Positions 1 through 64,000 of a stretch of DNA of 64,000 nucleotides are shown here, piece after piece. The notes beneath the pieces were generated by a model. The model was given only the letters and a program-made list of their open reading frames with translations. It was not told where the DNA came from and made no database searches. The stretch lies in the IMG/VR virus record IMGVR_UViG_3300029288_000055, positions 234,764 through 298,763 of that record. One strand, written 5' to 3'. The stretch comes from a virus. Lineage: Duplodnaviria > Heunggongvirae > Uroviricota > Caudoviricetes. A program made the position numbers and the translations under genes. Within the stretch, counting starts at the first letter, position 1. Every line of letters starts with the position of its first letter.

Positions 1-111
1 TATTGGCTTTTAAAATTTCCACAAATGTAATTTTAAAATATAAAACTGAATTAACACAAACAAATAAATTTTGGAAAATTTGGTATGATAAACTATTAAA
101 AAAATTGTAAT

Positions 112-1014
112 ATGATTTCAGAAAGAGCAAAACGAGTAGGACTCAAAGAATTAGCAATTTTCGATTATTTCGAAATTGACAGAGATTTACCAAAATATCA
201 AAAAGACAATCAGGGCAATGTTATTGCTGGTATGGTATATTCAAATACCATTACTGTTGATGCAGGTACTGTCCCACAGGCATGGGTTGCTGTTGGCGGA
301 AATAACGGTGAAGTTGATAATAGCCGTGAAAGAATTAGTTTAAAAACAAGATTTGCAAACTGGTTACTTTCAGGACGATCAACAAAAACTGAAAAAGCAC
401 CGACAAAAAAAATCACCATTGTAGAATTCTTTACAAGTCTCACAAAGAACTATGAAGAACTCTCACCAATTGGAGAAATTGCCGAGCATTATGAACAGGC
501 ACTTCTTCAAGCAAAAACAATGGGTCAGACAGCATTGCTGGAAAGACTTAAAGACTGTATTGATGCAGCAAGGGGCGAAGCACATCTGGTTGCAATGGGA
601 CTGAAAAAATACGTCACCGAAAAACAAGTTTGCACTCTTTATGAAAAAGTTGGTGCTGATAAAAATCTCAAACTGACTTGGATAAAGAACTTTGGTAGAA
701 TAATCCCAGAAGCAGTATATGAGATTAAAAAAGATGTTGATGAAAGAAAAATCTTTGATAACTATGTAATACTGCATTATGACCCAAAAGATAATGGCGA
801 GAAACTTACCAAGAAAGAAAAGGAAAAGAAGAAAGACCCAATACTTTTTGGTGTGATAAAGAACAGTAAGAAACTGTATTTCATTGCAGACTGGAAAGAT
901 GAATATTGCGATCTGACTCTTGATGAAATGTTTAAAATATTAAAAGAAAAAGTATTGAAAATCAACAACACTACTGTAAAATCATATATTGACAGCATTA
1001 AAGTCGAAGAATAA
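112..1014 (+). CDS. Conserved-looking phage hypothetical protein (300 aa)
   Basis: Long ORF on the coding strand; no family recognised with confidence. Confidence 0.75.
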   Translation: MISERAKRVGLKELAIFDYFEIDRDLPKYQKDNQGNVIAGMVYSNTITVDAGTVPQAWVAVGGNNGEVDNSRERISLKTRFANWLLSGRSTKTEKAPTKKITIVEFFTSLTKNYEELSPIGEIAEHYEQALLQAKTMGQTALLERLKDCIDAARGEAHLVAMGLKKYVTEKQVCTLYEKVGADKNLKLTWIKNFGRIIPEAVYEIKKDVDERKIFDNYVILHYDPKDNGEKLTKKEKEKKKDPILFGVIKNSKKLYFIADWKDEYCDLTLDEMFKILKEKVLKINNTTVKSYIDSIKVEE

Positions 1015-1433
1015 TGGGAATGTTCAATGAAATAGCAGCAGAAGCAACTGCAAAACAATTGGAAACAACAATTCTGAATGCAATGCATGGCAGTGATTGG
1101 TCTGATTGCAGAAGTGCAGTAAAAGGATTTGCCAAGAAAAAATTATATCGATGGTATTTAAGTGAGTGCTCAGAAGCATTCATTGAACCAAACCACGAAA
1201 TATTTGCTGAGTTCGAAGATTAAAAATATTAAATAATCATGGGCATACAAAGTATTTTAACTGACTTTCTTGCATATCTTTACGAAAATAATATTGATAT
1301 TCGAGACAAAAAATATGATTGGCAATTCCTTACCAAAGATTTTCTTAAAAAAAGTGGACATGATAATCTTACAAAAAAAGAATTAAAAAGAGCAAAAAAA
1401 TTAATAAAAGGAGAGTTGGGTGAGTTGGCTTAA
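1014..1433 (+). other. Two small hypothetical CDSs (1014-1223, 1239-1433)
   Basis: Tightly packed ORFs with A-rich starts; the second overlaps the 5' end of tRNA-Ser by 24 nt. Confidence 0.6.
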
Positions 1434-1499
1434 ACCACCAGTTTGCTAAACTGACGCACGGGGTAACCCGTGCCGAGGGTTCGAATCCCTCACTCTCCG
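1410..1499 (+). tRNA. tRNA-Ser(GCT)
   Basis: Acceptor GGAGAGT/ACTCTCC, G73, anticodon loop TTGCTAA, long variable arm GCACGGG/CCCGTGC, T loop TTCGAAT. Confidence 0.93.
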
Positions 1500-1504
1500 C
1501 AGAC

Positions 1505-1591
1505 TGCGGATTAGAGAAGTTGGTCTATCTCGCTGGTCTCATAAGCCAGAACCCCCATAAGGGGTCAGGGGTTCGAATCCCTTATCCGCTA
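1505..1591 (+). tRNA. tRNA with CAT anticodon, initiator-like, with atypical long variable arm
   Basis: Acceptor TGCGGAT/ATCCGCT with 1:72 mismatch, A73, loop CTCATAA, extra stem ACCCC-CATAA-GGGGT, T arm AGGGG-TTCGAAT-CCCTT. Confidence 0.85.
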
Positions 1592-1628
1592 CAAAGAAAT
1601 TCCAACATGAAGAATTTTCAAAATTTTT

Positions 1629-1657
1629 GTAACTTTTATTTATTTATATTCGTATAA
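1629..1657 (+). promoter_or_regulatory. ECF-type phage promoter GTAAC-N17-CGTATAA
   Basis: Exact match to the motif repeated 35 times in the window; lies just upstream of ORF 1675. Confidence 0.8.
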
Positions 1658-1674
1658 AAAGAAAATTAAGAATT

Positions 1675-2485
1675 ATGAAAAATCAGTTGAAAGTTGAAAT
1701 AGTAGAAATGTTTGTCGCAAAACCTGACAGAAATAGAGTTTATTTCGGATGCATTAAAAGAAGCAGAAACGAAAAAGGCGAAATGAATCTTTTCAGTCGT
1801 ATTGCTATGCCTGATGGTGATGTACTCTGTGCAAACGAAACAGATCAGTTAGTTCTTGCAAAAAATCTTAACAGCATGGCGGTTATGATACTTGACATGG
1901 ACATTCATAACGATACAGGTATTTCCACCGAAATGTTCAAATTGAAGTTTTATCATAATTAGATGAAAGATTTTGAATTATTGAAAAGAACTTATCCTAT
2001 TTCGGAGTTTGATCGTCCATGCGATGGTCTTTTCTTTATAATGGAAAACAGCACGCCTGAAGAACGAATGACATGGGGCATAAGTGGTAGAGGTATTAAT
2101 GCCAGAGAAGAACTACAACAAAAAATAAAAAAAGGTGAGAAGTACATTTATCAGGTAGCAAAGGATAAGGGTGAATTCAAAGTAATGTGTCTATGTTTTA
2201 GTAATTATATGATAATAAGAAAATATATTTTTAAATTGGAGGACGAATAAAATGAATGATTTTACAAAATTTTGGTTTGAAGGTAATTTATATTTTGGAA
2301 TGGTGAATGATCTTGATGACTTACAAAAAGTATTTCATGAATACGAAACTCACATGACAAAAGACGAAATACTTGATAAAGCAGTAAATAAAGATGAAAC
2401 TCTTACTGAATTTGGATTAAGGTTAGAACATCATGGTAAAGTAACACTACGTCAATTTTTAACAGATAAAGGAATTAAAATATAA
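1675..2485 (+). other. Three hypothetical CDSs (1675-1962, 1963-2250, 2252-2485)
   Basis: Abutting ORFs; the first ends in TAG immediately followed in frame by the ATG of the second. Confidence 0.65.
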
Positions 2486-2549
2486 AAAAAATTTACTGAG
2501 ATAGCAAAAAAACATCATTGGTATAAATTACTTAATGCAAAAAATAAAT

Positions 2550-2621
2550 GCTTCCATGACCGAATGGCTATGGTATCGGTCTCTAAAACCGAGTGTGCGG
2601 GTTCGATTCCTGCTGGAAGCA
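2550..2621 (+). tRNA. Amber suppressor tRNA (anticodon CTA), tRNA-Trp-like anticodon arm
   Basis: Acceptor GCTTCCA/TGGAAGC, A73; anticodon arm TCGGT-CTCTAAA-ACCGA; variable GTGT; T arm GCGGG-TTCGATT-CCTGC. Confidence 0.92.
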
Positions 2622-2635
2622 CAAAAAAATTAATT

Positions 2636-2779
2636 ATGAAAACATTAAAAAAAGAAAAACTGAACGAAATTTTAGATTTAATTGTTTCTGAAGACCCATA
2701 TTGTGGAGTTGATGGTCAAGAAGAAGCATTATCAAAATTAATTGAATATCTAAATGAAAATGATATTGAAGTTAAATAA
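2636..2779 (+). CDS. Small hypothetical protein (47 aa)
   Basis: ATG 2636 has an A-rich leader; the ORF-track start at 2564 lies inside the tRNA. Confidence 0.55.
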   Translation: MKTLKKEKLNEILDLIVSEDPYCGVDGQEEALSKLIEYLNENDIEVK

Positions 2780-2876
2780 ATGGATAAATATTTGGAAATT
2801 AAAAAACTTTGATTAATTTTGTATCTCAATAGTATTTATAAGTCTACAGAGTAATATTAATTTAAAACAAAAAACG

Positions 2877-3227
2877 ATGAAGTAGGTAAAATTAGTAACA
2901 ATCACAAGAAAAGACCTCTATGCAGGTTATCAGTTAGTGCAGACTGCGCATTCAGTTGCGGAATTCGCACATCAATATCCAGATCAGTTCAATGACTGGA
3001 AACAAAATTCTAATTACATTATTTCGTTATCTGTCGATAACGAAGAGAAACTTCAAAGACTATTTTACAAATTACAGGACAATGGTGCTGATGTCGTTGC
3101 ATTCACAGAACCCGACATTAACGATCAGTTGACCAGTATTTGTTATTATGGTACGCCTGAAATGCGAAAATTAACAGACAAGTTAGATTTAGCACTTGAA
3201 GAAGTTAATGTCGCAACTAATAATTAA
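2877..3227 (+). CDS. Peptidyl-tRNA hydrolase (Pth2-like fold) with in-frame amber codon at codon 3
   Basis: ATG AAG TAG GTA AAA... is in frame with ORF 2937-3227. Read-through gives MK*VKLVTITRKDLYAGYQLVQTAHSVAEF...W...VVAFTEPDINDQLTSI, matching Pth2-like motifs (RKDL, QxxH, FxEPD, LT). Confidence 0.8.
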
Positions 3228-3250
3228 ACTTGCAACTAAATTTAAAAGCT

Positions 3251-3286
3251 ATGAAACACTTATAGATGACAACCAGACCCCCGTAA
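3251..3286 (+). CDS. Amber-containing leader minigene MKHL*MTTRPP*
   Basis: ATG AAA CAC TTA TAG ATG ACA ACC AGA CCC CCG TAA after the A-rich leader TTTAAAAGCT; followed by hairpins. Confidence 0.6.
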
Positions 3287-3414
3287 TGATGTGCATTACA
3301 CCAGATTCGCAATTCGCAAATCACGAACGAATCGATTACATAAAATACGTAACGTAAAATATGTAATATACAAAATGTATAATCAATAACAAATAAATTT
3401 TAATACACATTATT

Positions 3415-3747
3415 ATGGAAACAATAGTAAAATTCAATTATGCAAAAATGAAGGAAGACATTAAAACCAAAGCTGAAGAACAGAAGTTCTTAAAAAATCA
3501 GAGAAAAACCATAAAAATAATCGGTGAAAGAGTAATCCCTGCAAAGGATGCCACATACAAACATATGACAAACAGAGAAGACTTACGAATCATGTACGCT
3601 GCTTATGGTTTAGCCAGAGGCAAGAATTTTTCTCAAATCGAAAATCATTATCTTGAAGAAAATCATCCTCTTCAGAAATACCAGAAAAGTATCGATAGAC
3701 TTTTAGAAAAGTATAAGATGCTTGTAAAAGTTGAAACAGTAGAATAA
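3415..3747 (+). CDS. Hypothetical protein with R-x-M-Y-A-A-Y-G-L-A-R-G motif, co-transcribed with the Pth-like gene
   Basis: 110-aa ORF; same unit ends at terminator 3754-3778. Confidence 0.75.
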   Translation: METIVKFNYAKMKEDIKTKAEEQKFLKNQRKTIKIIGERVIPAKDATYKHMTNREDLRIMYAAYGLARGKNFSQIENHYLEENHPLQKYQKSIDRLLEKYKMLVKVETVE

Positions 3748-3753
3748 TGAAAT

Positions 3754-3778
3754 GGGGTGATAACACACCCCTTTTTTT
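3754..3778 (+). terminator. Intrinsic terminator
   Basis: GGGGTG-ATAACA-CACCCC followed by T7. Confidence 0.85.
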
Positions 3779-3850
3779 ATTTTTTTCTTGCATATTTGCT
3801 ACGGATTGTATAATTTTACGAAAAATAATTTTAGAGTTAATATATTTTAT

Positions 3851-4264
3851 ATGATCAAAAATGAAAACGAACATGAAGCATTCACTTCAAAACTTGACAA
3901 AACAATAGATACTAATATTAATAATATTATACTTAATTCAAAAGGTGGATTTTCTGCAGACGATGAAGAATATGAAAACAAAACTGAAGTATCATCAATT
4001 AAACCCCTTGGAGATATTCTTGAAATACCAAAAGTAAAAGAAATTACAACCGAAGTTGAGGCAGACTTAGTACAGCAGAATCAAGAAGAAACAGAACCAA
4101 AAGAACTTACTGAAGAAGAAAAACACGCAAAATTGCTTGAAGCAATTAAGCAATCTCATATCAGATATCATCCCAAAAAACAATTTGGTGTTGCCTATAA
4201 ACAAAAAAGGAAAGCAAAAAATAAGATGCAGAGAAAATCTCGCAAGTTAAGTCGTAAAAAATAA
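3851..4264 (+). CDS. Hypothetical protein with acidic middle and very basic C-terminus
   Basis: ORF track 3788-4264; ATG 3851 is the more plausible start. Confidence 0.65.
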   Translation: MIKNENEHEAFTSKLDKTIDTNINNIILNSKGGFSADDEEYENKTEVSSIKPLGDILEIPKVKEITTEVEADLVQQNQEETEPKELTEEEKHAKLLEAIKQSHIRYHPKKQFGVAYKQKRKAKNKMQRKSRKLSRKK

Positions 4265-5418
4265 TGGCAGTGACAGGATATACAGGCGGTAAAGAACTTA
4301 TACCAAAGAAATCAATAAGGTCTCACTATAGCAAACCTTCTGAAAAAAAACCATATATTATGGCTGATATAAAACCTTTTGAGAAAGAGCAATTACGTGT
4401 TGATCAGGACATTTGGCTTCCACCTTCTACTGGTGATACTCCCAACTGGAATATAGTGGGTGATAATCGCATTAAAAAAGTTTTTAAAATCGAAGTCGGT
4501 AATATACCTGACGAAGAAATCGAAGACTATATAAAAAAGGTTGCAGAGAAATTCAAAGCAGTCGTTCGTCCCATGCCTGACTTAGACTGTGGGATATATC
4601 CAAACGTATATCACGAAAATGAATTATTTTTACTAACTAATATAGAAAAAAAGATGCCAGAACAACCAGATTTACAGAAAATACATGATGCACTTTACCC
4701 TAAGAATAGTGCTCATTACATGCACGTAATACCTAACAGTCATTTTTGGACTGATTTAAGTCAAATCACATATTCAATTCAACATGAATTGGAAAGGCAG
4801 AAACGTGAAGCTGAAGTCAAAGACAATAATTCAATTTATATTGGTGAACCTTTGACCAGAGATTATATATTAATTGGTCTGGGCAACTCACTCATGCGTG
4901 GTTACAATTTAAAACAAGATAAAAACGTAAAACTGAATCCTTCTGATTTTATTATATTTCAATCTATTGAAGATATGATTGTATATGCTCAAAGTGAAAG
5001 ATTTAACTTAGAAGGTTTTAGTAGTATAATTAGTAATACAATTAATGTAGGATTTAACTTAACAAACGGAATTAAAATGGAAAGAGAACATGTTTACAAA
5101 CGTATTGATGGTGAAAGAAACTATCAAGACATAGTAGGAAAGAGTGGTCAACGTGGTGATATTCCAGACGAAGAAAAACCAGTAGCTGAATGGCTTAATT
5201 ATATTGAATACCATTTAAGCAAAGCTAAAGATTGTAATTATCATTTACGTAAAGATAATGCACTTGAAGAATTACGTAAAGTAACTGCACTTGCAGTTCG
5301 TGCTATGGAAATTCATGGTTGTCCTGAAAGAAGAATGCCAAATCGTATTGGCAATATTACAATAAATCCTGATGGCACAACCACTTCTTGTGATAACAAT
5401 TGTGATTGTAAAAAATAA
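4264..5418 (+). CDS. Composite protein: T4-type portal-like segment plus C-terminal MazG-like helical domain
   Basis: KKVFKIEVGNIPDEEIEDYIKKVAEKFK resembles the T4-like portal RxFxIDVGN segment; EELRKVTALAVRAME resembles MazG-like NTP pyrophosphatases. Confidence 0.45.
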   Translation: MAVTGYTGGKELIPKKSIRSHYSKPSEKKPYIMADIKPFEKEQLRVDQDIWLPPSTGDTPNWNIVGDNRIKKVFKIEVGNIPDEEIEDYIKKVAEKFKAVVRPMPDLDCGIYPNVYHENELFLLTNIEKKMPEQPDLQKIHDALYPKNSAHYMHVIPNSHFWTDLSQITYSIQHELERQKREAEVKDNNSIYIGEPLTRDYILIGLGNSLMRGYNLKQDKNVKLNPSDFIIFQSIEDMIVYAQSERFNLEGFSSIISNTINVGFNLTNGIKMEREHVYKRIDGERNYQDIVGKSGQRGDIPDEEKPVAEWLNYIEYHLSKAKDCNYHLRKDNALEELRKVTALAVRAMEIHGCPERRMPNRIGNITINPDGTTTSCDNNCDCKK

Positions 5419-5439
5419 TTCAACTAAAAATTTAATATA

Positions 5440-5553
5440 ATGAAAAAATTCTGGAAAATACTTGGTGTGATATTTGACTGGATATTGATCATATTCTTTG
5501 CAGCCATTCTATTTGGTGGTGGTGCATGGGTTATAAAAAACATATTCTTTTAA
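5440..5553 (+). CDS. Small membrane peptide (37 aa, not in ORF track)
   Basis: MKKFWKILGVIFDWILIIFFAAILFGGGAWVIKNIFF*; single hydrophobic stretch. Confidence 0.5.
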   Translation: MKKFWKILGVIFDWILIIFFAAILFGGGAWVIKNIFF

Positions 5554-5556
5554 TCA

Positions 5557-5919
5557 ATGAAAGATATTGATCTAAATAATACGTATTGGGATAGACTAAG
5601 AGGATACGTAAGCGAACTTCGTGTAGATTCACGTTGGATATTACGTAGTGCTGTTGATGATAAACCATATGGCTCATTAAGAATAGTTTCACATCCTGAT
5701 CTACCATATGGTCAACTTCGTGCTGTATTTACATATGTTGTAAAGATTCGTCCGAAAACAAAAGAAGAAAAAATGCAATCCACTGAAGATTATCAAATGG
5801 AATTAACCGAACTGGAAGTATATTCAGTTGGTGACAATATCAATACTGAAAGCAAAACATATGAAGCACCTTTTAAAGAACTTGAAGAAATGTTTGGTAT
5901 AAAAATATTCGAAAAATGA
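5557..5919 (+). CDS. Hypothetical protein
   Basis: 120-aa ORF in operon context. Confidence 0.7.
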   Translation: MKDIDLNNTYWDRLRGYVSELRVDSRWILRSAVDDKPYGSLRIVSHPDLPYGQLRAVFTYVVKIRPKTKEEKMQSTEDYQMELTELEVYSVGDNINTESKTYEAPFKELEEMFGIKIFEK

Positions 5920-6083
5920 TACAAGCAATTAGAAAAGGATTTGAAATTTTTGGTGATAAAGAATCATTTAGATTATGGTTATCAGAACCCAATTTTGCAA
6001 TGGGTGGTAAAGCACCACTTGAATATGATTGGAATTTCATATATGAAGAACTGATTAGAATTGAATTTGGAGCATTAGCATAA
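5916..6083 (+). CDS. Stand-alone Xre/MbcA/ParS (DUF2384-like) antitoxin C-terminal domain (55 aa, not in ORF track)
   Basis: MIQAIRKGFEIFGDKESFRLWLSEPNFAMGGKAPLEYDWNFIYEELIRIEFGALA; FG...WL..PN.ALGG..P...EL.RIE.G pattern; ATGA overlap with the upstream gene. Confidence 0.7.
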   Translation: MIQAIRKGFEIFGDKESFRLWLSEPNFAMGGKAPLEYDWNFIYEELIRIEFGALA

Positions 6084-6088
6084 TTGAA

Positions 6089-7210
6089 ATGAACATATTT
6101 GAAGAATACGTAATTGGGACTGAAATATTTGTAAATGAAGATGATTGGGAAAATATTGTCCATTTATATTCTCAGGAATATATTATAAAAGAAATGTCAG
6201 ACGCTATTGAATTATTCAATATCAGTCTTCCTTATCGCAACATTTCATCAAGTGAAGTTGAAAATGAATATCATGCGTTAAAAAATCTTGAAATAGAAAA
6301 TTTATTTAAAGAAGGTACTTGGTTAAATAAATTTGAATATAAATACGGATTTATTCCTTTCTATATTGACATCACCAATATTGGCAATAAAGCATCTGAT
6401 TATTTTCATCAGGTCGAACGCTGGAAATGTGATGCAACTGGTTATCCTTCACCACAAAAAACATGGAAAACTGAAAGGTTCAGATTAACATTATTTAAGG
6501 CATTATTTTCACTCAAAGTCAGAGAGATTAATCCACAAGTATTTCGTAACCTGATTTCGCTTAGAAAATATATTGCAGCACAATTCAGACCATCTGCAGC
6601 AAAAATAATATATGATACTTATAAACCAGAAACGGTTCTTGACTTCAGTATGGGATGGGGTGATAGAATACTTGGTGCACATACTTCTCATTATGTAAAG
6701 AAATATGTTGGCATTGACCCCAACATTAATTTATTCAACGGATATAAAAGACAAATCTGCAAATATGATAATGTTTGGGGTAAGATCAAAGAATTTGAAT
6801 TGATTTGTGGACGTGCAGAAGATGAAAGTATTGTATTGAAAGATAAATTTGATATGGTGTTTACATCACCACCATATTTCGATAAAGAAAAATATGATCA
6901 AAGTAATCAACAGTCATATATAATGTATCATGAATTTGATTCTTGGATGAAAGACTTTTTATTTAAATCAATTGAAATACGTACCAAAAATCTTAAACAT
7001 GATGGACTTCTGATAATTAACATCAGTGATATTTACACAAGAAAAAAACAATATAAAATTTGCGATGGTATGAATAATTATATTGCAAGCACAGATCAAT
7101 TTAATTATGTTGGTGCAATAGGATTAAGAATGCCGAAAAGACCAATGAGCATATCATCAGATACTGTTGGTATATTCGGTGAACCCATCTGGATTTGGAA
7201 AAAGAAATAA
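6089..7210 (+). CDS. DNA amino-methyltransferase (N4-C/N6-A class)
   Basis: SAM motif LDFSMGWGDR, GIDPN, catalytic FTSPPY. Confidence 0.85.
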   Translation: MNIFEEYVIGTEIFVNEDDWENIVHLYSQEYIIKEMSDAIELFNISLPYRNISSSEVENEYHALKNLEIENLFKEGTWLNKFEYKYGFIPFYIDITNIGNKASDYFHQVERWKCDATGYPSPQKTWKTERFRLTLFKALFSLKVREINPQVFRNLISLRKYIAAQFRPSAAKIIYDTYKPETVLDFSMGWGDRILGAHTSHYVKKYVGIDPNINLFNGYKRQICKYDNVWGKIKEFELICGRAEDESIVLKDKFDMVFTSPPYFDKEKYDQSNQQSYIMYHEFDSWMKDFLFKSIEIRTKNLKHDGLLIINISDIYTRKKQYKICDGMNNYIASTDQFNYVGAIGLRMPKRPMSISSDTVGIFGEPIWIWKKK

Positions 7211-8196
7211 AATTAAATATTATGGTAAAAGAAAAAGATTTAGTAAAAGAAGTAATAATGGAAAACAACGAAAAAAAGAAAGAAAAAATTCCTGAAAATA
7301 AAGAGACAACCTTAAAATTTATAAAAGGGAATGATGTAAAAATAACAACAGAAAAGGACACTACCGCAACAACTGGCAAAGGTTCTGGTCTTAGATTCAA
7401 TAAAGGAAAACAAAGATATGATTTAGTTGAACCACACGCATTTGCAGATTTTGTTCAAGTTCTTACGGATGGCGCAGAAAAATATTTTGATCGTAATTGG
7501 GAAAACGGATTGTCTTGGACTTCTGTACTGGCATCACTTAAAAGGCATATTGCTGCTATTGAAAGAGGCGAAGATTATGATAAAGAAAGCGGTAGATTAC
7601 ATATTGCTCACGCAGCTTGTAATGTACATTTTCTCAATGCATTTTATTATATCTTTCCGCAAGGTGATGACAGACCAAAAAGATATTTAAAACCTCCAAA
7701 AATTGGTTTGGATTTAGATGGCGTTATTGCAGACTTCACTGGTGCATGGAAAAAATTATATCCAGAAGTATCTGCCACACCAAACTCATGGTATCTTGAT
7801 AGAAAAGTTGGCAAGAGATTCAATGCAATGCGGGAAGCAGGTACACTGGATGAATTTTATTTGAATATACCCGTTTTAGTTAAACCAGAAGACCTTCCTT
7901 TCGAACCACATTGTTATATTACATCCAGACCAGTATCAAATGAAATATCCGAACAATGGCTTGATAATAATGGATTTCCAGCAAGACCTATTTATACTGT
8001 TGATATACGCCAAAGTAAAGTCGAAGTAGCTAAAAATGCTGGCATTGAGATATTTGTTGATGACTCATTTGAAAATTTCGTAGAATTAAACAATAATGGT
8101 ATCTTCACATATTTATATTCAGCACCTTGGAATCAAAAACATGATGTTGGACATATGAGAATTAACTCATTGAAAAACATACCATTACTAAAATAA
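7195..8196 (+). CDS. dATP/dGTP diphosphohydrolase (DUF5664-like) fused to HAD 5'-nucleotidase-like domain
   Basis: GLRFNKGKQRYDL...GAEKY..RNWENG...SLKRH...D.ESG..HIAHAACN, then IGLDLDGVIADF...ITSR...IFVDD. Confidence 0.8.
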   Translation: MEKEIKLNIMVKEKDLVKEVIMENNEKKKEKIPENKETTLKFIKGNDVKITTEKDTTATTGKGSGLRFNKGKQRYDLVEPHAFADFVQVLTDGAEKYFDRNWENGLSWTSVLASLKRHIAAIERGEDYDKESGRLHIAHAACNVHFLNAFYYIFPQGDDRPKRYLKPPKIGLDLDGVIADFTGAWKKLYPEVSATPNSWYLDRKVGKRFNAMREAGTLDEFYLNIPVLVKPEDLPFEPHCYITSRPVSNEISEQWLDNNGFPARPIYTVDIRQSKVEVAKNAGIEIFVDDSFENFVELNNNGIFTYLYSAPWNQKHDVGHMRINSLKNIPLLK

Positions 8197-8288
8197 AAAA
8201 ATATTTGTTTTTTATTGTTATTGAAGATTAACCGTCATCTTATAGTATTTATAAATGACGGTTAATTACATTTAATAATATTAGAGCA

Positions 8289-8789
8289 ATGGGAAATATT
8301 TTTTCAGATATTACGGAAGACATTAATTTAAAACCAACAAAATCTAAGATTTTACTAAAATGGGTTATTAGGATTGGTGTTGCATTAATTGTACTTGCAT
8401 TTGGATATGGTCAATACAAAGTAATTCGTCTTAATAAAATGACTGAAATTGAAAAAGCAACAATTGAATTAAAACAACAAATGGAAACAAATACTAAAGT
8501 AATGGTTGATGGTTTTAAAGCAGTTAATGGTAGAATTGACAAGGTATATGATGATGGCATTAAAGAATTTGACAACTTCCAAACATATAATAAAAAACAA
8601 TTGGTTATGATTATTGATTATGGACAAACAAATAAAAGTTTATTAAAACAAATGCTGGAATTAAATTCAGCAGAAAAATCCAAGTCCGTTGAAAGCAATC
8701 TTGAAAAAGCAAAAACATTTTCACCAGTAGTTGTACCTGATACATCCTCAATTGTTATAAAAAAAATTGACCCCAAAACTAAAAAGTAA
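8289..8789 (+). CDS. Single-pass membrane protein with coiled-coil ectodomain
   Basis: Hydrophobic IGVALIVLAFGYG near the N-terminus; preceded by TATTTATA. Confidence 0.6.
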   Translation: MGNIFSDITEDINLKPTKSKILLKWVIRIGVALIVLAFGYGQYKVIRLNKMTEIEKATIELKQQMETNTKVMVDGFKAVNGRIDKVYDDGIKEFDNFQTYNKKQLVMIIDYGQTNKSLLKQMLELNSAEKSKSVESNLEKAKTFSPVVVPDTSSIVIKKIDPKTKK

Positions 8790-8816
8790 TTATATTTATT
8801 TAAAATTATAAATCTT

Positions 8817-9143
8817 ATGGGCATTTTTCCAATTGGATATTCTAAAGAAAGGTTCATTGAATTTCTTCAGCAAAACCATGTAAATGAAACAATAATAGAA
8901 AAATTTAAAATAATACCTGAAAATGTCAAAAAAAATAATCATATTTACAAATTAAATATTGTTGGTACTTGGTATAACATAGGTGATACACACTATAACT
9001 TTGAATTGAATTATTATTCAGAAGACCAGATTGAGTTTTTATTTTCATTTAAAGTTTTTACCAATGTTGAAGATAGTATTAATAACATAATATGTGATTT
9101 AGTTGATGGTAAATATATAAAAAAACCAGAAAATATAAAATAA
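8817..9143 (+). CDS. Hypothetical protein
   Basis: 108-aa ORF abutting the phosphoesterase gene. Confidence 0.6.
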   Translation: MGIFPIGYSKERFIEFLQQNHVNETIIEKFKIIPENVKKNNHIYKLNIVGTWYNIGDTHYNFELNYYSEDQIEFLFSFKVFTNVEDSINNIICDLVDGKYIKKPENIK

Positions 9144-9772
9144 TGAAAATATGTATTATTTCAGATACTCATAATAAGCATAAACGTTTAGGCAAATTAC
9201 CTGATGCTGATATGATTATTCATTGTGGTGATTTTACATCTGTAGGTCATGGTCATGAAATTCGTGATTTCATGAAATGGTATTCTTTATTACCATATAA
9301 ATACAAACTTATCATTGCAGGAAATCATGATTTACTTTTTGAAAGAAATCGTGTTTTAGCATTAGAAGATGTACCAAAAAATGTAATTTATCTGGAAGAC
9401 TCTGGGATTGAAATAGAAGAACTATATTTCTATGGAACACCAGTACAATTGCCTTTTATGAATTGGGCATTTAATCGTCCAGAACCAAAACTTGCACAAC
9501 ATTGGCAAGCAATTCCCGATAATACTAATGTGCTTATTACACATAGTCCGCCATACGCAATAATGGATTTAGGAAGATATGATATGAAACACGCTGGCTC
9601 GCCATCATTATATTATGAAATAATGAATAGAATTAAACCAAAAATTCATTGTTTTGGTCATATTCATAGTGAATATGGTCGTAAAAATATTGAAGACACA
9701 ATATTTATTAATGCCAGCAATCTCAATGATGATTATATGTGCGTGAATAAACCAGTAATTATAGAAATTTAA
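9143..9772 (+). CDS. Calcineurin-like metallophosphoesterase
   Basis: ISDTH, HCGD, IAGNHD, LITHSPP, FGHIH motifs. Confidence 0.92.
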   Translation: MKICIISDTHNKHKRLGKLPDADMIIHCGDFTSVGHGHEIRDFMKWYSLLPYKYKLIIAGNHDLLFERNRVLALEDVPKNVIYLEDSGIEIEELYFYGTPVQLPFMNWAFNRPEPKLAQHWQAIPDNTNVLITHSPPYAIMDLGRYDMKHAGSPSLYYEIMNRIKPKIHCFGHIHSEYGRKNIEDTIFINASNLNDDYMCVNKPVIIEI

Positions 9773-9799
9773 AAAGGTCAGTCAGTGTCTGACCTTTTT
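9771..9799. terminator. Bidirectional-type intrinsic terminator
   Basis: AAAAAGGTCAG-TCAGTGT-CTGACCTTTTT. Confidence 0.8.
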
Positions 9800-9834
9800 A
9801 TTTAACATAAAACTATTTATATAAAATTTGTTTT

Positions 9835-10701
9835 ATGATATCTTTAAGAAGACTTATTAAAGAAGAATTTGTTAAATTACTCAAAGAAATCAATTATAAT
9901 CGTGATGAAGATATTGATTATGATCAATTTAATAGAGAAGATGAATTAAAACATGGACTATTTGACGACTTTCTTTATCATAACACACCTGATTTTACGA
10001 AACACGTACCTTGGAGTGTTATACCATTTCCCAGACTGAAAAAAGTATGGGAAGATTTTATGACTTATGGCTCAGTCAGAGATACCAGAGGATTGGAAAT
10101 GATCGAAGAATTAATGATCGAGAACACAACCAAAGTCAGTATATTCACAAATTTGGCAGGTCATACACAATGGGGAGATCAGGAAGCACTTGATGAAAAT
10201 ATTGGGTATTGGGTTGATCAACAATTAAATTGTTTGTTCAAACCACAAAAGGTTGATACAAATCAACTCGAAATACCATATGATAATCCGAAAAAGGGAT
10301 ATAAACAAAAAGAACCTGTACCCGAACCTGAACCATGCAATACAGAAATACATCCATTTATTCAAGAATATTTTGATGATAATTTTAATCCAGAAAGCAT
10401 GGACAGAGAAGATATCAGAGGCATGCTTTATGATTTAATGAGTGGCAGATTCTTTGATTATTATATGAATGACCCAGAAGGTAAAATGGGTGGGTTTATA
10501 AGCGATTATGGTTTAAAACCACTTGAAGAATTACTTGTACAACTATTAAGAGCTACCAGTCCTGAAGAAAAACTTCTAATTATCGATAGAATGCTTAATG
10601 TTGTACACCAACGTTCAGATATTGCAGACTGGTTTGTTGAAGGTGGTTCACACGCATTAGGTCAATTAAGTGGCTCGCCAACACAAGTAGATGCACAATA
10701 A
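9835..10701 (+). CDS. Hypothetical protein with N-terminal LIKEE motif
   Basis: 288 aa; starts MISLRRLIKEEF; TATTTATA at 9814-9821. Confidence 0.7.
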   Translation: MISLRRLIKEEFVKLLKEINYNRDEDIDYDQFNREDELKHGLFDDFLYHNTPDFTKHVPWSVIPFPRLKKVWEDFMTYGSVRDTRGLEMIEELMIENTTKVSIFTNLAGHTQWGDQEALDENIGYWVDQQLNCLFKPQKVDTNQLEIPYDNPKKGYKQKEPVPEPEPCNTEIHPFIQEYFDDNFNPESMDREDIRGMLYDLMSGRFFDYYMNDPEGKMGGFISDYGLKPLEELLVQLLRATSPEEKLLIIDRMLNVVHQRSDIADWFVEGGSHALGQLSGSPTQVDAQ

Positions 10702-10778
10702 TTTTAATTAAAATCAGTACTTTTACGACATTCATTCTATTTATGGTAAAAATTATTTTACGATAAATTATAATTAGT

Positions 10779-11102
10779 ATGAATATCAACGAATTATTCG
10801 ACAAGATACAAGAAGGTGGATTGTCAGAAAACTTAAGCGGAGAATTAATAGTTAAAGGAAATTGTATGATCTGGACATATGATTTAAATAAAAACACTGA
10901 AGAAATTGAAGCACCAACCGATGAAGATGGTGAAGAACCCGAATTTAGTTTTGAATCATCAAGTCCCGAAGAATTATTACTCGAAGCGTATACTGAAGAC
11001 TTAGAAACAATTGAATCGTTTCTTGATGAATTAAATGAAGATTGCTGGACAATTTCTGAACCAGAAATCAGTGAAACAGTAATTTCTTTCAAAATTTTCT
11101 AA
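10779..11102 (+). CDS. Acidic hypothetical protein
   Basis: 107 aa, Glu-rich. Confidence 0.65.
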   Translation: MNINELFDKIQEGGLSENLSGELIVKGNCMIWTYDLNKNTEEIEAPTDEDGEEPEFSFESSSPEELLLEAYTEDLETIESFLDELNEDCWTISEPEISETVISFKIF

Positions 11103-11166
11103 TTTTATGTAACTATATAGATTTATTTTCGTATAATTGCAATATAATTATATAATCAAATCTATT

Positions 11167-12171
11167 ATGGGTGGTAAAGCATTAAACAGGTATGGTGTTC
11201 ATACTGAAAGGAAAAACACTGACAAATTCCGAAGAATCGGATACGAACTTCAAACACGAGTTGGAGAAGACTTAGGTTATAATACTGCCATTATCACCTG
11301 TTATCGCACAAAAGCTGATCATGGTGATTTGGACTTATTAATCTGCGTTCCTGACAAGAATCTTATCAATTGGAGAAATTATATTGAGAATGTATTTAAA
11401 CCACAAGCTATTTACAGTAATGGTGGTGTACATTCATTCGATTATCAAAATTTTCAAGTTGACTTCATTCCAATTCTCGAAAGCAAATGGAAATCAGCAT
11501 TAGTTTACTTTTCATATGACCCTCTTGGCAACATCATGGGTAAAACTTATCATAAATTTAATTTATCATATGGCTGGGAAGGTCTGTTCTATAAGTACAG
11601 AAATTTTCGTGGAACTAATTCAAAAAATATTTTGCTTACTAATGATGTAACAAAAATATTTGAATTTGGTGGTTATGACTATGACAGATATTTGAAAGGG
11701 TTTGATACCCTTGAAGAAATTTTCAAGTTTGCAATTGATAGCAAATATTTTGATACTGAAATGTTTCAAATGGAAAATCTTAAAAGTATTGATAAAAAAA
11801 GAAATCGTAAGCGTGGTTCATATCACCTGTTCTTACAGTATTTGAAAGATAATAACATCAATACCAAATATTCTTTTTATGAACAGAAAGATTTGTATAT
11901 TATAGATATTGATAGTGCATTTCCAGAAGCAAATCTTTTAGATCAACTTCATGATTTGCAAGTTAAAGATGAACTTGATCAAGCATTAGCAGAAAAATTT
12001 AATGGAAATGTTGTTATGCAATGGCTTCCTGAACTTCAGGGAAAAGAATTGGGTATTGCTATGGGTAATTTCAAGAAAACATTAGGTAACGATTATGTTG
12101 ATATTATAAGCAATTATCCAATTGAAGATATTCAGGATTTATTTATGAAAACTTATAATGGAGAAAAATAA
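11167..12171 (+). CDS. Putative nucleotidyltransferase (Pol-beta/NTase fold)
   Basis: MGGKAL start, KADHGDLDLL NTase motif, FQVDFI; ECF promoter at 11109-11136. Confidence 0.6.
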   Translation: MGGKALNRYGVHTERKNTDKFRRIGYELQTRVGEDLGYNTAIITCYRTKADHGDLDLLICVPDKNLINWRNYIENVFKPQAIYSNGGVHSFDYQNFQVDFIPILESKWKSALVYFSYDPLGNIMGKTYHKFNLSYGWEGLFYKYRNFRGTNSKNILLTNDVTKIFEFGGYDYDRYLKGFDTLEEIFKFAIDSKYFDTEMFQMENLKSIDKKRNRKRGSYHLFLQYLKDNNINTKYSFYEQKDLYIIDIDSAFPEANLLDQLHDLQVKDELDQALAEKFNGNVVMQWLPELQGKELGIAMGNFKKTLGNDYVDIISNYPIEDIQDLFMKTYNGEK

Positions 12172-13027
12172 TATATTACAAATAGGTAGTAAAAATCTTA
12201 GCTCAGAAAATTGGAAGGTATACCATCCGAGTGGACGACATATGTTCACGTGTGGCGAAAAAAAAGCATTTTGGTATCTGGAAAGGAATTTGGCTAAGTT
12301 GATTAATGGTGAAAGAACGATTAAGTTAACTTTTATTCCGAAAGGCAATGGTTTTGAGGATAATGAAGAATTTGGTCGTTCCATGCGCATAGTCAGATGT
12401 GTAGTAACTGGTGTTAGTGATAGTTTGCAACGGCATCATATTGTGCCTTATTGCTATAGAACATACTTTCCTGAACAGTATAAATCAAAAAATCATCATG
12501 ACGTGGTTTTAATGAATTTTGAGATTCATTCAGAGTATGAACAAAAAGCAAATACATTCAAAGATGAAGTTGCTAAGATATATGATGTAAAAACAATTGG
12601 TGAGCTTAATACTGAATATACCACTAAATTACGTGAACTTGGTAAACCAAATGCTATTGTATTAAATACAATTCATTCAATATTTAAAACTTATGGTCGT
12701 TTATCACACGATGAATTATTAAATAAGTTACAATATATTGCAGATAATTCTGATCTTTCTTTTGAAATATTAATAGGATATAATTACATACAATTATATA
12801 AATTATATTTGCTATTAAGACAAGATCACATCGAAGAATTATATCAATTTAAAGGGATTTATCGTAAATTATATGATCATGGCTACCATGTGGCACAAAA
12901 ACTCGATACTGAAGAAAAAATTGAAGACTTTGTAAAACTCTGGAGAACTCACTTTATTGAGACAATGCAACCTAAATTCATGCCAACTGGCTGGTCAGTT
13001 GATTTTAGAATTAAAACAAAAATTTAA
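12158..13027 (+). CDS. HNH-like protein resembling the C-terminal half of eukaryotic EXD2
   Basis: TCGEKKAFWYL...F.P.G...CVVTG...RHHIVPYCYR..FP..YKS.NHHDVVL...DHG..V...WR.HF.E.MQPKFMP.GWSV. Confidence 0.7.
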   Translation: MEKNNILQIGSKNLSSENWKVYHPSGRHMFTCGEKKAFWYLERNLAKLINGERTIKLTFIPKGNGFEDNEEFGRSMRIVRCVVTGVSDSLQRHHIVPYCYRTYFPEQYKSKNHHDVVLMNFEIHSEYEQKANTFKDEVAKIYDVKTIGELNTEYTTKLRELGKPNAIVLNTIHSIFKTYGRLSHDELLNKLQYIADNSDLSFEILIGYNYIQLYKLYLLLRQDHIEELYQFKGIYRKLYDHGYHVAQKLDTEEKIEDFVKLWRTHFIETMQPKFMPTGWSVDFRIKTKI

Positions 13028-13350
13028 AAATTGTTGCATATAATAATTATATTAACTAATATTGTATTCTAAAACAAAATAAAAATCATGAAAATTGAAA
13101 ATTTAGAAAGAGCAACAGTACTTAAATCGTGGTATGAAGATGCTCTTCAAAGAATATCTTTTTTAAATAGTTCACCAAGTACTGAAACTTGGGATGATGG
13201 TGAAGGATTTATATCAATTGAAAGAGGTTTATTTTTAGCTAAAGTAAGATTAGATAATATTAAAAAAGAAATTAAAAATTTATAAAATTGTTGTATATAA
13301 TAATTATATTGACTAATATTGTATTCTAAAACAAAATAAAAATTATGAAA
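13027..13350 (+). repeat. About 67-bp direct repeat (13027-13093 and 13284-13350) carrying a host-type promoter and start codon
   Basis: aaaattgttgYatataataattatattRactaatattgtattctaaaacaaaataaaaatYatgaaa twice with 3 mismatches; contains GTTG-N20-TAATATTG. Confidence 0.9.
13088..13285 (+). CDS. Small hypothetical protein between the two repeat copies
   Basis: 65-aa ORF. Confidence 0.55.
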   Translation: MKIENLERATVLKSWYEDALQRISFLNSSPSTETWDDGEGFISIERGLFLAKVRLDNIKKEIKNL

Positions 13351-13824
13351 CTTCACAAAGCACTTAAATTAAGAAAAAGTTTAACAGGTGACATTGCCCG
13401 TTTAAAACAACAAATTCAGGAGAAAAACTCATACATGGAAGGTTCGCTTAATGCTGAAAAATATAGTGTACCCAAATTATATGAAGAACTTCAGGGTAAA
13501 ATTAATGAATTAATCGGTTTAAAATATGCAATCAATGAAGCTAATCGTGAAATTCAGGCAAACATTTACACAATTTCAGAATATAAAGCACTTATTGCTT
13601 TTTGGAACAGTGTAAAAGTACTTGAGGGGGAACAAATTATTGGATATTCAGAAGGAATATCTAAAAAATATTTTGCCCAGATAGACGAAGAAGCACGCAA
13701 TAAAATGATTGCAGAATTTCAATTAAAAGTCGATGCACTTCAGGAAGAAATTGATACCTTCAACTATACCACTGACATCCCTTGGGGAAAGGAAGATGAA
13801 TTAGTGTTAAAAACCGAAGAGTAA
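13345..13824 (+). CDS. DIP1984/septicolysin-like helical protein
   Basis: MKLHKALKLRKSL...I.EKNS..EG...LKYAINEAN...VDALQEEIDTFNYTT.I pattern. Confidence 0.65.
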   Translation: MKLHKALKLRKSLTGDIARLKQQIQEKNSYMEGSLNAEKYSVPKLYEELQGKINELIGLKYAINEANREIQANIYTISEYKALIAFWNSVKVLEGEQIIGYSEGISKKYFAQIDEEARNKMIAEFQLKVDALQEEIDTFNYTTDIPWGKEDELVLKTEE

Positions 13825-13830
13825 AAATCT

Positions 13831-14010
13831 AAGGGTGTGTGGGTGAGTAACAATTAAAGTTAAATTTTAGGCAATTACATTGCTTCTGAATGGTAAACGA
13901 TAGCGATTCGAATGTTCAATAATCATGGATTCATATCGTCAAAACTTAAGCCTCAAAACTTAAAACTCATTTAAATTTACTTTATTGCCAAAGGCACACA
14001 CTCTTTTTTT
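13831..14010 (+). ncRNA. Candidate structured ncRNA downstream of the DIP1984-like gene
   Basis: Closing stem AAGGGTGTGTG/CACACACTCTT, internal stems (CAAT-AAAG/CTTT-ATTG, CGATA/TATCG), CAAAACTTAA twice, then a T tract. Confidence 0.65.
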
Positions 14011-14050
14011 GCTTAATCCATTAAGCAAAAAACATTAAAAACTGCTGAAT

Positions 14051-15175
14051 ATGATAAGCAAAAACATTGAATTTGATTTTGACGATATATTGATTGTTCC
14101 AACAGTTAATATTGAAATTACAAGTCGTTACGTTGATATTGTATTACCAGATGTGCTGCCATTATTTACTGCACCAATGGATACTGTGGTAAATCTCGAC
14201 AACATGGATGATTTTATGGACAACAAAATACAGATTGCATTACCGAGAACAATATCCTACGATCAATTTAAAAATCATGTACATAATGAAAACATGCAAT
14301 TTTATTCTGATATCTTTATTAGTATGGGTTTTGATGAGATAAACAAACATCATAATGAAAATCATTTTGAAATATTTCATAAGAATGCACACATATTAAT
14401 TGATGTTGCAAATGGTCATATGCTCAAAGTAATGGATTTTGCTAAAAAAATTAAATTACACAGACCTGATATTAAAATTATGGTTGGCAATATTGCAAAT
14501 CCAGAAACTTATTTATGGTATGCTGAAAATAATTGTGTTGATTATATCAGAGTGGGCATCGGAAATGGCGGTGGTTGCTTAACTACAAAACAATCAGGCG
14601 TTGGTCATCCAATGGCATCATTGATTCATGAAGTTCGTCAGGTAAAATTATTATTTGTATATGATCAGAAAATTGCTGCTGAATTAAACGAAAAAAATCC
14701 GAATAGTATTATAAAACGCAAAATCATTAAAGCACCAGCAATCGTTGCTGATGGTGGCATGAAAGATTATTCAGACGTGATCAAAGCACTTGCACTTGGA
14801 GCAGATTATGTTATGCTGGGTTCAATATTAAATAAAGCATTGGAAAGTGCTGGAAGCAATTATCTTTACAAAATAAAATTAAACAACAGACTTGCCAGAT
14901 ATTTTTATGATAAAGATTATCCAATAAAGAAGTATTTTAGAGGTATGAGTACCAAGGAAGCGCAAAAAGCTATGGGAAAGACCCAAATAAAGACTTCTGA
15001 AGGCATTGTAAGATACAGAAGGGTAGAGTATCATCTGGATGGCTGGATTGAAAATTTTCAACATTATTTAAGAAATGCAATGAGTTATGCAAATGCAAAG
15101 AATCTGGAAAATTTCATTGGCAAAGTAGATATTTGTCAAATAACAAAAAACGCATATGATAGATTTAACAAATAA
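14051..15175 (+). CDS. GMP reductase / IMP dehydrogenase family protein
   Basis: DFDDILIVP, APMDTV, IDVANGH, IRVGIGNGGGCLT, VADGG, ALALGADYVMLGS, FRGMST. Confidence 0.9.
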   Translation: MISKNIEFDFDDILIVPTVNIEITSRYVDIVLPDVLPLFTAPMDTVVNLDNMDDFMDNKIQIALPRTISYDQFKNHVHNENMQFYSDIFISMGFDEINKHHNENHFEIFHKNAHILIDVANGHMLKVMDFAKKIKLHRPDIKIMVGNIANPETYLWYAENNCVDYIRVGIGNGGGCLTTKQSGVGHPMASLIHEVRQVKLLFVYDQKIAAELNEKNPNSIIKRKIIKAPAIVADGGMKDYSDVIKALALGADYVMLGSILNKALESAGSNYLYKIKLNNRLARYFYDKDYPIKKYFRGMSTKEAQKAMGKTQIKTSEGIVRYRRVEYHLDGWIENFQHYLRNAMSYANAKNLENFIGKVDICQITKNAYDRFNK

Positions 15176-16498
15176 AACACCAGAAGAAATTAATGCACTG
15201 ATACAAAAATTTGCACCAGTACTACAACAGGTTAAAATAGCACCTGAACATTATTTACAGCTTGCATATATATTCGATATTGGTACTAAATATCTTATTA
15301 TACAACACAAAGATTTAGATGATACTTGGAAAACATGGTGTATGCTTGTACTAAAAGAAATGTACATAAAGAATAAGATTAACAGTGAGTTGGACATTAC
15401 AAATATTGTTGAAGATTTTATTAATCATTACAATTTAAACTATGAATCATATTGTAATTATATGGCTTCTGCAAATGAGTATGATCAGCAAAGAGGATTT
15501 GTTCATAGTTATATATTAAAAAAAGGTAGATAAACTACCTTTTTTGTTTTAGCACTAATTGTAATTTAGTTTCTTTATTCATAGTAGTTTTTAAATTAAA
15601 TTTACCTTAAAAATTAATAAGTCTTGCTTTTTTCCTTATCTTAAACTATATTTGGATTTTATATTTTAATTATGGAAGTTTATTTTAAGTACAAACGATT
15701 CGAAATTGTCACAATCGAAGACAAAATTCAAGAATTTTTAGACGATTTAATTAAAGAAGGGTGGCAAATTATTTATTATAATGAGATAGTTAAACTTGAT
15801 AATGTAGTTAATAGTGGTTCAATAATTTCCAGTAGGAAAATATTTATTACCGTTGTAGCTGGCAAAAAGCAAGACAATACATTAAAGAATATATTATGAG
15901 CAAAGATTCAGGATATTTGGTTGAAACCAAAACAGGTAAACAAGGTAGAACATATCATCGTGAAAAACTTGTTAATGGTAAATTAATCGTTCACGTTGAA
16001 GTTGAAGAAGTGGAGAAAATAGAAGAAAAAAAATTTTTATGTGACCCACAAACAATAAAAATAATTGGATTTGTAAATTAATAACACATGAAAAACTTAC
16101 AATTAAATCACACATACTTAATCAGATATAGTTCACAAGACACATTACTTTCAATAACTGTTTTATTAATAACAGATAAAGCATATCATCTTCGTTGGAA
16201 TAATCACATTAATGAAACCCAAACTTGGGAAACAAAAAGTCACTTAGAATCATGGTATACATTAGTTGAAGATATTAGTGATTTTGTTATAGAAAAGCCA
16301 CAAGACTTAAAATTTGATATCACCTATAAAATAAATGAAGTGAAATGGCATCCATATTTCTTAATTGAAGAAATGTGTAAAGTATGTGGTGGTGAAAGAC
16401 AAATACACGATGAACACACAACTTCAGCATATAAGACATGTCCAGCTTGCAATGGTAGCGGTAAAGAATCAAAAAGAGTAGACATTTTATTTGAATAA
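15156..16498 (+). other. Four hypothetical CDSs (15156-15533, 15672-15899, 15896-16081, 16088-16498); the last has a DnaJ-type CxxCxGxG zinc finger
   Basis: ORF track; CKVCGGER and CPACNGSG in 16088-16498; host-type promoter CTTG-N20-TATATTTG at 15623-15654. Confidence 0.65.
15519..15545. terminator. Bidirectional-type intrinsic terminator
   Basis: AAAAAAGGTAG-ATAAA-CTACCTTTTTT. Confidence 0.8.
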
Positions 16499-16540
16499 CC
16501 ATTTGCAACTCTTCTTAGTATTTATTGAAAAACTGTTTCA

Positions 16541-17149
16541 ATGAATCAAAGGTTATTACAGATTATCAACGAAGAACTTGAAAATTTCTATGATTATGAT
16601 CAAGAACAAAATATGGTTGATAAGTATCTTGAAAAATATACTACTGTACCTGCAACTATGAGTCCTAACATAAAAATTGATGATGAAATAGTTGGATATG
16701 TTTTCAGATCAATGTCAGGAAAATTAAAAGAACCAATTCCCATATATAAAAATCCAAAAAATCTTAATGGCTTTAGTAGCAATGCAAGAGGCATATTACT
16801 AAACAATGGTGATTTTTGTCTTGCACCTACACCAGTGTTACACGATTTTTTATTGGAAACGTTAGGTGAAAAAGGCGTAATACCCTATGGTAAAGCATAT
16901 GATTATAATATTGAGTATCCTGAAGAATTTATAGCAGTAATAAGAATTGGAAGTACAAATAAATTTGGACAATCATCAGCATATAATGAATTTCCTGAAT
17001 ATTATCAAGAAATTTTTGATCTTGCTAATAAAATTCAACCTTTCGAATTTGTAAATCATTCATATATTGATGAAATGGAAAGTCCTTTAGACCCCAATTT
17101 ACAAATTTCATATTTTCCACAAGGATATGATGCCAAAATTGTAGATTAA
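16541..17149 (+). CDS. Hypothetical protein with N-terminal IINEELE motif
   Basis: MNQRLLQIINEELENF; TATTTAT at 16519-16525. Confidence 0.7.
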   Translation: MNQRLLQIINEELENFYDYDQEQNMVDKYLEKYTTVPATMSPNIKIDDEIVGYVFRSMSGKLKEPIPIYKNPKNLNGFSSNARGILLNNGDFCLAPTPVLHDFLLETLGEKGVIPYGKAYDYNIEYPEEFIAVIRIGSTNKFGQSSAYNEFPEYYQEIFDLANKIQPFEFVNHSYIDEMESPLDPNLQISYFPQGYDAKIVD

Positions 17150-17209
17150 ATAGTAAAAAATAGGGTATAAATTCTAATTTTTCTTAAATTTTTATTGAGT
17201 ACCAGACAA

Positions 17210-18134
17210 TTAATAATTCTTCGGTCTGGGGTCTTCTTTACACCATTTTTGATACAAATCAATCTTTCTTTTCATCATCCTTGCTTCTTTTTGTATTTCA
17301 TCAAGTGATGTTGCAAGCAATATTTTATCGATTGGAAATCCTGATGGCGAACTATCATCAAGATATCTACCAAGGAAAGCATTGCCACTGTCGGCAAGTT
17401 TGTGTATTTCGGGAGAGTTAGGATATAATTCTTTAACTTCTCTGATTAATTCTGGTGTATACATATTATTTAATTTTAAGGGGTTAATACTGATTAAATT
17501 CTGGTATCCAACGTTTTGGAAGTCTTTTAAATGAAAGTGTTACTTTTTTTATTTCTTCTTTATCTGTCTTATAATCAGAATATGGTCTGATCTGATATTT
17601 CCAATCTCTTTTCTTTTTTGTTGGCTTAAAGATACCAATATTATCTTTCCAGAAATCCCAAATATCTCTATGCTGTCCATGCCACCATAATGAATAATTC
17701 ACGAAATAATGTGTGTAATTCTTCTTTAGATATGTTTCAACTTCTTTATAATATCCTCTAAGGACAAAATTACCGTCATTTCGTGAATATACAAAAGCAA
17801 GTGTACGTGCACCACCATACCATTCAGGGTTGCCACTATCTGGGACAAAAATAACGGGATATTGTTTCTCAGATGTTCCTGTTATACTTATAATATGATT
17901 TGCTTTTTCAATTCTTTTAAAACTTTCACGAATATCTTTCATTGTAAATTTTTCACCTGTTATTGGATTAAGACCCCGTGTTTCAGTATCACAATAGAAT
18001 TCACGTTTAGGTAATTGTGAACTTGGCACATCATTACATGTTTTTTGTTTACCACATATTTCACATAAACCAACTGACTTCATTATTGAAGTAGGGTATC
18101 CATTTTCTTTTGCACAATCATCACAGTAAAACAT
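17210..18134 (-). other. Two hypothetical CDSs (17210-17464, 17484-18134); the second has an N-terminal CxxC..CxxC
   Basis: ORF track; minus-strand unit downstream of the RNA cluster. Confidence 0.65.
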
Positions 18135-18161
18135 ATCTTTTCAGTTTTAAATTTAAAAAAA

Positions 18162-18320
18162 GTTTAGGAAGATGTTGAAGTATATCGGTTAGGTTAAGCA
18201 TTATTTATAAGACCAGACTTCAACATCTTTGGGTTAGGTTAAGCAATATATATTAAACCACTTATCTGACTTGAGACAATTTTACCTTGCGATAAATCTA
18301 TCTTTCCTCAAAACCTAAAC
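18162..18320 (-). ncRNA. Candidate structured ncRNA following the tRNA-like RNA
   Basis: Closing GTTTAGG/CCTAAAC, 13-bp stem AAGATGTTGAAGT/ACTTCAACATCTT, 14-nt repeat TGCTTAACCTAACC twice. Confidence 0.55.
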
Positions 18321-18322
18321 AA

Positions 18323-18451
18323 TGGTGGTCTAAGAAGGAATCGAACCTACTGATACATGCGCTTCAGATATCACTCCACGCAGAACTCAATCTCCAACCT
18401 TCCATCAGACTAATTATGCATTTTCATCAAACTTCGGGTGATTGTTAGACC
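18323..18451 (-). ncRNA. Oversized tRNA-like RNA (129 nt, encoded CCA)
   Basis: Acceptor GGTCTAA/TTAGACC-A-CCA, T arm GTAGG-TTCGATT-CCTTC, D-like ATCA/TGAT, stem TGCAT/ATGTA enclosing an insert of about 55 nt; ECF promoter 18476-18504 (-). Confidence 0.75.
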
Positions 18452-18500
18452 ATGTTAAAGAACTTTTGCAAATCCTTATACGAATAAAAATATAAAAAGG

Positions 18501-19063
18501 TTACACTTTATTTAAATTAATATGAAAATGTCTTTTACATTCTTTGGCATATACCTGAGTTTCCTTGATTTGCACATCAAAATCTGTACTTACATTAAAA
18601 AACATTGAACTGACATTTACTGGCAATCCATCAGGATATGGTGTGGTAATACTAAACCAAAGATTTTTGCCAAGTCCACTATCCTCAACATTAAAAGAAT
18701 TATTTTCCATCAACTCCAGTGCATAATTGAGTTGCTTGTACAAATCAACCTCATCTTTACTGTGCTCAACAGAAGTGTTAATATTTAACATTCTGTTATC
18801 AAATACACTCAACATAATATTTAATTTTTAACTTCTGCTCCTGTTGACGATATCGTGATATTAACATTAATATATTCAATAGGTGTTACTGGTCTGAAAT
18901 AAATGTTATGATGAATTTCATCATCTTTTTCTTCATATTTTTCTCTTATTTCACCAATAAATTTACCTTTGTAATAACATTTACCATCTTCATCAATTGT
19001 ATATCTGGTTGCATGTTTTTCATCATGACAAATTAACGCCAACATTAGATTATTTATTATCAT
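18501..19063 (-). other. Two hypothetical CDSs (18501-18815, 18821-19063)
   Basis: ORF track, same strand and adjacent. Confidence 0.6.
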
Positions 19064-19181
19064 TTATATATATTTTAATACAACAAAAGTAAGTAATCTT
19101 TATTTAAAATCATAATATTTTATGAAAAATTATAAATTCAAAAGTATTTATATCTGAATAGCAAGTAGATATAAAAAAACT

Positions 19182-19469
19182 TTGTCTATGACTGATATAA
19201 AACTCAAAGATATCAAAGATAGTTTTATCTTATTTTTCGCCCAAATGTTATCATTTGCCATTATTACTATAAACTATAGAGCCATAGCTCAAGCAAGTTA
19301 TATATGGTCAGCATCAACAGATATTGTGGTTGCAGGTTTATCATATTTTGTTGTTAGAAGAATTGCTAAATCAAAAGATAGCATCTTCCAATGGATTGGT
19401 TTTACGTTAGGTAGTGCTATTGGAACAATCATTGGTATATTTATTTCTTTATTAATTCTTGGTAGTTAA
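19182..19469 (+). CDS. Small multi-pass membrane protein
   Basis: Three hydrophobic segments; G-rich GFTLGSAIGTIIG. Confidence 0.65.
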   Translation: MSMTDIKLKDIKDSFILFFAQMLSFAIITINYRAIAQASYIWSASTDIVVAGLSYFVVRRIAKSKDSIFQWIGFTLGSAIGTIIGIFISLLILGS

Positions 19470-19532
19470 TGCATCATTAATATAAAGATGTCGTCTTTAA
19501 GTAAAATAAACATTTATTTAATAACAACAGCC

Positions 19533-19751
19533 ATGAGTATATTAAAAAAAACAAAAAAAAGAGTAATTGCTGGAGTTTGTGGTGGCATAGCCAAATTCAT
19601 TGACCCAGACATCAATCCACTTGGAATAAGACTGTTATGGTTTTTTCTTGGATTATTTCATCCAATTTGCATGATATTGATTTATGTGTTTCTTGCTGCA
19701 ACATTAAGAACAGAATTATCAATTTTTCAAGACGAAATTCCAAGGATATAA
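19533..19751 (+). CDS. PspC-domain protein
   Basis: LKKTKKRVIAGVCGGIAKF...IRLLW...Y..LA, the PspC signature. Confidence 0.8.
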   Translation: MSILKKTKKRVIAGVCGGIAKFIDPDINPLGIRLLWFFLGLFHPICMILIYVFLAATLRTELSIFQDEIPRI

Positions 19752-19860
19752 TCTTGATAACGTTAAATATCTTTTACAAAAAACTATATGATTGTAAAAG
19801 ATATTTAACGTTATGCCAATCTGCTTTCTTACAGTATTTATGATAAATTATCATAGATAT

Positions 19861-20844
19861 ATGTTATCGTTCCAGACACAACCCGATGTAGTTAAAGAAA
19901 TGCAGGATATTATTAATTCTGGTAAGTTCTTTTCTGTTACTTTTATTAAAAAAGACGGTTCGATCAGATTTGTCAATGGTCATAAAATTATATACCAAAA
20001 CACATCACCCAGCACAGAGAATAGAGGTAAATTTAATAGGTTAGATCAAAATATATTATTGATTTGGGATAACAACAGAATTAATGATCTTACAGGAGAA
20101 AAAGGACAATATATCTCCGTAAAATTAGAAAGGTTATTATTTTTCAAAGCAGGACAATTCATTCGTAACTTTACAGAAGAAAACAAAGATGTAGTTCGTG
20201 CAGCAAAAATAACACCTGAACAAATGCAACAAATAAAATCAAAAATGAAAATTGACGGTATCGTACAAGAAGAAATCCAGAGTCTCTATGAAGACTTTGA
20301 TTATCAAAAAGTTCTTGGTAAAGTAATAGCAACCACACAACAAATAATTGATAAAGCAAATACAGATGACATACTTGCAATCGAACCTGATAGTACTTGG
20401 GAGAGCAATTACAAATTTGAAAGTATAAGACTTATGAGTACTCAATTAGTAGTTAAATACTTAGAAAATAACGGTAAAGGTTGGGAAAAGAAAACTGATA
20501 TTACCAATTTAACACAAGATAGAAATAATAATTTTCAAGATGCTAAATATATGCTATCTTGGATTAGAAGAGCAATAAAAAAAGGTTATACTGCAGAACG
20601 TAAAGATATGAAAATACAGGATAAATTAAATTTGCAAGAAGCACCCGAATTACTTGGTATACCTGAACTTGCAGATTATCTTTCAAGAGTAGACCCGAAT
20701 CTTACTCCAGAGGATATGCAAGGTATGATGCAACAAGAATATCAACAAGGCGGTGACGAAGCAATAAGAAAATTTTTCTATGAACAATCAAAAGGTATTG
20801 ATTTACAAATTCTCGGCAGAGGTAAATATGCATTTAAATACTAA
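19861..20844 (+). CDS. Protein with N-terminal SH3-like beta-barrel (FSVTFIKKDGS.R) and C-terminal extensions
   Basis: GKFFSVTFIKKDGSIRFVNG; internal IVQEEI motif; TATTTAT upstream. Confidence 0.55.
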   Translation: MLSFQTQPDVVKEMQDIINSGKFFSVTFIKKDGSIRFVNGHKIIYQNTSPSTENRGKFNRLDQNILLIWDNNRINDLTGEKGQYISVKLERLLFFKAGQFIRNFTEENKDVVRAAKITPEQMQQIKSKMKIDGIVQEEIQSLYEDFDYQKVLGKVIATTQQIIDKANTDDILAIEPDSTWESNYKFESIRLMSTQLVVKYLENNGKGWEKKTDITNLTQDRNNNFQDAKYMLSWIRRAIKKGYTAERKDMKIQDKLNLQEAPELLGIPELADYLSRVDPNLTPEDMQGMMQQEYQQGGDEAIRKFFYEQSKGIDLQILGRGKYAFKY

Positions 20845-20849
20845 TTAAT

Positions 20850-21755
20850 ATGGACAATTTTTATTATGTTTTAATTAAGAACGACTGTACTGTTGTTCAT
20901 AATATATTTGCAACTTCCCATAAAGACCTGATTGCAAAATACATTACACCAGAAGATGTAAAAGACAAGACATATTTCAAAGCAATGTACAGTCCAAAAG
21001 ATGGATACAGACTTGATGACTTGGATAATTATCAATTGATTATCAATGAAGTCTATGTTCCTGAATGGTTTAAAGGAACACTGGCAAAAAATATTATGAT
21101 TAAGCTCAAAGATATTATTAGTTCAATGATAATCAGAAATCATCGCCAGCTTATGTTACATGAAGGAGGTATCTTAGTTAGCAAAGCAATGGTTAGTGAA
21201 ATGAAACATTCAATTATATTCGCCATGTATGACGAATCAGTGGTTGACGTACTTGACAACAGTTCTGAGGTTCGTTATATGACAGATGACAGCTATATTG
21301 TTGATATGAGAGATTCAACCCATGTCGATGAAATGCTTGGTTTTTCTAAGGTAAAACAAATGCACAATTATAGCAAGGTCGTTAAAATGTACGGGCAGTC
21401 AAAAATCGGAGAAATGTTTGATCATTCACGCATTTTAATGCTTAAAGGTGATGCCAATATTCTTGAAATGCATGGCACTTCACAAGCAGACAGACTTAAA
21501 CACATGTCGTGTGTATCTGAAATGCACGGTCATAGTGTAATCGAAGAAATGTGGGATTGGACGGTGGTTGAAAAAATGTTTGATCAAAGCCATATAAATT
21601 ATATGGACGAAGATAGCAAAGTACTTGAAATGCACGATGAATCGATGATCGAATTTATGTGCGGAAATGCAATCATTGAAAAGCTATATGAAAACTCATT
21701 GGTGCGCAAACTGACTGAGGCAGCCAAAATACTCGAACAAAAATTAAATAATTAA
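20850..21755 (+). CDS. Beta-solenoid-like protein with a 9-residue repeat
   Basis: About 19 repeats of x-(D/G)-x-S-x-(V/I)-x-x-M, e.g. RDSTHVDEM, HNYSKVVKM, FDQSHINYM. Confidence 0.7.
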   Translation: MDNFYYVLIKNDCTVVHNIFATSHKDLIAKYITPEDVKDKTYFKAMYSPKDGYRLDDLDNYQLIINEVYVPEWFKGTLAKNIMIKLKDIISSMIIRNHRQLMLHEGGILVSKAMVSEMKHSIIFAMYDESVVDVLDNSSEVRYMTDDSYIVDMRDSTHVDEMLGFSKVKQMHNYSKVVKMYGQSKIGEMFDHSRILMLKGDANILEMHGTSQADRLKHMSCVSEMHGHSVIEEMWDWTVVEKMFDQSHINYMDEDSKVLEMHDESMIEFMCGNAIIEKLYENSLVRKLTEAAKILEQKLNN

Positions 21756-21814
21756 AATTTATCTTTGCATTTTAATTTCAATTGCATATCTTTGTCACTG
21801 CAAATCGATATGCA

Positions 21815-23816
21815 ATGAAAAATAAAATTAGAAAAGTTCTCTTAGATACTCTCAAGTCATCATATGATAATGGTGACATTGATGACGGTGGTATCATAGG
21901 CGGTGATAATGCCGTTGATCAGCTTTACGATTTATTTGTTGATGAAGCAACATTTGTAAGGCATCTTGAAAACTCAACAGTTCTTTACCCAGAAAAGAAA
22001 ACCAAAAAAATTGGTGATATTCTTTACACAAACTCAAAGACTGGTAAAACACAAAAACTTTTTGATACCCTTATTCCAGTATTCGGTGTTCGTTGTGATG
22101 ATACAATTACTATTGGAGATAAAGGTTGTTCAGTTTATTACACTATCCAAGCAAAAGATGAAGAAGAAGCAATTGCTAAAGCACTAAAGAATAAAGAATT
22201 CACCAAGCATATCAGAATGAAAAATTTTGACAGAAAATATTTGAGTGTTTACAAACCAACTGGCAATTATGTAATTGGTAAAGTAAACTATTATGAGGGA
22301 GATGAAAGACTATGATAACTGTAAGCAAAGAAACAATAAGCGAACAGCAACTGAAAGATATTACAAAAAATTATCTCGGCATCAGGTACAAGACAAATAA
22401 AGATGGTAGCTTTGAAGCATATGCAAATGCTTGGACTATTATTATTGACATATATTTAAAAATATTTAAATGAAAATAATAAAACTTGACGAAAATAATC
22501 CTTACACATACCAACTATATGATGCATTGGATGCAATAATATTCTTTGGTAATGAACGTCTGCCTTGGATATTTCTTAAGAAAGTCAGTCTTGATGGAAA
22601 AATTTTACAGTTGCCAAGATGGATAACAAAAAGACAAATGGATATAATTGATGAAGACGTACAAAAATTAATGAATGAATTAAATTGGGAATAAAATGGA
22701 ATCGCCAGAAGTAAAAAAACAGAAACTTATTGCACAGTTAGTTGCAGCAGTAAACAGACACATTAATCAAACAGGAGAAGCTGGGACAGCAAATTATGTT
22801 CAAGTACCTGACAAGAACATTGAAGCTATTGCAAGGAAATTTGGTGTTAGTGTTGCAGATGCACAGCAAATGCTTAAAGATTATTTTGCAAATCAACTGA
22901 ACTAACATGATACTATTTCTTAGAAACGACAAAAGAGAATCGATTGTAGATATCGATTGTTATGTAAAAACAGAAGAAGAAAGAAAATTTGTTGAATTAC
23001 ATGCAAGCGTAATCATCAAACCTTACTCTGAGTTTCTTCTGAAGAATCTCGACAGGAAGGATGAAATCATTTCTGACTTCTCTGAAATTGATGAACTTCG
23101 TGGCTGGCTCTGGGAGTCATACTTCATGGGCGGTGATAACGACCCCAAAGAATATGATAACATTATCGAAATCCTTAGAAAAAAACTTAAGGAAATTGCA
23201 ACTAAATATAAATTAGCATACGTGGAGGATTGATATGGCAAAAACTTATTATTACGCAATAGTAAATAAAAACGGTAATTTAGTTATTCTTGAAGGTAAC
23301 TTACCAATCTATTGGAACAAGCAAGTTGCAATCAGAGAAAGAATCGAAAGATGTGGAGATTCTGACAGAATAGTTAAAATAAGAATATCAGACCTTGTAA
23401 AATTATTTGAATCAAACAAATTAGCACAAAATAATTAAAAAATTAGTTTTATGAAAAACATAAAATCATCACCAAATTTTAGACAAAATTATCAAGAACA
23501 ATTATCAGAAAAATCAGAACTAAAAAGAGATGCTGAATTAGTTGAAGAATTAGTTAATAATAATCCTCTTGAACTTATAGAGATCGTGTCACAAGAAAGA
23601 AATACGATATTTTTCATGGTAAATGATAATTTATCTCAACCAATATTGAAACTTTGCGAAAATGGTGATATTTTTGTCAAAGGAAAACTTGCAGAGAATG
23701 ATAAACAAGTTACGGATGCAATGAGAGAATTTCTCAGAAGTCAGGGATTTATAATTGATCATTATCCTGATGAAAAAAGTGGTTATCCTTCAAGACGTAA
23801 CGCAGATTTACCGTAA
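21815..23816 (+). other. Cluster of small hypothetical CDSs (21815-22315, 22470-22694, 22696-22905, 22907-23233, 23235-23438, 23451-23816)
   Basis: Densely packed ORFs with 1-15 nt gaps. Confidence 0.65.
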
Positions 23817-24470
23817 ATGAAACAATATCCTGAAATAAATTACTATGGTGATTATTGGGGTCTGCCTGTAATTGCATTCGAAAAACTCGATGGTAGCAAC
23901 ATGCGTTTCGAATACAGTCATAAAAGAGGCTTCTATAAATTCGGCACAAGAGGTATGATGATTGATAGATCATCAACTCCCTTTGGCTTTGCCATTAATT
24001 TATTTCTTGAGAAATATAATGAGTCTCTTTGCAAAATATTTAAAACTAAAGATTATAGAAATTCATTAGCCTTTGTATGCTTCGCAGAACTTTATGGATT
24101 TAATTCAGAATTCGGACAGCATGAATTTGGCAAAGATGTGTTTGATATTACTTTATTCGATGTAAGTGAATATAAACATGGTCTAATATCTCCACGACAG
24201 TTTGTAAACGACTTTCAAGAAATTGGTATACCAAAGGTTATTTATGAGGGAAACCTTAACAGAGACTTCGTAAACAGGGTTAAAACAAATGAGTTTGGTT
24301 TGAAGGAAGGTGTGGTAGCAAAGGGCACAATTCCAAGAAAAAAATCTGGCGAAAATCTTTATTATTGCAAGATCAAAACAGATGGTTGGTTTGAACGTTT
24401 AAGAGCAAGAAGACCAGATTTATATAGTACTGAATCTAAACAATTACTTCACGATACAAAACAACAATAA
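23817..24470 (+). CDS. RNA ligase, Rnl2-like nucleotidyltransferase domain
   Basis: Motif I EKLDGSN, FAELYG, LFDV, motif IV EGVV, motif V KIK. Confidence 0.8.
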   Translation: MKQYPEINYYGDYWGLPVIAFEKLDGSNMRFEYSHKRGFYKFGTRGMMIDRSSTPFGFAINLFLEKYNESLCKIFKTKDYRNSLAFVCFAELYGFNSEFGQHEFGKDVFDITLFDVSEYKHGLISPRQFVNDFQEIGIPKVIYEGNLNRDFVNRVKTNEFGLKEGVVAKGTIPRKKSGENLYYCKIKTDGWFERLRARRPDLYSTESKQLLHDTKQQ

Positions 24471-24500
24471 AACAATATAAATAACATTAAAAAATTTATT

Positions 24501-26210
24501 ATGAAAACAAAGGTTAAAGCAATTTTTAAAGGTTCTGATGGTTCGTTGGGTTATATAGCAAATCACGAATATGAATTTATTGTTAAAGAAGATAATGATA
24601 AGTTCATTCATATTGAAAGTAAACCACATATCGATAAAAGTGGCAAAACATTTACTGGATGTGTATATGGTTCAATAATTGCATTTCTTAATAATTGGGA
24701 TAATATAAGACGCATATGACAACAGCAGAAAAATTTAATAAAATTTACAGCAATGGCTGGTTTCAAATCTATAATACGCCACGACATATCGGTGGTGGTG
24801 AATGGGATGAAAGAATCCTATGGAAACATGTTGGTATGCCAAATCAGGAAACCATAAGAGAATGTGAATGGGAAGGCTTCAGAGATATTGATGATTGTCT
24901 TGACGATTGTCTTAAATATGTTGATACACTATTAAAAAAAGAATAATTATGGAAGTATGTTTTAGAATCAGAGAAACAAAAAACAGTGCTGGAGAAACTG
25001 TTTATAAACCAGAAAGAATATATATACATCCTAATCCTGTAAATATGATTGCTGGTCAGAAGCCAAAAGAAGAAAAATGGGTAAATATTACTTATGGATT
25101 TGGTTGTCCTTGGTATATGGACTTTGAAGCTGCAAAAAATAGAATCAAAGAATATGTGGAAGAACACAAAAAAGCAACAGAAAAATTCTTCATGATGGAT
25201 GAGTTCAATTTTATTAGTAAAGATGAAGTATCTGAACAAGAACCAGTAGTATATAATCATGCCTTTACAGAAATTCATCAGATTCTCGCATATCTTAAAA
25301 GTAAAGGAGTTAGCGATCAATATCTTATACAGGGTTTGGAAAATTCTATCAAAGAAAGATATTATTTTGTTAAAGGTGGTAATGTATACTGTGGTTAATT
25401 AAAAAAGATTATTATGGCAGCAAGATATACAAAAAACATTCCAGATTCAGTATATTTTTATTCGGTAGGCAACGGTTGGTGGGCGGGTCCGTTCGTAAAA
25501 CCACAACGTGGTCGAGATTGTGTTGAATATCGCCTTGAACTAATCAATAAACCAATTACATCTGGTAATTTCAGTCCTGAAATCAATGCTGCAATCATAG
25601 CACTTAATATAAAGGGTGAAAAATTAAAAAAGAAAATAGCTGAAATAGAAGATAAAAGACCCATGCTTACTCAGAAAGAACTTGACAGACTCACAAAATG
25701 GCTTCAATCTGATGAAGGCAGGAAAAAGATCAGGGAAAGTCAAGATAAGGCAGATGCTGTCTGCCGAATCATTGATAGCATGAATGAAATCGACCCAAAA
25801 ATATTAACTGAACCTTATAATATATAATATCATATGAATGAAGCAAGAGAAATAAGAAGATTAGTTAAAATAAAATCTTTTATTAAATAGTTATGGAAGA
25901 AAAAAAGGAAGTTAAACCATTTCAAATTGATTTTAAGTGTCCAAAGTGTCCAATTGGTTATCTCAGACCAACAGGAATTGCAATAGGCGGAACTCCACTC
26001 AGATATCCTCATATTTGTAACAATCCTGAATGTGACTATAAAGAAATTATGAAAGGTAAAATATATCCACATGTAATATATGAACCGTTATTCAATAATA
26101 TATATGAAAAAGATAATAATAATATTGAATACGTACATGGTAAAGACTATGTTGACAACAATGGACATTTATTTATTGGTACAAAAACTGAAAAATCAAG
26201 CAGCAAATAA
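24501..26210 (+). other. Hypothetical CDSs (24501-24719, 24716-24946, 24949-25398, 25414-25827, 25893-26210)
   Basis: ORF track; the last has CPKC..HxCxxxxC. Confidence 0.65.
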
Positions 26211-27121
26211 TGGAAAATATTGCAAATAAAGTAACAATTTATGGTGTTAAATCGGGAGAATCTTATCGCTATATCGGAAAATTAGGAAAAATAGCAAAAG
26301 ATAATGTCTTCAATAACTCTGATGTTCATTACCAATATACAAATAACAAAATTAGAAACATTTTTACATGTGATATTGCTAATAATGATGTTAACGTATT
26401 GCCAATTAAAATTGTGTTAAATGATCAGTGGTATAACGAAAAACTGAAAGAAGTCCTTGCATATTATAATAAAAATCACCCCCTTGTAAATGCTCAATGG
26501 ATGCTTGATGGTAAACGTGGTTATTGGGAAGGAAAAGAAAGAGATAAATTTACACTATCAAGATTATCAGAAAGTAAATTCAAAAAAGTTTATCAATATG
26601 ATGATAAAGGGGACTTAGTTAAAATTTGGCGTTCTGGCAAAGCTGCTGCAACAATGATATTCAAAGATTATCAAATAATTAAAGGTGCTGGTACAACTGA
26701 ACTATATAATGTTCTGGGAAGAACCATATTAAAAAATAAATTTTCTCATGGTTATTATTGGTTCTGGGAAGAAGACTTGAAAAAAATCTATACTCCAAAT
26801 CCAATACCCCGTCATATTTATCTTTACGGAATTAATTTAGAACAACATAAAAAACGATCAATCATCAGAAAACATACTGTTGTTAAAAATATGCAAAAAT
26901 ATTGTGTACACCATCTTGATACAGAAGGACATGTATTTTATACTTACAAGAATACCAATCAGGCAGCATTTATGCTAAAAACAACTGTACATATAATACA
27001 AAAAATTTGTAGAGGTACTATAAAAAACAATTACTATATTCTTAAATACGGTAAAAAATCATTACAACCAGTTAATGAGAAATATCCAGATTATGTAATC
27101 GAACCATTAAGAAAGTCATAA
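26210..27121 (+). CDS. NUMOD1-containing, homing-endonuclease-related protein
   Basis: KKVYQYDDKGDLVKIWRSGKAAA and a second similar repeat; degenerate GIY-like start IYGVK...YRYIG. Confidence 0.6.
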   Translation: MENIANKVTIYGVKSGESYRYIGKLGKIAKDNVFNNSDVHYQYTNNKIRNIFTCDIANNDVNVLPIKIVLNDQWYNEKLKEVLAYYNKNHPLVNAQWMLDGKRGYWEGKERDKFTLSRLSESKFKKVYQYDDKGDLVKIWRSGKAAATMIFKDYQIIKGAGTTELYNVLGRTILKNKFSHGYYWFWEEDLKKIYTPNPIPRHIYLYGINLEQHKKRSIIRKHTVVKNMQKYCVHHLDTEGHVFYTYKNTNQAAFMLKTTVHIIQKICRGTIKNNYYILKYGKKSLQPVNEKYPDYVIEPLRKS

Positions 27122-27203
27122 AAGTAATAATAAATCATTTAATTACAATATTCAAATCTTTATTTTAACAGGTTAAAGTAGTATTTATTATAAACCTTTT
27201 ATT

Positions 27204-27779
27204 ATGAATCTTAATAAAATTATAAAAGAAGAATATATGAATATGAATGATATTATAGTCTGGCACGGAAGCACAAAAAAATTTGATCAGTTCGATATAA
27301 ATATGGTAGGCACAGGAGATCAGAATAGTCTTGGTGGCTGGGGAATATATTTCTCTGACAACAAAGCTGTAAGTCAAAGATATTATCTCCCTTCTGGACA
27401 GCTTAAACAATATAAACTTCGTTCAGGTGATTATTTTGACTTTGATAATCCCGTTGAAGAAGGTGAAACAAGTAAAATGTTAAATGCTCTTCAAAGATTA
27501 AAAATTAATTCTAAAGACTTACAAGAATTTGAAGAAAATTATGTACATACTGATTACCCACCAACAAATAAAAATCTTTATGATTGGTTGGCATATATGC
27601 TAAAAAATGAAAAGAACGCCAGTTTATTTCTTGCCAAGTTAGGTTATATTGGAAATACTATGATAGATCGCTGGGAGAGAGAAGCCAGAAATTATGTTGT
27701 GTTCGACATAGATACTATAATGGGTGAAGTTGAACCTGACGAAGAAAATTTTAATGAACCAAATGAACAAGACTATTAA
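27204..27779 (+). CDS. ADP-ribosyltransferase-like (ART-PolyVal type) protein
   Basis: VWHGS..KFDQF....GTG....GWGIYFSDN..V...Y...NYVVFD; IIKEE leader. Confidence 0.7.
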   Translation: MNLNKIIKEEYMNMNDIIVWHGSTKKFDQFDINMVGTGDQNSLGGWGIYFSDNKAVSQRYYLPSGQLKQYKLRSGDYFDFDNPVEEGETSKMLNALQRLKINSKDLQEFEENYVHTDYPPTNKNLYDWLAYMLKNEKNASLFLAKLGYIGNTMIDRWEREARNYVVFDIDTIMGEVEPDEENFNEPNEQDY

Positions 27780-28401
27780 GGATATTATCAACGAAGAACT
27801 CGAAAACCTTACCCTTAATCCAAATGTTTCAAGAAGCAGTGGATTAAGCACTAAATTAGTTTATCTTAGTGTTGACAAATCATACGCTAATGCTTATGCA
27901 AATGGACAAACCAGTGCAGCGCATGTATATAAATTTCCGATAAATAATGGTGTGCTCTTTTATATATGTTTATCCGAAGATGCTGAACATTATGGTGGTG
28001 ATGTCTGGATAAGTGGTTTTAAAAACGAAATAATATCCGATATAGAAAATTATTTGCAGGATAAAGAATATAGTATTAGCAATACTACACAATATTTTCT
28101 TGAATATACAAGATATAATCTTGATAATATGACTCCAGAAGATATTAATAACTTATTATTATATTTGAAAGCAGATAATTTATCGATGATTTCACCACTT
28201 GACTGGTCAGACTTACAAGAAAGTGAACAAGGATATAGCGAAGTATGTGTTAAAAAAATAACACCAGAAGAAATTATTAAAGTGGAAATTTATCAAAATG
28301 GTGAAATTATAAAAACTATAAAAGGAACATATGATCATGATTGTGAAATCCCGTTTTATCATGGCTCGCCACTTAGCTACTGGCAACACTTGTTAAAATA
28401 A
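27763..28401 (+). CDS. ART-like protein, apparently circularly permuted
   Basis: VYLSVDKSYANAYA near the N-terminus, EVCV, and FYHGS at the extreme C-terminus; IINEELE leader. Confidence 0.45.
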   Translation: MNKTIKDIINEELENLTLNPNVSRSSGLSTKLVYLSVDKSYANAYANGQTSAAHVYKFPINNGVLFYICLSEDAEHYGGDVWISGFKNEIISDIENYLQDKEYSISNTTQYFLEYTRYNLDNMTPEDINNLLLYLKADNLSMISPLDWSDLQESEQGYSEVCVKKITPEEIIKVEIYQNGEIIKTIKGTYDHDCEIPFYHGSPLSYWQHLLK

Positions 28402-28440
28402 AATAATAATATTACTTTTGTGAATTAAATAACATATATT

Positions 28441-28668
28441 ATGTTTAATCTTTTTACAACATTATTAACAATTTTTGTATTTATTGGACTAATTGCAATA
28501 GTTTATTCTTTTCTTGGAATATTTATGTATGACAAAAAAAAGAGAATTATAGTAACTATTGTAATTGCTTTATTGGGATTATCAATTTATTTTTATGAGA
28601 CTAATAAACATACTGTTTATATGAAAGAAGATGTACTATATATTAAACCAAAAGATAATACAAAATAG
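28441..28668 (+). CDS. Small two-TM membrane protein
   Basis: Two hydrophobic segments. Confidence 0.6.
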   Translation: MFNLFTTLLTIFVFIGLIAIVYSFLGIFMYDKKKRIIVTIVIALLGLSIYFYETNKHTVYMKEDVLYIKPKDNTK

Positions 28669-28777
28669 ATTTATTTAAAAATTTTAATTTATTAGTTTTT
28701 AATATACTGAGTAAATTAGTTGAATATGTGAAATGATAAAAAATATTACTAAGACCTTCTGAGAGAATTTTACCAGT

Positions 28778-29296
28778 TTATTTAAGAACATCAGGATTTG
28801 TACTACTATATTCACCATTATTATCTTTTGCTGATTTTATCTGAGTAGAATTCCAAACTATGGCATCTAAGATATCACCATTATCAAGAGCATCAATAAC
28901 ACCATCATATTCACCATTACTTTTCTTTGCAATAAGAACAGCCTTATTTGTTTCAATATATGACCCGTCTTTTTGTTTTCCAGCATATAATGGATTTTGA
29001 ATTGAAATATAAACACTGGTAATATTTCCATTATTTTGTTTTGCATAACGTCTTGCATCACCTTTTTGAGAAGTAAACCATGCTATTCCACGAAATTCAT
29101 TGCCAACAGGAGTCATATATTCTTTTGGTTTTGAAGGATTAAACGAGCCACCATGATGCATAATTAATGGTTTGCCTGACTTATCCACTATTTTGGAATT
29201 ACGAAACCACTTCCAGAAATTGTCGTTAAGAACTTCTTCACTTAATGCTGTTGTAAAGGTTTCGATCTCTTCGTTTATAATAACTTTTACGTTCAT
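28778..29296 (-). CDS. ART-PolyVal domain protein
   Basis: FWKWFRNSKIVDKSGKPLIMHHG...WFTS....A..YA...VYISIQNP...YDGVI...IVWNSTQIKSA.DNNGEYS..NPD; IINEEI leader. Confidence 0.8.
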   Translation of the reverse strand: MNVKVIINEEIETFTTALSEEVLNDNFWKWFRNSKIVDKSGKPLIMHHGGSFNPSKPKEYMTPVGNEFRGIAWFTSQKGDARRYAKQNNGNITSVYISIQNPLYAGKQKDGSYIETNKAVLIAKKSNGEYDGVIDALDNGDILDAIVWNSTQIKSAKDNNGEYSSTNPDVLK

Positions 29297-29318
29297 GAAG
29301 ATAAATACTAAGAAAAAG

Positions 29319-29346
29319 AAAGGTCCGCAAATATTTGCGGACCTTT
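29319..29346. repeat. 28-bp perfect palindrome, copy 1
   Basis: AAAGGTCCGCAAATATTTGCGGACCTTT; the 26-bp core is repeated at 44684-44709. Confidence 0.95.
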
Positions 29347-29537
29347 AAAAAATTATAGAAAAAATTTATGTAATATAATATTTATATAAGTTATTGTGTA
29401 TCAGGATTTAATAATTATTTATCTAAAGTAAAAGGTGAGATAAAAAAATGATTTTGGTGAAAAGGGCAAGGTAAGTTTTTAGGACACAATAAATTTTTTT
29501 GGAAAAATTTATGATTCATAGCGAAGATAGTCGTGTA

Positions 29538-29609
29538 GCACCCCGCCCCTCCAAAGGGGGGGTCTGACAGGGGGGGTGCGAGGGGGGGATACGGTGGGGG
29601 GTGTGGGGG
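29538..29609 (+). other. G-tract cluster (potential G-quadruplex)
   Basis: Runs G7, G7, G7, G6, G5 at 29556-29609, preceded by C-runs, in an AT-rich genome. Confidence 0.85.
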
Positions 29610-29758
29610 TTTGTGACAATGCCAGTCAGTAGGGTAAAGATTAGATAATATCAATTAATATATCTTTGCAGGTGTGCCAGTATACCAGAATATTAAATAG
29701 TCTTAAATAGCACAATAAACGTTTTTAAAGATATAGTATTTATGACAAATTTAATATT

Positions 29759-30112
29759 ATGAAATTATATATCTATATTATTACACATCCAAAATTTGAG
29801 GATTGGATTAAATTAGGTAGAACAGTTAATTTAAAAAATAGATTAGATAGTTATAATACTGGTTGTCCATTAAGAAAATATAAGTATTCATATACAAAAC
29901 AGTTAACACCTGAACAAGTATATAGTATTGAGTATCATTTTAAAATAAATATATATAATAATGGATTTGAATGGTTTAAATGTTCTGTACAGGAAGCAAT
30001 ATTATTAATTGAAAAAATAATTAACGAAAACATTGTTTATAAAAATGCTACTGAAAAAAATAAAGAATTAAGCAAGGCAAAAACAAAAAAGAAAAAAGAA
30101 AACACTATTTAA
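29759..30112 (+). CDS. T5orf172/GIY-YIG domain protein
   Basis: YIYIITHP..EDWIKLGRT.NLKNRL.SYNTGCP...E...H...EWF. Confidence 0.8.
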   Translation: MKLYIYIITHPKFEDWIKLGRTVNLKNRLDSYNTGCPLRKYKYSYTKQLTPEQVYSIEYHFKINIYNNGFEWFKCSVQEAILLIEKIINENIVYKNATEKNKELSKAKTKKKKENTI

Positions 30113-30174
30113 AATAGGTCAAATATAAAGGGTACATAATTGCACCCTTTATATAGCTTAACTATCTTTATAGT

Positions 30175-31671
30175 TTAGTACTCATCTGATTCGTCCTGAA
30201 AGTCTATAACAAAACCTAAAAAATGTTTTGCTCTTGTATATGCAACATAGACTAAATTTGTTTCTTGTTCAGCCATCCAGTCAACTCGCATAGCATGTTT
30301 TAAATAAAACTTATCTTTGCGGATTATATAAACGTTATCAGCCTCTAATCCTTTTGCTTTGTGTACAGTTGACAGGCATATACCAGACCTATCATTATCT
30401 TTAAAAATTGTATCAATACGATTCATAACTGCATCACTTGTTTTAAGGTTTTTTGCAATGACATTAATAGCATTAATTTTGTCCTGCATGTTTTTATATA
30501 CGCTATTAGCTTGCGCATCTGCGAGCGTACAATGTGACTTATTCATAATTTTTTTTGCAACTTTGTCCAGATCATTAGCCAGTTTTAACATAACATCTGA
30601 CATATTTCTGCGCTTCGTTGCTTTAATCATATTGATCAGGTTTGCGCCAATATCTCTACCTTTGACATAAGCCTTAATACCTTTGCCAATATAGTACATA
30701 CAAAGTGCAACAAGTGGAGCAGTAACACGACATAAAACCATATCACCGTCTTTTATATCTTCGACTTTTGAATTGTCACATACAACCCCTTCGGGTGCGT
30801 TATCTCTTGCCTCAATTTGTGGTACAATTTCTTTTGCCAGATTAATAATATTAGTATCAGAACGGTAACAAACTGACAAAGGTAAATTAATTGTATTGGG
30901 TAAATTTTTAAGCATGTTAAAACTTTCAACGTCTGCACCTGCAAACCCGTAAATTGCCTGACGTGGGTCACCGACTGCAACAAATCTGCCAGACGGTTTT
31001 AAAGTCTTTAAAAACATTTCACGTTGTGCCGTATTTAAGTCCTGACATTCGTCTATAAAAACATAGTCAAATTGTGGCATATCCAATTTTTTGACGTTTG
31101 GAAAATAGATCATATCAGTAAAGTCAATTATACTAACTTCATTTTTGCCCCATGAAACTACATTCATTGCAATAGTACATTCATTATCCAGTACGTTAAT
31201 ACAATATTTTTCAGCAATGTTTTCAAGCATGGTAATACTATCACAAAGGTAAACACGTGCAAGGTCAACCAGTTTAATGATATTAGTTTTAAATTCGTAT
31301 GTTTCTTCTTCAACCAGTTCAATAGTAGCCTTAAACATGCCAAATTTAATACCATCATTAATGTAAGCAGAATATTTGTTATTGTCAACTGTTATACCCC
31401 TGAAAGTATTTCTAATTGCAGACATGCCTAAACTGTGCAGGGTGCGAATTTCAACGTTTGGCATGTTACCGATTTTTATTTTCAATTCTTCAACTATTGC
31501 CTTATTGAAAGCAAGAAATAAAACTTTCATATAAATAGGAATAAGTTTCAATGCCTCAACAATAGTTGTACTTTTGCCTGAACCTGCAACAGCGTCAACA
31601 ACTGCGTTACCTGAACCGTCTGTAATATGCTGATAAACAGCTTTCTGGTATTTACTCGGTGTGTGTGACAT
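30175..31671 (-). CDS. Superfamily I DNA helicase (UvrD/Rep-like)
   Basis: AVAGSGKST, FIDECQD, VGDPRQAIYGF, STVHKAKGLE, YVAYTRAK. Confidence 0.93.
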   Translation of the reverse strand: MSHTPSKYQKAVYQHITDGSGNAVVDAVAGSGKSTTIVEALKLIPIYMKVLFLAFNKAIVEELKIKIGNMPNVEIRTLHSLGMSAIRNTFRGITVDNNKYSAYINDGIKFGMFKATIELVEEETYEFKTNIIKLVDLARVYLCDSITMLENIAEKYCINVLDNECTIAMNVVSWGKNEVSIIDFTDMIYFPNVKKLDMPQFDYVFIDECQDLNTAQREMFLKTLKPSGRFVAVGDPRQAIYGFAGADVESFNMLKNLPNTINLPLSVCYRSDTNIINLAKEIVPQIEARDNAPEGVVCDNSKVEDIKDGDMVLCRVTAPLVALCMYYIGKGIKAYVKGRDIGANLINMIKATKRRNMSDVMLKLANDLDKVAKKIMNKSHCTLADAQANSVYKNMQDKINAINVIAKNLKTSDAVMNRIDTIFKDNDRSGICLSTVHKAKGLEADNVYIIRKDKFYLKHAMRVDWMAEQETNLVYVAYTRAKHFLGFVIDFQDESDEY

Positions 31672-31707
31672 GGTATAAAAGATTAAGTTTAACAATCAAT
31701 AACAGTA

Positions 31708-31739
31708 CAAATATACAACGGATAAAATTACTGTGCAAA
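31708..31739 (-). promoter_or_regulatory. Bacteroidota primary-sigma promoter TTTG-N20-TATATTTG
   Basis: Consensus -33/-7 elements upstream of the helicase gene. Confidence 0.8.
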
Positions 31740-31862
31740 TATTCGGACAAGTATTTTTAAATAAAAACGTTTTTATTTCTTATTGCCTGATTAGTTGCTG
31801 ATATGCACAAAATAAAAAAGGGGCAAATTGCCCCTTAAATAATATTACATGTAAGGTTATTA

Positions 31863-32435
31863 TTAAGCTATCTCAATACATGTGCCTGATACCTTAAGGT
31901 TATCAGCGTTCGCAAGTATGAAATTGCGGAATTTACCTGCCCTTAAGTCAAGATGTTTGGTAATTGCTTTTTTACCTAAAGTTTTCGGTGAACTGTTAAC
32001 GGTTTCAAAAGTACCTTTGACCAAAACAGTTTTGTCAATTGCCATGCCAAAGATATGAATTGCCAGTGTTTCAGGGTGAAGTTTTACACCCGGTGCAAGG
32101 TTAATATATGCGTTTGTTTGTGCCTGACTTTGTGTGGTACGGTCTGACAGTTTTTCAGAAAGATTTTTTTCAGCAGAAATAAGCATTTCTGAAAGTGATG
32201 TTTTCAGTATATCAATTGCAATATTTGAAGACTTGCAAATATCTTTAAGGTCATTATCTGTGACAGACTTAAGACTTGCAAAGTCTTTTTTCTTAGCTTC
32301 CTGCACACTGATATTAACGTTTATTCTGTGGTTTGCAAGCTCGCCTGATTTTTCAGACAGGTAGTTATTAACTGCAATAATTTTCGCACCGTTAAGACCT
32401 TTGAATTTGTCAATAAATCTTTTAAATTCGCTCAT
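31863..32435 (-). CDS. Hypothetical protein
   Basis: 190-aa ORF with its own host-type promoter; hairpin AAGGGGCAAATTGCCCCTT just downstream of its stop, near 31818-31836. Confidence 0.75.
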   Translation of the reverse strand: MSEFKRFIDKFKGLNGAKIIAVNNYLSEKSGELANHRINVNISVQEAKKKDFASLKSVTDNDLKDICKSSNIAIDILKTSLSEMLISAEKNLSEKLSDRTTQSQAQTNAYINLAPGVKLHPETLAIHIFGMAIDKTVLVKGTFETVNSSPKTLGKKAITKHLDLRAGKFRNFILANADNLKVSGTCIEIA

Positions 32436-32477
32436 TGTTTTATGTATTAATGGTTAATAATAAAATTGATTACCTGA

Positions 32478-32509
32478 CAAATGTAATATAGATAAAATTA
32501 CTGTGCAAA
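32478..32509 (-). promoter_or_regulatory. Bacteroidota primary-sigma promoter TTTG-N20-TACATTTG
   Basis: Consensus elements; flanks are near-identical to the 31708-31770 block. Confidence 0.8.
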
Positions 32510-32543
32510 TATTCAGTAAAGTATTTTTAATTAAAAACGTTAT

Positions 32544-33113
32544 TTATAAAGATTCTAAACAAAGTTTTTTTATAGTTCTAAATCCTATTTTAAGTTTCCT
32601 CATTGCTTCTTTTAATGAATAATAAGTAATACCATTAATTACTATTTCACGTCTATTTTTAGCACTTAAAGCAATATTTTTATTCCAGTCAGTTGTATGC
32701 TTTTCGCCTAAGTGTGCCAATGATAAATTATGTTTTTCTTCCTCTGTCCATATACGCTGATAACATGGATTATTACTACCTTTGTTTTTTTCTTTTAACT
32801 TATTAATAACATCAGGTGTAAATGTGAAATATTCACCACCAGTTGTTGAATTGGTTAAGTCATTATTATCAGTAATATGTTTAATTTCATATTCTAATAT
32901 TTCATCTTTATTTTGTGTTTGTAAAATAATCTTAAATATTGGTTTTTTATTATTGATTAGAAGTTTATTAATCCAATTATCTTTATGAGTTTTTAATTCC
33001 TTCGCATCTGTTAAATGTTCTTTATATCTTTGTTCAGGACGATAAGTAATACCAACATAACGTACAACGTTAGTATCGGGGTCAATCAGGTAATATAAAT
33101 AATATGTTTTCAT
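32544..33113 (-). CDS. GIY-YIG homing endonuclease with NUMOD3-like tail (free-standing)
   Basis: YYLYYLIDP...RYVGIT..PEQR..EH...E...I...LTN.T.GGE; GSNNP...KH.LS.AHLG. Confidence 0.85.
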   Translation of the reverse strand: MKTYYLYYLIDPDTNVVRYVGITYRPEQRYKEHLTDAKELKTHKDNWINKLLINNKKPIFKIILQTQNKDEILEYEIKHITDNNDLTNSTTGGEYFTFTPDVINKLKEKNKGSNNPCYQRIWTEEEKHNLSLAHLGEKHTTDWNKNIALSAKNRREIVINGITYYSLKEAMRKLKIGFRTIKKLCLESL

Positions 33114-33214
33114 ATACATAAATACATTAAAAAAAATAAAGCAATCACGGAGTCTACTCGGTGTCAGGTGTCGTGTGCCTGTTACCACTATGCGGATATG
33201 TTTTAATAACAGGT

Positions 33215-33246
33215 CAAAGATATGTATCATTTTTGACCTGTGCAAA
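33215..33246 (-). promoter_or_regulatory. Bacteroidota primary-sigma promoter TTTG-N20-TATCTTTG
   Basis: Consensus elements; the divergent -7 element TATCTTTG at 33353-33360 (+) precedes the sigma gene. Confidence 0.75.
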
Positions 33247-33400
33247 TATTTGAGTAACTATTTTTAATTAAAAACGTTATTTAGAATGAATATTGATTAC
33301 GGTCAAAAGTGAAAATAATGTAACTAATATAGTTTTAATTAAAAACAATAGTTATCTTTGTCCTGTTGAATTGATTGTTAAACTTAATACCATATAGAGA

Positions 33401-34063
33401 ATGAGAACAAAAGTAAACAAGTCGCAACTGATGAAAAAAGCATGGCAACTGTTTAAAAATCAGCCTGTTAAGACTGACGAAAAGTTTGCCGAATGTTTAA
33501 GGTCTGCATGGCAAATTGCCAAAACTGCACCCTCAATTGAAAGTCTGTATAAGGCTCATTATCAGGCTCTTTACAACTTCATATTTTTGAAGTTACACAA
33601 CGTTGAAGTGTCACAAGAATTGACAAATGACGTGTTTATCAAAGCAAATCAGAACATGCACCTATATAATAGCGAAAAGTCGCAAATCAGTACTTGGCTA
33701 CATAACATAGCTAAAAACTTGGTTATAGACTATTATCGTGCCGACAATTCAGACAAATATATAAACGTGTCAAATTTCAATGATGCGGAAACAGGCAAAG
33801 AGGTTTATCAATTTGTTGATAGTCAAACAACTGACAGTATAATGGACAATAAAGAACTGTTAGCGAATGTTCAAAAAGCAATGTCCAAACTCAAACCAAA
33901 ATATCAGAAAGTCGCTGATTTATACTTCATTGCAGACAAACCTTACAATGAAATAGCTGAACTGTTGGAATTACCGCTTGGCAGTGTCAAAGGTATGGTA
34001 AACAGGATTAAAAGCATGTTAACAAGTCAGTCAGAACTACAATACCATTATCAGAACATGTAA
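33401..34063 (+). CDS. ECF (sigma-70 group 4) RNA polymerase sigma factor with short N-terminal extension
   Basis: Region 2: ELTNDVFIKA...STWLHNIAKNLVIDYYR. Region 4: LKPKYQKVADLYFIADKPYNEIAELLELPLGSVKGMVNR. Confidence 0.93.
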   Translation: MRTKVNKSQLMKKAWQLFKNQPVKTDEKFAECLRSAWQIAKTAPSIESLYKAHYQALYNFIFLKLHNVEVSQELTNDVFIKANQNMHLYNSEKSQISTWLHNIAKNLVIDYYRADNSDKYINVSNFNDAETGKEVYQFVDSQTTDSIMDNKELLANVQKAMSKLKPKYQKVADLYFIADKPYNEIAELLELPLGSVKGMVNRIKSMLTSQSELQYHYQNM

Positions 34064-34176
34064 GGGTATTGTACCCTTACATTTGCTTCTGTGCAATGTC
34101 CAAATTATAATGTCCATATATGCAACTTTCAATGTCCAAATTACGTATAACAGATATTAACCAATACCGCAAAGCA

Positions 34177-37100
34177 ATGAATGAAATAGGTGAAAAAATA
34201 GACGTTAAAACTGCTTCATGCAGGGAAATCTACATGCCAGACTTAATGGCATTGCTTAAGAGTGATATATTTAAATTCTGGTCGTGGGGTTCACATGCGT
34301 TGACAATTGACAACAAACGTTGTACCCGCATGTTTAGAATGACTGTTTCAGGTCATCATCACAAAGGTCATGTTTACATATTCTTATCAGGTGCAGACCT
34401 GTTTGAAGTGTACCTGACAAGTAATCAGGGAACTATCAGGGACAAAACTGAGGAAGGTTTGTACTTTGATATGCTTGTTGACTGGATTGATACAAGGGTT
34501 GAAAAAATACCTGACTATGTACGATAATTATTAACCACTAAATACGCAAAGCAATGAACGAAATTAAAATTACAACTACTCATACATTCAGTAAGGAAGA
34601 TATTTCTGACCTGATTGTAACAGCACTGGAAGGCGGAATAAACTACTGGTGCAGGAAGGCAAAGATCAAATTAGATACGGAAGGTAATTACTTCAATGTA
34701 CCAAAGGAAGATCAGGACAAAGTTATCTATGCCAGTGATGCAATTAGTTACGGTGGCACGCTGATATTGTTCGATGCTGAAAGTACAGACAAATGGGAAT
34801 TGAATCTGGAGAATGTACAGAAAGGTATTCAGATGCATTGTGAAAAGCGCAACATTGCACCCGCAGGATTGATGGACAACTATGATGCGGAAGATGCTGA
34901 TTGTATTGTACAGTATGCAGTCTTCAATGAACTGACGTTCGGATAAGAGTTTTTAATTAAAAATAGAACCCTCTGGAAGTAACAAACCAGAGGGTTTTTT
35001 CGTATAATAGAATGTACCAAAACAGAATGTACTATGGCAAAGAAACAGTTTAAAATCGGTGAATGTGCAGTCGGTGGAATCATTGCAGTGGAAGTCACTG
35101 GCAAAGTTATCCAGATCAAAGCACTTGATTACTATTCTAAGAAAGAGGTTTCCAGTGGTTCAGCAATGTCCGATGAACGGAATGTACAGTGGAAGCTCGA
35201 CAACTACCTGAATGATCTTACAACCAGTTATTACGCAGGTAAGATACTGGACTGGATTAAGACGAAAGTTAAATTTGATTACATATTCTAAAAACAGAAT
35301 GTACTATGCTACAAAAAGTAAACATTAACGGCTTCATATATTTTGCAGACGTTAACAATCAGGTTCTCTATACTGACAGAGATAAAAAATCAGGTTCACC
35401 GTTTTCATTCTTAACAAAGAATGAGAATGTACAATTGCAGAATGAACTGAGATTTCCACGTAAAGAAAAGGAAGAAGAATTGTAACCTTTCAACAGCAAT
35501 GTACGTATAAGAATTCTCTATATTCAATTAGTTTACAGGGGCGTTGTAGTTAACCAGACTACCGCCTCTTTTTCTTTGTAACCTTTTTAATTAAAACAAC
35601 GTATAAGCATTGTACCAAATACCAAACGCAATGAAAATACATGAAGCAGGAAACAAATTAATGGCAGAGTTTATGGGTTATGTACAGAGTTCAGTACATA
35701 ATGTATTTCTTCATTCAGCTAATCATGGGTTCAAAGGAACAAACGGTTATAAAGATGCTTTTATAAGAAAAGATCAGTACGATTTATTAACTGGATTTTA
35801 TGAATCAGGTCAACAAATTGAGATTGATAAGTTCTATGAGAGTACCAGAAATGTACGTGGTGAATTTGTTAACTCTACTTTGCCGTACATATTCAACGGT
35901 GTGCATTTATTTCTTACAGCATGGAATAACAGAAGTACACAACTGGACTGGATGCCTTGCAAACTGAAATACCGTGAAGACTGGAATAAACTTATGGAAG
36001 TTGTTGAGAAGATTGAAAGTCTTGGTGGTAATATAACTATCAAAGGTAACACTTGTGAGGTTATATATAAATTTGGTGGTATTGGTAATAGTAGTACCTT
36101 TGAAAAGAAAATTGATGCAGTATGGAATGCATGTGTTGAATATATCATATACTATAATAAGTGTGTGAAAGCGTAACATTTTTAATTAAAAACTCGTATA
36201 AGAGTTGTAACCAATAACCACAAACACAATGGCAACAACAAAATATGGTTTACCAGAAATACCAAGTGAATTTATTGAACCTTATCTGGTTAAGTTTTTA
36301 GGCAATATGATACAGTATGTTGCTTGTGCCAGTACCGAAGAAGATATTAAAAAGAATCATTGTGGCTGGACTGTTGGTGAAGTCAGGCAATGGCTCAAAG
36401 GTATGGAAGTATTTGTCAGTGAGTTTTGTGGCATTCATTCCCGCTATGCAATAAATAATGAAATTAATAGGTGGGACAAAATGACTGATGAACAATTAAA
36501 AGAACTTTGCGATAAAGTTATTAATGAAGTTGGCGTTGAATAATGAAACCTTTTTAATTAAAAATACGTATAAGACCTGTAACCAATATTAAACGCAATG
36601 AGAAAATTAATCGTGGAGTACAAAAAAGACTTTAAACCTTCAAAAGATGTTATGAGGGTTGGTAATGCAGTGATCATGTTTACTCCTGCAATTACAGAAG
36701 ACTACTGGATTATGCGCATAAAGCTATTCAGGAATCAGGCGTTGGTCGCCTTCCCAAAGTTCGGTTTGATAGGTGTAGGTTTTGCCAAAGAATCTGACTG
36801 GAATACAAACCTGCCTTATAACGTTTCAGCAGAGAAGTTATACAATCATATTGAGCGCAATAAGAAGTATGACCAGTTGACCAAAGAACGTTGCATAGAG
36901 GCTATTAAAATGCTTCAAGCTGCATGTAAGCAGTATGAGAAAGAAAAGGAAGAGAAAACTATCAACCTGAATATGAAAGAGGTTAACAACGTCATAATGG
37001 GTGCAATCAGCATGTCAGGTTTAAGGAGAGTAAGACAGATGCGTTATTCAAGAAACTAATAACCACAAAAATATGAAATCAATAATTGTAAAAAACATTA

Positions 37101-37731
37101 TGATTCAGTTTGATAGCTTTGATCATGGAGCAGACAAACATACAGCACTTGCAACACTTGATCGAATTAATGAAGTACTGCAAGAGAGATTCCCTGACAT
37201 ATCACCGCAAATCTTTGTAAATGCAATTGATGACGATGATATTGAAATTGCTGATCAAAAATAACCTGCAATACATTTTTAATTAAAACCATGTAACCTT
37301 TACATGGTTTTTTTCGTATAAGACCTGTAACCAATACCAAACGCAAAATGAAACAATCACTTAAACTTTTAAAAGCAGGATTTGAGAGTTCATGCTCAAC
37401 CACACCTGAATTTGCATCATTCTTCAGGACGTTCAAAAAAGAGTTCACCAAAGAATTACAAACAATTGGTGCAACTGAGATTGAGTTCAGCAGAGGTCAT
37501 TTTCATCTGACAGGATTTTTCAGGGTTGATGGTCAGTTATGGTATTTCAGTTTATCTGACGTTCGGGGAATGGATTATGGTTTGGCTAATCACCCTGAGA
37601 GTTGCATGAATAAACTGTTATACAGAACTGCAAAGCATAACAAAGATTGGACAGGCGGAAGTAACAGGTATGCAGTCATTGAATCAGGCATGGCACAAAA
37701 GATGTGTTGGAGTTTTAAACTCATTGATTGA
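34177..37731 (+). other. Cassette-like hypothetical CDSs (34177-34527, 34554-34946, 35034-35291, 35631-36176, 36229-36543, 36598-37059, 37073-37264, 37348-37731)
   Basis: Most follow an ECF promoter and an AACCAAT...AAACGCAATG-type leader. Confidence 0.7.
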
Positions 37732-37837
37732 AAATAATAATTGGTTTTTAATTAAAAAGGTTGCAGGAATGTAACCTTTTTTTGTTTATCATCGTATAAG
37801 AGGTATAAGAAAGAGAGGCGGAGTAAAATTCGGGTGC

Positions 37838-37890
37838 AGTAATCCAACCCTACCTTTATGTCTGAGTTTAGAATGATTCTAAATTATAAC
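37838..37890. repeat. About 52-bp repeat with a 17-bp inverted core TTTAGAAT-G-ATTCTAAA (second copy 40257-40308)
   Basis: Cores at 37867-37883 and 40285-40301; variant at 44865-44881. Confidence 0.85.
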
Positions 37891-37964
37891 GTTTTTAATT
37901 AAAAACTGTAACCTTTTTAATTAAGAGAACGTATAAGAGGTATAAACCAATTAAATTAAACGCA

Positions 37965-38846
37965 ATGGCAAAAGTAAAAAGAGGACAGGTAATATGTGAT
38001 ATTGAAGATTTGATCTTCCCTGTCGAATTAATCGACAATCCAAGGCGTACAAACAGCGAATATAAGAAAGTCGTTGTTGGCACTCTTGTTGATGGTGAAA
38101 TTGATTTGAACTACTGTTCAGCACGTTATGAACTTGTGCCTAACTCTGTTATCTTCCCGAACATTGAGAAGATATTAAAAGAGCATGGCATTGAATTTGA
38201 AGTGCAGTACTCGCACACGAACAACGCTCGTTTTTATGCCAATTATGTGATAACTGACAAACGTTACTCATATAAGATCAAAGGTACAAATGACGAAATT
38301 TGCCCTGTTCTGAGAGTTCAGCACTCTTACAATGGTCTGACCAAATACAGGATTATGTTTGGTTATTTCAGGGTGATCTGTTCAAATGGTCTGACTGTAC
38401 CAGTACAGGAAATGAGTAAATACAACCTTGTTATCATTGGTAAGCATACCAGTTCAATCCTGTTGTCACTTAAGAAACTTGACATTATGCTGAGTACATT
38501 TTCAAATGAGGCAATTCAGATAACATCTGAGATAACAGCCAAATATGAAATGCTTGTTGATCGCAAAGTTACCAATGTTAAACTGAGAGTTGAGCAGGTT
38601 CTGAAACAGAACAAAGTCAACATGACTGACAACAAAAATTTCAACACTGTTGAAAACATTGCAAGCAGGATAATGAGGGAAGTCAATGACCCGACACTCG
38701 GTTACAATGGCAGAGTAAATGACTGGCTTGTATACAACGGAATTAACCAGTATCTTGGTGATGATAACCTGAATATCGCTGCACCTGAAAAGAGAATGGA
38801 AACCGATAGTAAGATACTTGAGTACATGCTGAAAAATGCAGCATAA
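37965..38846 (+). CDS. DUF932-family protein
   Basis: SARYELVPN...HSYNG....MFGYFRVICSNGL...HT. Confidence 0.75.
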   Translation: MAKVKRGQVICDIEDLIFPVELIDNPRRTNSEYKKVVVGTLVDGEIDLNYCSARYELVPNSVIFPNIEKILKEHGIEFEVQYSHTNNARFYANYVITDKRYSYKIKGTNDEICPVLRVQHSYNGLTKYRIMFGYFRVICSNGLTVPVQEMSKYNLVIIGKHTSSILLSLKKLDIMLSTFSNEAIQITSEITAKYEMLVDRKVTNVKLRVEQVLKQNKVNMTDNKNFNTVENIASRIMREVNDPTLGYNGRVNDWLVYNGINQYLGDDNLNIAAPEKRMETDSKILEYMLKNAA

Positions 38847-38863
38847 TCAATGTACAGAATAAT

Positions 38864-38893
38864 AAAAAGGGGTGAAATTTCACCCCTTTTTTT
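38864..38893. terminator. Intrinsic terminator
   Basis: AAAAAGGGGTGAAATTTCACCCCTTTTTTT. Confidence 0.85.
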
Positions 38894-38949
38894 ATAACCT
38901 TTTTAATTAAAAGATCGTATAATAGTTATTAACCACTAACTTTAAAGCA

Positions 38950-40049
38950 ATGAATCTTTTCGGTAGCAAACAGACCAAAGGTTTACAGACATTCGAAGAA
39001 GTAAGAAACTATCTGAATAACATTGATAGCATTAATCGTGGTGGCTGTGGTATATCAGCTTTATCAATGTACAGGTGGCTTAAAAAACACGGTCAGACCA
39101 CAGAGCATACAGCGTTCTATTTTCTTGACAATGATTCAAGCAATCATGAGAACAATCAGGAATACTTCACCAATAAGGAAGTAGTATTAAGGGCAAGTTC
39201 TCATATAGTATTGCTTCACAATGATCAAACAATTGATTCCACTGGCTTTCATTCAATCAATGATTATGACTATAATTTTCTTGAAAAGAGTGAAGAGTAT
39301 TTACTCGCAATGATCAATAATGTATGGACGTGGAATTATAAGTTTGAAAGGAAAGCGCACGTTAAGAATATAGCCAAAACTCTTGGCATTAATTTGACAG
39401 ATGTACAAATAACTCATGCTTGGTGAAACCATTTTAATTAAAAACTCGTATAAGAGATATTAACCAATACATATACCAAATGAAATCAGAAATTACTGTA
39501 AGAACGCAAGGCATTAAAGGTGGCGATGCCAAATTTACCAATGTAGGCTGTACCACAGTCTATGCCACAGACAAAGGACAAACCAGAAATGATCTGGTTA
39601 TTGATCTGGACAGCTTCACTGGTTCTGGAAGAGATTACCAGAGAAGAGAAAATACTCTCATTAATATCACCTTTGAGGGTCAACCCGCTTTTAATGGCAC
39701 TATTCAACAATTGGTTGCCAAGCTCAATCCAAATGCTTTTTATAGCGGTAAAGCATTAAAGATTAAACGTATCAAAGACATTATTGCCACATGGGGAAAT
39801 GTTACTGATATGGAACTCGGACTTGATCATTCACCTTGTATTAATTCAATAGGTGAAAATGTTTGTCAGTTGGTTGAAGAATTTAATGCTGATTGTGTTA
39901 CAGCAGTCACCTATGATGACGACATTGAACTGGACAGAGACGACATTAACTATGAAGACCTGTCAGATGATCTTATAGACGAAATTGCAGACATCATTGA
40001 TGACTATGAAACTGATATGTTAAAAACTGAAAGTCGTTCTCAGGACTAA
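38950..40049 (+). other. Two hypothetical CDSs (38950-39426, 39480-40049)
   Basis: Each behind an ECF promoter; terminator 40073-40100 (AAACCCTGTAA-G-TTTACAGGGTTTTTTT). Confidence 0.7.
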
Positions 40050-40412
40050 GTTTTAATTAAAAACGAATGTACAAACCCTGTAAGTTTACAGGGTTTTTTT
40101 ATTACCAATTATCGGCAGCAAAACGATTTTTGCGCAAATTACACTATGTTAATTTGTCCCAAAAATAATCTAAAATAGGGACATTTTTGTAACCTTTTTA
40201 TTTAAAAATACGTATAAGAACTATAAACATCATATCTTAATCAAAAATTAAGAATTGTAATCCAATCCTGCCTTATACTCTGAGTTTAGAATGATTCTAA
40301 ATTATGCAACTATTGGCTGCACAATTATAAATAAATGATTTTATTTAAAGATATGTGGAACTATTATATTACTTTTATCGTATAAGAGACGTAACCAATT
40401 AAACCACAGCAA

Positions 40413-41249
40413 ATGAAATTTACAACAATTGTAAATGCACGGAAACAAACTGGCTTATCATATTTAGGTGGAGTTAGTACTTCATCAAAGATAATGCACA
40501 GCCAAAAATACAGTCATCAATATACTTATGCCATTTACCTTGCACCTTCAAAACAATCAGGTTATAATGTTTGTTCACATTCCACGCCTGAATGTCGTAT
40601 GGGTTGCTTAAACACTTCAGGACGTGCAGGTATGGAAATTATTTGTGGCAAATCAAAAACATTGGATTGTCGCAATAAGAAAGTAAGACTATTTTTTGAA
40701 GAAAATGAATTTTTCATGAATTGGATGATTGCTGAAATAAAAATGTATCAAAGGAGAGCTGAAAAAAACGGTTTTTTCTTTTCAGTCAGGCTCAATGCAA
40801 CCAGTGATATTGATTGGACAAATGTATTTTTAAATAATCTTAACATATTTGAAATATTTCCAGATGTAAGTTTTTATGATTATACCAAAAATCATAATAA
40901 GTTTGAAAACAAACCAGAAAATTATCATTTAACCTATTCATATACAGGCAGAAATATTGAGTTATGTAAAGTATTACTTCAGAAAGGTTTTAATATTGCG
41001 GTTGTATTTAATGTAAAGCATGAAATAAACCTACCTAAATACTTTATGAATCATACAGTTATCAATGGTGACTTAACAGATTATCGTATTGATGATGCCA
41101 AAGGTATTATTGTAGGTTTAAAATGGAAACGCATTGCAAACAGAATAGCTGAAAAGAAAGTATTAAACAGTTGTTTTGTTATTCAACCTGATAATGTACT
41201 TTGTGAATATGAAACAAGCAATGTACAGGAAGAAGCTGTTTTGGTTTGA
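40413..41249 (+). CDS. Phage Gp88-like protein (three-Cys, radical-SAM-like signature)
   Basis: YLAP...NVCSHSTPECRMGCLNTSGR, VRLNATSDIDW, FYDYTK, YHLTYS, GDLTDYR..D. Confidence 0.75.
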   Translation: MKFTTIVNARKQTGLSYLGGVSTSSKIMHSQKYSHQYTYAIYLAPSKQSGYNVCSHSTPECRMGCLNTSGRAGMEIICGKSKTLDCRNKKVRLFFEENEFFMNWMIAEIKMYQRRAEKNGFFFSVRLNATSDIDWTNVFLNNLNIFEIFPDVSFYDYTKNHNKFENKPENYHLTYSYTGRNIELCKVLLQKGFNIAVVFNVKHEINLPKYFMNHTVINGDLTDYRIDDAKGIIVGLKWKRIANRIAEKKVLNSCFVIQPDNVLCEYETSNVQEEAVLV

Positions 41250-41338
41250 TTGATTAATTGCCCTGTATGTAACTATTACAGGGCAATTTTCGTATAAGCA
41301 ATGTACAAGTATTAACCATAACTAATAATAAAAATACT

Positions 41339-42661
41339 ATGAGCGACTTAACAAGACAAAAACAGGAAAAAGAGTTAATTAAAAAATGGGAAGCTGATAT
41401 TGCCCCAAAACTCGTTGGCAGAAAAATTACTGGATGTAAATACATGACTGAAAAAGAAATGGAAGGTCTTGGTTGGTATAGCAAAGCACTTGTTATAACC
41501 TTAGAGGGTAATGTTAAATTGTTTGCTTCAGCAGATGATGAAGGTAATGGCGCAGGTGCATTGTTCACCAATATCAGAGGACTTGAAACAATACCAGTAA
41601 TATAATGCGGTGAATACAATGGCTAATCTCATTAAATTGTGCGGTGATTAGCCATAATGTAACTTAATTTATTCAATGTACGTATAATGCAATGTACAAA
41701 TAACCATAAAAATGAAAAGAAATAATAAATGTACTAACGGATTAAAGATTCCCACTGGCTTAAAAGATAGCACAGGGAATGTACTAAATGAGGGTGACAA
41801 AGTTGCACCTTTCACTTATAATGAAATTCAAAAATTCAAAGCTGAATGGAAACAAACTCATACAGAACTTTGTGATGCTATGGGTTTCAGCAGAAAGCAT
41901 AATGAATCAGATGAACTTCTGGTTGGTGATTACTTCTGGATTGAAGCTGATAAAAAATGGTATCCAAAAACTCTCTCATTGTACACAAAAAGGGAACAAG
42001 CAATTGCAGACTGTTTAAGAAATAATGAATAACCAATGTACAAGTAACCACTTTAAATAAAAACATTATGAAGACAACAGACTTAATTAAGAAAATTGAT
42101 TTCACCACACTGAGAACTCAGAAAGGTACTTTAATTAAAATCATTGATGACCTTGAAAAAACAGGTCTGCACCCTGATCAGGAAATGGATTTAACTGGTA
42201 TACTCAACCTGATTGATGGATTACAGGACTATGCCGTTGATGTCATGGGTATGAATCCTATTACAGTATATGACTTCGAATTGGAAGAAGGAAGAACAGA
42301 TGTACAAAAAGTAAAAACAGTTATTCTCTGTGCAACCTGTAACGGTGATAACGTTTTAATTAAAACCAATAAGAAAGGTCTTTGTTGTGATTGTACAGGT
42401 GAACATAATATATACCAGACTAAACTTAAAGCTGATGCAAAAATCATTGGCTTTCAGGTTGTGGGTACAGCAGGGACTAATAAAGAAGGTCAAATACATC
42501 CAGACATGTTAAGCAGTTCTGCATTGTACAGCTTAAATCAGGCACGAAAGATGATTAAGAACAGAGAGACAGAAAACTGGAGCTTGCTTGCAATCTGGAC
42601 AGGTGACATTGAAGAACCAACAATAATGTTTAAAGGTAAACTAAGAACATTTAAGAAATAA
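41339..42661 (+). other. Hypothetical CDSs (41339-41605, 41712-42032, 42068-42661)
   Basis: ORF track; ECF promoters at 41269 and 41659. Confidence 0.7.
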
Positions 42662-42739
42662 AAATATTGTACAGTAATGTATGATTGGTGGCGTGCCAAA
42701 ACTCTCTTTGAGTATTTATACTTAAAGAGAGTTTTTAAT

Positions 42740-43126
42740 ATGAATATTATGAATCAGAATGTACTAAATGACTTTACTAAGGTTTTAATTAAAAACAAAT
42801 ATAAAAATAAGATACAAGAATTAAAATTAGAGTATTGTACAAATGAACAAGATAATTATATAACTCTTAATGTAATTCGTATCAAAACCTCACAACAAAA
42901 TAAAGGATATGGCTCGATGATAATGAATGATATTATACAACTTGCTGATACTTATAATGTTAAAATCAAACTCTTTGCAACTAATCTTTGGGGTGCTGAT
43001 TTAAAACGATTGTACAGGTTTTATGAGAAACAAGGGTTTGTACGAATTAAGAATAAATTTGATATTGGTAAACTAATATACTTTCCAAAAAATAAATTAA
43101 TTGTTGTTAATGTCCAAAATAAATAA
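42740..43126 (+). CDS. GNAT-family acetyltransferase
   Basis: QQNKGYGSMIMNDII..AD...L.A...LYRFYEKQGF. Confidence 0.8.
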   Translation: MNIMNQNVLNDFTKVLIKNKYKNKIQELKLEYCTNEQDNYITLNVIRIKTSQQNKGYGSMIMNDIIQLADTYNVKIKLFATNLWGADLKRLYRFYEKQGFVRIKNKFDIGKLIYFPKNKLIVVNVQNK

Positions 43127-43197
43127 TTATATTTGTAACCATAATGTACTAATGTACGTATAAGCTAATGTACGATAAGTACAGAGTTCTTTAAAAT

Positions 43198-43323
43198 GGA
43201 GTTGTTCGCAGAATTGTTTTTAAATTGAAAACAACGGTGCTGCAAATTGTCTGAGACGGTAATACCAATGTACAGCAATCTTGTTGAATAACAAGCATGT
43301 AGGTTCGAATCCCACCAACTCCA
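43198..43323 (+). ncRNA. Oversized tRNA-like / tmRNA-TLD-like RNA (126 nt)
   Basis: Acceptor GGAGTTG/CAACTCC-A, T arm GTAGG-TTCGAAT-CCCAC, internal hairpins TTGTTTT/AAAACAA and CTTGTT/AACAAG; ECF promoter 43135-43163. Confidence 0.75.
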
Positions 43324-43329
43324 CGAAAA

Positions 43330-43665
43330 ACCCAACCGAAAGCCTGTGGCTTCGTTAATCACGTTGGTAAGTTGTCTTGAAAGTACAAATTCTTTTCGAG
43401 TTTTTCGACCCGTAGTTTACTACATGCTAAGAAAGTATAGAATCGAAGGCGTACCAGAGAGAAACCTAAACCCAACTGATCGAGTTCAGCGCAGGTGTGC
43501 AAACGTCCCTAAATGCCCTTAATTGGATGATATGTGGGATTAACGGAACTGGTTACTGAGGACGGTGATTGACTAACCGATTGCAAGTCGCTCTTGCAAG
43601 TCAACTTCAGTAGAGATACCCTGACATAGAGCAGCCTAATTGGAGTGCGTGTCGGGGTTTCTTAT
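43330..43665 (+). ncRNA. Candidate large structured ncRNA (about 330 nt)
   Basis: No ORF, GC above background, nested stems GAGAAACC/GGTTTCTT, GATACCCTGACA/TGTCGGGGTTTC, TTGAC..TTGCAAG/CTTGCAA..GTCAA, CGTCC/GGACG. Confidence 0.6.
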
Positions 43666-43793
43666 TTAAAACCATTTTGTTTCCATAATGCACTATTTTT
43701 AATTAAAAACAGAAATAGAATATTTTAGCTCTGCAGTGTAACTTTTACTGCAATATGCTCGTATAAGAGCACATAACTAATAACCACAATACA

Positions 43794-44564
43794 ATGAAAA
43801 ACGAAAGAACTACTTGGACATCTCCCAGAACAAACATAATAGCAGCAGCTAATGATTTACGTGGTTGCCTTGCTTCTGGACATAAAGCCAGATTAATCAG
43901 AATATTCAACGAAGATTGCATGCATCCTATCCTGCTGGATAAAGACGAACTATCAAAAGACTTCAGAGAATATGAATTCTCTATAGGTACTCTAAGAACC
44001 AAAGAAGAGATAAAGAATGATAATTCAATGTCAGAATTCGAAAAGACTCTTAGCTTAGAATACCATGCATGTTTCGGTAATGCTGACGCAGTTGATAAGT
44101 ATTATCAGACAGGTGAATTATCCAAAGGCAATTTCTTTGGCATGGGCAAATCCCATCTGGTTAAAGTTTCTAATATGATTGAATATCTTCAGAGATCAAA
44201 TGACCCCAAAGATAAAGAGTATGCAAAACTCTGGTATCATTACACAGACCAGACAGATGAAAGACATTTTTATGATACTTTCAGGTTGAAGTCTGCACAG
44301 TACAGAACTCCCAGACAATTCAAACATAAACTCTGGGCAGTTGAAATGCTTGATAAGGATACCAAAGCATTAAAACAACCAAAGGTAATATCTATCTTGC
44401 TCTTTTTAATTAAAACCATTGTCTACCCCCTGAAGTATGTCCCTTCCAAAAGAGTTATGGATATGAAAGAATATAAGGTCGTCACCTATCGTGTAGGTGC
44501 AGTTACAAATGGTTGTTCAGTAGACATTCATATACCAAAGAAATTTGGCTTTAAATCAGTTTAA
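43794..44564 (+). CDS. Hypothetical protein
   Basis: 256-aa ORF behind ECF promoter 43738; terminator 44645-44679 (CTGTCGGGA/TCCCGACAG plus T7). Confidence 0.75.
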   Translation: MKNERTTWTSPRTNIIAAANDLRGCLASGHKARLIRIFNEDCMHPILLDKDELSKDFREYEFSIGTLRTKEEIKNDNSMSEFEKTLSLEYHACFGNADAVDKYYQTGELSKGNFFGMGKSHLVKVSNMIEYLQRSNDPKDKEYAKLWYHYTDQTDERHFYDTFRLKSAQYRTPRQFKHKLWAVEMLDKDTKALKQPKVISILLFLIKTIVYPLKYVPSKRVMDMKEYKVVTYRVGAVTNGCSVDIHIPKKFGFKSV

Positions 44565-44683
44565 TTAAAACCCTATAATAAGATATTATTTCTGGCTCAG
44601 TTCTATGAGCATTGTTTCATGTTTTTATTAGTTGGTTACATTTGCTGTCGGGATTGTGGTTAGTCCCGACAGTTTTTTTGTTT

Positions 44684-44709
44684 AAGGTCCGCAAATATTT
44701 GCGGACCTT
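44684..44709. repeat. 26-bp perfect palindrome, copy 2
   Basis: AAGGTCCGCAAATATTTGCGGACCTT, identical to the core at 29320-29345. Confidence 0.95.
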
Positions 44710-44889
44710 TCAAACATATATAAATATTTTTGTAATATTCGTAACCTTTTAATGTACATTTGCGTATAAGGACTATGAAAAGATAACGAGACATATAGTC
44801 CAATAGTTATAACAGCCACTCCACGACTGAAATCAAGTAGACTCCAATATATTTTAATGTATAATCTTAGAACAATTCTAAATAACGCA

Positions 44890-45145
44890 CTAATGTACGT
44901 CTGTTGTTAAATTATTTAATATACGTTTATCATTGTACGTTCAGAGATTGTCCAACATAGACACGAGCATGGACAGAGTGTCCATGTTAATGTCCATGCT
45001 CTAAAATTTATTATTGTCCATGCTGACGATTGTACGCAATAGGATTGTACGCAAAGAATATTTGTACGGGTACTTGTACCTCTGAAAATTAAATTCTTTT
45101 ACAAGTGTATTATTCTACCCCATTTGTACCCGTACATGTACCCTT
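44890..45145. repeat. Non-coding cluster of short TGTAC/TGTCC repeats
   Basis: At least 10 GTAC in about 250 bp, plus an inverted pair GCATGGAC/GTCCATGC. Confidence 0.8.
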
Positions 45146-45596
45146 AATAATTCAAAAATCTTATTAGGTGAGTACTTTTTATAAAATTTTATAAAATCGT
45201 TTTTGCTAAAAAAATTCGAGAGTGTCGAAGCGATGCGCAGGGGCAGACTTTACCCCCACTTTTACCCACAAATCTCCACTTTAGAACATCTTAATATTCT
45301 GAATATATTTTGTTCAGGGTATAACTACCTGATTATCAGTGATAGCAAAATGATATCAAAACAGTACAAAAATGACATTACAATATAGTTATGAGTACAG
45401 TAAAAGGCAGTTATAGTACATATAAACACTGACTATATTTATTATTGTTTTATTACATTATCATCAGTCAGAAACAAACAAAATTGTTTACACAGAATTG
45501 TTACTATATTACTATATGTGATAGCATATAATATGATTTTTCGTAACCTTTTTATATTCATTTACGTATAAGACATAACCAATTAAATTTTTTACA

Positions 45597-45914
45597 ATGA
45601 AAAAATTATTATTTCCATTATTTCTTTTATTATTCATTTTAATGAATTGTAAAAAACCTCTTGAACCTGTTTATTGTTTTGATTGTCAAACATTAAAAGT
45701 TAGACAATATGTATATTCTTTGAATGATACCATTATTTTAGTTAAAGTAGAAACTAAATCTAATTATCAATCGAAAAAATATTTAATTTGTGATAAAACT
45801 GAAGAAGAAATCACAATGATAGAAAATGACAGCATAAAAACTGAATTAATTTATAATAATAATAAGAATGAATGCATTTTATGGAGACATGAATTACATT
45901 GCGAAAAACAATAA
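45597..45914 (+). CDS. Putative lipoprotein
   Basis: MKKLLFPLFLLLFILMN-C lipobox-type signal. Confidence 0.65.
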   Translation: MKKLLFPLFLLLFILMNCKKPLEPVYCFDCQTLKVRQYVYSLNDTIILVKVETKSNYQSKKYLICDKTEEEITMIENDSIKTELIYNNNKNECILWRHELHCEKQ

Positions 45915-46249
45915 TTACATATTATAACAGATTGTTGTAAAATGCTTGAATTATTTTAACATAATTTTTCGTAACCTTTTTATATTCATTTACGTATAAG
46001 AACACTGACGAGAAAGAAATTAAATAAAGAAAGAGAAATAGCTATGAGTAGAAATAGTGAATCACAAATATATAACTTATCATTTCAGACTGACTTAAAT
46101 GAATCAATGAGAGTAAAGATAGAGGCACGTTCTTATAAGTCTGCTGTGAAAAAACTAATAAAAGAATATCCGAGTGCTTTTGATATTGATTAAATTGATT
46201 AATAAGTTTTATTTAAAACCAAATAGTAGTAACTTAACAAATAGTCATT

Positions 46250-48725
46250 ATGTATTACGAAATAAATGTTGCAAAGAAAGTGAAAAGAATTAATATACCA
46301 GAAAGGTATGAGCATTATTTCGCCACTGCACCGAGAAGTATTACTTTCCATTCAGAGGCTGTAAGTCTGCTTAAAGAGTTTATTAAGTTGTTTCCTGCGC
46401 CTGAATACGAAATAAGTGTTCATGAATATCCTGAACAATTCACCAGTTATTCACCAGAAGAATTTCTGAAAGAATTTGAGAATAAATAGTTTTAATTAAA
46501 AACATTTAAAAGAATTATAATATGAAAATCACAATAAAAATTCAACCTATGATATTAACTGCCACAAGTAAGAAAGAGGCAATTAGTAAAGTTAATGCTT
46601 ATGGCGTTTTGACATTTTCCAATTATGGCAGGTATCTTAATGGTTATAGTGAGAGAAAGAATGATATTGCCATTGTTGCAAACTATCAGGTACAGAACAG
46701 AAAGACCAAACAGGTCAAGAATCTTAAGACTGGTAAAACCAAATCAATCATTTTACGTGAGAAACTTTGGACTGTCAGAGTATATAGAATACCTATTGAG
46801 TTATTAAAAATTGGTAATCTGGTTGTGTTACAACGTCACAGGTATTTTGAGATTGTATCAAAAAAGAACAAATAATAATGTACTAATTTTAATTAAAACG
46901 ATATGAGTAATAAGAAAAACTATTTGTCCGAACCAAAAATGACTGATAAAGATTCATGGTGGACAGGGAAAAACAGGATAATGACCTTTGCAAGTTTGAA
47001 TGAGGCTCATACATACTGGCAAAGAATAAACAGTGGTGCAATACCTACTCCTGATAATATCAAGGACAAGGTTGATGAATTTGAACAGCGTTGTAAGAAT
47101 ATTGAGCAGATAATTAAAGAAGATACTGCAAAAATGCTTAATCATGACAAATTAATTGATGACATTAGAATACTAATGTCCAAAAAACTGGCATTGAATT
47201 GGGTACTTGGTGAAACTACATTTTTGTAATGTACAGTTTTTAATTAAAACGATATGAAAGCAAATAAGAAAGGTAAAATATTGATCAGGTACAGGGAGAT
47301 TGACAGAGAAAAATATCCTCACTTGCCTTATGAGCATGATCAGAAAATGGCTTACACAAAGAAGAATCTTCAAGAGATTATTGAAACTATATTGTCCAAC
47401 AGTCATACCATTATGATCAGACCTTATACTGTATTGGGTTTGACAACTGACACAGATCATTTGACTGTTTATATTGGCACAGGGAGAATGACATAATATA
47501 CTAATTTTAATTAAAACGATAATGTCCATAAAGAAACGTTTGAGAAAGATTGAGATAAGACTGGAAATATTTGCGTTGAATGTTTTTATGGGTATAGTTG
47601 CCACAAAAATTTATGTACTGATTTTCATATATAGAGTTAAGAACCTTTTTAAAGATGAAATGTAACTTATCATTGTCCGATTACGTATAAATGATATTAT
47701 GGATAAGCTAAGTAGAAATCAGATTAACATCCTTTTCGGTGAGAAACTTGACAGCACGATTTTCACATGGCTAAATTATTGTGGGACAAGAGGGGTTAGT
47801 GTCATTCATATATTTAATAATGATAATGGTTTATTCAATGTCCGTTTTGATTGCAGGGGTTGGTGTTTTTCTGATAGTTTGCTTAGTGGTTTTAGTAAGT
47901 CTTCTGGCATAGCTGTAATGCTTTGGGATAATGAAAAACTTGAAGATGTTTGGTGTCATATATCGGATGAATTTCAGATTACATTATTCAGAGGATTTAA
48001 TTTAAGAACAGGTAAATAATAATTTTAATTAAAACAATTGTAAAATGAATATATATGAAAGAATAGCGAAAATTGTATTAGGACTATCAGCAATATTCTT
48101 TGGAGTAAGGCTGATGTATTATTTGGTTCATTACAATAAAATAATGGATATACCAGAAGGTTTATCTTTTGTTGGATTTATGTCAATGTGTATGTTGCTC
48201 TTATTGGGTGTATTTTTAATTCTTTGGGCATTTGAAGATAAATTAAATAAGTAATTTTAATTAAAACTATATATTATGAAAAAAATTGGATTTATTGTAA
48301 AGACTGATGCATACGCAGGTAATTTCGAAAGAGAAATGTGTGCATATATGACAGGGCAGATTGGTGAGTGTGAGGTTGGTAAAAGTTATGTTGATCAGGA
48401 AGAAAAATCTTTACTGGATAAGTTGTTTCATAATATTCTTTCTTTACCTGATGATAATGGTTGTTACAGACCTGTATCTATATTGTCGGGCGATACGTAT
48501 TTCGATTTAAAAATGCCACAGAATGAAAAATCTAATTCTCTGGTGATTTATTTCGATGATCAACTGACAGAGGTACAAATTGAAGAGTTGAAGAAACGAG
48601 CATATGAATTTCCACAGGTATGGGAAGATAATCGTCATGTATATGTGAAGCACTCCAGATTGGTTAAGGTTCTTGGCTTCATGATTGTTGAAAATGAAAC
48701 AACTTCAAAAATAATTATCCTATAA
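46250..48725 (+). other. Hypothetical CDSs (46250-46489, 46522-46875, 46903-47229, 47254-47496, 47699-48019, 48045-48254 membrane, 48276-48725)
   Basis: Most junctions carry TTTTAATTAAAA. Confidence 0.7.
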
Positions 48726-48783
48726 TTTGTAACCTTTTATATTCATTTACGTATAAGCATATAGAAAACGTTCTTTGCAAACA

Positions 48784-48975
48784 ATAGTCAATTGTAAATT
48801 CTACATTCTGCTTGAAAGGTAGGCTATTACTTGGTCAGAGAAACATGGGAACAAAAAGTACCTGATCTAAGATGCCGAGATATAAAGTATAGAATGTAAG
48901 GTGTAGATTCAGACCAGATAGATGCACCCCAAAGAGAGCAAGATACCTGCTATGGTTAGGTAGGAAAAGACTATT
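48784..48975 (+). ncRNA. Candidate structured ncRNA (about 190 nt)
   Basis: Closing AATAGTC/GACTATT; stems TACATTCT/AGAATGTA, GGTGTA/TGCACC, TACCT/AGGTA; ECF promoter 48729-48756; no ORF. Confidence 0.55.
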
Positions 48976-48986
48976 TTTAATTAATA

Positions 48987-49089
48987 TCGGTGGGTAGCTT
49001 AAGGCAGAAAGCGTGATGTTATTAGAACACTGCTAATCATCAGGAATATTTTAACAGCAAGATTAAGGGTTCGATTCCCGACCACTGGC
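48987..49089 (+). ncRNA. Degenerate tRNA-like RNA with extended anticodon arm
   Basis: TCGGTGG/CCACTGG, D arm GCTT/AAGC, TGATG-TT-ATTAG/CTAAT-CATCA, T loop TTCGATT on a 3-bp stem. Confidence 0.55.
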
Positions 49090-49091
49090 AA

Positions 49092-49328
49092 AATGCCAAC
49101 CGTTCTCTGGTGATGTAATATCATAAGGGTTGAACAACATTAATGTAGAGTAGCACTCCGATCAGGAGAAGCCAGATTAACGAACTGGATGTTGTAGTGA
49201 TACCTTTAACGGCTCTGGTTACTTGGTGGGCGTTCATCCGTCCTTGATGAACTGAGTAGGGAAGTCCCTGTTATCTCCTGCAACTGCACAACGTACAGAT
49301 ACAAGAAGAGATTGCGGGGACTTCTCCA
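49092..49328 (+). ncRNA. Candidate structured ncRNA (about 235 nt)
   Basis: No ORF, elevated GC, stems GTTCATC/GATGAAC and GGAAGTCCC/GGGACTTCT. Confidence 0.5.
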
Positions 49329-49388
49329 TTTGTAACCTTTCATTATCAATTTACGTATAAGAGATATGTTTAACTAATAATAGATAAC

Positions 49389-49937
49389 ATGAAAAATTTA
49401 ATTAAGTATTGGGTACAATTAGTCTTATTGGTTGGTGCAATCATCATATTTGGTTGGGTAATACCAGATCAATATTTACAAATGAAGATTAAAGATTCTG
49501 CTATGCGAAACATTTCAAACAATGGTTTGATTTTCAAAGGTGATACAATAACTGTTAGCAACATTTCAACTGTTATGTTATTACCCGAAGACAGGGACAG
49601 CTTGAAAGTAATGTTTAACAGGGCAGATAAATTAAGTGAATACATATACAAAAACAGGTATAGAATTGGTGAATTTGAAAAAGTGCTTGGCACATTACGT
49701 AAGGGTAGTATAGTAGTAAGATACCGTTACAGCATGTTCAATATGGTTACATTAATCTTTGAAGATTCCAGTAGATTTGTTTTTTGGGGTTCAATTAGTA
49801 TAATTTATAATGAGGATGCTGATAAATTTATCTATATTTTGACTAAGTACAAAAAGTATCAGGATGAAGCATATAAAGCAAAAAAGAAAGAAATAGCCAA
49901 AACAAACAAGATAAAGAATAAACTGAAAAGTATTTAA
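49389..49937 (+). CDS. Membrane-anchored hypothetical protein
   Basis: N-terminal TM segment; ECF promoter 49332. Confidence 0.65.
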   Translation: MKNLIKYWVQLVLLVGAIIIFGWVIPDQYLQMKIKDSAMRNISNNGLIFKGDTITVSNISTVMLLPEDRDSLKVMFNRADKLSEYIYKNRYRIGEFEKVLGTLRKGSIVVRYRYSMFNMVTLIFEDSSRFVFWGSISIIYNEDADKFIYILTKYKKYQDEAYKAKKKEIAKTNKIKNKLKSI

Positions 49938-50056
49938 GTTCTCTAATAAATTCGTATTATTAATTAGTAAATATTAGTAAATATTAGTAATCCTTGTTAA
50001 TTAAAATAATATTCACTACATTTGTTCAAAATAATATTATATAATTTAAATCAATT

Positions 50057-50251
50057 ATGGATGAATTAAAATCGGGTGATGTTGTTGTACTTAACTCTGG
50101 CAGTCCTGATATGACAGTCGGGAGTAGGAGTGTGACTGACGCATGCGTTTATTGTCTGTGGTTTGAAGGAGCATTTTTACGTACTGCTGAATTTCCTTTG
50201 GCAACGTTAAAGAAAGCACCAACAAAAGATAAGACACAAGCAGACGGATAA
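50057..50251 (+). CDS. DUF2158 (YodC)-like small protein
   Basis: LKSGDVVVLNSGSPDMTV...CLWFEG...F...L; host-type promoter CTTG-N20-TACATTTG at 49993-50024. Confidence 0.7.
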   Translation: MDELKSGDVVVLNSGSPDMTVGSRSVTDACVYCLWFEGAFLRTAEFPLATLKKAPTKDKTQADG

Positions 50252-50428
50252 TAATTCTGTTGCGAAAAATAAAAATGTCGTTCTGTTGAATAACATTTTT
50301 GCCCTGTGCCTTCGATGAACCTGAGTAAGTGAAGAAGGACAGGGATTTTTGTAACCTTTACAGGGTTTTTTTCGTATAAGAAGTAGTTAATTGAAATATT
50401 TTTATTATTAATCTTACAAACAAAAGCT

Positions 50429-53400
50429 ATGTCTACGTTTAAAAGATGTCCAGTAGTTCTATTAGATCAACAGAGAGAAACCTGTGTAGGTTTAATCCAA
50501 TGTATAAAAGATTGGAAAAGTTTCATACTTCCCAAAGAAGATTTTAAATTTGTCGGTGAATTATCATTTGGTAAAAACATATCTGATGGTGTTTTTGAGT
50601 TTTGGAAACCGATGGCTATATATATTCTCAGCAACGACAAAAAGGATATTCATGATGGTGATTGGGTTTATTTTGATAGTAGCATGAATGAAAGTGGTTA
50701 CAAAGGTTCTGGTATCTGGAAATATTTTAAATCATCATGTCCTACGCCTTATTCGGGCAATATAAAATATTGCAAGAAAATAATTGCAACTACAGATGAA
50801 ACACTTAATTTGCCCTGTCCGTCAAAGTCTTTTGTGATGAAGTATATCACAGAATTTAACAAAGGTAATGTTATTACTCATGTTCTGGTTGCTTATGAAT
50901 ATTTTGATGCTTCAACAGATTATTACGATAATGGTTGTGGAGACGAAAAATTAAAATTAAGACTTATAGTATCTAATTATGATAATACTATTACAATTCG
51001 TAGTATAAAAAATAATTACACTGAGGCTGAACTTATTAATGCGTTGATTGACTTTGCTAAAAATATTGATACTGTCGATAAACAAATACATCCTGAGAAG
51101 TATATTAAAGCATGGATTGAAGAAAATCTGATTTATCCTTTTTAATTAAAAATATTTGTGTAACTTTTGCAGAATAATTAACGTATAAGTGATATGAAAG
51201 ATTTAATTGAAGATATAAACGCATTGCCAGTTACTTACAAAGCTGAGAATACTTGGGTTAATAAAAGGCTTGTGCCTGTAAGTATTAAACTGGTTGAACT
51301 GGATAAGGTTATTGAATTACTGAAACATAATCCAGTAAATGACTTCATAAGGGATATCATAACTGATCTGGAAAATCTTTCAAATGATTATCGTGCAACA
51401 AGTGATGGCAGTAAAACTGAATATGTTATTGACAAAGCTGATCTTGACGCATATATTCAGCAACTTAAAGACAGAATATTATAATATCAAATAATACTAT
51501 TATGAAAGCATACTACACAAACGCAGACAATTTTACAACCTTAGTTGGTGAGAGAGTTTTACTTCACCAGAAGAACGGTGGCTGTTATGCAGGTAAACTT
51601 GTGAGAGAACACAAGCATTTATACGATAAGAAATACATGGATAGTATTGTATTTGTTGGTTTTTGTCCTTTTCATCTTGATCTGGAAAACAACAATCCGC
51701 ATAATTTCAGACAGCAATTTGAAAACGCTTACACTGATGCAGATGCTCTAAATTACAAAACAGCAGGGTATATTGCTGATGAAAACGGTGAAAATAATGA
51801 TAATAATAATTTCATTATTGAATACAATGATAATCTTAAACTTTGGGATATTATTCTCAAAGAAAATAAAGAAAATTTTGAGCCAGAGAAGGCAAGAATG
51901 AAAAAAGAATTTAATGAAAGGTTTGAGTTACGAGAGATAAGATAATAAGATTAAATGATATTATTATGAAAACAGATTTAACAACAGAAGCTAATTTATA
52001 TACTGGTTATTTCGCAAATGAAAAAACCTTTACTCAGGTTCATATTGTTAAAGACAATAAACCTATATGTGGAGCGAATATCGGAGCAGATAAAAAATTT
52101 CAACTTAATGCTCATGGTGTTTTCAAGAGTTATCTTGAATGTGAGCATTGCAGAAAGAAAATTGCAAAGATTATGAAAAAAATACTTAATCCAGACATCA
52201 AATTAGAAGCAGGAACTATTGTAAAACTCAAAAGAAAACCTACAAATGAAAATAATGCAACTGTTGTTTTCAGAGGTATAAAATCAGTTGATTATAAAAA
52301 GAAAATAATTAGTTGTGATGATAATATTGATTATAAATTCAAAGATATTATTTCGAAATAGTTTTATTTAAAAATATATATTATGAAAACTAATATTGAA
52401 AATAAAAAATTTATAACAGAAGTAGTTTCAAAAAATATTACATTTCCTTATTATGGTTGGTGGTCACATAAAAAAGAAGAGATTATCAAAATGTATCCTG
52501 AATATTATGAACACGACAAATCATTATTAAAACGTATTGTGGTTGTGAATATCAAAATGGGTTGGAACACTGATACAGAAATCAGAAAGGATTTTATCAC
52601 TGTATCAAATAATGTGATTAGTTCAGAGATACAAACATATCTCAGGGATTATGCAGATCAGGCAACAGAAGCTGAATTTCTTGAATTTCGTAATAAGGCA
52701 ATAATAGATTTAATATAATTATTTGGTGTTGGTGAGTATCAGATAATGAAATAATACTTATCTTTACATATTAAAATTTAAATGATAAGATTTTAATTAA
52801 AACTATACATTATGAATTCAATGAACGAATTACCAATGAATATGACAAGAGTATTTGTTTTATTTTATCAGACCAATGTTTTTGAATTTGCTGATTTTAA
52901 AGATGGATTATTTCAAATTGGTGAATATTGGTATCAGCCTTCTGATTTTAAAGGATGGTTATCAATTAAAGATTTAAAAACTGTACTTGAAGTTTTTTAG
53001 TTAAACATTTTAATAATGTCTTGTGTTTAATAAAATTATGTGTTATTTTTGTAAAAAATAAATTTTATTTAAATCATAATGTATGAAAAATTTTAATGAA
53101 TTAAAAGAAAAAATAAAAAAAGAAGAAGAAAAAATAAAAGACAAAACATTTGCCCTTACACAAAAAGAAATAATAATAAATCAAGCACAAATATATAGTG
53201 ACGTTAATTGTATTCTTATATTATTAGAAAAAATGGCAAAACAATTAAATATTGAAATAAAAGATGATGATGGCAATATTATTTCAATTGATGATTATTG
53301 TGATTTAATAAAAAAAGATATGTTTTATACATTTTGGGAATGTCATGAAAAATAAATAAATTCTAATTTATTTATTAAATCCTGTAACATTTACAGGATT

Positions 53401-53752
53401 TTTTCGTATAATACCTAATTACAAATGCTAATATTTTTAATTAAAAACACATATTATGCAAACATTTATAGAATCTTTTGAATTACAGGTTGATGAAAAA
53501 ACAAACGGTGCAGTTATTCGCATTAATGATATCAGAGGTTGCAGGATAAGAATCTGTGGAATACCTAAAGAACTTGTATTTGATGAAAAGGGAGAAGTAA
53601 GATCATTCATTGATATTACATATCCAAAGCAATTGAATGCTTATGAACGTACAGCAAAAGCAATTGAATTGATGACAGATATTGCTGTAAAATCTAAATC
53701 TGCAATAATTACAATTGCACAGAAGAATCCAAAGAAATCAAAGAAAAAGTAA
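50429..53752 (+). other. Hypothetical CDSs (50429-51145, 51194-51484, 51502-51945, 51966-52361, 52383-52718, 52812-53000, 53083-53355, 53456-53752)
   Basis: ORF track, consistent strand and leaders. Confidence 0.7.
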
Positions 53753-53804
53753 CTTTATCTGGTTGTTTTACGTATAAGTATTATAATCAATAAACAATAA
53801 CAAC

Positions 53805-55055
53805 ATGGGATGTAAGCAAACAAGCAAAGAAATAATCGAATCAGGTGTAGTACATTTCAGGGTAGGCGAAGACTTAGGTTTACGTCTTATGGAAATTGCA
53901 CAGGAACATTTGACCGAAGCCAATAATCCTGTTAAGGCACTTAAAACTATTACAGAAAGTCTTTCAGGTTGTCCTACTGATCTTGCTATCAGAATATTGA
54001 AAGGTGAAATGGTATTGCCAGTTGATGTAGAATCACAGCAAGTTATTTGCCAAGATCGTATCGCAGGTGAGCATGATCGTTTTCCAAAGATTGACCCTTG
54101 CTATTGGATTGAGAAACGCAAAGAGAATATTGAATATCATGGTGACAATCTCATACAGGGATTCAAAGAATTACAGAAGCAGATCAGGCTTAATGACAGG
54201 CATGTTACAATCAGTTTGTCTTATGATGAAATCTTCAAATTTGTCAGTGGCACAGATCAGGATATGTTTGAATATCTTCGTGACAACTACTATGAAGTAG
54301 ATGTAATTGCAAACCTGTTTGAAACTACAAAGAAATACATTGAGTTTTCAATGTCTATCATGAACACAATGGACTGGATGCTGAAAACATTCAATGAGTT
54401 TGCTCAAAGCAAAGAATATGTTGCACCCAACAAACTTTTTGTTGAATACAACGGCATGAAAGGTGATTGTTCTGCTATGTTGACTGACGTAATGATGGTC
54501 ATGAAAGAAACTTTGAATTTCGAGTTTGATATGAAACGCATTGATGATGTTGATGATAATGTCCAGAAGTATATTGATTCAGCAATGGCAATTGATGAAA
54601 TTGTAAAGAAAGGTATTGAACCTTGTGATATCATGGATAACTATTCAGCAGGTTGGCTTTCTCCTGACGGTGTGTACTATGCGCTCAATGGTGAAATTGC
54701 CAATATGCTTCACATACAGATTGCTGATGCATTGCAGGAGCAGGGCATTGTACCAAAGAAACCTGATGATGAAGTAGGTGCAGAACTCAATCCTTTTGAA
54801 TGGCTTGAAACACATGGTTGGGTTAAGATACATGGTAATAACATCAATTTTGATGGTTGCAACAACTTTCAGAAGGGTAAAAAGAATATTGATATAACTG
54901 ATAAGCAGATTACTGTTATCAGGGATTATATTACTGATTGTCATCAATGTGAAATAAAGGTTGGTTGGAGAATGGAACGTCAGAGCATTGGAATGTTTAC
55001 AGTAATGGCTATGCAAAACTTACCTGCATTGTACAAGAAATATTTTGAATATTAA
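53805..55055 (+). CDS. Hypothetical protein (416 aa), C-terminal AGWLSPDG...H motif
   Basis: Long ORF behind ECF promoter 53749. Confidence 0.75.
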   Translation: MGCKQTSKEIIESGVVHFRVGEDLGLRLMEIAQEHLTEANNPVKALKTITESLSGCPTDLAIRILKGEMVLPVDVESQQVICQDRIAGEHDRFPKIDPCYWIEKRKENIEYHGDNLIQGFKELQKQIRLNDRHVTISLSYDEIFKFVSGTDQDMFEYLRDNYYEVDVIANLFETTKKYIEFSMSIMNTMDWMLKTFNEFAQSKEYVAPNKLFVEYNGMKGDCSAMLTDVMMVMKETLNFEFDMKRIDDVDDNVQKYIDSAMAIDEIVKKGIEPCDIMDNYSAGWLSPDGVYYALNGEIANMLHIQIADALQEQGIVPKKPDDEVGAELNPFEWLETHGWVKIHGNNINFDGCNNFQKGKKNIDITDKQITVIRDYITDCHQCEIKVGWRMERQSIGMFTVMAMQNLPALYKKYFEY

Positions 55056-55072
55056 ATAATAAATTAAAATAA

Positions 55073-55612
55073 ATGTCAATTTTACAATTATCAGAGGTTC
55101 GTAAGAAAATGCCTTTTCATATTAATTATGGATTATCAGCATTTACAATACGTGATCTTCTGGAAAAAAACTTCGGATATTCTTTGGATTTTGATGTTTA
55201 TTTACCTTCAAAAAAGCTGAATTTACAAAGACCTTTTTGTTGGACTTTACATCAAAAGCAAGAATTAATAATGTCTTTATTAAAAGGTATTCATATTCCT
55301 ATGATGTCTTTTATTCATTATGAGCATAAAGTGTTTAAGATCATTGATGGAAAACAAAGATTATCGGCTTGGTTGTGGTTTTGTGAAGGTAAGTTTCCAA
55401 TTATATTTAATGGTAATGAATATTATTTTAAAGACCTTGATAATTGGGCACAGGGAGAATTGATGTGGACTAATTGGGTTAAAGCTGATGTAGCTTATGA
55501 ATATGAGGATAAATTAATTTCTGATGAATGGAAAATAGCTTGGTTTGAAATGATAAATTTTATGGGAACACCACAAGATATTGAACATTTAAACAGTCTG
55601 AAAAATAAATAA
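55073..55612 (+). CDS. Stand-alone DUF262 (ParB/GmrSD-N-like) protein
   Basis: LQRPFCWT..QKQELI.SLL.GI.IP....IIDGKQRL. Confidence 0.75.
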   Translation: MSILQLSEVRKKMPFHINYGLSAFTIRDLLEKNFGYSLDFDVYLPSKKLNLQRPFCWTLHQKQELIMSLLKGIHIPMMSFIHYEHKVFKIIDGKQRLSAWLWFCEGKFPIIFNGNEYYFKDLDNWAQGELMWTNWVKADVAYEYEDKLISDEWKIAWFEMINFMGTPQDIEHLNSLKNK

Positions 55613-55619
55613 TGTACAG

Positions 55620-58605
55620 ATGGAAATAGTTAAATTTGTTTATTGTAATAAAGAATATTATTTTAAAGAACATTTAATTTTTACAGGTACTACAGATTTT
55701 AATGAAGAAAAACGTGATGAAGTATTTATAAAATTTATTCATAATAAAAATAGTTATGATTTAAAAGAATATTGGGATTTATCTGATAAAGAATTGCTTG
55801 ATAAAATGATAATAAAAGAATTGTCCAAACCTATTACCTTTCCTAAATTTGATAATGAACATTCTTTTCAAATAAAATTTAATGGTAAAACAATAAAAAA
55901 TCCAACAATAATTTCAATAAGATGGTCTGGATATATTTGGGAGTATAGAATCAAAAATATTGGACATGAATATGATTATCAACCAGAAAGTAAATTAGAG
56001 AAAATATTTTGAATATTAATTTTAATTAAAACAACAATATTATGAGAACAAAAATTTTTACATACAAAGGTGTTATCGGAGCAGAAACCGATTTAGACAA
56101 CGGTAAATTTCTCAATAGTCCCAAAGATGGTGGTCAGTTGGGTTGTGTTATTGACACAAAAGAAATTGACATTACCAAAGAAGCCAAAGAACTGATTAAG
56201 TCAGCACCAAAAGAAGGTGGCAGTTTTGCACCCATTATGTTGACAAAACATAGTGATGGTAGCGGTTCATCTGTTGGTCTTATGGGATTCTGGAAACATT
56301 TATTTGCAGGAGATGAACTGTGTATTGGCAGAACTTGTGAAACATCTGTACTGGATGATTGCAACGAAATCGAGATTGAAATTCCCGAAGAATTTAAAAA
56401 AGTTGTGGATGCTAATTTTTAATTAAAATCAATATCTATGAGAATTAAGAGTAAGTTTAAACCAAAGAAAGTAAAGCATCACAGGAATTGGAAAAACATA
56501 TCGTTTGTTGACCCATTTACTGGATTCTTTCATACTGGCAGATATCGTCTGGATGAAATTAATCTACTTGAACGGTTTGTTGAGGTAAAGATACTTAAAT
56601 AGTTAATTATGAACAAAGAAGAATATTTAAAAAAGAAAGGCATAATTCATGATGATCTTGGATTAATGTATTTTACTTATTTCAACAAAGATAAAAATGT
56701 TGTAAGTAAATTTGCTATACCAATACGCAAAATATCACAATTTAAGTATACAAGTTATCCTGAGAATGGAAAACCTGTTGAACATACAGGTACACATTAT
56801 ACATTTAATGAAGCACCTTATGAGATTGATTTTCATGAAAATGAAAATTCTGGTGTTAATGAAGGATGGGCAAGTGGATTCGGTGATTTGCTTCGTTGGT
56901 GTTACTTTGGATTCTATAATCCTACAAGTCAGGATGATAAATATAATAAACTGTTAGAAGAACAGAAACATTGGAAAGAACAAGAAGATAAAGAAATTAT
57001 AATGCCATCAGCAGAATAAATATTATGGTAAGAATTATGGTAAGATATTACGATAAAAACGGTAAATCTACTGGTTGGTTGTCAGACAAACCAAAAGAAT
57101 ATGAATTAAAGAGATTGACAATTGATCAATTACAAATAATTGCTAAAAGAAAGAAAGGATTAAAAAAGATTCTTATTGAATTTTTAATGAAGTCGTAACC
57201 TTTTTAATTAATAATACGTATAAGGGTTATAAAGTATTAACTAATAATTACTACGATGCCAAAAATGTTCATGAGAGTTAAAGACAGTCAGACTAAGAAA
57301 GTATATTACTTTCAGTGGTCAACAATAAGTGATTCACCATGTAGTGATGCTGTTGAAACCAATGATTTTGATGAACTTCATCACCAGATAAGTAGAAGCA
57401 AATTCAAAACCAGTGTTGAATGGGCAGAGGCATTCGCAAGAGATAGAATTCAACTTGGTAAAACTAATGTAAGTAATCCTGAGTATACAAGAAAAGAATT
57501 ACTTGCATGTAGTGATGAACATAAAACTGTAAACAGTTTAATTGAATATTGCAAGGCGAATATTGTAAAATATTAATTATGAGTGTACAATCAAATAGTA
57601 AACATTACGAAGCCTATTACAAACAGGTTTTAGATGGCAAAAGAGTAAAAGATAAAACTCTGGCTAAAGTCTTTGATATAATCACTGATCTTTCAGATAG
57701 ACGTGGATTACGTCAAGAGTGGGAACAAATTGATGGTGATATTCAGGACGAGATCATTGAAAAATGGAAGGAAATTATTGATAAAGAATAATATTATGGC
57801 AATAACTAAAGATGACAAGACGGGTTTAGTTTATATTGATGAAGTACCTTTCACAAAAACACATTTAAAAAAGTTACGGAAACTTTTCAAATATGCAAAG
57901 AAGGTTTGCAACGGTCAATTTAAACATGTGGTTGTAATCACAGACACTGAAAATCAGCCAAATGAAGGTGTGACTAAAAGTGTTGTGATTGATCAAGCAC
58001 TAATCAACGACATTTTTAAACTGTATGATCTTAAAAAGATAGCAAGAGACAAACGATTCACAAAATAAGAAAAATTATGAAAAACTATCAAAATAGATTC
58101 GATACTGATATGTCATTTGTTGATTCAATGGTTAATGAAACCAATGAACAAGATTTACCAGATGATGTATTCACACAGGCGTGTGATGAATTTGGTTTGA
58201 GTGAAGAAGATGCAATGGGATTAATGGTATTATCCACAAAGTATCAATTTCACAGAATTGAACACGGATGGTTTATAACAACGAAATAATATGACAAATT
58301 GGATAGACTTTGAAAGGGATGATCTGAATGCTATACCAAAGGCATTTGATAAGGGATGGCTACCTGAATTTGATTATAAGGACAAAAGATATGGGAGATT
58401 TACTCCTGATAATATACCAATGAATTGTGTCAGTTTTAAGAAAGGGAATAAGTATACGTGGAAAATATACCACATATCTTTACCAAAAGAAAATGAAGTT
58501 TGGGGTGATCTGTCTGAACTCTGGCGTGTGGCTGACTTGATTGATAATCATTATTGCAATCACAGGACTTATAATACAATTCAAGAAGTTTTTGAAAAAG
58601 AGTAA
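55620..58605 (+). other. Hypothetical CDSs (55620-56012, 56042-56422, 56438-56602, 56609-57019, 57256-57576, 57579-57791, about 57796-58068, 58077-58289, 58291-58605)
   Basis: ORF track plus 56438-56602 read by hand. Confidence 0.65.
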
Positions 58606-58654
58606 CCTTTTTAATTAAATTTACGTATAATAATCATAACCAATAATAAAGACA

Positions 58655-59104
58655 ATGAGTAAAGAAAAAATTTACATTACCACAGTTAAAATCGCAGTCA
58701 CCGCATCAAGCGAAGATGAAGCGTTTGAATCTATAAATTATTCATTACATGATCTTCTTAAAGAGCGTGGAGCAATTCTTGATTGGCAGTATGATAAACC
58801 AGACAGCAAAATTGCTGAACGTGGTGAATATAAACCTGATGAATATGAAGAAGGTCAGGCATTTGTTTATAACTACATGGAGCGTATTAAAGAAGCACTT
58901 CGTGAAGGTAGAAAATTAGGTGCAATTAAAATCTATAAGGATGCAACAGGTGAAGGACTGAGAGAGGCAAAAGATGTTATTGACAGTCTTTGCCCTGAGT
59001 TCTTGAAGAAAGATGAATCTGAGAGAGATTTCTTACAGGAGCATAAAGACGAAAACAAGTCAGGCTATGGTAATACTGATATTGGATTTGTTCATTCATT
59101 TTGA
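58655..59104 (+). CDS. Protein with C-terminal ribosomal L7/L12 CTD-like motif
   Basis: GRKLGAIKIYKDATGEGLREAKDVIDSL. Confidence 0.6.
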   Translation: MSKEKIYITTVKIAVTASSEDEAFESINYSLHDLLKERGAILDWQYDKPDSKIAERGEYKPDEYEEGQAFVYNYMERIKEALREGRKLGAIKIYKDATGEGLREAKDVIDSLCPEFLKKDESERDFLQEHKDENKSGYGNTDIGFVHSF

Positions 59105-59111
59105 TAGTGAT

Positions 59112-59794
59112 ATGGCAAAAGTAAAATACATAAAGACAAAGGATAATCAGATTATTGTATTTGGTGAATACTATACTCATGATCAATTCAAACACTTTAA
59201 ACCAATCAGTGCGGGGTTTATATGGTTTGGTACAGTTGCACACGGTGAGCCATCTTGCACCTGTTATGGCGAGAGTATTTCACTTGGCTTGAAAGCTGAT
59301 GAAAAAGTTGATACTGAACTGGCAAGAAACCAAATTTTAGGTTACGGATACTTTTAATTAAAAACGATGGCAACACATATACGCACATATTATGATTCTA
59401 TAAATGATGTTACTGTTAAATTTCGCAGTGATGCAAAACAATCAACAATTACTGCACTTGAATTTAATGGTGAATGGTATATTGTGAAGCATATCTTAGA
59501 AGATTGGGGTTATATAGTTATTGAATGCCCTGCAAGCAATTGAAAACATATAGCAAAGATATTAACGTTTATTGTGATGCACAGAAAGATGACTGCTACT
59601 GTTGGCATGAAGGTTCTGTAACATTACAATGGTGGCAAGGCAAAAGCATTGCATTTAAGATACTCAAAGCTACTGGTTGGATATTAGGCAAAGAGAAAGA
59701 TATTTGTCCTTATTGCTCAAAAGGGATTAAGCAATTCAATTGCACAACCGATAAAAGCGATAGAGAATTAATTAAAAATGCTAATAAAGTGTAA
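59112..59794 (+). other. Small hypothetical CDSs (59112-59357, about 59367-59549, 59525-59794)
   Basis: ORF track and hand reading. Confidence 0.55.
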
Positions 59795-59886
59795 CTTTTC
59801 TAAAATAGTTTACGTATAATAATCTCCAAAACATTCAAAATTTAGGATAAATTAGGAATAATTAGTAATAACTTAAAGCAATAAAA

Positions 59887-60435
59887 ATGAAGAAAATTTT
59901 TGGATTACTTTCGATTATGATGATCAGTATGTTTATAATGACATCATGTGATTACACCACACCGAAATCAAGTTCAGGTGTTGAAAAAGCTACTATTCAG
60001 GTTGCTACCGATGCAAATGGTAATAGTGTTGAACAGAAAAATATTATGGAGAGATTGACCAGAGATAATAAACCGGGTTCTATAAAGCACCTATACGTTA
60101 TTTCTACTTATTCAGGACAGGTACTGATCTATTCAACTGTTAATGGTAAAGTAACTTCTGCAAGTAAAAGATTAACACCTTCAACTATTAGTGGTACTGG
60201 TGGTACTGGTGGTATTGGATTTTATATAAAGATTGGTGATGTTAATGCATTTACACAAGAAGTTCTTGGTGATGACGGTTCTTATGGTTCATCAGACCCA
60301 TATATTTATTGGTTCGATGTTAAGGGAGTATATCATCAGCATTATTTGTCAGGTGGTCAGATCATACATATATCAGATCAACCTCTTGCAGTTAAAAATG
60401 TTGTACTTAACATGGAATTGACCGATGAAAAATAA
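59887..60435 (+). CDS. Putative lipoprotein
   Basis: MKKIFGLLSIMMISMFIMTS-C; GKVTSASKRL; WFD..G.YHQ. Confidence 0.75.
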   Translation: MKKIFGLLSIMMISMFIMTSCDYTTPKSSSGVEKATIQVATDANGNSVEQKNIMERLTRDNKPGSIKHLYVISTYSGQVLIYSTVNGKVTSASKRLTPSTISGTGGTGGIGFYIKIGDVNAFTQEVLGDDGSYGSSDPYIYWFDVKGVYHQHYLSGGQIIHISDQPLAVKNVVLNMELTDEK

Positions 60436-60865
60436 GATATTAATTACAATCCTTTGCATGATAACATTCAGTATGTTATCATGCAGATATGTAAACAATG
60501 CCAGTGATACGGCATTCAAGGAATTTAAGCCTTCGGAATTGCTCAAAAAATATGAGTATTACAAAGATGCAAGTGCAGCATTGGATAAAAAGATCGCAGA
60601 TATTCAGGTTTATGATGTAAGAGTTAATTCAATGTTGGAGCAATATAAAGATGTGAAACGTCAGGATTGGGCAAGAGATGACAGAGAACAGTTGTCAATA
60701 TGGCAATCAGAAGTTGCAGGGATTAAGGCTTCATACAATCAATTAGCTTCAGACTATAATTCAGCTATGTCAAAGTTTAATTATGCGTTTTGCAATACTG
60801 GAAAATTACCACAAGGTGCTGAAGTACCATTACCAAGAGAATACAAACCATACATTTATAAATAA
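60425..60865 (+). CDS. Putative lipoprotein, translationally coupled to the previous gene
   Basis: MKNKILITILCMITFSMLS-C; ELLKKYEYYKD...YN..AS.YNSAMSKFN. Confidence 0.7.
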   Translation: MKNKILITILCMITFSMLSCRYVNNASDTAFKEFKPSELLKKYEYYKDASAALDKKIADIQVYDVRVNSMLEQYKDVKRQDWARDDREQLSIWQSEVAGIKASYNQLASDYNSAMSKFNYAFCNTGKLPQGAEVPLPREYKPYIYK

Positions 60866-61115
60866 ACTTTTTTACAAATTTGTTTTTTTCTACTTTTTTA
60901 CTTTGATTAACTCCAACGGGACATTACGTTGGAGTTTTTCTTTTATAGTCAGTTACAAACAAGACAACATATGTTTTTAATTAAAAACGATTAATAAATT
61001 AATTATACAGGTGTTTTTATTTAAAAAAGAATTATCTGTTATTTTGTAACTAATCCAAATATATTTCGTATAATTGCATAGAAATAGATTTATTATTAAC
61101 CAACAAAAAGCAATT

Positions 61116-63452
61116 ATGAAATACAGCGTTAACCAAGTTGAAGAAGTTGATTTACTGACTACCACAGTAGAAGAAGACATGACCTTATCAGAAGATTCGA
61201 CAGGTCTTATCTTTCAAATATTCAGTAAGAATATCTATTCTAATCCAATTGGTTCAGTTGTCAGAGAGATAACCAGTAATTGTTTTGATAGTCATGTTGA
61301 AGCAAAAACTGACTTTCCAGTTGTTATCAGAAAGAATTTTGATAAATTGAACAACAATTACAGCATATCATTTATTGACTTTGGTGTAGGTATGTCACCT
61401 GAAAGGATTAATAAGATATATCGTAAATATTTTACCAGTACTAAAAGAGATGGCAATGATCAGATAGGATGTTTTGGGTTGGGAAGCAAAACACCTTTGG
61501 CTTATAAACGTTCAACAGGTTATGGTGTTGACGAATATGATAATTCATATCAGGTTATTACAACTTTTGATGGTATTAAGTATTCATATTTAGTTTATGA
61601 GGGGCAAAACAAATTTCCGAAAATAACATTACAAGATCAGCAATCAAGTAAAGAAAGTAATGGTACAGAAGTACTTGTACCTGTATTGGCAAATGACATT
61701 TACAAGTTTGAAAGAGAAATGATCAAACAGTTATATTACTTTGAGAATGTGATTTTTGAAGGCTTTGATGAAATATTAAGTGATGGTACTGTAAATAAAA
61801 GTGAACTCACCAATGAGTACCAAATTGTACGTGGTAAAAACTTTCTTTTCAGAGGCAACCAATATTCAGATTATATGCATATCTGTTTAGGCAGAGTAGC
61901 ATATCCAATTGATTACGGTGTACTCGGTTTGGAAGGTAAGGATTACAGAATACCAATTGCATTAAGACTTGAAGTTGGTGACATTAACGTGATTGTTTCA
62001 AGGGAATCAATTGACTATTCTGAATCAACAATCAAAATGATCACGAAAAAACTTGAACTTGCTAAAGGTGAAATAAAAGAGTTACTTGCAAAACAGTATG
62101 AGAATGTTGTATCACTGGAAGATTATTTCAATGTTAAGGCAGATTTTGGCAGGTTGCAATTTACTAATGGCGAATCAATTTTTGTTGGTAATTTGATCAG
62201 CAAGAATGATGTTGATTTTTCGAATTTTAAATATTCTGAACTAATTGTTATGCCTGACGATAAGAATTTATTCAAATTCTTTTTCGAAAACAAATTGTAC
62301 GGCAAGAAACCGAGCGAATCTGGCAGGAGAAGGAGAAAAAAATTTACTAATCTCGAACCAGTATCCCCTTATTTTGAAGGTGGTTATGAAGATTTACTTA
62401 AGAATAATGCAAATGTATTTTATTGTGATGGCGAATTTACTCGCAAAGTGTTGAAACAAGCATACCTGAAAGCAACTTATGGTACATTCTTTATTGTAAC
62501 CAAAGAACAACTAATGTACGCAGTACGTAAAGATATTGCTGATTTGTTTCATAATTCATTGGATACATTAACAGATGACAAAGGTCAATTATTACCTTTC
62601 GTACAGATGCTTATTGACATGCAAGAAGATTACTTTGAGATTGTTCGTAAGCATTGTACACATTATGATGACATTGTTGTACCTGAGAGTTTTGTTATCA
62701 CTCGTAAGCGTGCAGCAATTACAGCAGAAATGCGTAACACCACAATACCAGTGAGAATATTTAACGAACGTGGTTGTGATAAACAGGAGAGAATTAAATT
62801 AGATCAGTTGTTTAATTTCAAAGAACCGATTTATTATTGTACTAAAGAAAATAAAAATGAAATGCAAAATGCGGTTCGTGTATTTACCACACTCTTTACT
62901 TCAGAAGCAATTGTTGATGATTACGATTCATATAAAAATGTATTCAGACATAGTGGAAAGAAGAAAATTATGTTCTTGGTTTTATCTACAAATAATCTTA
63001 AGTATTTGGAATTTTGCAATGATGCACGTCCAATTAATACGATATATCAAAAACTATTTTATCGTAAAGCAGATGCAGTCAGCAATTATTTTCAGACTTA
63101 TGAATTGATCGAAGAATATAAACAAATACCTTCACTTTACAGGCATGCAAGTTTCGAAAGCATTAATAAAAAATGGTCTGACAAAGTGAAAACGGTAAGA
63201 GATTTCATTAGTGGTTTGAAGTATCTGAATAGTAATCTTGGTAATAATAAATATGAATTGAATAAATATTTTAATACTGAGAGTATGGGTTTAACTCCAG
63301 AACAAAAGAAAATTAAGAACATTATGCAGGAAATTAATAAACTGCATGAAAAGAATGATACTATTTTAAGTTTCATCAATTTGCCTTATCGTACAAGTGA
63401 TACGATGGAAGATAAATTGGTTGATATATTAAAGAAAGTGATGATATTTTAA
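61116..63452 (+). CDS. rIIA: rIIA-like protein (GHKL/Hsp90-type ATPase N-terminus)
   Basis: IYSNPIGSVVREITSNCFDSH, DFGVGMS, STK...NDQIG.FGLGSK.PLAY, NGTEV.VPV. Confidence 0.8.
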   Translation: MKYSVNQVEEVDLLTTTVEEDMTLSEDSTGLIFQIFSKNIYSNPIGSVVREITSNCFDSHVEAKTDFPVVIRKNFDKLNNNYSISFIDFGVGMSPERINKIYRKYFTSTKRDGNDQIGCFGLGSKTPLAYKRSTGYGVDEYDNSYQVITTFDGIKYSYLVYEGQNKFPKITLQDQQSSKESNGTEVLVPVLANDIYKFEREMIKQLYYFENVIFEGFDEILSDGTVNKSELTNEYQIVRGKNFLFRGNQYSDYMHICLGRVAYPIDYGVLGLEGKDYRIPIALRLEVGDINVIVSRESIDYSESTIKMITKKLELAKGEIKELLAKQYENVVSLEDYFNVKADFGRLQFTNGESIFVGNLISKNDVDFSNFKYSELIVMPDDKNLFKFFFENKLYGKKPSESGRRRRKKFTNLEPVSPYFEGGYEDLLKNNANVFYCDGEFTRKVLKQAYLKATYGTFFIVTKEQLMYAVRKDIADLFHNSLDTLTDDKGQLLPFVQMLIDMQEDYFEIVRKHCTHYDDIVVPESFVITRKRAAITAEMRNTTIPVRIFNERGCDKQERIKLDQLFNFKEPIYYCTKENKNEMQNAVRVFTTLFTSEAIVDDYDSYKNVFRHSGKKKIMFLVLSTNNLKYLEFCNDARPINTIYQKLFYRKADAVSNYFQTYELIEEYKQIPSLYRHASFESINKKWSDKVKTVRDFISGLKYLNSNLGNNKYELNKYFNTESMGLTPEQKKIKNIMQEINKLHEKNDTILSFINLPYRTSDTMEDKLVDILKKVMIF

Positions 63453-63522
63453 GACTTTCTTTTGTAACATTTCAACATCAATTTACGTATAATATAATAA
63501 TGTTAATTTAAAAATAAATCAA

Positions 63523-63921
63523 ATGTCAGTAATCTATAGAGGAAAAACACCAGAAAGAAATTATTCAATATCAGATTTTTATAAAAATGGTATTGTAATT
63601 AGTTGGTTTGCTAAATTTAAAACTTGTGGTGTACCACAAATCAGAATTGTATTCAGAAGTAATGGTTTGCTTGGGGAAATAAGAACATGCGGTAATACCC
63701 TTGCCGTTGATGCTTGGTGGGGTTGGAGTTCAGATCAAAGAATCTGTTTAACTACTGAATGCAAGTCAGTAAGAGAAGCCAAATCAATACTCTTTGAATG
63801 GTTTAAATCTAAAGGGTTTGTTGTGCCGAAGAAAATAACTGATTATGATTGGAGAAAAGGAACTCTTGCATTTTATGGTGTTCAATTAACTTTAAATCCG
63901 TTTATAAAAGAATTTGCATAA
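63523..63921 (+). CDS. Hypothetical protein
   Basis: 132-aa ORF behind ECF promoter 63464. Confidence 0.65.
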   Translation: MSVIYRGKTPERNYSISDFYKNGIVISWFAKFKTCGVPQIRIVFRSNGLLGEIRTCGNTLAVDAWWGWSSDQRICLTTECKSVREAKSILFEWFKSKGFVVPKKITDYDWRKGTLAFYGVQLTLNPFIKEFA

Positions 63922-64000
63922 TCTATAATAATGAATAAAACATTTTACCAAATAATTGCAATCGGAAATAAAAAATTTTTCGATGGTGTTGGTAAATTTC

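What the first reader, a model, noticed from the sequence alone, without database searches (positions are those of the whole stretch)
2550..3778. Amber-gated peptidyl-tRNA hydrolase module next to its own UAG-suppressor tRNA in an otherwise non-recoded window
Seen: a CUA-anticodon tRNA (2550-2621). About 255 nt downstream, a Pth2-like gene starts ATG AAG TAG (2877-2885) and continues in frame into the family N-terminal strand (VKLVTITRKDLYAGYQLVQTAH), with no ATG/GTG/TTG between the TAG and codon 21. A second amber minigene follows (3251), then a 110-aa partner gene and one terminator. Long genes elsewhere (up to 792 aa) are TAG-free and about six ORFs still stop at TAG, so this is not global code-15 recoding. 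Established: amber-recoding phages carry suppressor tRNAs; very short minigenes such as lambda bar cause peptidyl-tRNA drop-off that Pth must recycle; prfB autoregulates through stop-codon competition. Inference: the UAG acts as a sensor, so that full-length Pth is made only when suppressor tRNA outcompetes RF1. This would be a feedback or timing switch for translation rescue, while the unsuppressed product fMet-Lys is itself a potential Pth substrate.
Basis: partly seen in the sequence, partly recalled or inferred. Interest (0 to 1): 0.93.

Follow-up and report, generated by a model that had tools for sequence, protein, structure and literature searches.

The report
Amber-gated phage Pth2 cassette with suppressor tRNA
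A huge phage that otherwise uses the normal genetic code carries its own UAG-reading tRNA next to two genes that can apparently be translated only when that tRNA overrides a stop codon. This gives such "orphan" phage suppressor tRNAs a conserved natural target, and I found no published description of it.

Summary
Window 2550-3778 holds a well-formed tRNA(CUA), a PTH2-fold gene that starts ATG-AAG-TAG, a second amber mini-ORF (MKHL*MTTRPP*), a 110-aa gene and a terminator. The contig is a 363-kb phage with 55 tRNAs and is not TAG-recoded.

Comparative evidence:
- In 35 of 43 Pth2 clusters a 1-4-codon leader ends in a stop directly before the domain, and 30 of these have a matching suppressor tRNA in the fetched flanks.
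- The clusters include huge phages, cultured Tenacibaculum phage pT24 and mycobacteriophages Bxz1 and Myrna.
- In six loci the gating stop is TAA. There the tRNA, where seen, has anticodon UUA, and the mini-ORF's internal stop is also TAA. This switch arose at least twice.
- The mini-ORF's last Pro codon, its stop and the next bases pair with the start codon of the 110-aa gene. Only a ribosome that has read through the amber and halts at Pro-Pro-stop can free that start.

Best reading (0.8): the cassette's two genes are translated only under suppression. Why this is useful remains inferred (rescue capacity, timing or feedback).

I found no published description. This scan has reported the same module repeatedly on other DNA.

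The parts
2550..2622 (+). Amber-suppressor-type tRNA, anticodon CUA. The anticodon arm resembles that of tRNA-Trp, with G1-C72 and A73. The amino acid it carries is unknown.
   Evidence: ARAGORN. Rfam RF00005 62.7 bits. Compared with the contig's other tRNAs.
2636..2779 (+). 47-aa ORF between the tRNA and Pth2. No family match. Membership in the cassette is not shown.
   Evidence: ORF list. No Pfam or PHROG hit.
2791..2821 (+). Possible Bacteroidota-type promoter (TTTG, 19 nt, TAATTTTG) in front of the Pth2 operon.
   Evidence: Read by eye. Matched to the consensus from my own knowledge, not tested.
2877..2885 (+). Pth2 leader ATG AAG followed by the gating amber TAG (2883-2885). The next base is G.
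   Evidence: The arrangement is conserved in 35 of 43 clusters.
2886..3227 (+). PTH2-fold domain of 113 aa, ending in TAA.
   Evidence: Pfam PF01981 25.5 bits. AF2 model pLDDT 94. Foldseek matches to archaeal and human Pth2, TM 0.75-0.78. Profile against PDB 2zv3, E 1.6e-8.
3251..3289 (+). Amber-containing leader mini-ORF MKHL*MTTRPP*. The TAG is at 3263-3265 and Arg-Pro-Pro at 3275-3283. It ends in tandem stops TAA TGA.
   Evidence: Such mini-ORFs occur 25 times on the Pth2 strand and once on the other strand. Tandem stops in 64 of about 75.
3281..3298 (+). 5' arm of the long-range helix. It comprises the last Pro codon, the stop and the following bases.
   Evidence: MFE fold -36.7 kcal/mol, z -5.2. 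Pair list. Kept in 10 of 10 relatives.
3306..3319 (+). Tandem heptamer TTCGCAA TTCGCAA in the spacer, unique in the window. Relatives carry it in either orientation. Role unknown.
3401..3418 (+). 3' arm of the helix. It contains the start codon (3415-3417) of the 110-aa gene.
3415..3747 (+). 110-aa partner gene. The family is conserved, mostly helical and of unknown function.
   Evidence: 324 homologues, all unnamed and without Pfam. AF2 pLDDT 93.6. No fold match.
3754..3780 (+). Intrinsic terminator that closes the cassette.

Best explanation
The region is a three-part translational switch of a standard-code huge phage.

1. The phage's tRNA(CUA) reads UAG.
2. The Pth2-like gene starts with a two-codon leader followed by UAG, so the full-length enzyme is made only when the tRNA beats release factor 1 at that codon.
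3. Downstream lies an 11-codon leader with UAG at codon 5 and Arg-Pro-Pro-stop at its end. Its last Pro codon, the stop and the next bases are base-paired to the start codon of the 110-aa gene.
   - A ribosome that stops at the UAG leaves this helix closed.
   - A ribosome that reads through and then dwells at Pro-Pro-stop holds the helix open, so the 110-aa gene can be initiated.

Both outputs therefore report suppressor activity.

Shown by sequence comparison: the layout, its conservation, the co-variation of stop and anticodon, and the helix.

Inferred: that read-through and arrest really occur, which amino acid is inserted, that the enzyme hydrolyses peptidyl-tRNA, and the purpose. The most likely purpose is to tie rescue or recycling capacity, or the timing of these two proteins, to the moment when UAG suppression is active in the infected cell.
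For: - The residues between the TAG and GTG 2937 are conserved as protein: R8 is invariant or nearly so, and Q19 and H22 are invariant. They form strand 1 and helix 1 of a confident PTH2 fold.
- Of 43 clusters at 80% identity, 35 have a start codon, 0-3 further sense codons (1-4 leader codons) and a stop directly before the domain, with no ATG in between. Thirty of the 35 have a matching suppressor tRNA in the fetched flanks. It is often the only tRNA there and lies upstream or downstream equally often.
- pT24 has its tRNA(CUA) 2.5 kb upstream, and LR756501 has two 2.3 kb downstream.
- In the metagenome set 49 loci pair TAG with CUA, and no gated locus is discordant. Six loci have TAA as the gating stop. 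Their tRNA is UUA in all 4 where one is seen, and the mini-ORF's internal stop is also TAA in all 5 where one is seen.
- The tree needs at least 2, and at best fit 4, origins of the TAA type.
- The base after the gating stop is a purine in 35 of 35 clusters. Of the contig's 15 ordinary TAG terminators, 8 are followed by T and 1 by C.
- Three lineages carry a further in-frame TAG inside Pth2.
- The duplex between leader end and start codon averages -10.6 kcal/mol in 64 distinct loci, against -3.6 for controls, with visible compensatory changes.
- Homologues without a nearby suppressor (L068, L069, RAS14) have ordinary starts.
Against: - Nothing is experimental. It is unknown whether the tRNA is expressed or charged, or whether read-through occurs.
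- In 21 of 35 clusters the codon after the stop is ATT, ATA, ATC or GTG, which could serve as a weak start.
- In Bxz1 and Myrna the Shine-Dalgarno spacing fits the GTG after the TAG better than the codon before it.
- Three huge phages (LR745206, LR756504, LR756502) have the gated gene, but I found no suppressor tRNA within 10 kb or by pattern search.
- The Lys of the Pth2 'GK' motif is replaced in this family, going by the alignment; the role of that Lys is from my memory of the Pth2 literature. Peptidyl-tRNA hydrolase activity is therefore not assured.
- TAG still ends about 6% of the phage's own long ORFs, so strong suppression would have a cost.
Confidence: 0.8

Rival explanations
1. Termination-reinitiation. 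The leader is a tiny upstream ORF, and the ribosome that terminates at its stop restarts at the next codon, so no suppressor is needed.
For: The codon after the stop is ATT, ATA, ATC or GTG in 21 of 35 clusters. Bxz1 gp154 and Myrna gp84 are annotated as starting at the GTG right after the TAG, and their SD spacing fits that GTG.
Against: In 14 of 35 clusters the next codon cannot start translation (GTA, GTT, AAA, AAC, ACT, GAA). This includes the window (GTA), where no other candidate precedes codon 21 except a single ATC. The stop is never TGA, and it switches to TAA exactly where the tRNA is UUA. Some lineages have extra TAGs inside the gene.
Confidence: 0.08
2. Ordinary stop-codon recoding (code 15). 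The TAG is one of many recoded codons of a phage whose late genes use TAG as a sense codon.
For: Such phages exist and carry CUA tRNAs (bioRxiv 10.1101/2021.08.26.457843, read). Relatives such as LR756501 have a second TAG inside Pth2.
Against: Coding cover of the 363-kb contig hardly changes when TAG is read as sense (0.85 against 0.87). Fifteen of 238 long ORFs end in TAG, each with another stop within 0-17 codons. Leader-type TAGs are no more common than leader-type TAA or TGA, and Pth2 is the only clear case. The position of the stop is fixed across 30-90% identity. A neutral Gln codon would have drifted to CAA or CAG.
Confidence: 0.03
3. Artefact or decay. The TAG is a sequencing error, or the gene is a pseudogene.
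For: None beyond the stop itself.
Against: Contigs from two other runs are identical over the site, and a strain variant keeps the TAG. More than 100 loci share the feature. The protein sequence is under clear constraint.
Confidence: 0.01

Closest known systems
Stop-codon-recoded phages with suppressor tRNAs (code 15, TAG read as Gln: crAss-like, Lak and others; bioRxiv 10.1101/2021.08.26.457843; PMC9523058)
   Same: A phage-encoded tRNA(CUA) lets in-frame TAGs be translated in a standard-code host. That work also proposes the arrangement as a way to time gene expression.
   Different: Here the genome is not recoded. The only clear targets are two sites in one small cassette next to the tRNA. 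The stop sits at a fixed place in a non-conserved leader. One of the targets is an attenuator leader and not a protein-coding codon.
Orphan suppressor tRNAs of standard-code jumbo phages (Xanthomonas phage XacN1, PMC5852040; Agrobacterium phage Atu_ph07, PMC6102473)
   Same: Large phages with many tRNAs, a suppressor tRNA and a peptidyl-tRNA hydrolase gene.
   Different: The XacN1 authors read through its 18 amber stops and found no target. Here a conserved target is identified. I did not inspect XacN1's own pth gene.
Leader-peptide arrest attenuators (tnaC Pro-stop stalling, ermCL/cat leaders, SecM, RAPP-type arrest peptides); from my own knowledge
   Same: A short upstream ORF, a C-terminal Pro-Pro-stop or Arg-Pro-Pro motif, and a helix that hides the next gene's start and is opened by the paused ribosome.
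   Different: The input is not a small molecule, an antibiotic or secretion. It is read-through of an internal stop codon by a dedicated tRNA.
prfB (RF2) autoregulation through an early in-frame UGA; from my own knowledge
   Same: Expression is set by competition at an early in-frame stop codon.
   Different: There is no frameshift, and the gene product is not the factor that reads the stop. The competitor is a tRNA encoded alongside.
Lambda bar minigenes and Pth; from my own knowledge
   Same: Two- to four-codon ORFs ending in a stop, associated with peptidyl-tRNA hydrolase biology.
   Different: The leader is in frame with, and directly joined to, the enzyme's own coding sequence. Drop-off is not shown. 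The stop type follows the tRNA anticodon.
Archaeal and eukaryotic Pth2 (PDB 2zv3, 3erj, 1wn2, 1xty; human Bit1/PTRH2 1q7s)
   Same: Same fold over the whole length (TM 0.75-0.78, rmsd 2.4-3.1 Å). The motifs VVxRxDL, Q..H and D....T are shared.
   Different: About 20% identity. The Gly-Lys of the first motif is Gly-Tyr or Gly-Gln here. Activity is untested.

Membership tests
PTH2 (Pfam PF01981) | Score at or above Pfam's gathering threshold | tested here: met
   25.5 bits against 23. 24.7 bits in the genome scan. pT24 homologue 32 bits.
PTH2 (Pfam PF01981) | Pth2 alpha/beta fold | tested here: met
   AF2 pLDDT 94.2. The top 12 Foldseek hits are all Pth2 structures, TM 0.71-0.78.
PTH2 (Pfam PF01981) | Catalytic residues conserved | tested here: inconclusive
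   R8, Q19, H22, D77 and T83 are invariant and align to Pth2 motifs. The Lys of the GK motif is replaced. Which residues are catalytic is from my memory of the literature.
PTH2 (Pfam PF01981) | Hydrolysis of peptidyl-tRNA | not testable with these tools
   Needs an enzyme assay or complementation of a pth(ts) strain.
Code-15 recoded phage | Many genes with in-frame TAG, and a clear gain in coding density when TAG is read as sense | tested here: not met
   0.85 against 0.87. No other clear case.
Code-15 recoded phage | TAG no longer used as a terminator | tested here: not met
   15 of 238 ORFs of 150 aa or more end in TAG.
Code-15 recoded phage | Phage-encoded tRNA(CUA) | tested here: met
Leader-peptide arrest attenuator | Short translated ORF upstream of the regulated gene | tested here: met
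   Mini-ORF 3251-3286, 128 nt before the ATG at 3415. Conserved in over 60 distinct loci.
Leader-peptide arrest attenuator | RNA structure that hides the downstream start and overlaps the pause site | tested here: met
   13-bp helix 3281-3293 with 3406-3418, which includes the ATG. Conserved with compensatory changes.
Leader-peptide arrest attenuator | Ribosome arrest at the motif | not testable with these tools
   The Arg-Pro-Pro-stop ending is conserved. Arrest itself needs toeprinting or ribosome profiling.
Lambda bar-type minigene | Free-standing 2-3-codon ORF whose expression is toxic when Pth is limiting | tested here: not met
   The leader is in frame with and fused to the Pth2 coding sequence, and its stop follows the tRNA anticodon. 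Toxicity is not testable here.
prfB-type autoregulation | The gene product itself decodes the regulatory stop, and a +1 frameshift site is present | tested here: not met
   The frame is continuous across the TAG. The product is a hydrolase fold and not a release factor. There is no RF gene on the phage contig.

The most novel reading that the evidence does not exclude
The cassette is a self-contained circuit in which a private suppressor tRNA acts as a trans-acting translational activator. Its two outputs, the Pth2-like hydrolase and the unknown 110-aa protein, act back on suppression or termination. For example, they might deacylate the suppressor or handle peptidyl-tRNA(Pro) released at the leader, or modulate RF1. 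Such a loop would give the phage a homeostat or a bistable switch for a transient, cell-wide change in the meaning of UAG.
Probability: 0.15. Interest if true: 0.92.

Novelty: new variant of a known kind. Interest (0 to 1): 0.78.

Why it matters
Suppressor tRNAs in large phages that use the standard code have had no known target; the XacN1 authors looked for one and found none (PMC5852040). This cassette supplies a target that is conserved from mycobacteriophages to 700-kb phages.

It would be a natural gene switch driven by nonsense suppression. It would also be a leader peptide that senses read-through and not a metabolite.

The idea is directly testable, because cultured phages carry the cassette: Tenacibaculum phage pT24, and Bxz1 and Myrna on M. 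smegmatis mc2 155.

It also matters for annotation. Gene callers truncate or miss these genes; pT24's CDS is annotated from an internal start.

Tried and rejected
- **Near-DNA search in the phage collection:** no match.
- **Alignment-based locus search with all 17 sequences:** no block was conserved enough, so it was redone with 10.
- **Genome-contig scan:** only 3 MAG contigs, all with the same layout.
- **Function of the 110-aa protein:** Pfam, PHROGs, Foldseek against PDB, AFDB clusters and the ESM Atlas gave nothing usable. Weak similarities to sigma-70 family and transposase entries are not trusted.
- **Complex prediction of Pth2 with the 110-aa protein:** no verdict.
- **Amino-acid identity of the tRNA:** undecided. 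The best overall match is the contig's tRNA-Arg(CCU) at 73%, and the anticodon arm is Trp-like.
- **RNA expression:** no RNA holder was listed for this stretch.
- **Suppressor tRNA in LR745206, LR756504 and LR756502:** none within 10 kb or by two loop patterns.
- **Other leader-type TAG genes on the contig:** none convincing.
- **The TTCGCAA repeat as a genome-wide motif:** rejected, because there is only one copy in the window.
- **Literature:** five full-text searches found no description of an amber-gated pth gene or a suppression-sensing leader.

Full report
**1. What is there**

The window is part of a 362,763-bp contig (30.5% GC) binned with higher-GC contigs. That contig carries 55 tRNA genes and a tmRNA, so it is a huge phage.

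The features, in order along the + strand:
- ARAGORN finds a tRNA with anticodon CUA at 2550-2622. Rfam's tRNA model scores it 62.7 bits. It is the last member of a tRNA island that spans about 40 kb.
- At 2877 the sequence reads ATG AAG TAG and goes on in frame as VKLVTITRKDL... to TAA at 3227.
- The first canonical start after the TAG is GTG 2937, at codon 21.
- Downstream lie a mini-ORF (3251-3286), a 110-aa ORF (3415-3747) and a terminator (3754-3771).

**2. The phage is not recoded**

- Stop-to-stop coding cover of the contig is 0.85 under the standard code and 0.87 with TAG read as sense.
- ORFs of 150 aa or more end in TAA 189 times, TGA 34 times and TAG 15 times.
- The TAG terminators are backed by another stop within 0-17 codons, and 8 of the 15 are followed by T.
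- ORFs bounded upstream by TAG and preceded by a short ATG leader are no more common than the same arrangement with TAA or TGA. Pth2 is the only clear case.
- The release-factor genes of the bin lie on other contigs and not on the phage.

**3. The gene is a PTH2-fold protein and its N-terminus is translated**

- Pfam PTH2 scores 25.5 bits against a cut-off of 23, starting at the second residue after the TAG.
- An AlphaFold2 model built on 30 homologues has pLDDT 94.2.
- Its best structural matches are archaeal Pth2 and human Bit1, over the full length (TM 0.75-0.78).
- A profile of the family finds PDB 2zv3 at E 1.6e-8.
- R8, Q19, H22, E75, P76, D77 and T83 are invariant. R8 lies before GTG 2937, and that GTG itself encodes residue 18, so a protein started there would lose strand 1 and R8.
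- The Gly-Lys of the first Pth2 motif is Gly-Tyr or Gly-Gln in this family. Enzymatic activity therefore remains an inference.

**4. The early stop is conserved**

tblastn against phage records and two scans of IMG/VR gave homologues at 30-90% identity. They come from:
- huge phages (the LR7565xx records);
- the cultured Tenacibaculum phage pT24;
- mycobacteriophages of cluster C.

In almost all of them a start codon and 0-3 further sense codons (1-4 leader codons) are followed by TAG directly before the domain. Examples are MK*, MKL*, MKDK*, MS* and MKNY*. Bxz1 reads ATG TAG GTG and Myrna reads GTG TAG GTG.

Clustered at 80% identity:
- 35 of 43 clusters are gated.
- 30 of the 35 have a matching suppressor tRNA in the fetched flanks.
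- That tRNA lies upstream as often as downstream, and it is often the only tRNA there.

pT24 has its tRNA 2.5 kb upstream, and LR756501 has two 2.3 kb downstream.

Homologues with ordinary starts and no leader stop (L068, L069, Stenotrophomonas phage RAS14) have no suppressor nearby. Three loci lack the leader stop but still keep a CUA tRNA. L074 and L077 also keep an amber mini-ORF upstream of the operon.

**5. Co-variation**

A metagenome scan added 79 loci. Of these, 49 pair a TAG gate with a CUA tRNA, and no gated locus is discordant.

Six loci have TAA as the gate: L036, L125, L127, L141, L155 and L163.
- The tRNA is UUA in all four where one is seen.
- The mini-ORF's internal stop is TAA in all five where one is seen.

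On a tree of the Pth2 domain the TAA type needs four origins. Well-supported branches force at least two.

So three sites change together: the anticodon, the Pth2 gate and the leader gate. This is what read-through by the neighbouring tRNA predicts. Reinitiation does not predict it.

Further points that fit read-through:
- The gate is never TGA.
- The base after the gate is a purine in 35 of 35 clusters. From my own knowledge of classical amber-suppression studies, that context favours suppression.
- In 14 clusters, this window among them, the next codon cannot initiate translation.
- Three lineages have a second TAG inside the gene.

**6. The second mini-ORF is an attenuator leader**

In the window it reads MKHL*MTTRPP*, followed by a second stop. 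Relatives have M-x(1-4)-amber-x(1-4)-(R/K)-P-P-stop.
- Such ORFs occur 25 times on the Pth2 strand and once on the other strand, in 462 kb of loci.
- 64 of about 75 end in two stops in a row.
- Nearly all are followed 60-180 nt later by the 110-aa family, or by a second family that also begins MET.

The window's leader RNA folds at -36.7 kcal/mol (z -5.2). A 13-bp helix joins 3281-3293 (the last Pro codon, TAA and the next seven bases) to 3406-3418, which contains the ATG at 3415.
- The helix is kept in 10 of 10 close relatives.
- In 64 distinct loci the duplex averages -10.6 kcal/mol, against -3.6 for control windows.
- In 70% of those loci it beats all 20 controls, and compensatory changes are visible.

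A ribosome at the UAG (3263) should end well before the helix. A ribosome with Pro-Pro in its P and E sites and the stop in the A site must have melted it. Both statements are inferences from ribosome geometry. That Pro-Pro-stop slows termination is established knowledge, but it was not tested here.

**7. Reality of the sequence**

Contigs of two other public runs (groundwater and landfill) are identical across 2795-2951 and across 3096-3422. A diverged strain keeps the TAG.

**8. What remains open**

- **The 110-aa protein.** It has 324 unnamed homologues and a confident but unmatched fold.
- **The inserted residue.** It is unknown, and it probably does not matter to the enzyme, because the stop lies in a non-conserved leader.
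- **The three suppressor-less huge phages.** Three phages of about 640 kb have the gate but no suppressor that I could find.
- **The purpose.** Possible readings:
  - coupling of peptidyl-tRNA recycling to suppression load (the phage also has a tmRNA);
  - a delay timer;
  - feedback on the suppressor.

**9. Novelty**

Five literature searches found no description of this arrangement. The recoding preprint does not mention a hydrolase. The XacN1 paper states that no target of its CUA tRNAs could be found.

Earlier notes of this same scan describe the same module, and the read-through-sensing leader, on many other genomes. This window is therefore a further instance. My tests of co-variation and of the helix were made independently here.

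Noticed in passing
G000:C1:203185-203265 (outside the window): ARAGORN calls a tRNA with a four-base anticodon (taag) inside the phage's tRNA island. The contig also has a tmRNA at C1:206983-207347.
   Followed up: no
window 1675-2250: Two 95-aa ORFs are joined in frame by TAG and then ATG (1960-1965), 600 nt upstream of the CUA tRNA. Read-through would fuse them. The relative L035 has different genes at this place.
   Followed up: partly
window 1505-1592: The tRNA-Met(CAT) is 88 nt long, which is unusual for a class I tRNA. It may contain an insert or an intron.
   Followed up: no
L005:1501-1818, L065:4001-4321, L070:4001-4327: These Pth2 homologues carry a second in-frame TAG inside the domain, followed by ATT or GTA.
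   Followed up: partly
L029:4419-5168, L038, L040, L030: A gene of about 250 aa (starting MINKLNLKEGAYYIGTCRNT...) is inserted at different places in the cassette, between leader and partner or between Pth2 and leader. It looks like a mobile insertion.
   Followed up: no
L023 and L024 (Prevotella phages Lak-A1 and Lak-B5): The Pth2-like gene has an N-terminal extension of about 30 aa without a stop, and a tRNA with anticodon UUA lies about 700 nt upstream.
   Followed up: partly
L087, L088, L089 (LR745206, LR756504, LR756502): These phages have the amber-gated Pth2, but no suppressor tRNA was detected within 10 kb or by loop-pattern search of the whole records.
   Followed up: partly
L006 (Tenacibaculum phage pT24, LC168164 194.1-195.0 kb): The Pth2 domain is fused to a C-terminal part of about 200 aa with no Pfam match. 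The deposited CDS starts at an internal codon and so misses the N-terminal strand and the amber leader.
   Followed up: partly
G000 contigs C5 and C17: The bin's release-factor genes lie on 36-38% GC contigs, while the 30.5% GC contig C1 is phage. The bin therefore mixes a small bacterial genome with a huge phage.
   Followed up: no

What the first reader, a model, noticed from the sequence alone, without database searches (positions are those of the whole stretch)
3251..3414. Second amber minigene MKHL*MTTRPP* with Pro-Pro-stop and a structured leader in front of the partner gene
Seen: ATG AAA CAC TTA TAG ATG ACA ACC AGA CCC CCG TAA TGA; a hairpin TAATG/CATTA over the stop; further stems GATTCG/CGAATC (3304-3333) and ATTACATA/TATGTAAT (3335-3367) before ATG 3415. 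Established: Pro-Pro and Pro-stop slow termination and stall ribosomes (EF-P, TnaC-like cases). Inference: a leader-peptide attenuator that reports both amber suppression and stalling, controlling the 110-aa gene. Two amber sensors in one unit next to the suppressor is unlikely to be chance.
Basis: partly seen in the sequence, partly recalled or inferred. Interest (0 to 1): 0.75.

Follow-up and report, generated by a model that had tools for sequence, protein, structure and literature searches.

The report
Suppressor-tRNA-gated leader peptide switch
A giant phage places an 11-codon leader with a UAG stop in its middle and an Arg-Pro-Pro end in front of an unknown gene, laid out so that this gene can probably be translated only when the phage's own UAG-reading tRNA is working; I found no published natural switch of this kind.

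Summary
The window lies in a 363-kb phage contig that uses the standard code and encodes a tRNA(CUA).

- **Conservation.** The leader at 3251-3286 (MKHL-UAG-MTTRPP-UAA) is present in 104 of 104 usable homologous loci, as 63 distinct sequences. It shows a coding signature across the UAG: Arg is AGA or CGA, the penultimate Pro codon uses all four wobble bases, and indels come only in triplets.
- **Gate codon tracks the tRNA.** In two relatives that carry tRNA(UUA) instead, the gate codon is TAA, both in the leader and in the neighbouring PTH2-like gene.
- **New here.** The last Pro codon, the stop and the next 7-12 nt (3281-3298) pair with the start region of the 110-aa gene (3401-3418, including the AUG). 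This helix is in the minimum-energy fold of 62 of 65 leaders and is replaced by different complementary sequences in eight divergent lineages.
- **Geometry.** A ribosome held at R-x-P-stop would cover the 5' arm of the helix. One released at the UAG would not reach it.

My best reading is a translational switch that reports suppressor-tRNA activity. It is untested, and the 110-aa protein's function is unknown. The scan has noted the same design before on other phage DNA. I found no published natural case.

The parts
2550..2622 (+). suppressor tRNA, anticodon CUA
   Evidence: ARAGORN and Rfam tRNA at 62.7 bits. A tRNA(CUA) is present in 50 of 51 related loci with at least 1.5 kb upstream of PTH2. 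It is replaced by tRNA(UUA) in L126 and L131.
2877..3227 (+). PTH2-like gene that begins ATG AAG TAG (TAG 2883-2885): the first amber gate
   Evidence: Pfam PF01981 at 25.5 bits, starting at residue 2 after the TAG. In 84 of 84 distinct loci there is an in-frame TAG, an ATG upstream of it, and no start codon between the TAG and the conserved N-terminus. The gate is TAA in the two tRNA(UUA) phages.
3251..3286 (+). leader ORF MKHL-UAG-MTTRPP-UAA (gate UAG 3263-3265; Arg-Pro-Pro 3275-3283; stop 3284-3286)
   Evidence: 63 distinct versions. The third-last codon is AGA in 50 and CGA in 11. The second-last is CCN with all four wobble bases. The stop is always TAA. Length changes occur only in triplets.
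3281..3298 (+). 5' arm of the long-range helix (last Pro codon, UAA, UGA and the following bases)
   Evidence: strand folding, duplex tests, RNAalifold, pair counts.
3304..3380 (+). inner hairpins of the leader (3304-3333, 3335-3367, 3368-3380)
   Evidence: Present in the minimum-energy fold. Stem 3304-3333 recurs in about 30 leaders, with CA to UG changes that keep pairing only as G.U, so the pairing works at the RNA level. The 3335-3367 stem is present in only 11 of 70 leaders.
3401..3418 (+). 3' arm of the long-range helix: the start region of the 110-aa gene, including AUG 3415-3417 and G 3418
   Evidence: Same calls as for the 5' arm. It is the best partner of the 5' arm in 63 of 65 leaders.
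3415..3747 (+). 110-aa gene of unknown function (the regulated gene)
   Evidence: 324 homologues at E <= 0.001; none of the 120 listed carries a name beyond 'hypothetical protein' or a Pfam domain. 207 clusters at 50% identity. Model pLDDT 92.9, a helical hairpin with two terminal strands. No fold match.
3754..3781 (+). intrinsic terminator that ends the unit
   Evidence: a 6-bp G+C-rich stem followed by a T run.

Best explanation
The 11-codon ORF is a real leader peptide. It acts as a translational switch for the 110-aa gene, and its input is the activity of the phage's own suppressor tRNA.

**Resting state.** The start codon of the 110-aa gene is locked in a 13+4 bp helix with the leader's last codon, its stop and the bases after it. 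Genes of this phage have no Shine-Dalgarno sequence, so an open start region should matter.

**No suppression.** A ribosome that starts the leader meets UAG at codon 5. It is released about 16 nt before the helix, and the gene stays shut.

**With suppression.** If tRNA(CUA) reads the UAG, the ribosome runs six more codons to Arg-x-Pro followed by UAA, a context expected to slow release. With its P site on the last Pro codon it covers the whole 5' arm, frees the AUG and lets a second ribosome start.

**Shown by sequence comparison:** translation through the gate codon, the match between gate codon and anticodon, the helix, and the geometry.

**Inferred:** the stall itself, the direction of the effect, and co-transcription of leader and gene.
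For: 1. **Coding across the UAG.** In 63 distinct leaders the frame from ATG through TAG to TAA is always kept, although lengths vary (2-5 codons before the TAG, 4-6 after). Arg is AGA or CGA. The penultimate Pro codon uses C/A/T/G at 16/23/10/10. The codon after the TAG is rarely a start codon.
2. **Gate codon follows the tRNA.** L126 and L131 carry tRNA(UUA) and have TAA at both gates. tRNA(CUA) is present in 50 of 51 loci with enough flank.
3. **The leader stays with the 110-aa gene, not with PTH2.** It sits 108-250 nt upstream of the gene in about 100 loci. It is there also when other genes separate it from PTH2, and in L119, where PTH2 lies after the gene.
4. **The helix.**
   - It is in the window's minimum-energy fold and in 62 of 65 leaders.
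   - Cognate duplexes average -13.2 kcal/mol, against -11.3 for non-cognate pairs (p = 4e-8) and -3.2 for shuffled arms.
   - 95% of cells pair, against 24-54% when the register is slid.
   - It is the only helix in the RNAalifold consensus.
   - The sense strand pairs better than the antisense strand, 47 to 20, p = 7e-4, with 37 G.U pairs.
   - Eight divergent lineages have different arm sequences that still pair; 0-1 of 300 shuffles reach their energies.
5. **The wobble pattern fits both constraints.** The last Pro codon is CCA or CCG in 58 of 63, as pairing with the U of AUG requires. The free penultimate codon uses all four bases.
6. **The C-terminal motif.** R-x-P with x = P, A, S or D (G in L116) is the same permissive set reported for RxPP arrest cores, in which Arg is irreplaceable (PMC12992588).
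7. **Reach of the ribosome, assuming about 15 nt of cover 3' of the P site (established knowledge).** From the P site at 3281 it reaches about 3296. From the P site at 3260 (UAG in the A site) it reaches about 3275, short of the helix start at 3281.
Against: - No expression or probing data exist, and no RNA run holds this DNA.
- Inside the close family 7 of 13 helix pairs never vary, so covariation there is modest. The case rests on the divergent lineages.
- In known RAPP-type arrests the A site holds a Pro codon. Here it holds a stop, so arrest at this motif is an extrapolation, and plain slow termination after Pro may be all there is.
- In four lineages a homing-endonuclease gene sits between leader and gene (876-950 nt). 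There the long-range pairing is weaker or unlikely to form.
- Two distant homologues of the gene (L120, L122) have no leader.
- A promoter between leader and gene cannot be excluded. A TATAAT lies at 3378-3383, and a transcript starting there would lack the 5' arm.
- In the ochre lineages the leader's final stop is also TAA, so it is itself suppressible.
Confidence: 0.68

Rival explanations
1. Same leader and gate, but the output is transcriptional, as in the tna operon. The ribosome held at the leader's stop hides a Rho entry site just downstream, so RNA polymerase reads on into the 110-aa gene.
For: TnaC also ends Arg-Pro-stop and works this way (PMC11890864 text). The stretch after the leader (about 3299-3330) is richer in C than in G. 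An engineered tna leader with an inserted TAG works like this (PMC6412442).
Against: This reading does not explain why the stop region is complementary to the downstream start codon, with replacement of both arms in eight lineages. No intrinsic terminator lies in the spacer. It could act in addition to translational unmasking.
Confidence: 0.1
2. Plain translational coupling without real arrest. Any ribosome that reaches the stop opens the helix, and the Arg-x-Pro end is kept for another reason.
For: The helix and the gate alone would already make a working switch. No stall has been shown.
Against: Arg (by two synonymous codons) and Pro are kept in 61 and 63 of 63 versions while the other residues drift. 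The x residues match the published permissive set for arrest cores. The start site lies 58-217 nt away in the leaders without an inserted gene, so a long-lived open state would help.
Confidence: 0.1
3. A bar-type minigene. Its product is peptidyl-tRNA that drops off the ribosome and ties up tRNA, with the neighbouring PTH2-like hydrolase as its counterpart. The 110-aa gene would be a bystander.
For: Lambda bar minigenes interact genetically with peptidyl-tRNA hydrolase (PMC8012679). tnaC over-expression depletes tRNA-Pro (cited in PMC11890864). Without suppression the ORF is only 4 codons long.
Against: The leader follows the 110-aa gene, not PTH2. There is selection on the codons after the UAG, and the stop region pairs with the gene's start.
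Confidence: 0.05
4. Not translated. The conserved bases would be a DNA operator or promoter array, or an RNA element, and the ORF would be incidental.
For: The spacer is full of palindromes that fold about equally well on both strands (z about -3 on each). They are unique to this locus in the phage.
Against: Third-position variation confined to codon wobble sites, the AGA/CGA exchange, triplet-only indels, an ATG AAA start like other genes of this phage, and a gate codon that changes with the tRNA anticodon.
Confidence: 0.02

Closest known systems
RAPP-like ribosome arrest peptides (ApdA, ApdP, ApcA; RAGP of SecM); PMC10951233, PMC12992588
   Same: An Arg-x-Pro core at the end of a short regulatory ORF placed upstream of the gene it controls. 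Arg is strictly kept, and x is limited to small residues (here P, A, S, D, G).
   Different: In the known cases a Pro (or Gly) codon sits in the A site and peptide-bond formation is blocked. Here a stop codon follows. The known ones are longer secreted or membrane 'monitoring substrates' whose arrest is relieved by pulling force. This leader has 8-12 codons and has a stop-codon gate instead.
Leader-peptide translational attenuation (ermC/ermB, cat, cmlA) and secM-secA
   Same: A ribosome held in a short leader melts an RNA helix that hides the start region of the next gene.
   Different: The input there is an antibiotic or secretion activity. Here it is read-through of an in-frame stop by a dedicated tRNA. 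The pairing is direct, stop region to start codon, without an intermediate alternative hairpin.
Termination-arrest peptides TnaC and PepNL (PMC11890864)
   Same: The ribosome is held with a stop codon in the A site. TnaC ends Arg-Pro-stop. PepNL has only 14 residues, and its arrest responds to stop-codon read-through.
   Different: In PepNL read-through of the final stop cancels arrest. Here read-through of an internal stop is needed to reach the arrest site. TnaC needs free tryptophan and long tunnel contacts and acts through Rho.
Engineered leader peptides with an inserted TAG (unnatural-amino-acid switch; PMC6412442, section 6)
   Same: Exactly the logic proposed here: downstream expression requires translation of a leader beyond an inserted UAG by a tRNA(CUA).
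   Different: It is man-made, built on the tna/trp leaders, and has a transcriptional output.
Stop-codon-recoded phages with suppressor tRNAs (code 15; 10.1101/2021.08.26.457843)
   Same: A phage-encoded suppressor tRNA is proposed to time gene expression.
   Different: Those phages have in-frame TAG throughout their late genes. This phage keeps the standard code and still uses TAG as a stop (19 of 316 long ORFs). I found only these two gates in the region examined.

Membership tests
RAPP-like arrest peptides | Arg two residues before the P-site Pro, irreplaceable | tested here: met
   Arg in 61 of 63 distinct leaders, by AGA or CGA. Also in L116, L126, L128 and L131.
RAPP-like arrest peptides | Middle residue limited to Ala/Gly, with Ser, Asp and Pro partly permissive (PMC12992588) | tested here: met
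   P 59, A 2, S 1, D 1; G in L116; S in L126 and L131.
RAPP-like arrest peptides | Pro (or Gly) codon in the A site at the arrest point | tested here: not met
   A stop codon follows the motif in every version.
RAPP-like arrest peptides | N-terminal signal or membrane segment that makes the arrest force-sensitive | tested here: not met
   The whole peptide is 8-12 residues long.
RAPP-like arrest peptides | Arrest shown biochemically | not testable with these tools
   Needs toeprinting or in vitro translation.
Leader-peptide translational attenuation (erm/cat type) | Short leader ORF directly upstream of the regulated gene | tested here: met
   104 of 104 usable loci, mostly 108-250 nt upstream.
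Leader-peptide translational attenuation (erm/cat type) | RNA helix that sequesters the downstream start region | tested here: met
Leader-peptide translational attenuation (erm/cat type) | The stall site puts the ribosome on the sequestering arm | tested here: met
   The P-site codon 3281-3283 is the first codon of the 5' arm (3281-3293). That the ribosome covers the arm follows from footprint sizes in the literature.
Leader-peptide translational attenuation (erm/cat type) | Stall induced by a small molecule | not testable with these tools
   No inducer can be inferred. The in-frame stop is the evident input.
Stop-codon-recoded phage (TAG read as sense genome-wide) | In-frame TAG in many genes; ORFs lengthen when TAG is read as sense | tested here: not met
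   Coding coverage of the 363-kb contig is the same with and without TAG as a stop. TAG ends 19 of 316 long ORFs. Other candidate in-frame TAGs are gene boundaries.
Lambda bar-type minigenes | Very short ORF whose only product is a dropped-off peptidyl-tRNA, with no constraint beyond its stop | tested here: not met
   Codon-level selection and frame are kept beyond the UAG.

The most novel reading that the evidence does not exclude
The leader is more than a sensor. Ribosomes held at Arg-x-Pro-UAA would also tie up release factor or tRNA-Pro. Together with the amber-gated PTH2-like hydrolase and the 110-aa protein, this would form a self-reinforcing loop that flips the infected cell into a state of general UAG read-through. 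That would amount to a phage-driven change of how the host reads stop codons, and would give a purpose to the 'orphan' suppressor tRNAs of standard-code phages.
Probability: 0.1. Interest if true: 0.92.

Novelty: new variant of a known kind. Interest (0 to 1): 0.82.

Why it matters
- **Purpose of orphan suppressor tRNAs.** Suppressor tRNAs are common in phages that do not recode their genomes, and what they are for is an open question. Here a suppressor tRNA has two defined, conserved targets next to it: a hydrolase gene gated directly by the stop codon, and a leader peptide that appears to convert read-through into translation of a second gene.
- **A new natural input.** If confirmed, this would be a natural sensor of stop-codon suppression, a design so far known only from synthetic biology.
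- **Short arrest context.** It would extend Arg-x-Pro arrest cores to a stop-codon context and to peptides of about ten residues.
- **Testable now.** Every element can be tested with a reporter and a laboratory amber suppressor.

Tried and rejected
- **Phage database.** BLAST of the region against the GenBank phage collection gave no match.
- **Rfam.** Nothing on the leader at E <= 1.
- **RNA evidence.** No RNA holder is listed among the public runs. The DNA holders are landfill and groundwater metagenomes, so I did not lay reads.
- **Function of the 110-aa protein.** No result from Pfam or PHROGs. Foldseek against PDB gave nothing at E <= 0.001. VIA-align wide gave only generic helical hairpins, Z up to 6.1. 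The protein atlas returned hypothetical proteins only.
- **Local TAATG/CATTA hairpin as the control element.** Rejected: it is not conserved and it is out-competed by the long-range helix.
- **Intrinsic-terminator attenuation.** Rejected: the spacer has no terminator.
- **Spacer palindromes as genome-wide promoter or operator motifs.** Rejected: they occur only at this locus in the contig.
- **Strand bias over the whole spacer.** None was found; both strands fold at z about -3. Only the long-range helix and stem 3304-3333 show RNA-type G.U use.
- **Other amber-gated genes in the window.** The candidates turned out to be adjacent genes separated by a TAG stop.
- **Wider locus search.** A profile of distant homologues was too diverse for the locus search, and one single-protein scan found nothing.

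Full report
**Observation**

The ORF runs from ATG 3251 through TAG 3263-3265 to AGA CCC CCG TAA at 3275-3286, followed by TGA. The three stems and ATG 3415 are also as described.

**Context**

- The window is part of a 362,763-bp contig with 30.5% G+C and 55 tRNA genes. It sits in a 1.27-Mb metagenomic bin whose other contigs have 33-43% G+C in nearly all cases. I read it as a huge phage genome that was binned with a cell.
- Coding density does not change when TAG is read as sense. TAG still ends 19 of 316 long ORFs. The phage therefore uses the standard code.
- Order of features on the + strand:
  - tRNA(CUA), 2550-2622
  - a 47-codon ORF
  - a PTH2-like gene that begins ATG AAG TAG (Pfam PF01981)
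  - the minigene
  - a 110-aa gene
  - an intrinsic terminator

**The minigene is conserved as a coding sequence that reads through its UAG**

- Relatives of the 110-aa protein and of PTH2 were fetched from IMG/VR and JGI metagenomes.
- Of 107 loci with at least 200 nt upstream of the 110-aa homologue, 104 carry ATG, 1-4 codons, TAG, 3-5 sense codons, a final CCN (Pro) codon, then a stop. The other three are cut at a contig end.
- The same pattern occurs once in 966 kb elsewhere in these loci.
- A stricter pattern found 15 contigs in all of IMG/VR, all of them this locus.
- Among 63 distinct versions:
  - The third-last codon is AGA (50) or CGA (11), both Arg.
  - The second-last is CCN with C/A/T/G at 16/23/10/10, plus GCA, TCG and GAC in four.
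  - The last is CCA 51, CCG 7, CCT 4, CCC 1.
  - The stop is always TAA.
  - The second codon is AAA in 55.
  - The base after the TAG is A or G in 59.
  - The other residues drift freely, and all length differences are whole codons.
- A frame that is kept from ATG across the TAG to the stop, together with synonymous changes after the TAG, means the ribosome reads through the TAG.

**The gate codon follows the tRNA**

- tRNA(CUA) is present in 50 of 51 loci with enough upstream sequence.
- Two related phages (L126 and L131; the 110-aa protein is 66% and 60% identical) carry a tRNA(UUA) instead. In both, the leader has TAA at the gate position (MKET-x-IK.RSP), and the PTH2 gene starts ATG ACT TAA or ATG AAG TAA.
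- The suppressor tRNAs of the window, L128 and L126 are unrelated in sequence. The design is kept while the tRNA is exchanged.
- The PTH2 gate is universal: 84 of 84 distinct loci have an in-frame TAG with an ATG before it and no start codon after it.

**The leader belongs to the 110-aa gene**

- It lies 108-250 nt upstream of that gene in about 100 loci, also where other genes separate it from PTH2.
- Distant homologues of the gene keep a leader of the same kind:

| Locus | Identity | Leader | Notes |
|---|---|---|---|
| L116 | 39% | MKTHW-x-IRNRGP | |
| L119 | 37% | ...IRIRGSP | PTH2 lies after the gene |
| L025 | 38% | MKNR-x-NHTRPP | |
| L128 | 41% | MKAHW-x-INPRPP | |

- Exceptions:
  - L120 and L122 have no leader.
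  - In four lineages an HNH homing-endonuclease gene (NUMOD4, HNH_3) sits between leader and gene.

**The long-range helix**

- In the window, bases 3281-3293 (the last Pro codon, UAA, UGA and four more) pair with 3406-3418 (ten bases before the AUG, the AUG and the next G). The helix is extended by 3295-3298 with 3401-3404.
- This helix closes the minimum-energy fold of 3240-3440 (-36.7 kcal/mol, z = -5.05).
- Across 69 distinct pairs of leader end and start region:
  - The cognate duplex averages -13.2 kcal/mol, against -11.3 for non-cognate pairs (p = 4e-8) and -3.2 for shuffled arms.
  - The start region is the best partner in 63 of 65.
  - The full-leader fold contains the helix in 62 of 65.
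- In a fixed register, positions 0-11 pair in 69-100% of sequences. Shifted registers pair far less, and no permutation of partners reaches the observed value.
- RNAalifold on 23 leaders returns this helix and nothing else. On that alignment 95.3% of cells pair, against 24-54% when the register is slid.
- Within the close family the helix is mostly conserved rather than covarying: 7 of 13 pairs never vary and 3 have double changes.
- Eight divergent lineages have different arm sequences that remain complementary, each beyond 299 of 300 shuffles.
- The duplex is stronger on the sense strand, 47 to 20 (p = 7e-4), with 37 G.U pairs, so it is an RNA feature.
- The helix explains two details:
  - The apparent tandem stop (T[AG][AG] in 54 of 63) pairs with UUA before the AUG.
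  - The last Pro codon prefers A or G at its wobble site, whereas the unpaired penultimate Pro codon uses all four bases.

**Mechanism**

- Gene starts in this phage have no Shine-Dalgarno sequence. Initiation should therefore depend on an open start region (inference).
- A ribosome covers roughly 15 nt 3' of its P site (established knowledge).
  - With UAG in the A site (P site 3260) it reaches about 3275, short of the helix at 3281.
  - With UAA in the A site (P site 3281) it covers the 13-nt arm.
- The six-codon spacing between gate and stop is kept in 55 of 63 versions.
- The end motif R-x-P uses the residues reported as permissive in RxPP arrest cores, where Arg cannot be replaced (PMC12992588).
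- C-terminal Pro runs are reported to give the poorest termination in E. coli (PMC6412442).
- I therefore propose that only a ribosome that has read through the gate reaches the arm, dwells there and frees the AUG. The dwell and the direction of the effect are inferred.

- 3304-3333 and 3335-3367 are inner hairpins of the closed leader.
- The first recurs in about 30 leaders, with CA to UG changes that keep pairing as G.U.
- The second is present in 11 of 70.
- The spacer is a mosaic of palindromes that is unique to this locus. It folds about equally well on both strands, so some of these palindromes may also be protein-binding sites.

**Unknowns**

- The 110-aa protein is a confident helical hairpin with two terminal strands (pLDDT 92.9). 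It has no family, fold or name.
- It is nearly always next to PTH2, in either order and sometimes overlapping it. In distant lineages it is directly followed by the suppressor tRNA.
- There are no RNA data.

**Comparison and novelty**

- The parts are known: arrest cores, helices that hide start sites, termination arrest, and even engineered UAG leaders (PMC6412442).
- Full-text searches found no natural leader whose input is a suppressor tRNA.
- I class it as a new variant of a known kind.

**Earlier notes of this scan**

Seen only after I had formed my reading, notes on other phage genomes describe the same design and reach similar conclusions. They are not independent evidence.

Noticed in passing
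window 2877-3227 and 84 related loci: The PTH2-like gene has no start codon of its own after an in-frame TAG. The leaders are ATG AAG TAG, ATG AAA TAG, even ATG TAG, or a longer upstream ORF ending in the TAG. This holds in 84 of 84 distinct loci, and the gate is TAA in the two phages with tRNA(UUA).
   Followed up: yes
L012:3412-4203, L009:3419-4168 and relatives: An HNH homing-endonuclease gene (NUMOD4, HNH_3, HTH) is inserted either before or after the leader. In the L012 and L023 types it runs in frame into the leader's first codons and uses the leader's TAG as its own stop, so suppression would extend it.
   Followed up: partly
L116, L120, L025, L128: In divergent lineages the suppressor tRNA lies directly downstream of the 110-aa gene rather than upstream of PTH2. 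In L119 and L122 the 110-aa gene and PTH2 overlap. Together with the tRNA they form a tight conserved module.
   Followed up: partly
G000 contig C1 (window = C1:234764-298763): The 363-kb contig, with 55 tRNA genes at C1:195944-237385 and lower G+C than nearly all of the bin, looks like a huge phage binned with a small cellular genome. Both release-factor genes of the bin lie on other contigs.
   Followed up: partly
whole contig C1, gene starts: No Shine-Dalgarno signal upstream of 386 ORF starts. Positions -14 to -10 are A-rich, and an AA[AT]TT[TA]AA motif is enriched (13.7% against 2.0%). This suggests a host with SD-independent initiation.
   Followed up: partly
window 38856-38895: A 40-nt stretch 85% identical to the end of the 110-aa gene and its terminator (window 3741-3780) recurs here. 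It is probably a second copy of the same terminator.
   Followed up: no
L121:810-1925: The N-terminal ~95 residues of a 371-aa protein in a cellular-looking context (Crp-type regulator, faint cytochrome c hits) resemble the 110-aa protein (39% identity, E = 1e-17 in a local tblastn).
   Followed up: no
L122:105-706: A distant PTH2 / 110-aa pair has no amber gate. There PTH2 starts at GTG right after an in-frame upstream ORF that ends in TAA, and the two genes overlap by 4 nt.
   Followed up: no

What the first reader, a model, noticed from the sequence alone, without database searches (positions are those of the whole stretch)
18323..18451. Oversized tRNA-like RNA no. 1: intact acceptor, T arm and CCA, with about 55 nt replacing the anticodon loop
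Seen on the minus strand: GGTCTAA...TTAGACC-A-CCA, D-like and anticodon-like stems, an insert in place of the loop, and its own ECF promoter 25 nt upstream. It is too short for tmRNA and lacks G3-U70. Inference: an intron-containing tRNA or a tRNA mimic (decoy for anticodon nucleases, Y-RNA-like, or a tRNA-sensor antagonist).
Basis: partly seen in the sequence, partly recalled or inferred. Interest (0 to 1): 0.7.

Follow-up and report, generated by a model that had tools for sequence, protein, structure and literature searches.

The report
Self-pairing tRNA-shaped jumbo phage RNA
A giant phage carries a conserved gene for a 129-base RNA that keeps the ends and elbow of a tRNA but has no anticodon; its two enlarged arms each end in a short self-complementary loop, which suggests that copies of the RNA link together, though this and its job are untested.

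Summary
The gene is real. It lies on a 363-kb jumbo-phage contig, directly behind a phage promoter. Twelve distinct homologues (72-98% identical) give a covarying fold (14 compensated pairs), so it is not a pseudogene.

The proposed D stem is not conserved. The extra sequence is a 41-nt hairpin inserted in the D loop plus a 36-nt arm at the anticodon position. No anticodon loop exists, and no single excision restores a tRNA, so an intron is unlikely.

Both arm tips carry an invariant palindrome (AUGCAU, GAUAUC). A sister tRNA-framed RNA in the same cassette of related phages has two loops whose palindromes change yet stay self-complementary. Best reading: a non-decoding, tRNA-processed RNA that self-associates through two kissing loops (inferred). 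Main rival: a monomeric pseudoknotted mimic like T4 species 1 RNA.

There is no Rfam match, and it is not detectably homologous to T4 or T5 RNAs, tmRNA or YrlA. The scan has reported this class of RNA, not this family, on other phage DNA.

The parts
18323..18451 (-). tRNA-framed non-coding RNA gene, 129 nt (RNA nt n = window 18452 - n)
   Evidence: 12 homologues aligned; model R1 scores members 127-150 bits and everything else at most 26.5
18445..18451 (-). Acceptor stem P1, 5' strand (nt 1-7)
   Evidence: 84 of 84 cells paired, four pairs with compensatory changes
18323..18333 (-). Acceptor stem 3' strand (nt 119-125), discriminator A and CCA (nt 126-129)
   Evidence: discriminator A invariant; tail ACCA in 2, ACAA in 9, ACGA in 1 of 12
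18437..18444 (-). 5' strands of P2a (nt 8-12, D-stem equivalent) and P2b (nt 13-15)
   Evidence: pair 9:63 seen as G-C, C-G and A-U; pair 8:64 as C-G, U-A and U-G; pair 15:53 as C-G and U-A
18388..18399 (-). 3' strands of P2b (nt 53-55) and P2a (nt 60-64) with the UGGA bulge (nt 56-59); invariant G57 G58 sit where D-loop G18 G19 would
   Evidence: removing nt 13-54 leaves a D-arm-like hairpin; docking on the T loop is inference
18401..18435 (-). Hairpin inserted in the D loop: GAA/GGA purine internal loop (nt 17-19, 49-51), helix P3 (nt 20-25, 43-48) and a 17-nt terminal loop
   Evidence: P3 92% paired with four compensated pairs; sheared G-A pairing of GAA/GGA is inference from known motifs
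18416..18421 (-). Palindrome 1, AUGCAU (nt 31-36), in the arm-1 terminal loop, flanked by adenines
   Evidence: invariant in 12 of 12; not part of any DNA scan pattern used to find homologues
18352..18387 (-). Arm 2 at the anticodon position: helix P4 (nt 65-74, 90-100) and a 15-nt purine-rich tip (nt 75-89); no 7-nt anticodon loop
   Evidence: P4 97% paired; pair 72:92 seen as C-G, U-G and U-A; the lower half is weak and competes with a possible pseudoknot
18367..18372 (-). Palindrome 2, GAUAUC (nt 80-85), in the arm-2 tip
   Evidence: 0 of 6 positions vary, against 7 of 9 flanking positions; it was in the scan pattern for 4 of the 12 copies (L013, L014, L015, L018)
18334..18350 (-). T arm (nt 102-118)
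   Evidence: GGUUCGA invariant; pair 104:116 seen as G-C and A-U
18476..18504 (-). Phage promoter motif GTAACC-N16-CGTATAA (ECF-like AAC/CGT)
   Evidence: 16 copies in the window, 32 on the contig; directly upstream in 10 of 12 homologues, 12 nt before G1 in 8 of them
18453..18463 (-). boxA-like motif GTTCTTTAACA in the leader
   Evidence: also precedes the RNA at 43198, the phage tmRNA and one tRNA gene and many modules of related cassettes; likeness to rrn boxA is from my own knowledge
18160..18321 (-). Downstream structured RNA with a duplicated GCTTAACCTAACC motif, ending in a terminator-like hairpin; constant last module of the cassette
   Evidence: present in most related cassettes, with or without the tRNA-framed RNA
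18501..18815 (-). 104-aa gene of unknown function upstream of the cassette (syntenic marker)
   Evidence: 32 homologues; small alpha/beta fold, best Z 8.6, no functional clue
17484..18134 (-). 216-aa gene of unknown function downstream of the cassette (syntenic marker)
   Evidence: 217 homologues; best structural match Z 4.6
33401..34063 (+). Phage-encoded sigma factor (regions 2 and 4), candidate reader of the promoter
   Evidence: Pfam Sigma70_r2 and r4_2; link to this promoter is inference

Best explanation
A non-decoding, unspliced RNA built on a tRNA chassis that self-associates through two palindromic kissing loops. Step 1, expression (promoter shown; use inferred): the phage promoter transcribes a non-coding cassette. 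Step 2, maturation (inferred): the intact acceptor/T-arm minihelix and elbow let RNase P, 3' trimming and a CCA-adding enzyme release a stable RNA, as for the phage's tRNAs. Step 3, fold (shown by covariation): a cloverleaf with a long hairpin inserted in the D loop and an enlarged arm in place of the anticodon arm. Step 4, assembly (inferred): AUGCAU and GAUAUC each pair with the same loop of another copy, giving dimers, or rings and chains because there are two such sites. Step 5, purpose (speculative, about 0.25 on its own): the assembly presents several tRNA ends and elbows and acts as a multivalent decoy for host proteins that recognise tRNA ends or shape, such as defence toxins or tRNA sensors.
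For: Fold: 96% of cells paired, 14 of 39 pairs compensated, 0 of 500 shuffles as high, slid controls 35-50% paired; RNAalifold finds essentially the same fold unprompted. tRNA-like handling: invariant T loop, GG bulge and discriminator A; most copies end in ACAA, the commonest tail among this phage's tRNA genes (CAA in 20 of 39), and the contig encodes a PolyA_pol/CCA-type domain. Palindromes: 2 of the 7 fully invariant hexamer windows are palindromes against a 2% background; shuffled loops hold one in 17% and 11% of cases; in the arm-2 tip all 7 variable positions miss the palindrome. Independent support from the same cassette: a 160-165-nt sister RNA has one loop reading UUCGAA (6 copies) or UACGUA (4 copies), and UGCGCA and AGUACU in two distant relatives, always between G and A; its other loop reads GUAUAC, UGUACA or GCAUGU, all self-complementary. 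The same switching between palindromes supported intermolecular bridges seen by cryo-EM in OLE and GOLLD (10.1101/2024.12.08.627333).
Against: In this family both palindromes are invariant, so there is no direct covariation for intermolecular pairing; invariance also fits protein binding. AUGCAU can instead pair within the molecule with nt 94-99 (isolated duplex about -4.1 kcal/mol in 9 of 12 copies, against about -0.5 for the competing lower P4). Part of GAUAUC can pair in a 3-bp hairpin (94% paired). Both hexamers are A/U-rich and would form weak kisses. Twelve related sequences are few. There are no expression, processing or binding data. The RNA is accessory: it is absent from two complete related genomes. 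No target protein was identified.
Confidence: 0.5

Rival explanations
1. Monomeric pseudoknotted tRNA mimic of the T4 species 1 design: the arm-1 loop folds back and pairs with nt 94-99 beside the T arm, giving a compact globule on a tRNA top half that binds a host or phage protein.
For: The helix is 98.6% pairable and stronger in isolation than the lower P4 it would displace; the window copy has two mismatches in lower P4. T4 rnaC relatives have a long first arm whose tip is complementary to the second arm's loop, and an A-rich linker before a stem that ends next to the T arm.
Against: No compensatory change in the helix. It is weakened in L019 and L021 (-0.6 kcal/mol) and shortened in L018, where lower P4 is kept by a compensatory change. 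It does not explain the second invariant palindrome or the covarying palindromes of the sister RNA.
Confidence: 0.25
2. The tRNA frame is mainly a processing and stability device ('punctuation') for the polycistronic non-coding cassette, and the arms are a monomeric protein-binding cargo or help mature the downstream repeat RNA.
For: The cassette is an exchangeable row of tRNA-framed and other structured RNAs between one promoter and a constant final module.
Against: The downstream RNA occurs without any upstream tRNA-framed gene (L005, L031), and this RNA occurs alone outside the cassette (L018). Punctuation would not conserve the core so strongly.
Confidence: 0.1
3. Decoy for anticodon nucleases.
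For: tRNA-like body, phage-borne, accessory distribution typical of counter-defence genes.
Against: No 7-nt anticodon loop and no conserved anticodon. PrrC recognises the anticodon sequence, its modifications and the stem (PMC3014915), none of which is mimicked.
Confidence: 0.06
4. Intron-containing tRNA that is spliced to a decoding tRNA, like the intron-bearing tRNA genes reported in Lak phages.
For: Lak phage tRNAs carry conserved predicted introns (PMC6784885). The contig encodes three or four RNA-ligase-family proteins, one about 5.4 kb away. Removing nt 13-54 plus 8 nt of arm 2 gives ARAGORN calls in 9 of 12 copies.
Against: No single excision works in more than 1 of 12 copies; the best double excisions give mixed anticodons (ccg, ctg, cat). 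No intron-less allele was found. No tRNA intron endonuclease or RtcB was found in the assembly.
Confidence: 0.04
5. Y-RNA (YrlA)-like or mini-tmRNA.
For: tRNA-like top half; the RNA at 43198 has a faint tmRNA score (E 0.075).
Against: No Rfam tmRNA or YrlA match at E up to 10; free 5' and CCA ends rather than a permuted acceptor; no TROVE gene found; no G3-U70; the phage already has a full tmRNA.
Confidence: 0.03
6. Degenerate pseudogene or chance match.
For: The window copy folds no better than shuffles and carries several mismatches.
Against: Twelve homologues with 14 compensated pairs and a conserved promoter.
Confidence: 0.02

Closest known systems
Phage T4 species 1 RNA (rnaC, 139 nt), with species 2 RNA (rnaD)
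   Same: Phage RNA of unknown function from the tRNA region (PMC3014915, PMC9697503). It has a tRNA-like T arm and 3' end, a long first arm with internal loops and AUC/GAU pairs at its base, and a second arm in place of the anticodon arm.
   Different: No detectable homology: R1 scores it 20 bits, no better than ordinary tRNAs; core alignment 47 of 300 shuffles as good. Its two loops are complementary to each other (UUGACG/CGUCAA), not each self-complementary. Its acceptor stem is interrupted; here it is perfect.
Phage T5 RNA1 and RNA2 (annotated 'tRNA-like stable RNA with unknown functions', AY543070)
   Same: Oversized tRNA frames (144 and 125 nt) inside phage tRNA arrays, without a normal anticodon arm.
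   Different: They keep an ordinary short D arm; R1 scores 16 and 14.5 bits; no core similarity.
GOLLD, ROOL and OLE RNAs
   Same: Structured RNAs that form RNA-only multimers through kissing loops, some of them palindromic; GOLLD and ROOL lie near phage tRNA islands (10.1101/2024.12.08.627333; PMC12990946).
   Different: Several times larger, not built on a tRNA frame, no Rfam match here. Oligomerisation is shown for them and only inferred here.
Canonical tRNA (Rfam RF00005)
   Same: 7-bp acceptor, 5-bp T stem, T loop, discriminator and CCA, a GG at the D-loop position.
   Different: No unpaired connector at 8-9, a 41-nt D-loop insertion, no anticodon loop; no Rfam or ARAGORN call.
Intron-bearing tRNA genes of Lak megaphages (PMC6784885)
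   Same: Oversized tRNA-like genes with conserved extra sequence in very large phages.
   Different: There removal of one predicted intron restores a typed tRNA, and alleles without the intron exist; here no single excision does.
HIV-1 dimerisation initiation site kissing loop (from my own knowledge)
   Same: A palindromic hexamer flanked by two adenines on the 5' side and one on the 3' side, as for AUGCAU here.
   Different: That loop is 9 nt and its hexamer is G/C-rich; here the loop is 17 nt and A/U-rich. A resemblance only.

Membership tests
Canonical tRNA (RF00005) | 7-bp acceptor stem, discriminator and CCA end | tested here: met
Canonical tRNA (RF00005) | T arm with a standard T loop | tested here: met
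   GGUUCGA invariant, stem 90% paired
Canonical tRNA (RF00005) | 3-4-bp D stem with a short D loop | tested here: not met
Canonical tRNA (RF00005) | 5-bp anticodon stem with a 7-nt loop and conserved anticodon | tested here: not met
   36-nt arm with a 15-nt tip; no ARAGORN or Rfam call
Canonical tRNA (RF00005) | Aminoacylation | not testable with these tools
   acceptor pairs 2-5 vary; discriminator A is invariant
Intron-containing tRNA | One excision restores a canonical tRNA with a conserved anticodon | tested here: not met
   1116 single excisions, at most 1 of 12 called; double excisions give mixed anticodons
Intron-containing tRNA | Splicing machinery or a self-splicing core | tested here: inconclusive
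   no intron endonuclease or RtcB found but RNA ligases present; no group I or II Rfam match; the contig may be incomplete
tmRNA (RF00023) | G3-U70 alanine identity pair | tested here: not met
   pair 3 is U-A (9) or C-G (3)
tmRNA (RF00023) | Tag reading frame and pseudoknot domain; Rfam match | tested here: not met
   129 nt, no match at E up to 10; a full tmRNA lies elsewhere on the contig
YrlA / bacterial Y RNA | Permuted tRNA-like module with ends in the Ro60-binding stem (feature from my own knowledge) | tested here: not met
   ends form a normal acceptor with CCA; no Rfam match
YrlA / bacterial Y RNA | Linked Ro60/TROVE gene | tested here: inconclusive
   none found in the assembly; the host is unknown and the contig may be incomplete
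T4 species 1 RNA (rnaC) family | Sequence or covariance-model homology | tested here: not met
   20 bits with R1, tRNA background up to 23; core alignment not above shuffles
T4 species 1 RNA (rnaC) family | Complementarity between the arm-1 tip and the arm-2 loop | tested here: not met
   present in four rnaC relatives; here each loop is self-complementary instead
T4 species 1 RNA (rnaC) family | tRNA top half with two enlarged arms and no anticodon | tested here: met
GOLLD / ROOL / OLE multimeric RNAs | Match to the family model and several hundred nt of ornate structure | tested here: not met
   129 nt; no Rfam match
GOLLD / ROOL / OLE multimeric RNAs | Palindromic loops that stay palindromic across variants | tested here: inconclusive
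   invariant in this family; covarying in the sister family of the same cassette
GOLLD / ROOL / OLE multimeric RNAs | RNA-only multimer in vitro | not testable with these tools
   needs native gel, SEC-MALS or cryo-EM

The most novel reading that the evidence does not exclude
Jumbo phages encode natural tRNA-based building blocks: tRNA frames fitted with two orthogonal palindromic kissing loops that assemble into RNA-only rings or networks displaying several tRNA ends. This RNA and its sister family would be small, tractable members of such a class, and would suggest what the long-unexplained T4 and T5 tRNA-like RNAs do.
Probability: 0.3. Interest if true: 0.85.

Novelty: new variant of a known kind. 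Interest (0 to 1): 0.62.

Why it matters
Phage tRNA-like stable RNAs (T4 RNAC and RNAD, T5 RNA1 and RNA2) are still listed as of unknown function. This family supplies a covariation-backed structure and one sharp, cheap prediction: two named hexamers drive self-assembly, and changing each to another palindrome should keep it while breaking the palindrome should abolish it. If true, it links phage tRNA mimics to the recently solved RNA-only multimers (OLE, GOLLD, ROOL) in a molecule of only 129 nt, and offers a natural tRNA scaffold for RNA nanostructure design. It also shows that standard tRNA and Rfam annotation misses a whole exchangeable RNA cassette in these phages.

Tried and rejected
Rfam scans of the window, the 361-nt region and nine related loci gave no family match. 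blastn against cultured phages with the window copy and with L039 gave only short chance or T-arm hits. Pattern scans of IMG/VR, including one that avoided both palindromes, found no members beyond L008 and L009; the 13 other hits were chance and scored nothing with R1. L010, L011, L012 and L017 were also chance matches.

By eye I considered likeness to 5S rRNA loops C and E, to 16S helix 23, to the SAM-I riboswitch topology and to a G-quadruplex; none had an Rfam match or conserved pairing, so I dropped them. An alternative register for the upper P2 helix (nt 14-17 with 55-58) is similar in energy but has no compensatory change and four mismatched cells, so the register with the UGGA bulge was preferred. 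The RNA at 43198-43326 has the same length but is not a homologue (22 bits with R1; 59 of 500 shuffles).

The flanking 104-aa and 216-aa proteins gave no functional clue (Pfam; atlas, best score 0.81; folds); lack of a match does not show a new fold. A search for antisense targets of the conserved loops in the assembly gave only short scattered matches. Literature searches found no description of this RNA; the supplement of the large viral structured-RNA screen (PMC10690425) was not held, so a listing there cannot be excluded.

Full report
Setting. The window lies on contig C1 (362,763 bp, 30.5% G+C) of the held assembly. C1 carries 56 ARAGORN tRNA calls and a tmRNA, and its relatives in IMG/VR are 349-365-kb virus records, so it is best read as a jumbo-phage genome binned with a small bacterial genome. 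The host is unknown. The finding sits in a short minus-strand cassette (about 17210-19063) inside a plus-strand region.

Observation. The sequence at 18451-18323 has a perfect 7-bp acceptor stem, discriminator A, CCA and a T arm with a standard loop. A scan of the whole assembly for acceptor-plus-T-arm frames found only three single elements over 100 nt on C1: this one, 43198-43326 and one near C1 position 2800. The promoter motif GTAACC-N16-CGTATAA ends 24-25 nt upstream and occurs 16 times in the window against 0.02 by chance. A phage sigma factor lies at 33401-34063; that it reads this promoter is inference. ARAGORN and Rfam miss the element. Alone it folds no better than shuffles.

Homologues. 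Using the two flanking proteins and DNA patterns I collected 12 distinct copies, 72-98% identical. A covariance model separates them cleanly: 127-150 bits against at most 26.5 for anything else. Eleven lie in the same cassette and one outside it; ten are directly behind the promoter motif. About twelve related cassettes lack the RNA, as do two complete related genomes, so it is an accessory module.

Structure (RNA numbering, nt 1 = 18451). The supported fold is: P1, nt 1-7 with 119-125; P2a, 8-12 with 60-64; a UGGA bulge at 56-59; P2b, 13-15 with 53-55; a GAA/GGA purine loop; P3, 20-25 with 43-48; a 17-nt terminal loop; P4, 65-74 with 90-100, with a 15-nt tip; and the T arm, 102-118. It is 96% paired with 14 compensated pairs; 0 of 500 shuffles reach this, and slid controls fall to 35-50%. 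RNAalifold finds essentially the same fold unprompted. I derived the structure from these same sequences, which favours it over the controls, but single pairs such as 9:63 (G-C, C-G, A-U) and 72:92 (C-G, U-G, U-A) are hard to explain otherwise. In tRNA terms P2a is the D stem, the invariant G57 G58 stand where G18 G19 would, a 41-nt hairpin is inserted in the D loop, and P4 replaces the anticodon arm. There is no anticodon loop.

Intron test. None of 1116 single excisions gave an ARAGORN call in more than 1 of 12 copies. The best of 9820 double excisions gave 9 calls with three different anticodons. This fits descent from a tRNA but not splicing to a decoder. No intron endonuclease or RtcB was found, but RNA ligases are present, so enzymes alone do not decide the point.

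Palindromic loops. Outside the T loop the longest invariant blocks are in the two arm tips, and each holds a perfect palindrome: AUGCAU (31-36) and GAUAUC (80-85). Two of seven invariant hexamer windows are palindromes against a 2% background. Shuffled loops contain one in 17% and 11% of cases. In the arm-2 tip none of the six palindrome positions varies while seven of nine flanking positions do. GAUAUC was part of the scan pattern for four copies; the other eight include the window copy and seven found through flanking proteins.

Independent support from a sister RNA. The same cassette in related phages often carries a 160-165-nt tRNA-framed RNA with two extra hairpins. One loop reads UUCGAA in six copies and UACGUA in four, and UGCGCA and AGUACU in two distant relatives, always between G and A. 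The other reads GUAUAC, UGUACA or GCAUGU, all self-complementary. Adjacent bases cannot pair within one loop, and such switching between palindromes supported intermolecular bridges in the OLE and GOLLD cryo-EM structures (10.1101/2024.12.08.627333). This is evidence for the sister RNA and only an analogy for the RNA in hand.

Mechanism. Shown: promoter, conservation, fold, lack of an anticodon, two invariant palindromes. Inferred: processing like a tRNA, since most copies end in ACAA like many of the phage's tRNA genes and C1 encodes a PolyA_pol/CCA-type domain; docking of G57 G58 on the T loop; self-association through the two loops. Speculative: a multivalent decoy for host proteins that recognise tRNA ends or shape. 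I put 0.5 on the model up to self-association and about 0.9 on a conserved, unspliced, non-decoding tRNA-framed RNA.

Main rival. That helix is 98.6% pairable and stronger in isolation than the lower P4 it would displace. It has no covariation, is weakened in two copies, and leaves the second palindrome unexplained. A switch between the two states is possible.

Comparison with known RNAs. T4 species 1 RNA is the nearest design: a tRNA top half, a long first arm and a second arm; its role is unknown (PMC3014915; PMC9697503). It is not detectably homologous, and its loops are complementary to each other rather than to themselves. T5 RNA1 and RNA2 are likewise unrelated in sequence. tmRNA and YrlA fail their defining tests. 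I found no paper describing this family. Earlier AI notes of this scan report similar tRNA-framed RNAs, some with self-complementary loops, on other phage DNA; they are leads, not support.

Verdict. A real, undescribed family within a known but unexplained kind of phage RNA, with a better structure than first proposed and a directly testable self-assembly hypothesis. Interest 0.62.

Noticed in passing
L039:2500-2660 (+); also L002:2667-2826, L006:2284-2447, L014:787-950 (-), L015:955-1119, L021:4324-4484, L041:2591-2750, L042:643-802, L043:860-1025: Sister family of 160-165-nt tRNA-framed RNAs with a normal D arm, a short anticodon-position hairpin and a large variable region. Two loops carry palindromes that covary. 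Stronger evidence for kissing-loop assembly than the finding itself; absent at this locus in the window's phage.
   Followed up: partly
window 18160-18321 (-): Structured RNA with a duplicated GCTTAACCTAACC motif and a terminator-like end; the most constant module of the cassette, usually just before the 216-aa gene. Possible attenuator or protein sponge.
   Followed up: partly
window 43198-43326 (+) and about 43330-43665: Second 129-nt tRNA-framed RNA behind the same promoter and boxA-like motif, not homologous to the finding, followed by about 330 nt of structured non-coding sequence.
   Followed up: partly
L008 about 1500-1940 (-); L021 about 3900-4320 (+): A roughly 430-nt structured RNA in the cassette that begins with a stretch recalling the L11-binding region of 23S rRNA (from memory) but has no Rfam match.
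   Followed up: no
L009:8693-8791, L028:2607-2701, L023:4025-4117, L025:3751-3843: A third family of 93-99-nt tRNA-framed RNAs with an enlarged anticodon-position arm carrying a conserved GAAG...GAAGTAC internal loop.
   Followed up: no
L027:603-790, L034:2149-2368, L032:2619-2787, L003:2669-2850, L001:8172-8310 (-): Further oversized tRNA-framed RNAs of 139-220 nt; several have palindromic hexamers in predicted loops (CACGUG, GAUAUC, UGCGCA, AGUACU).
   Followed up: partly
L068 (G000:C1:2300-3700, -): Another non-coding row on the same phage with a degenerate tRNA-like gene, boxA-like motifs and a 176-nt tRNA-framed element at C1 2782-2957.
   Followed up: no
L062:906-1047 (-), L064-L066: T4 rnaC and three relatives keep complementary loops UUGACG and CGUCAA, which could pair within one molecule or between molecules; two relatives have lost the standard T loop.
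   Followed up: partly
L067:467-7207 (-), G000:C1:57963-64706: 2247-aa phage protein with a PolyA_pol/CCA-type nucleotidyltransferase domain and a weak Acb1-like match near the C terminus (E 0.0005, below cut-off).
   Followed up: no
window 2550-2622 (+): tRNA with a CUA (amber) anticodon, although long reading frames on the contig still end in TAG at times (13 of 228).
   Followed up: no
window 23817-24470 (+): RNA-ligase-family gene (PF09414, E 6e-10) about 5.4 kb from the finding; two or three more lie elsewhere on the contig.
   Followed up: no
G000 contig C1; L018: The phage contig is binned inside a 1.27-Mb bacterial genome assembly, and one homologue lies on a 4.8-kb contig of an Izimaplasma assembly; neither shows the host.
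   Followed up: no

Follow-up and report, generated by a model that had tools for sequence, protein, structure and literature searches.

A SigW-like sigma gene heads an array of ECF-type promoter motifs identical to a host-clade rpoD promoter in a T4-like jumbo phage

In T4 and SPO1, temporal gene classes are set by promoter type: T4 combines gp55 with the late promoter TATAAATA and uses MotA/AsiA for middle genes, and SPO1 relies on gp28, then on gp33/34. The T4 late sigma gene 55 lies beside the gp46/47 genes. According to Iyer et al. 2021 (PMC7824862), sigma genes are present in every T4-like ('group 2') jumbo phage. For coliphage phiEco32 (Kuravirus), gp36 is described as a phage-encoded sigma of the ECF family that binds the host RNA polymerase (PMC7881722). 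Among bacterial ECF sigmas, B. subtilis SigW uses promoters of the form TGAAAC-N16-CGTA, with a T-tract beside the -35 box (PMC5758882).

The locus described here resembles that of phiEco32 in that an ECF-type sigma of a lytic phage, without an obvious anti-sigma partner, would steer the host core polymerase towards a class of promoters specific to the phage. It differs in its setting, a 363-kb T4-like jumbo phage with a Bacteroidota-type host, and in its canonical SigW-like sigma with an AAC/CGTA promoter, whereas the literature treats the phage ECF subgroup as an outlier. Moreover, the class appears to serve early/middle rather than middle/late genes, a second phage sigma is present, and the promoter matches one of the host.

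The analysed window is a 64,000-nt stretch of the 363-kb contig, which is wrongly binned in a Patescibacteria MAG: its GC content is 30.5%, as against about 36% in the rest of the bin. The bin was rejected as the host of the phage. Its primary sigma is nearest to those of Minisyncoccota/Patescibacteria, and its contigs differ in GC, carry TTGAC...TATAAT promoters and lack the phage motif. The phage contig displays the traits of a T4-like jumbo phage, namely a Gp23-type major capsid gene (PF07068, 218 bits, contig 170.6-172.3 kb), a large terminase, a rIIA homologue and two sigma genes. No RpoB-type RNA polymerase was matched on it, and megablast of 12 kb against a phage collection gave no match.

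Bipartite promoters of the Bacteroidota type (TTTG-N18-22-TAnnTTTG) were found 46 times on the contig against 17 in the control, and 17 times against 2 (reversed control) in intergenic DNA. TAnnTTTG words were enriched 5' of genes, TTGACA/TATAAT promoters showed no excess on the contig, and Shine-Dalgarno-like sequences preceded 3% of its genes. Promoters of this grammar and starts devoid of Shine-Dalgarno sequences are consistent with a Bacteroidota host, which is probably Flavobacteriaceae-like. In Rfam searches, three tRNAs and nothing else reached the gathering score; weak matches to sraA and tmRNA stayed below threshold. Stop-codon recoding was considered, a tRNA with a CTA anticodon being present, and rejected: coding density with code 11 is already 87%, and TAG read-through changes little.

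The first-pass annotation had placed an ECF sigma gene behind a host-type -7 element, and both assignments hold. The encoded protein (sigma-A) matches Sigma70_r2 (PF04542, E 1e-10, residues 49-115), Sigma70_r4_2 (PF08281, E 9e-8, residues 156-205, aligning to region 4 of SigW) and the TIGR02937 sigma70-ECF model (84 bits for a cut-off of 42.9 bits, residues 46-208). Pfam detected no Sigma70_r3 or r1 in it, and its size fits the ECF class. When the family profile was compared with solved structures, the best full-length homologue was B. subtilis SigW (5wuq, E 6e-27), with 97.6 bits versus 61.8 for the runner-up. Region 2.4 is near-identical (NLvID in sigma-A, NLtID in SigW).

The two proteins also differ. 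Their identity is just about 25-30%, and sigma-A is longer at the N terminus by a module of about 45 aa (residues 1-45), a conserved, family-specific extension that matches phrog_8305 and not region 1.1. It belongs to a phage and not to an envelope-stress regulon, and it lacks a neighbouring anti-sigma of the RsiW type: ORFs 34177-34527 and 34554-34946 on its downstream side are without Pfam or PHROG match, and the gene directly downstream varies in length among relatives. Autoregulation and a co-transcribed anti-sigma are typical of ECF sigmas, though not obligatory. The exact ECF motif is absent 5' of the sigma-A gene, here and in all relatives. A degenerate site lies there that, with low confidence, could serve weak autoregulation or be read by a host ECF sigma; in relatives L001, L007 and L010, xxAAC-N16-CGTTTAA or CGTTAAA lies directly before the -7 box. 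Relatives L001, L003, L010 and L022 have this box in the same position, and the -33 half of the corresponding promoter is poor here. Three full host-type promoters nearby serve divergent genes, encoding a UvrD-like helicase, a 190-aa protein and a GIY-YIG protein (Pfam for the helicase and GIY-YIG).

The motif GTAAC-N16/17-CGTATAA occurs 30 times in the window in exact form (29 on the plus strand, one on the minus strand) and not once in 100 dinucleotide-preserving shuffles of the window. Allowing one mismatch added exactly five sites, all N17 and varying in the first two letters of the -35 box alone. The resulting 35 copies, of which 31 are N17 and four N16 (starting at 11109, 48729, 53384 and 61046), and the 32 lying downstream of the sigma gene, agree with the counts first proposed (Table 1). 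The regulon of 35 promoters claimed from them is nevertheless that of the window: the whole contig carries 58 exact and five variant sites, 63 altogether, and 36 other contigs none. The extended form on the contig is tGTAAC(y)TTTT...CGTATAA, with a spacer of fixed length and free sequence. AAC, the T-tract, the 16-17 nt spacing and CGTA are shared with SigW promoters; the -35 box here has T in place of A as its second letter. The contig shows no tail of weaker sites (5 extra intergenic AAC-N16/17-CGTA against 13 in the control), which fits the single-base stringency of ECF sigmas (PMC7776599).

Table 1. Sigma-A gene and promoter features in window coordinates. ECF sites come from an exact pattern search, the five variants from a one-mismatch search, and neighbouring ORFs from gene calls.
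Feature	Position	Strand	Downstream gene or RNA	Basis
Sigma-A gene, 220-aa ECF-type sigma factor	33401..34063	+		Pfam, TIGR02937, SigW profile match
TATCTTTG, Bacteroidota-type -7 box (TAnnTTTG)	33353..33360	+	sigma-A gene, ATG 40 nt away	sequence
Degenerate ECF-like site GTAAC-N16-CGTTATT	33254..33281	+	sigma-A gene	sequence; low confidence
Three full host-type promoters TTTGCACAG...TAnnTTTG	31708-31739, 32478-32509, 33215-33246	-	divergent genes	bipartite motif search
ECF promoter N17	1629..1657	+	ORF 1675-1962	
ECF promoter N16	11109..11136	+	ORF 11167-12171 (PHROG 24943, DNA polymerase-like)	
ECF promoter N17	18476..18504	-	tRNA-like RNA (about 18323-18451) and ORF 17484-18134	
ECF promoter variant GCAAC N17	34122..34150	+	ORF 34177-34527	
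ECF promoter N17, -35 box in loop of preceding terminator hairpin	34979..35007	+	ORF 35034-35291	
ECF promoter N17	35482..35510	+	ORF-free transcript of ~60 nt ending in hairpin and T-tract	
ECF promoter N17	35578..35606	+	ORF about 35631-36176	
ECF promoter N17	36173..36201	+	ORF 36229-36543	
ECF promoter variant GAAAC N17	36545..36573	+	ORF 36598-37059	
ECF promoter N17, within terminator hairpin	37293..37321	+	ORF 37348-37731	
ECF promoter N17	37771..37799	+	small ORF-free RNA (repeat copy 1, about 37838-37886)	
ECF promoter N17	37908..37936	+	DUF932 gene 37965-38846	Pfam
ECF promoter variant ATAAC N17	38894..38922	+	ORF 38950-39426	
ECF promoter variant GAAAC N17	39425..39453	+	ORF 39480-40049	
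ECF promoter N17	40189..40217	+	small ORF-free RNA (repeat copy 2, about 40257-40305)	
ECF promoter variant GGAAC N17	40357..40385	+	GP88-family gene 40413-41249	Pfam
ECF promoter N17, within terminator hairpin	41269..41297	+	ORF 41339-41605	
ECF promoter N17	41659..41687	+	ORF 41712-42032	
ECF promoter N17	43135..43163	+	ORF-free RNA with tRNA-like element (43198-43323)	
ECF promoter N17	43738..43766	+	ORF 43794-44564	
ECF promoter N17	44741..44769	+	ORF-free ~770 nt rich in TGTAC repeats	
ECF promoter N17	45543..45571	+	ORF 45597-45914	
ECF promoter N17, spacer identical to 45543 site	45971..45999	+	small ORF about 46045-46193	
ECF promoter N17, near-leaderless	47662..47690	+	ORF 47699-48019, ATG 8 nt past motif	
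ECF promoter N16	48729..48756	+	ORF-free RNA of ~570 nt with tRNA-like T-arm	
ECF promoter N17	49332..49360	+	ORF 49389-49937	
ECF promoter N17, within terminator hairpin	50351..50379	+	ORF 50429-51145	
ECF promoter N17, leaderless type	51160..51188	+	ORF 51194-51484, ATG 5 nt past motif	
ECF promoter N16, within terminator hairpin	53384..53411	+	ORF 53456-53752	
ECF promoter N17	53749..53777	+	ORF 53805-55055	
ECF promoter N17	57195..57223	+	ORF 57256-57576	
ECF promoter N17	58602..58630	+	ORF 58655-59104	
ECF promoter N17	59791..59819	+	ORF 59887-60435	
ECF promoter N16	61046..61073	+	rIIA homologue 61116-63452 (phrog_612, E 3e-60)	
ECF promoter N17	63464..63492	+	ORF 63523-63921	

As claimed for the window, the sites are oriented with the adjacent gene: 63 of the 64 candidates on the contig point at the next called gene, the sole exception being a one-mismatch match inside the capsid gene, and 60 candidates are intergenic. 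Motif-to-ATG distances peak at 24-28 nt and form a further cluster at 5-8 nt. Being intergenic, co-oriented and at a fixed distance from the start codon, the sites are promoter-like, and the classic AAC/CGT grammar of ECF promoters recognised at first pass is borne out. About 10 of the 63 are embedded in, or abut, the terminator hairpin of the gene before them. Such overlaps, and 12 fixed letters that are unusually invariant for promoters, would also suit repeats with another function, for example in repressor binding, recombination or replication. We regard this as highly improbable, as it does not account for the strict co-orientation, the fixed start-codon distance or a spacer constant in length and free in sequence; furthermore, the motif is identical to an experimentally mapped promoter, and ECF sigmas are known to be equally stringent (PMC7776599). 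The palindrome TTTTAATTAAAA was rejected as an operator specific to ECF promoters, just 5 of its 49 copies (39 intergenic) being inside them. From their sequence context, the 63 sites clearly appear to be promoters of a sigma-driven phage programme, yet not of a host-independent one.

The genes behind the motif include the rIIA homologue, DUF932 and GP88 genes, many small ORFans and tRNA-like RNAs. The promoter and leader of the DUF932 gene are conserved in six orthologous loci. By its content this set looks early/middle, which agrees with the early/middle programme of small genes and ncRNAs postulated at first pass; the sigma, or sigmas, that would read it we infer from comparison with related phages and with known sigma families.

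Searching with the sigma-A protein alone yielded no confirmed locus, but an alignment-based scan did find loci, and 55 relatives were collected from metagenomes. Relatives with a sigma 36-91% identical carry the same promoter arrays, beginning just downstream of the sigma gene, and this linkage is kept in more than 15 related phage loci. Ten metagenomic loci (sigma 40-88% identical) contain 3-20 exact sites each; on that strand, the 10 kb leading up to the sigma gene are free of them. In seven IMG/VR jumbo-phage loci (sigma 36-44% identical), GTAAC-N16/17-CGTA is followed by lineage-specific tails, and five jumbo-phage records (four rated complete, one 51%) hold 43-63 sites versus 2-8 in the control. 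The bipartite motif (AAC at -35 and CGT at -10, 16-17 nt apart), syntenic with the sigma-A gene in relatives, is thus its candidate cognate motif, an assignment that rests on gene position and likeness to SigW.

The same motif is a conserved rpoD promoter of the host clade. In F. psychrophilum, for which Guerin et al. 2021 (PMC9723704) describe an 'SM6 / SigECF' class of promoters, GTAAC-N17-CGTATAA ends 6 nt before the main rpoD start site, which is expressed in all conditions tested, and GTAAC-N16-CGTATAA precedes a Band-7 gene. These sites have exactly the boxes and spacing of the phage motif. Other SM6 promoters of this species are looser (CGTTTAT, CGTCTTA and others; PMC9723704). The exact motif was found upstream of 23 of 29 Flavobacteriaceae rpoD genes and a one-letter variant upstream of four more; the host variants CGTATAC and CGTATTA are the ones used by some phage lineages. 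Across 61 genomes there were 87 exact matches, close to the reversed control and about one per genome, compared with 63 copies in the phage. The best host ECF sigmas are 25-31% identical to sigma-A, a crude filter leaving one comparable ORF.

This identity modifies two earlier statements. The motif is indeed unlike TAnnTTTG, but it is not foreign to Bacteroidota. Its proposed use as an orthogonal expression tool in this phylum is not borne out, since a host sigma probably reads the identical rpoD motif. Moreover, because a host factor evidently reads this promoter in uninfected cells, the phage promoters may not need sigma-A at all; that they may in part fire without the phage sigma is an outcome the first-pass annotation had named as contradicting its reading. 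A host ECF sigma acting at rpoD could even be the main or only reader. The sites would then be true early promoters requiring no phage protein, and sigma-A would do something else, for example compete with host sigmas or recognise another motif. The mapped rpoD start, the conservation before rpoD, the shared variants and the presence of classic early genes such as rIIA in the served set all point this way. We nonetheless consider it unlikely, as it leaves unexplained why sigma-A stands at the array head in every relative and why a SigW-like protein is accompanied by matching promoter grammar; in addition, 63 strong sites would overwhelm a host ECF sigma with about one exact site per genome.

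A second ECF-like sigma gene lies outside the window (contig 33804-34505, minus strand), adjoining a primase and a gp46/47-like gene and far from the ECF array. Like sigma-A, its product passes the ECF superfamily model and has the I-D pair in region 2.4. Its region 4 is weak and its linker long, most family models matching region 2 alone. All five jumbo-phage records encode it, at 45-61% identity. A second motif, GTATTTAT, has 85 intergenic copies on the contig and consists of a single box without a -35 box. It spans 1-265 kb of the contig, and the ECF motif 260-362 kb; GTATTTAT stands ahead of the genes for the large terminase and a virion protein and of the Gp23 capsid operon. Both motifs contain GTAT. 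The second sigma gene, the GTATTTAT class and the rpoD identity are all absent from the first-pass annotation.

Late genes probably use (A)GTATTTAT(A), read by the second sigma, whose weak region 4 and long linker fit a promoter without a -35 box. The reverse pairing, with the second sigma on the bipartite motif and sigma-A on GTATTTAT or some other sequence, could be argued from the superfamily match, the I-D residues and the GTAT that the two sides share. It is very improbable in view of these features of the second sigma, of the distance of its gene from the array, and of the full SigW-like region 4 of sigma-A, encoded at the array head in all relatives.

With sigma-A assigned to the bipartite motif, the phage resembles the T4 and SPO1 cascades, with temporal classes set by promoter type. 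The late class would be T4-like, with a single-box, AT-rich, -10-like motif and a late sigma gene beside gp46/47-like genes, and Gp23 capsid and rIIA are also held in common with T4. Unlike in T4, the early/middle class would depend on a full ECF sigma and not on sigma appropriation; a search for the AsiA family matched nothing, as did its control. Unlike in T4 and SPO1, the two promoter classes occupy almost separate genome halves.

Altogether, a sigma-A-driven early/middle class combined with a second-sigma late class is, as a whole, the explanation we hold to be probable. Host RNA polymerase with its housekeeping sigma would transcribe a small node at about 31.7-34 kb, including the sigma-A gene, from TTTG/TAnnTTTG promoters. 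Sigma-A would then bind the host core polymerase and start transcription at the 63 nearly invariant promoters, at a predicted position about 7 nt past the motif, so that messages would be leaderless or begin with a leader of about 20 nt. About a third of the genes, early/middle and non-structural, would be served in this way: rIIA, DUF932, GP88, small ORFans, some DNA enzymes and several tRNA-like and small RNAs. Capsid, terminase and virion protein genes would be transcribed late from GTATTTAT, probably by the second phage sigma. As the bipartite motif is identical to the host-clade rpoD promoter, a host ECF sigma can probably fire those of the phage as soon as infection begins, and sigma-A would then amplify and sustain the programme.

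A more speculative and rather unlikely reading is that the phage family copied the host rpoD promoter. About 60 early/middle promoters would then fire on DNA entry, because the host must keep the ECF sigma reading its rpoD promoter active, and the phage's own SigW-like sigma would later take over and amplify their output. If so, the host could not silence the phage promoters without silencing rpoD, and phage lineages with CGTATAC or CGTATTA tails would track hosts with the matching rpoD variant.

The complete transcription plan of a large uncultured phage can thus be proposed from its sequence alone: host-type promoters at an entry node, an ECF class serving roughly one gene in three and a T4-like single-box late class, with two phage sigmas. 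The identity with the rpoD promoter raises the questions of which host ECF sigma transcribes rpoD and whether these phages make use of that circuit. As a caution for tool design, orthogonality of the sigma/promoter pair is unlikely in Flavobacteria, though the pair may be orthogonal in other Bacteroidota without the rpoD motif.

The window occupies positions 234,764-298,763 of a contig (C1) of 362,763 bp and 30.5% GC, found in a 1.27-Mb bin alongside contigs of about 36% GC. This contig is a T4-like jumbo phage, to which the standard genetic code is suited. It encodes a Gp23-type capsid protein, a large terminase and a virion protein, an rIIA homologue, a primase, a gp46/47-like nuclease-ATPase, a ribonucleotide reductase and a DNA ligase; no RpoB-type polymerase was found on it. 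The remainder of the bin was rejected as the host: its primary sigma has its nearest relatives among Minisyncoccota (Patescibacteria) proteins, and its contigs are enriched in TTGAC...TATAAT without the phage motif. C1 was concluded to be a binning contaminant. These other contigs (C2-C38) represent a Patescibacteria-like genome of ~0.9 Mb; one of them, C6 (60 kb, 30% GC, 55% Shine-Dalgarno-like starts), resembles neither this genome nor the phage. On C1, the Bacteroidota-type arrangement TTTG-N18-22-TAnnTTTG occurs 46 times against 17 for its control (17 against 2 in intergenic regions), sigma-70-type promoters show no excess, and a Shine-Dalgarno-like sequence precedes only 3% of genes. From promoter grammar alone, we infer a host of Bacteroidota type.

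The ORF at 33401-34063 (+) encodes a 220-aa protein with Sigma70_r2 and Sigma70_r4_2 domains that scores 84 bits against the ECF superfamily model TIGR02937 (cut-off 42.9). Its first-pass annotation as an ECF sigma factor, here called sigma-A, is therefore upheld. The host-type -7 element noted in the same annotation was also found, as a TATCTTTG box 40 nt ahead of the sigma-A ATG; several relatives carry the same box in the same place. Full TTTGCACAG...TAnnTTTG promoters are present at all three divergent neighbour genes. Before the sigma-A gene itself there is no exact copy of the ECF motif (GTAAC-N16/17-CGTATAA), only a degenerate GTAAC-N16-CGTTATT, and no anti-sigma gene was recognisable after it. 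Ahead of region 2, sigma-A has a conserved N-terminal extension, NKSQ.MKKAWQLF...EC...AW, which matches PHROG 8305, a small phage protein family without assigned function. A GIY-YIG endonuclease gene with its own copy of the TTTGCACAG host-type promoter lies between the sigma-A gene and the divergent 190-aa gene. Relatives have no such gene at that position, so it probably represents the insertion of a homing endonuclease.

The window contains 30 exact copies of the ECF motif, 29 of them on the + strand and one on the - strand, and 100 dinucleotide-preserving shuffles contained none. Permitting one mismatch added exactly five sites, all with N17 and with changes confined to positions 1-2 of the -35 box. 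The pattern search thus reproduced exactly the 35 sites counted in the first-pass annotation (31 N17, 4 N16; 32 downstream of the sigma gene). The whole of C1 contains 58 exact sites and the five first-box variants, 63 in all, with the extended consensus T-GTAAC-(C/T)-TTT...(T)(A/T)-CGTATAA-(G/T); the other 37 contigs of the bin contain a single copy, on the 4.8-kb fragment C32. Beyond the 63 sites no tail of weaker ones was found on C1, intergenic AAC-N16/17-CGTA occurring 5 times against 13 for the reversed pattern. This all-or-none distribution agrees with the single-base promoter stringency of ECF sigmas (Todor et al., PMC7776599).

Using genes called with a simple in-house caller, 63 of 64 candidates on C1 face the next gene, in line with the co-orientation first described for the window, and 60 of 64 are intergenic. 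The sole mis-oriented candidate is a one-mismatch match within the capsid gene. Distances from motif end to start codon peak at 24-28 nt, and another group lies at 5-8 nt. About ten sites lie within or abut the terminator hairpin of the preceding gene. In compact cassettes of this kind, the T-tail of the hairpin continues into CGTATAA. The C1 sites are almost certainly real ECF-type promoters.

Coordinates (window positions) of promoter variants, cassettes and other elements
Feature	Position	Strand	Description
Variant ECF site	34122		GCAAC, N17
Variant ECF site	36545		GAAAC, N17
Variant ECF site	38894		ATAAC, N17
Variant ECF site	39425		GAAAC, N17
Variant ECF site	40357		GGAAC, N17
Terminator-promoter cassette	34964-35007		-35 box in hairpin loop or 3' arm
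Terminator-promoter cassette	37278-37321		-35 box in hairpin loop or 3' arm
Terminator-promoter cassette	41254-41297		-35 box in hairpin loop or 3' arm
Terminator-promoter cassette	50336-50379		-35 box in hairpin loop or 3' arm
Terminator-promoter cassette	53370-53411		-35 box in hairpin loop or 3' arm
GTATTTAT motif, examples	2832, 8245, 16518, 19144, 27181
tRNA-like element	18323-18451	-	behind ECF promoter; GGTTCGA(A/T)TCC T-arm
tRNA-like element	43198-43323		behind ECF promoter; GGTTCGA(A/T)TCC T-arm
tRNA-like element	~49040-49100 (~49060)		behind ECF promoter; GGTTCGA(A/T)TCC T-arm
Repeated small RNA element, ~50 nt	~37838-37886 and ~40257-40305		GTAATCCAAyCCT...CTGAGTTTAGAATGATTCTAAATTAT
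(T)TGTAC(G) repeat cluster	44880-45150		in ~770-nt ORF-free stretch behind ECF promoter
Palindrome TTTTAATTAAAA, examples	33264-33277, 33334-33347, 43697-43710
GIY-YIG endonuclease gene	32544-33245	-
N-terminal extension of sigma-A	33401-33535		residues 1-45

A mapped host promoter has the same form. In Flavobacterium psychrophilum, the main 5' end of rpoD, at 804213, lies 31 nt before the gene, at the 7th nt after tGTAAC-N17-CGTATAA, and a Band-7 gene of the "SM6 / SigECF" class has GTAAC-N16-CGTATAA, the remaining SM6 promoters being looser (Guerin et al. 2021, PMC9723704). By analogy with rpoD, initiation on C1 is predicted 7 nt past the motif, so that transcripts of the 5-8 nt group would be leaderless or nearly so. 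A leader word AC(C/T)AAT (often ATAAACCAATAA) follows 18 of the 63 phage promoters, against a background of 5%, and the Band-7 promoter likewise runs on into CCAATA. Across 61 Flavobacteriaceae genomes, the exact motif was not commoner overall than its reversed control (87 against ~85, hand tally). All ten host sites that were fetched lie 39-50 nt upstream of a 287-aa RpoD. In an unbiased Flavobacteriaceae sample, the exact motif occurs in the 120 nt ahead of 23 of 29 rpoD genes, and a one-letter variant (GAAAC, CGTATAC, CGTATTC or CGTATTA) ahead of four others, two of these four variants being those of some phage lineages. At the level of sequence, then, the phage ECF motif is the rpoD promoter of the host clade, which leaves the suggestion of an orthogonal expression tool unsupported for Flavobacteria. 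In uninfected cells the motif is read by some host sigma, presumably of the ECF type, and such a sigma may activate the phage promoters immediately, leaving amplification to sigma-A. F. psychrophilum has seven ECF sigmas. The closest host ECF sigmas share just 25-31% identity with sigma-A, which is thus no recent capture from these hosts.

The association of sigma-A with the motif extends to related phages. Metagenomes contain 55 relatives at 40-91% identity, and ten fetched loci keep the gene order: a divergent 190-194 aa gene, the sigma gene and a run of small genes, among them DUF2958, DUF932 and GP88. Each of the ten has 3-20 exact motif copies, which set in immediately after the sigma gene; the 10 kb upstream has none on the same strand. 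In seven IMG/VR jumbo-phage loci whose sigma is 36-44% identical, GTAAC-N16/17-CGTA is retained, followed by lineage-specific tails (TAA, TAC, ATA/ACA or TTA). No such array accompanies a sigma of 25% identity.

A word-enrichment scan of C1 upstream regions without the ECF motif revealed another strong signal, (A)GTATTTAT(A)nnAA, with 85 intergenic copies. It has no -35 element, lies 15-25 nt ahead of start codons and is similar in type to T4 late promoters. The territories of the two motifs scarcely overlap: GTATTTAT extends over 1-265 kb of C1, and the ECF motif is concentrated at 260-362 kb, switching from the + to the - strand at 311 kb. GTATTTAT stands before the terminase, a virion protein and the capsid operon; the ECF motif stands before rIIA, DUF932, GP88, a GmrSD_N-domain protein, a polymerase-like protein and many small ORFans, the genes served having a median of 127 aa. 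C1 also encodes a second ECF-superfamily sigma outside the window (33,804-34,505 of C1, - strand; TIGR02937 69 bits), in which the linker is long and region 4 weak. Its gene adjoins the primase and the gp46/47-like gene, surroundings that correspond to the T4 gene 55 neighbourhood. Five of the jumbo-phage records (four 100% complete by CheckV, one 51%) were searched whole. The core ECF motif occurs 43-63 times in them against 2-8 for the control, GTATTTAT is 1.5-2.4 times commoner than its control, and each of the five encodes the second sigma, at 45-61% identity. At least one of these genomes shows separate territories, as on C1.

Because both phage sigmas are ECF-type and share the same I-D pair in region 2.4, the assignment of motif to sigma is uncertain. 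We infer that sigma-A reads the ECF motif, since it heads the array in every relative. Its family profile also matches Bacillus subtilis SigW over the full length (97.6 bits; next structure 61.8) and its region 2.4 is nearly identical to that of SigW, whose promoters combine TGAAAC, a -35-proximal T-tract and CGTA (Gaballa et al., PMC5758882), which argues for the same assignment. The second sigma is the likely reader of the late motif GTATTTAT, and its divergent region 4 suits a promoter without a -35 box.

Several ECF sites stand before ORF-free transcripts. ARAGORN made no tRNA call on the three tRNA-like elements. The ~50-nt repeat sits in two short ORF-free transcripts, and a related phage has a copy (locus L007, ~14790-14830). 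The dense (T)TGTAC(G) cluster may be an iteron array or origin, or an array of binding sites. The palindrome TTTTAATTAAAA occurs 49 times on C1 (39 intergenic), against ~1 expected from base composition, often just ahead of terminator hairpins or inside promoter spacers; it carries stop codons in several frames on both strands.

Phage sigmas and sigma cascades are well known, as with gp55 of T4, or gp28 followed by gp33/34 in SPO1. Sigmas are encoded by all T4-like jumbo phages (Iyer et al., PMC7824862), and gp36 of phiEco32 is a phage-encoded ECF-family sigma (PMC7881722). Phage ECF sigmas were left out of a large ECF classification (PMC7826278), and our literature search found no paper on this family of phages, on its promoters or on their identity with the rpoD promoter. 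The first-pass annotation had proposed a programme run by the phage's own sigma. The ECF sigma gene and, almost certainly, the promoters stand; sigma-A as their reader and the early/middle course are the best reading of the sequence, by which a host sigma would direct synthesis of sigma-A, and sigma-A would in turn drive a large early/middle programme.
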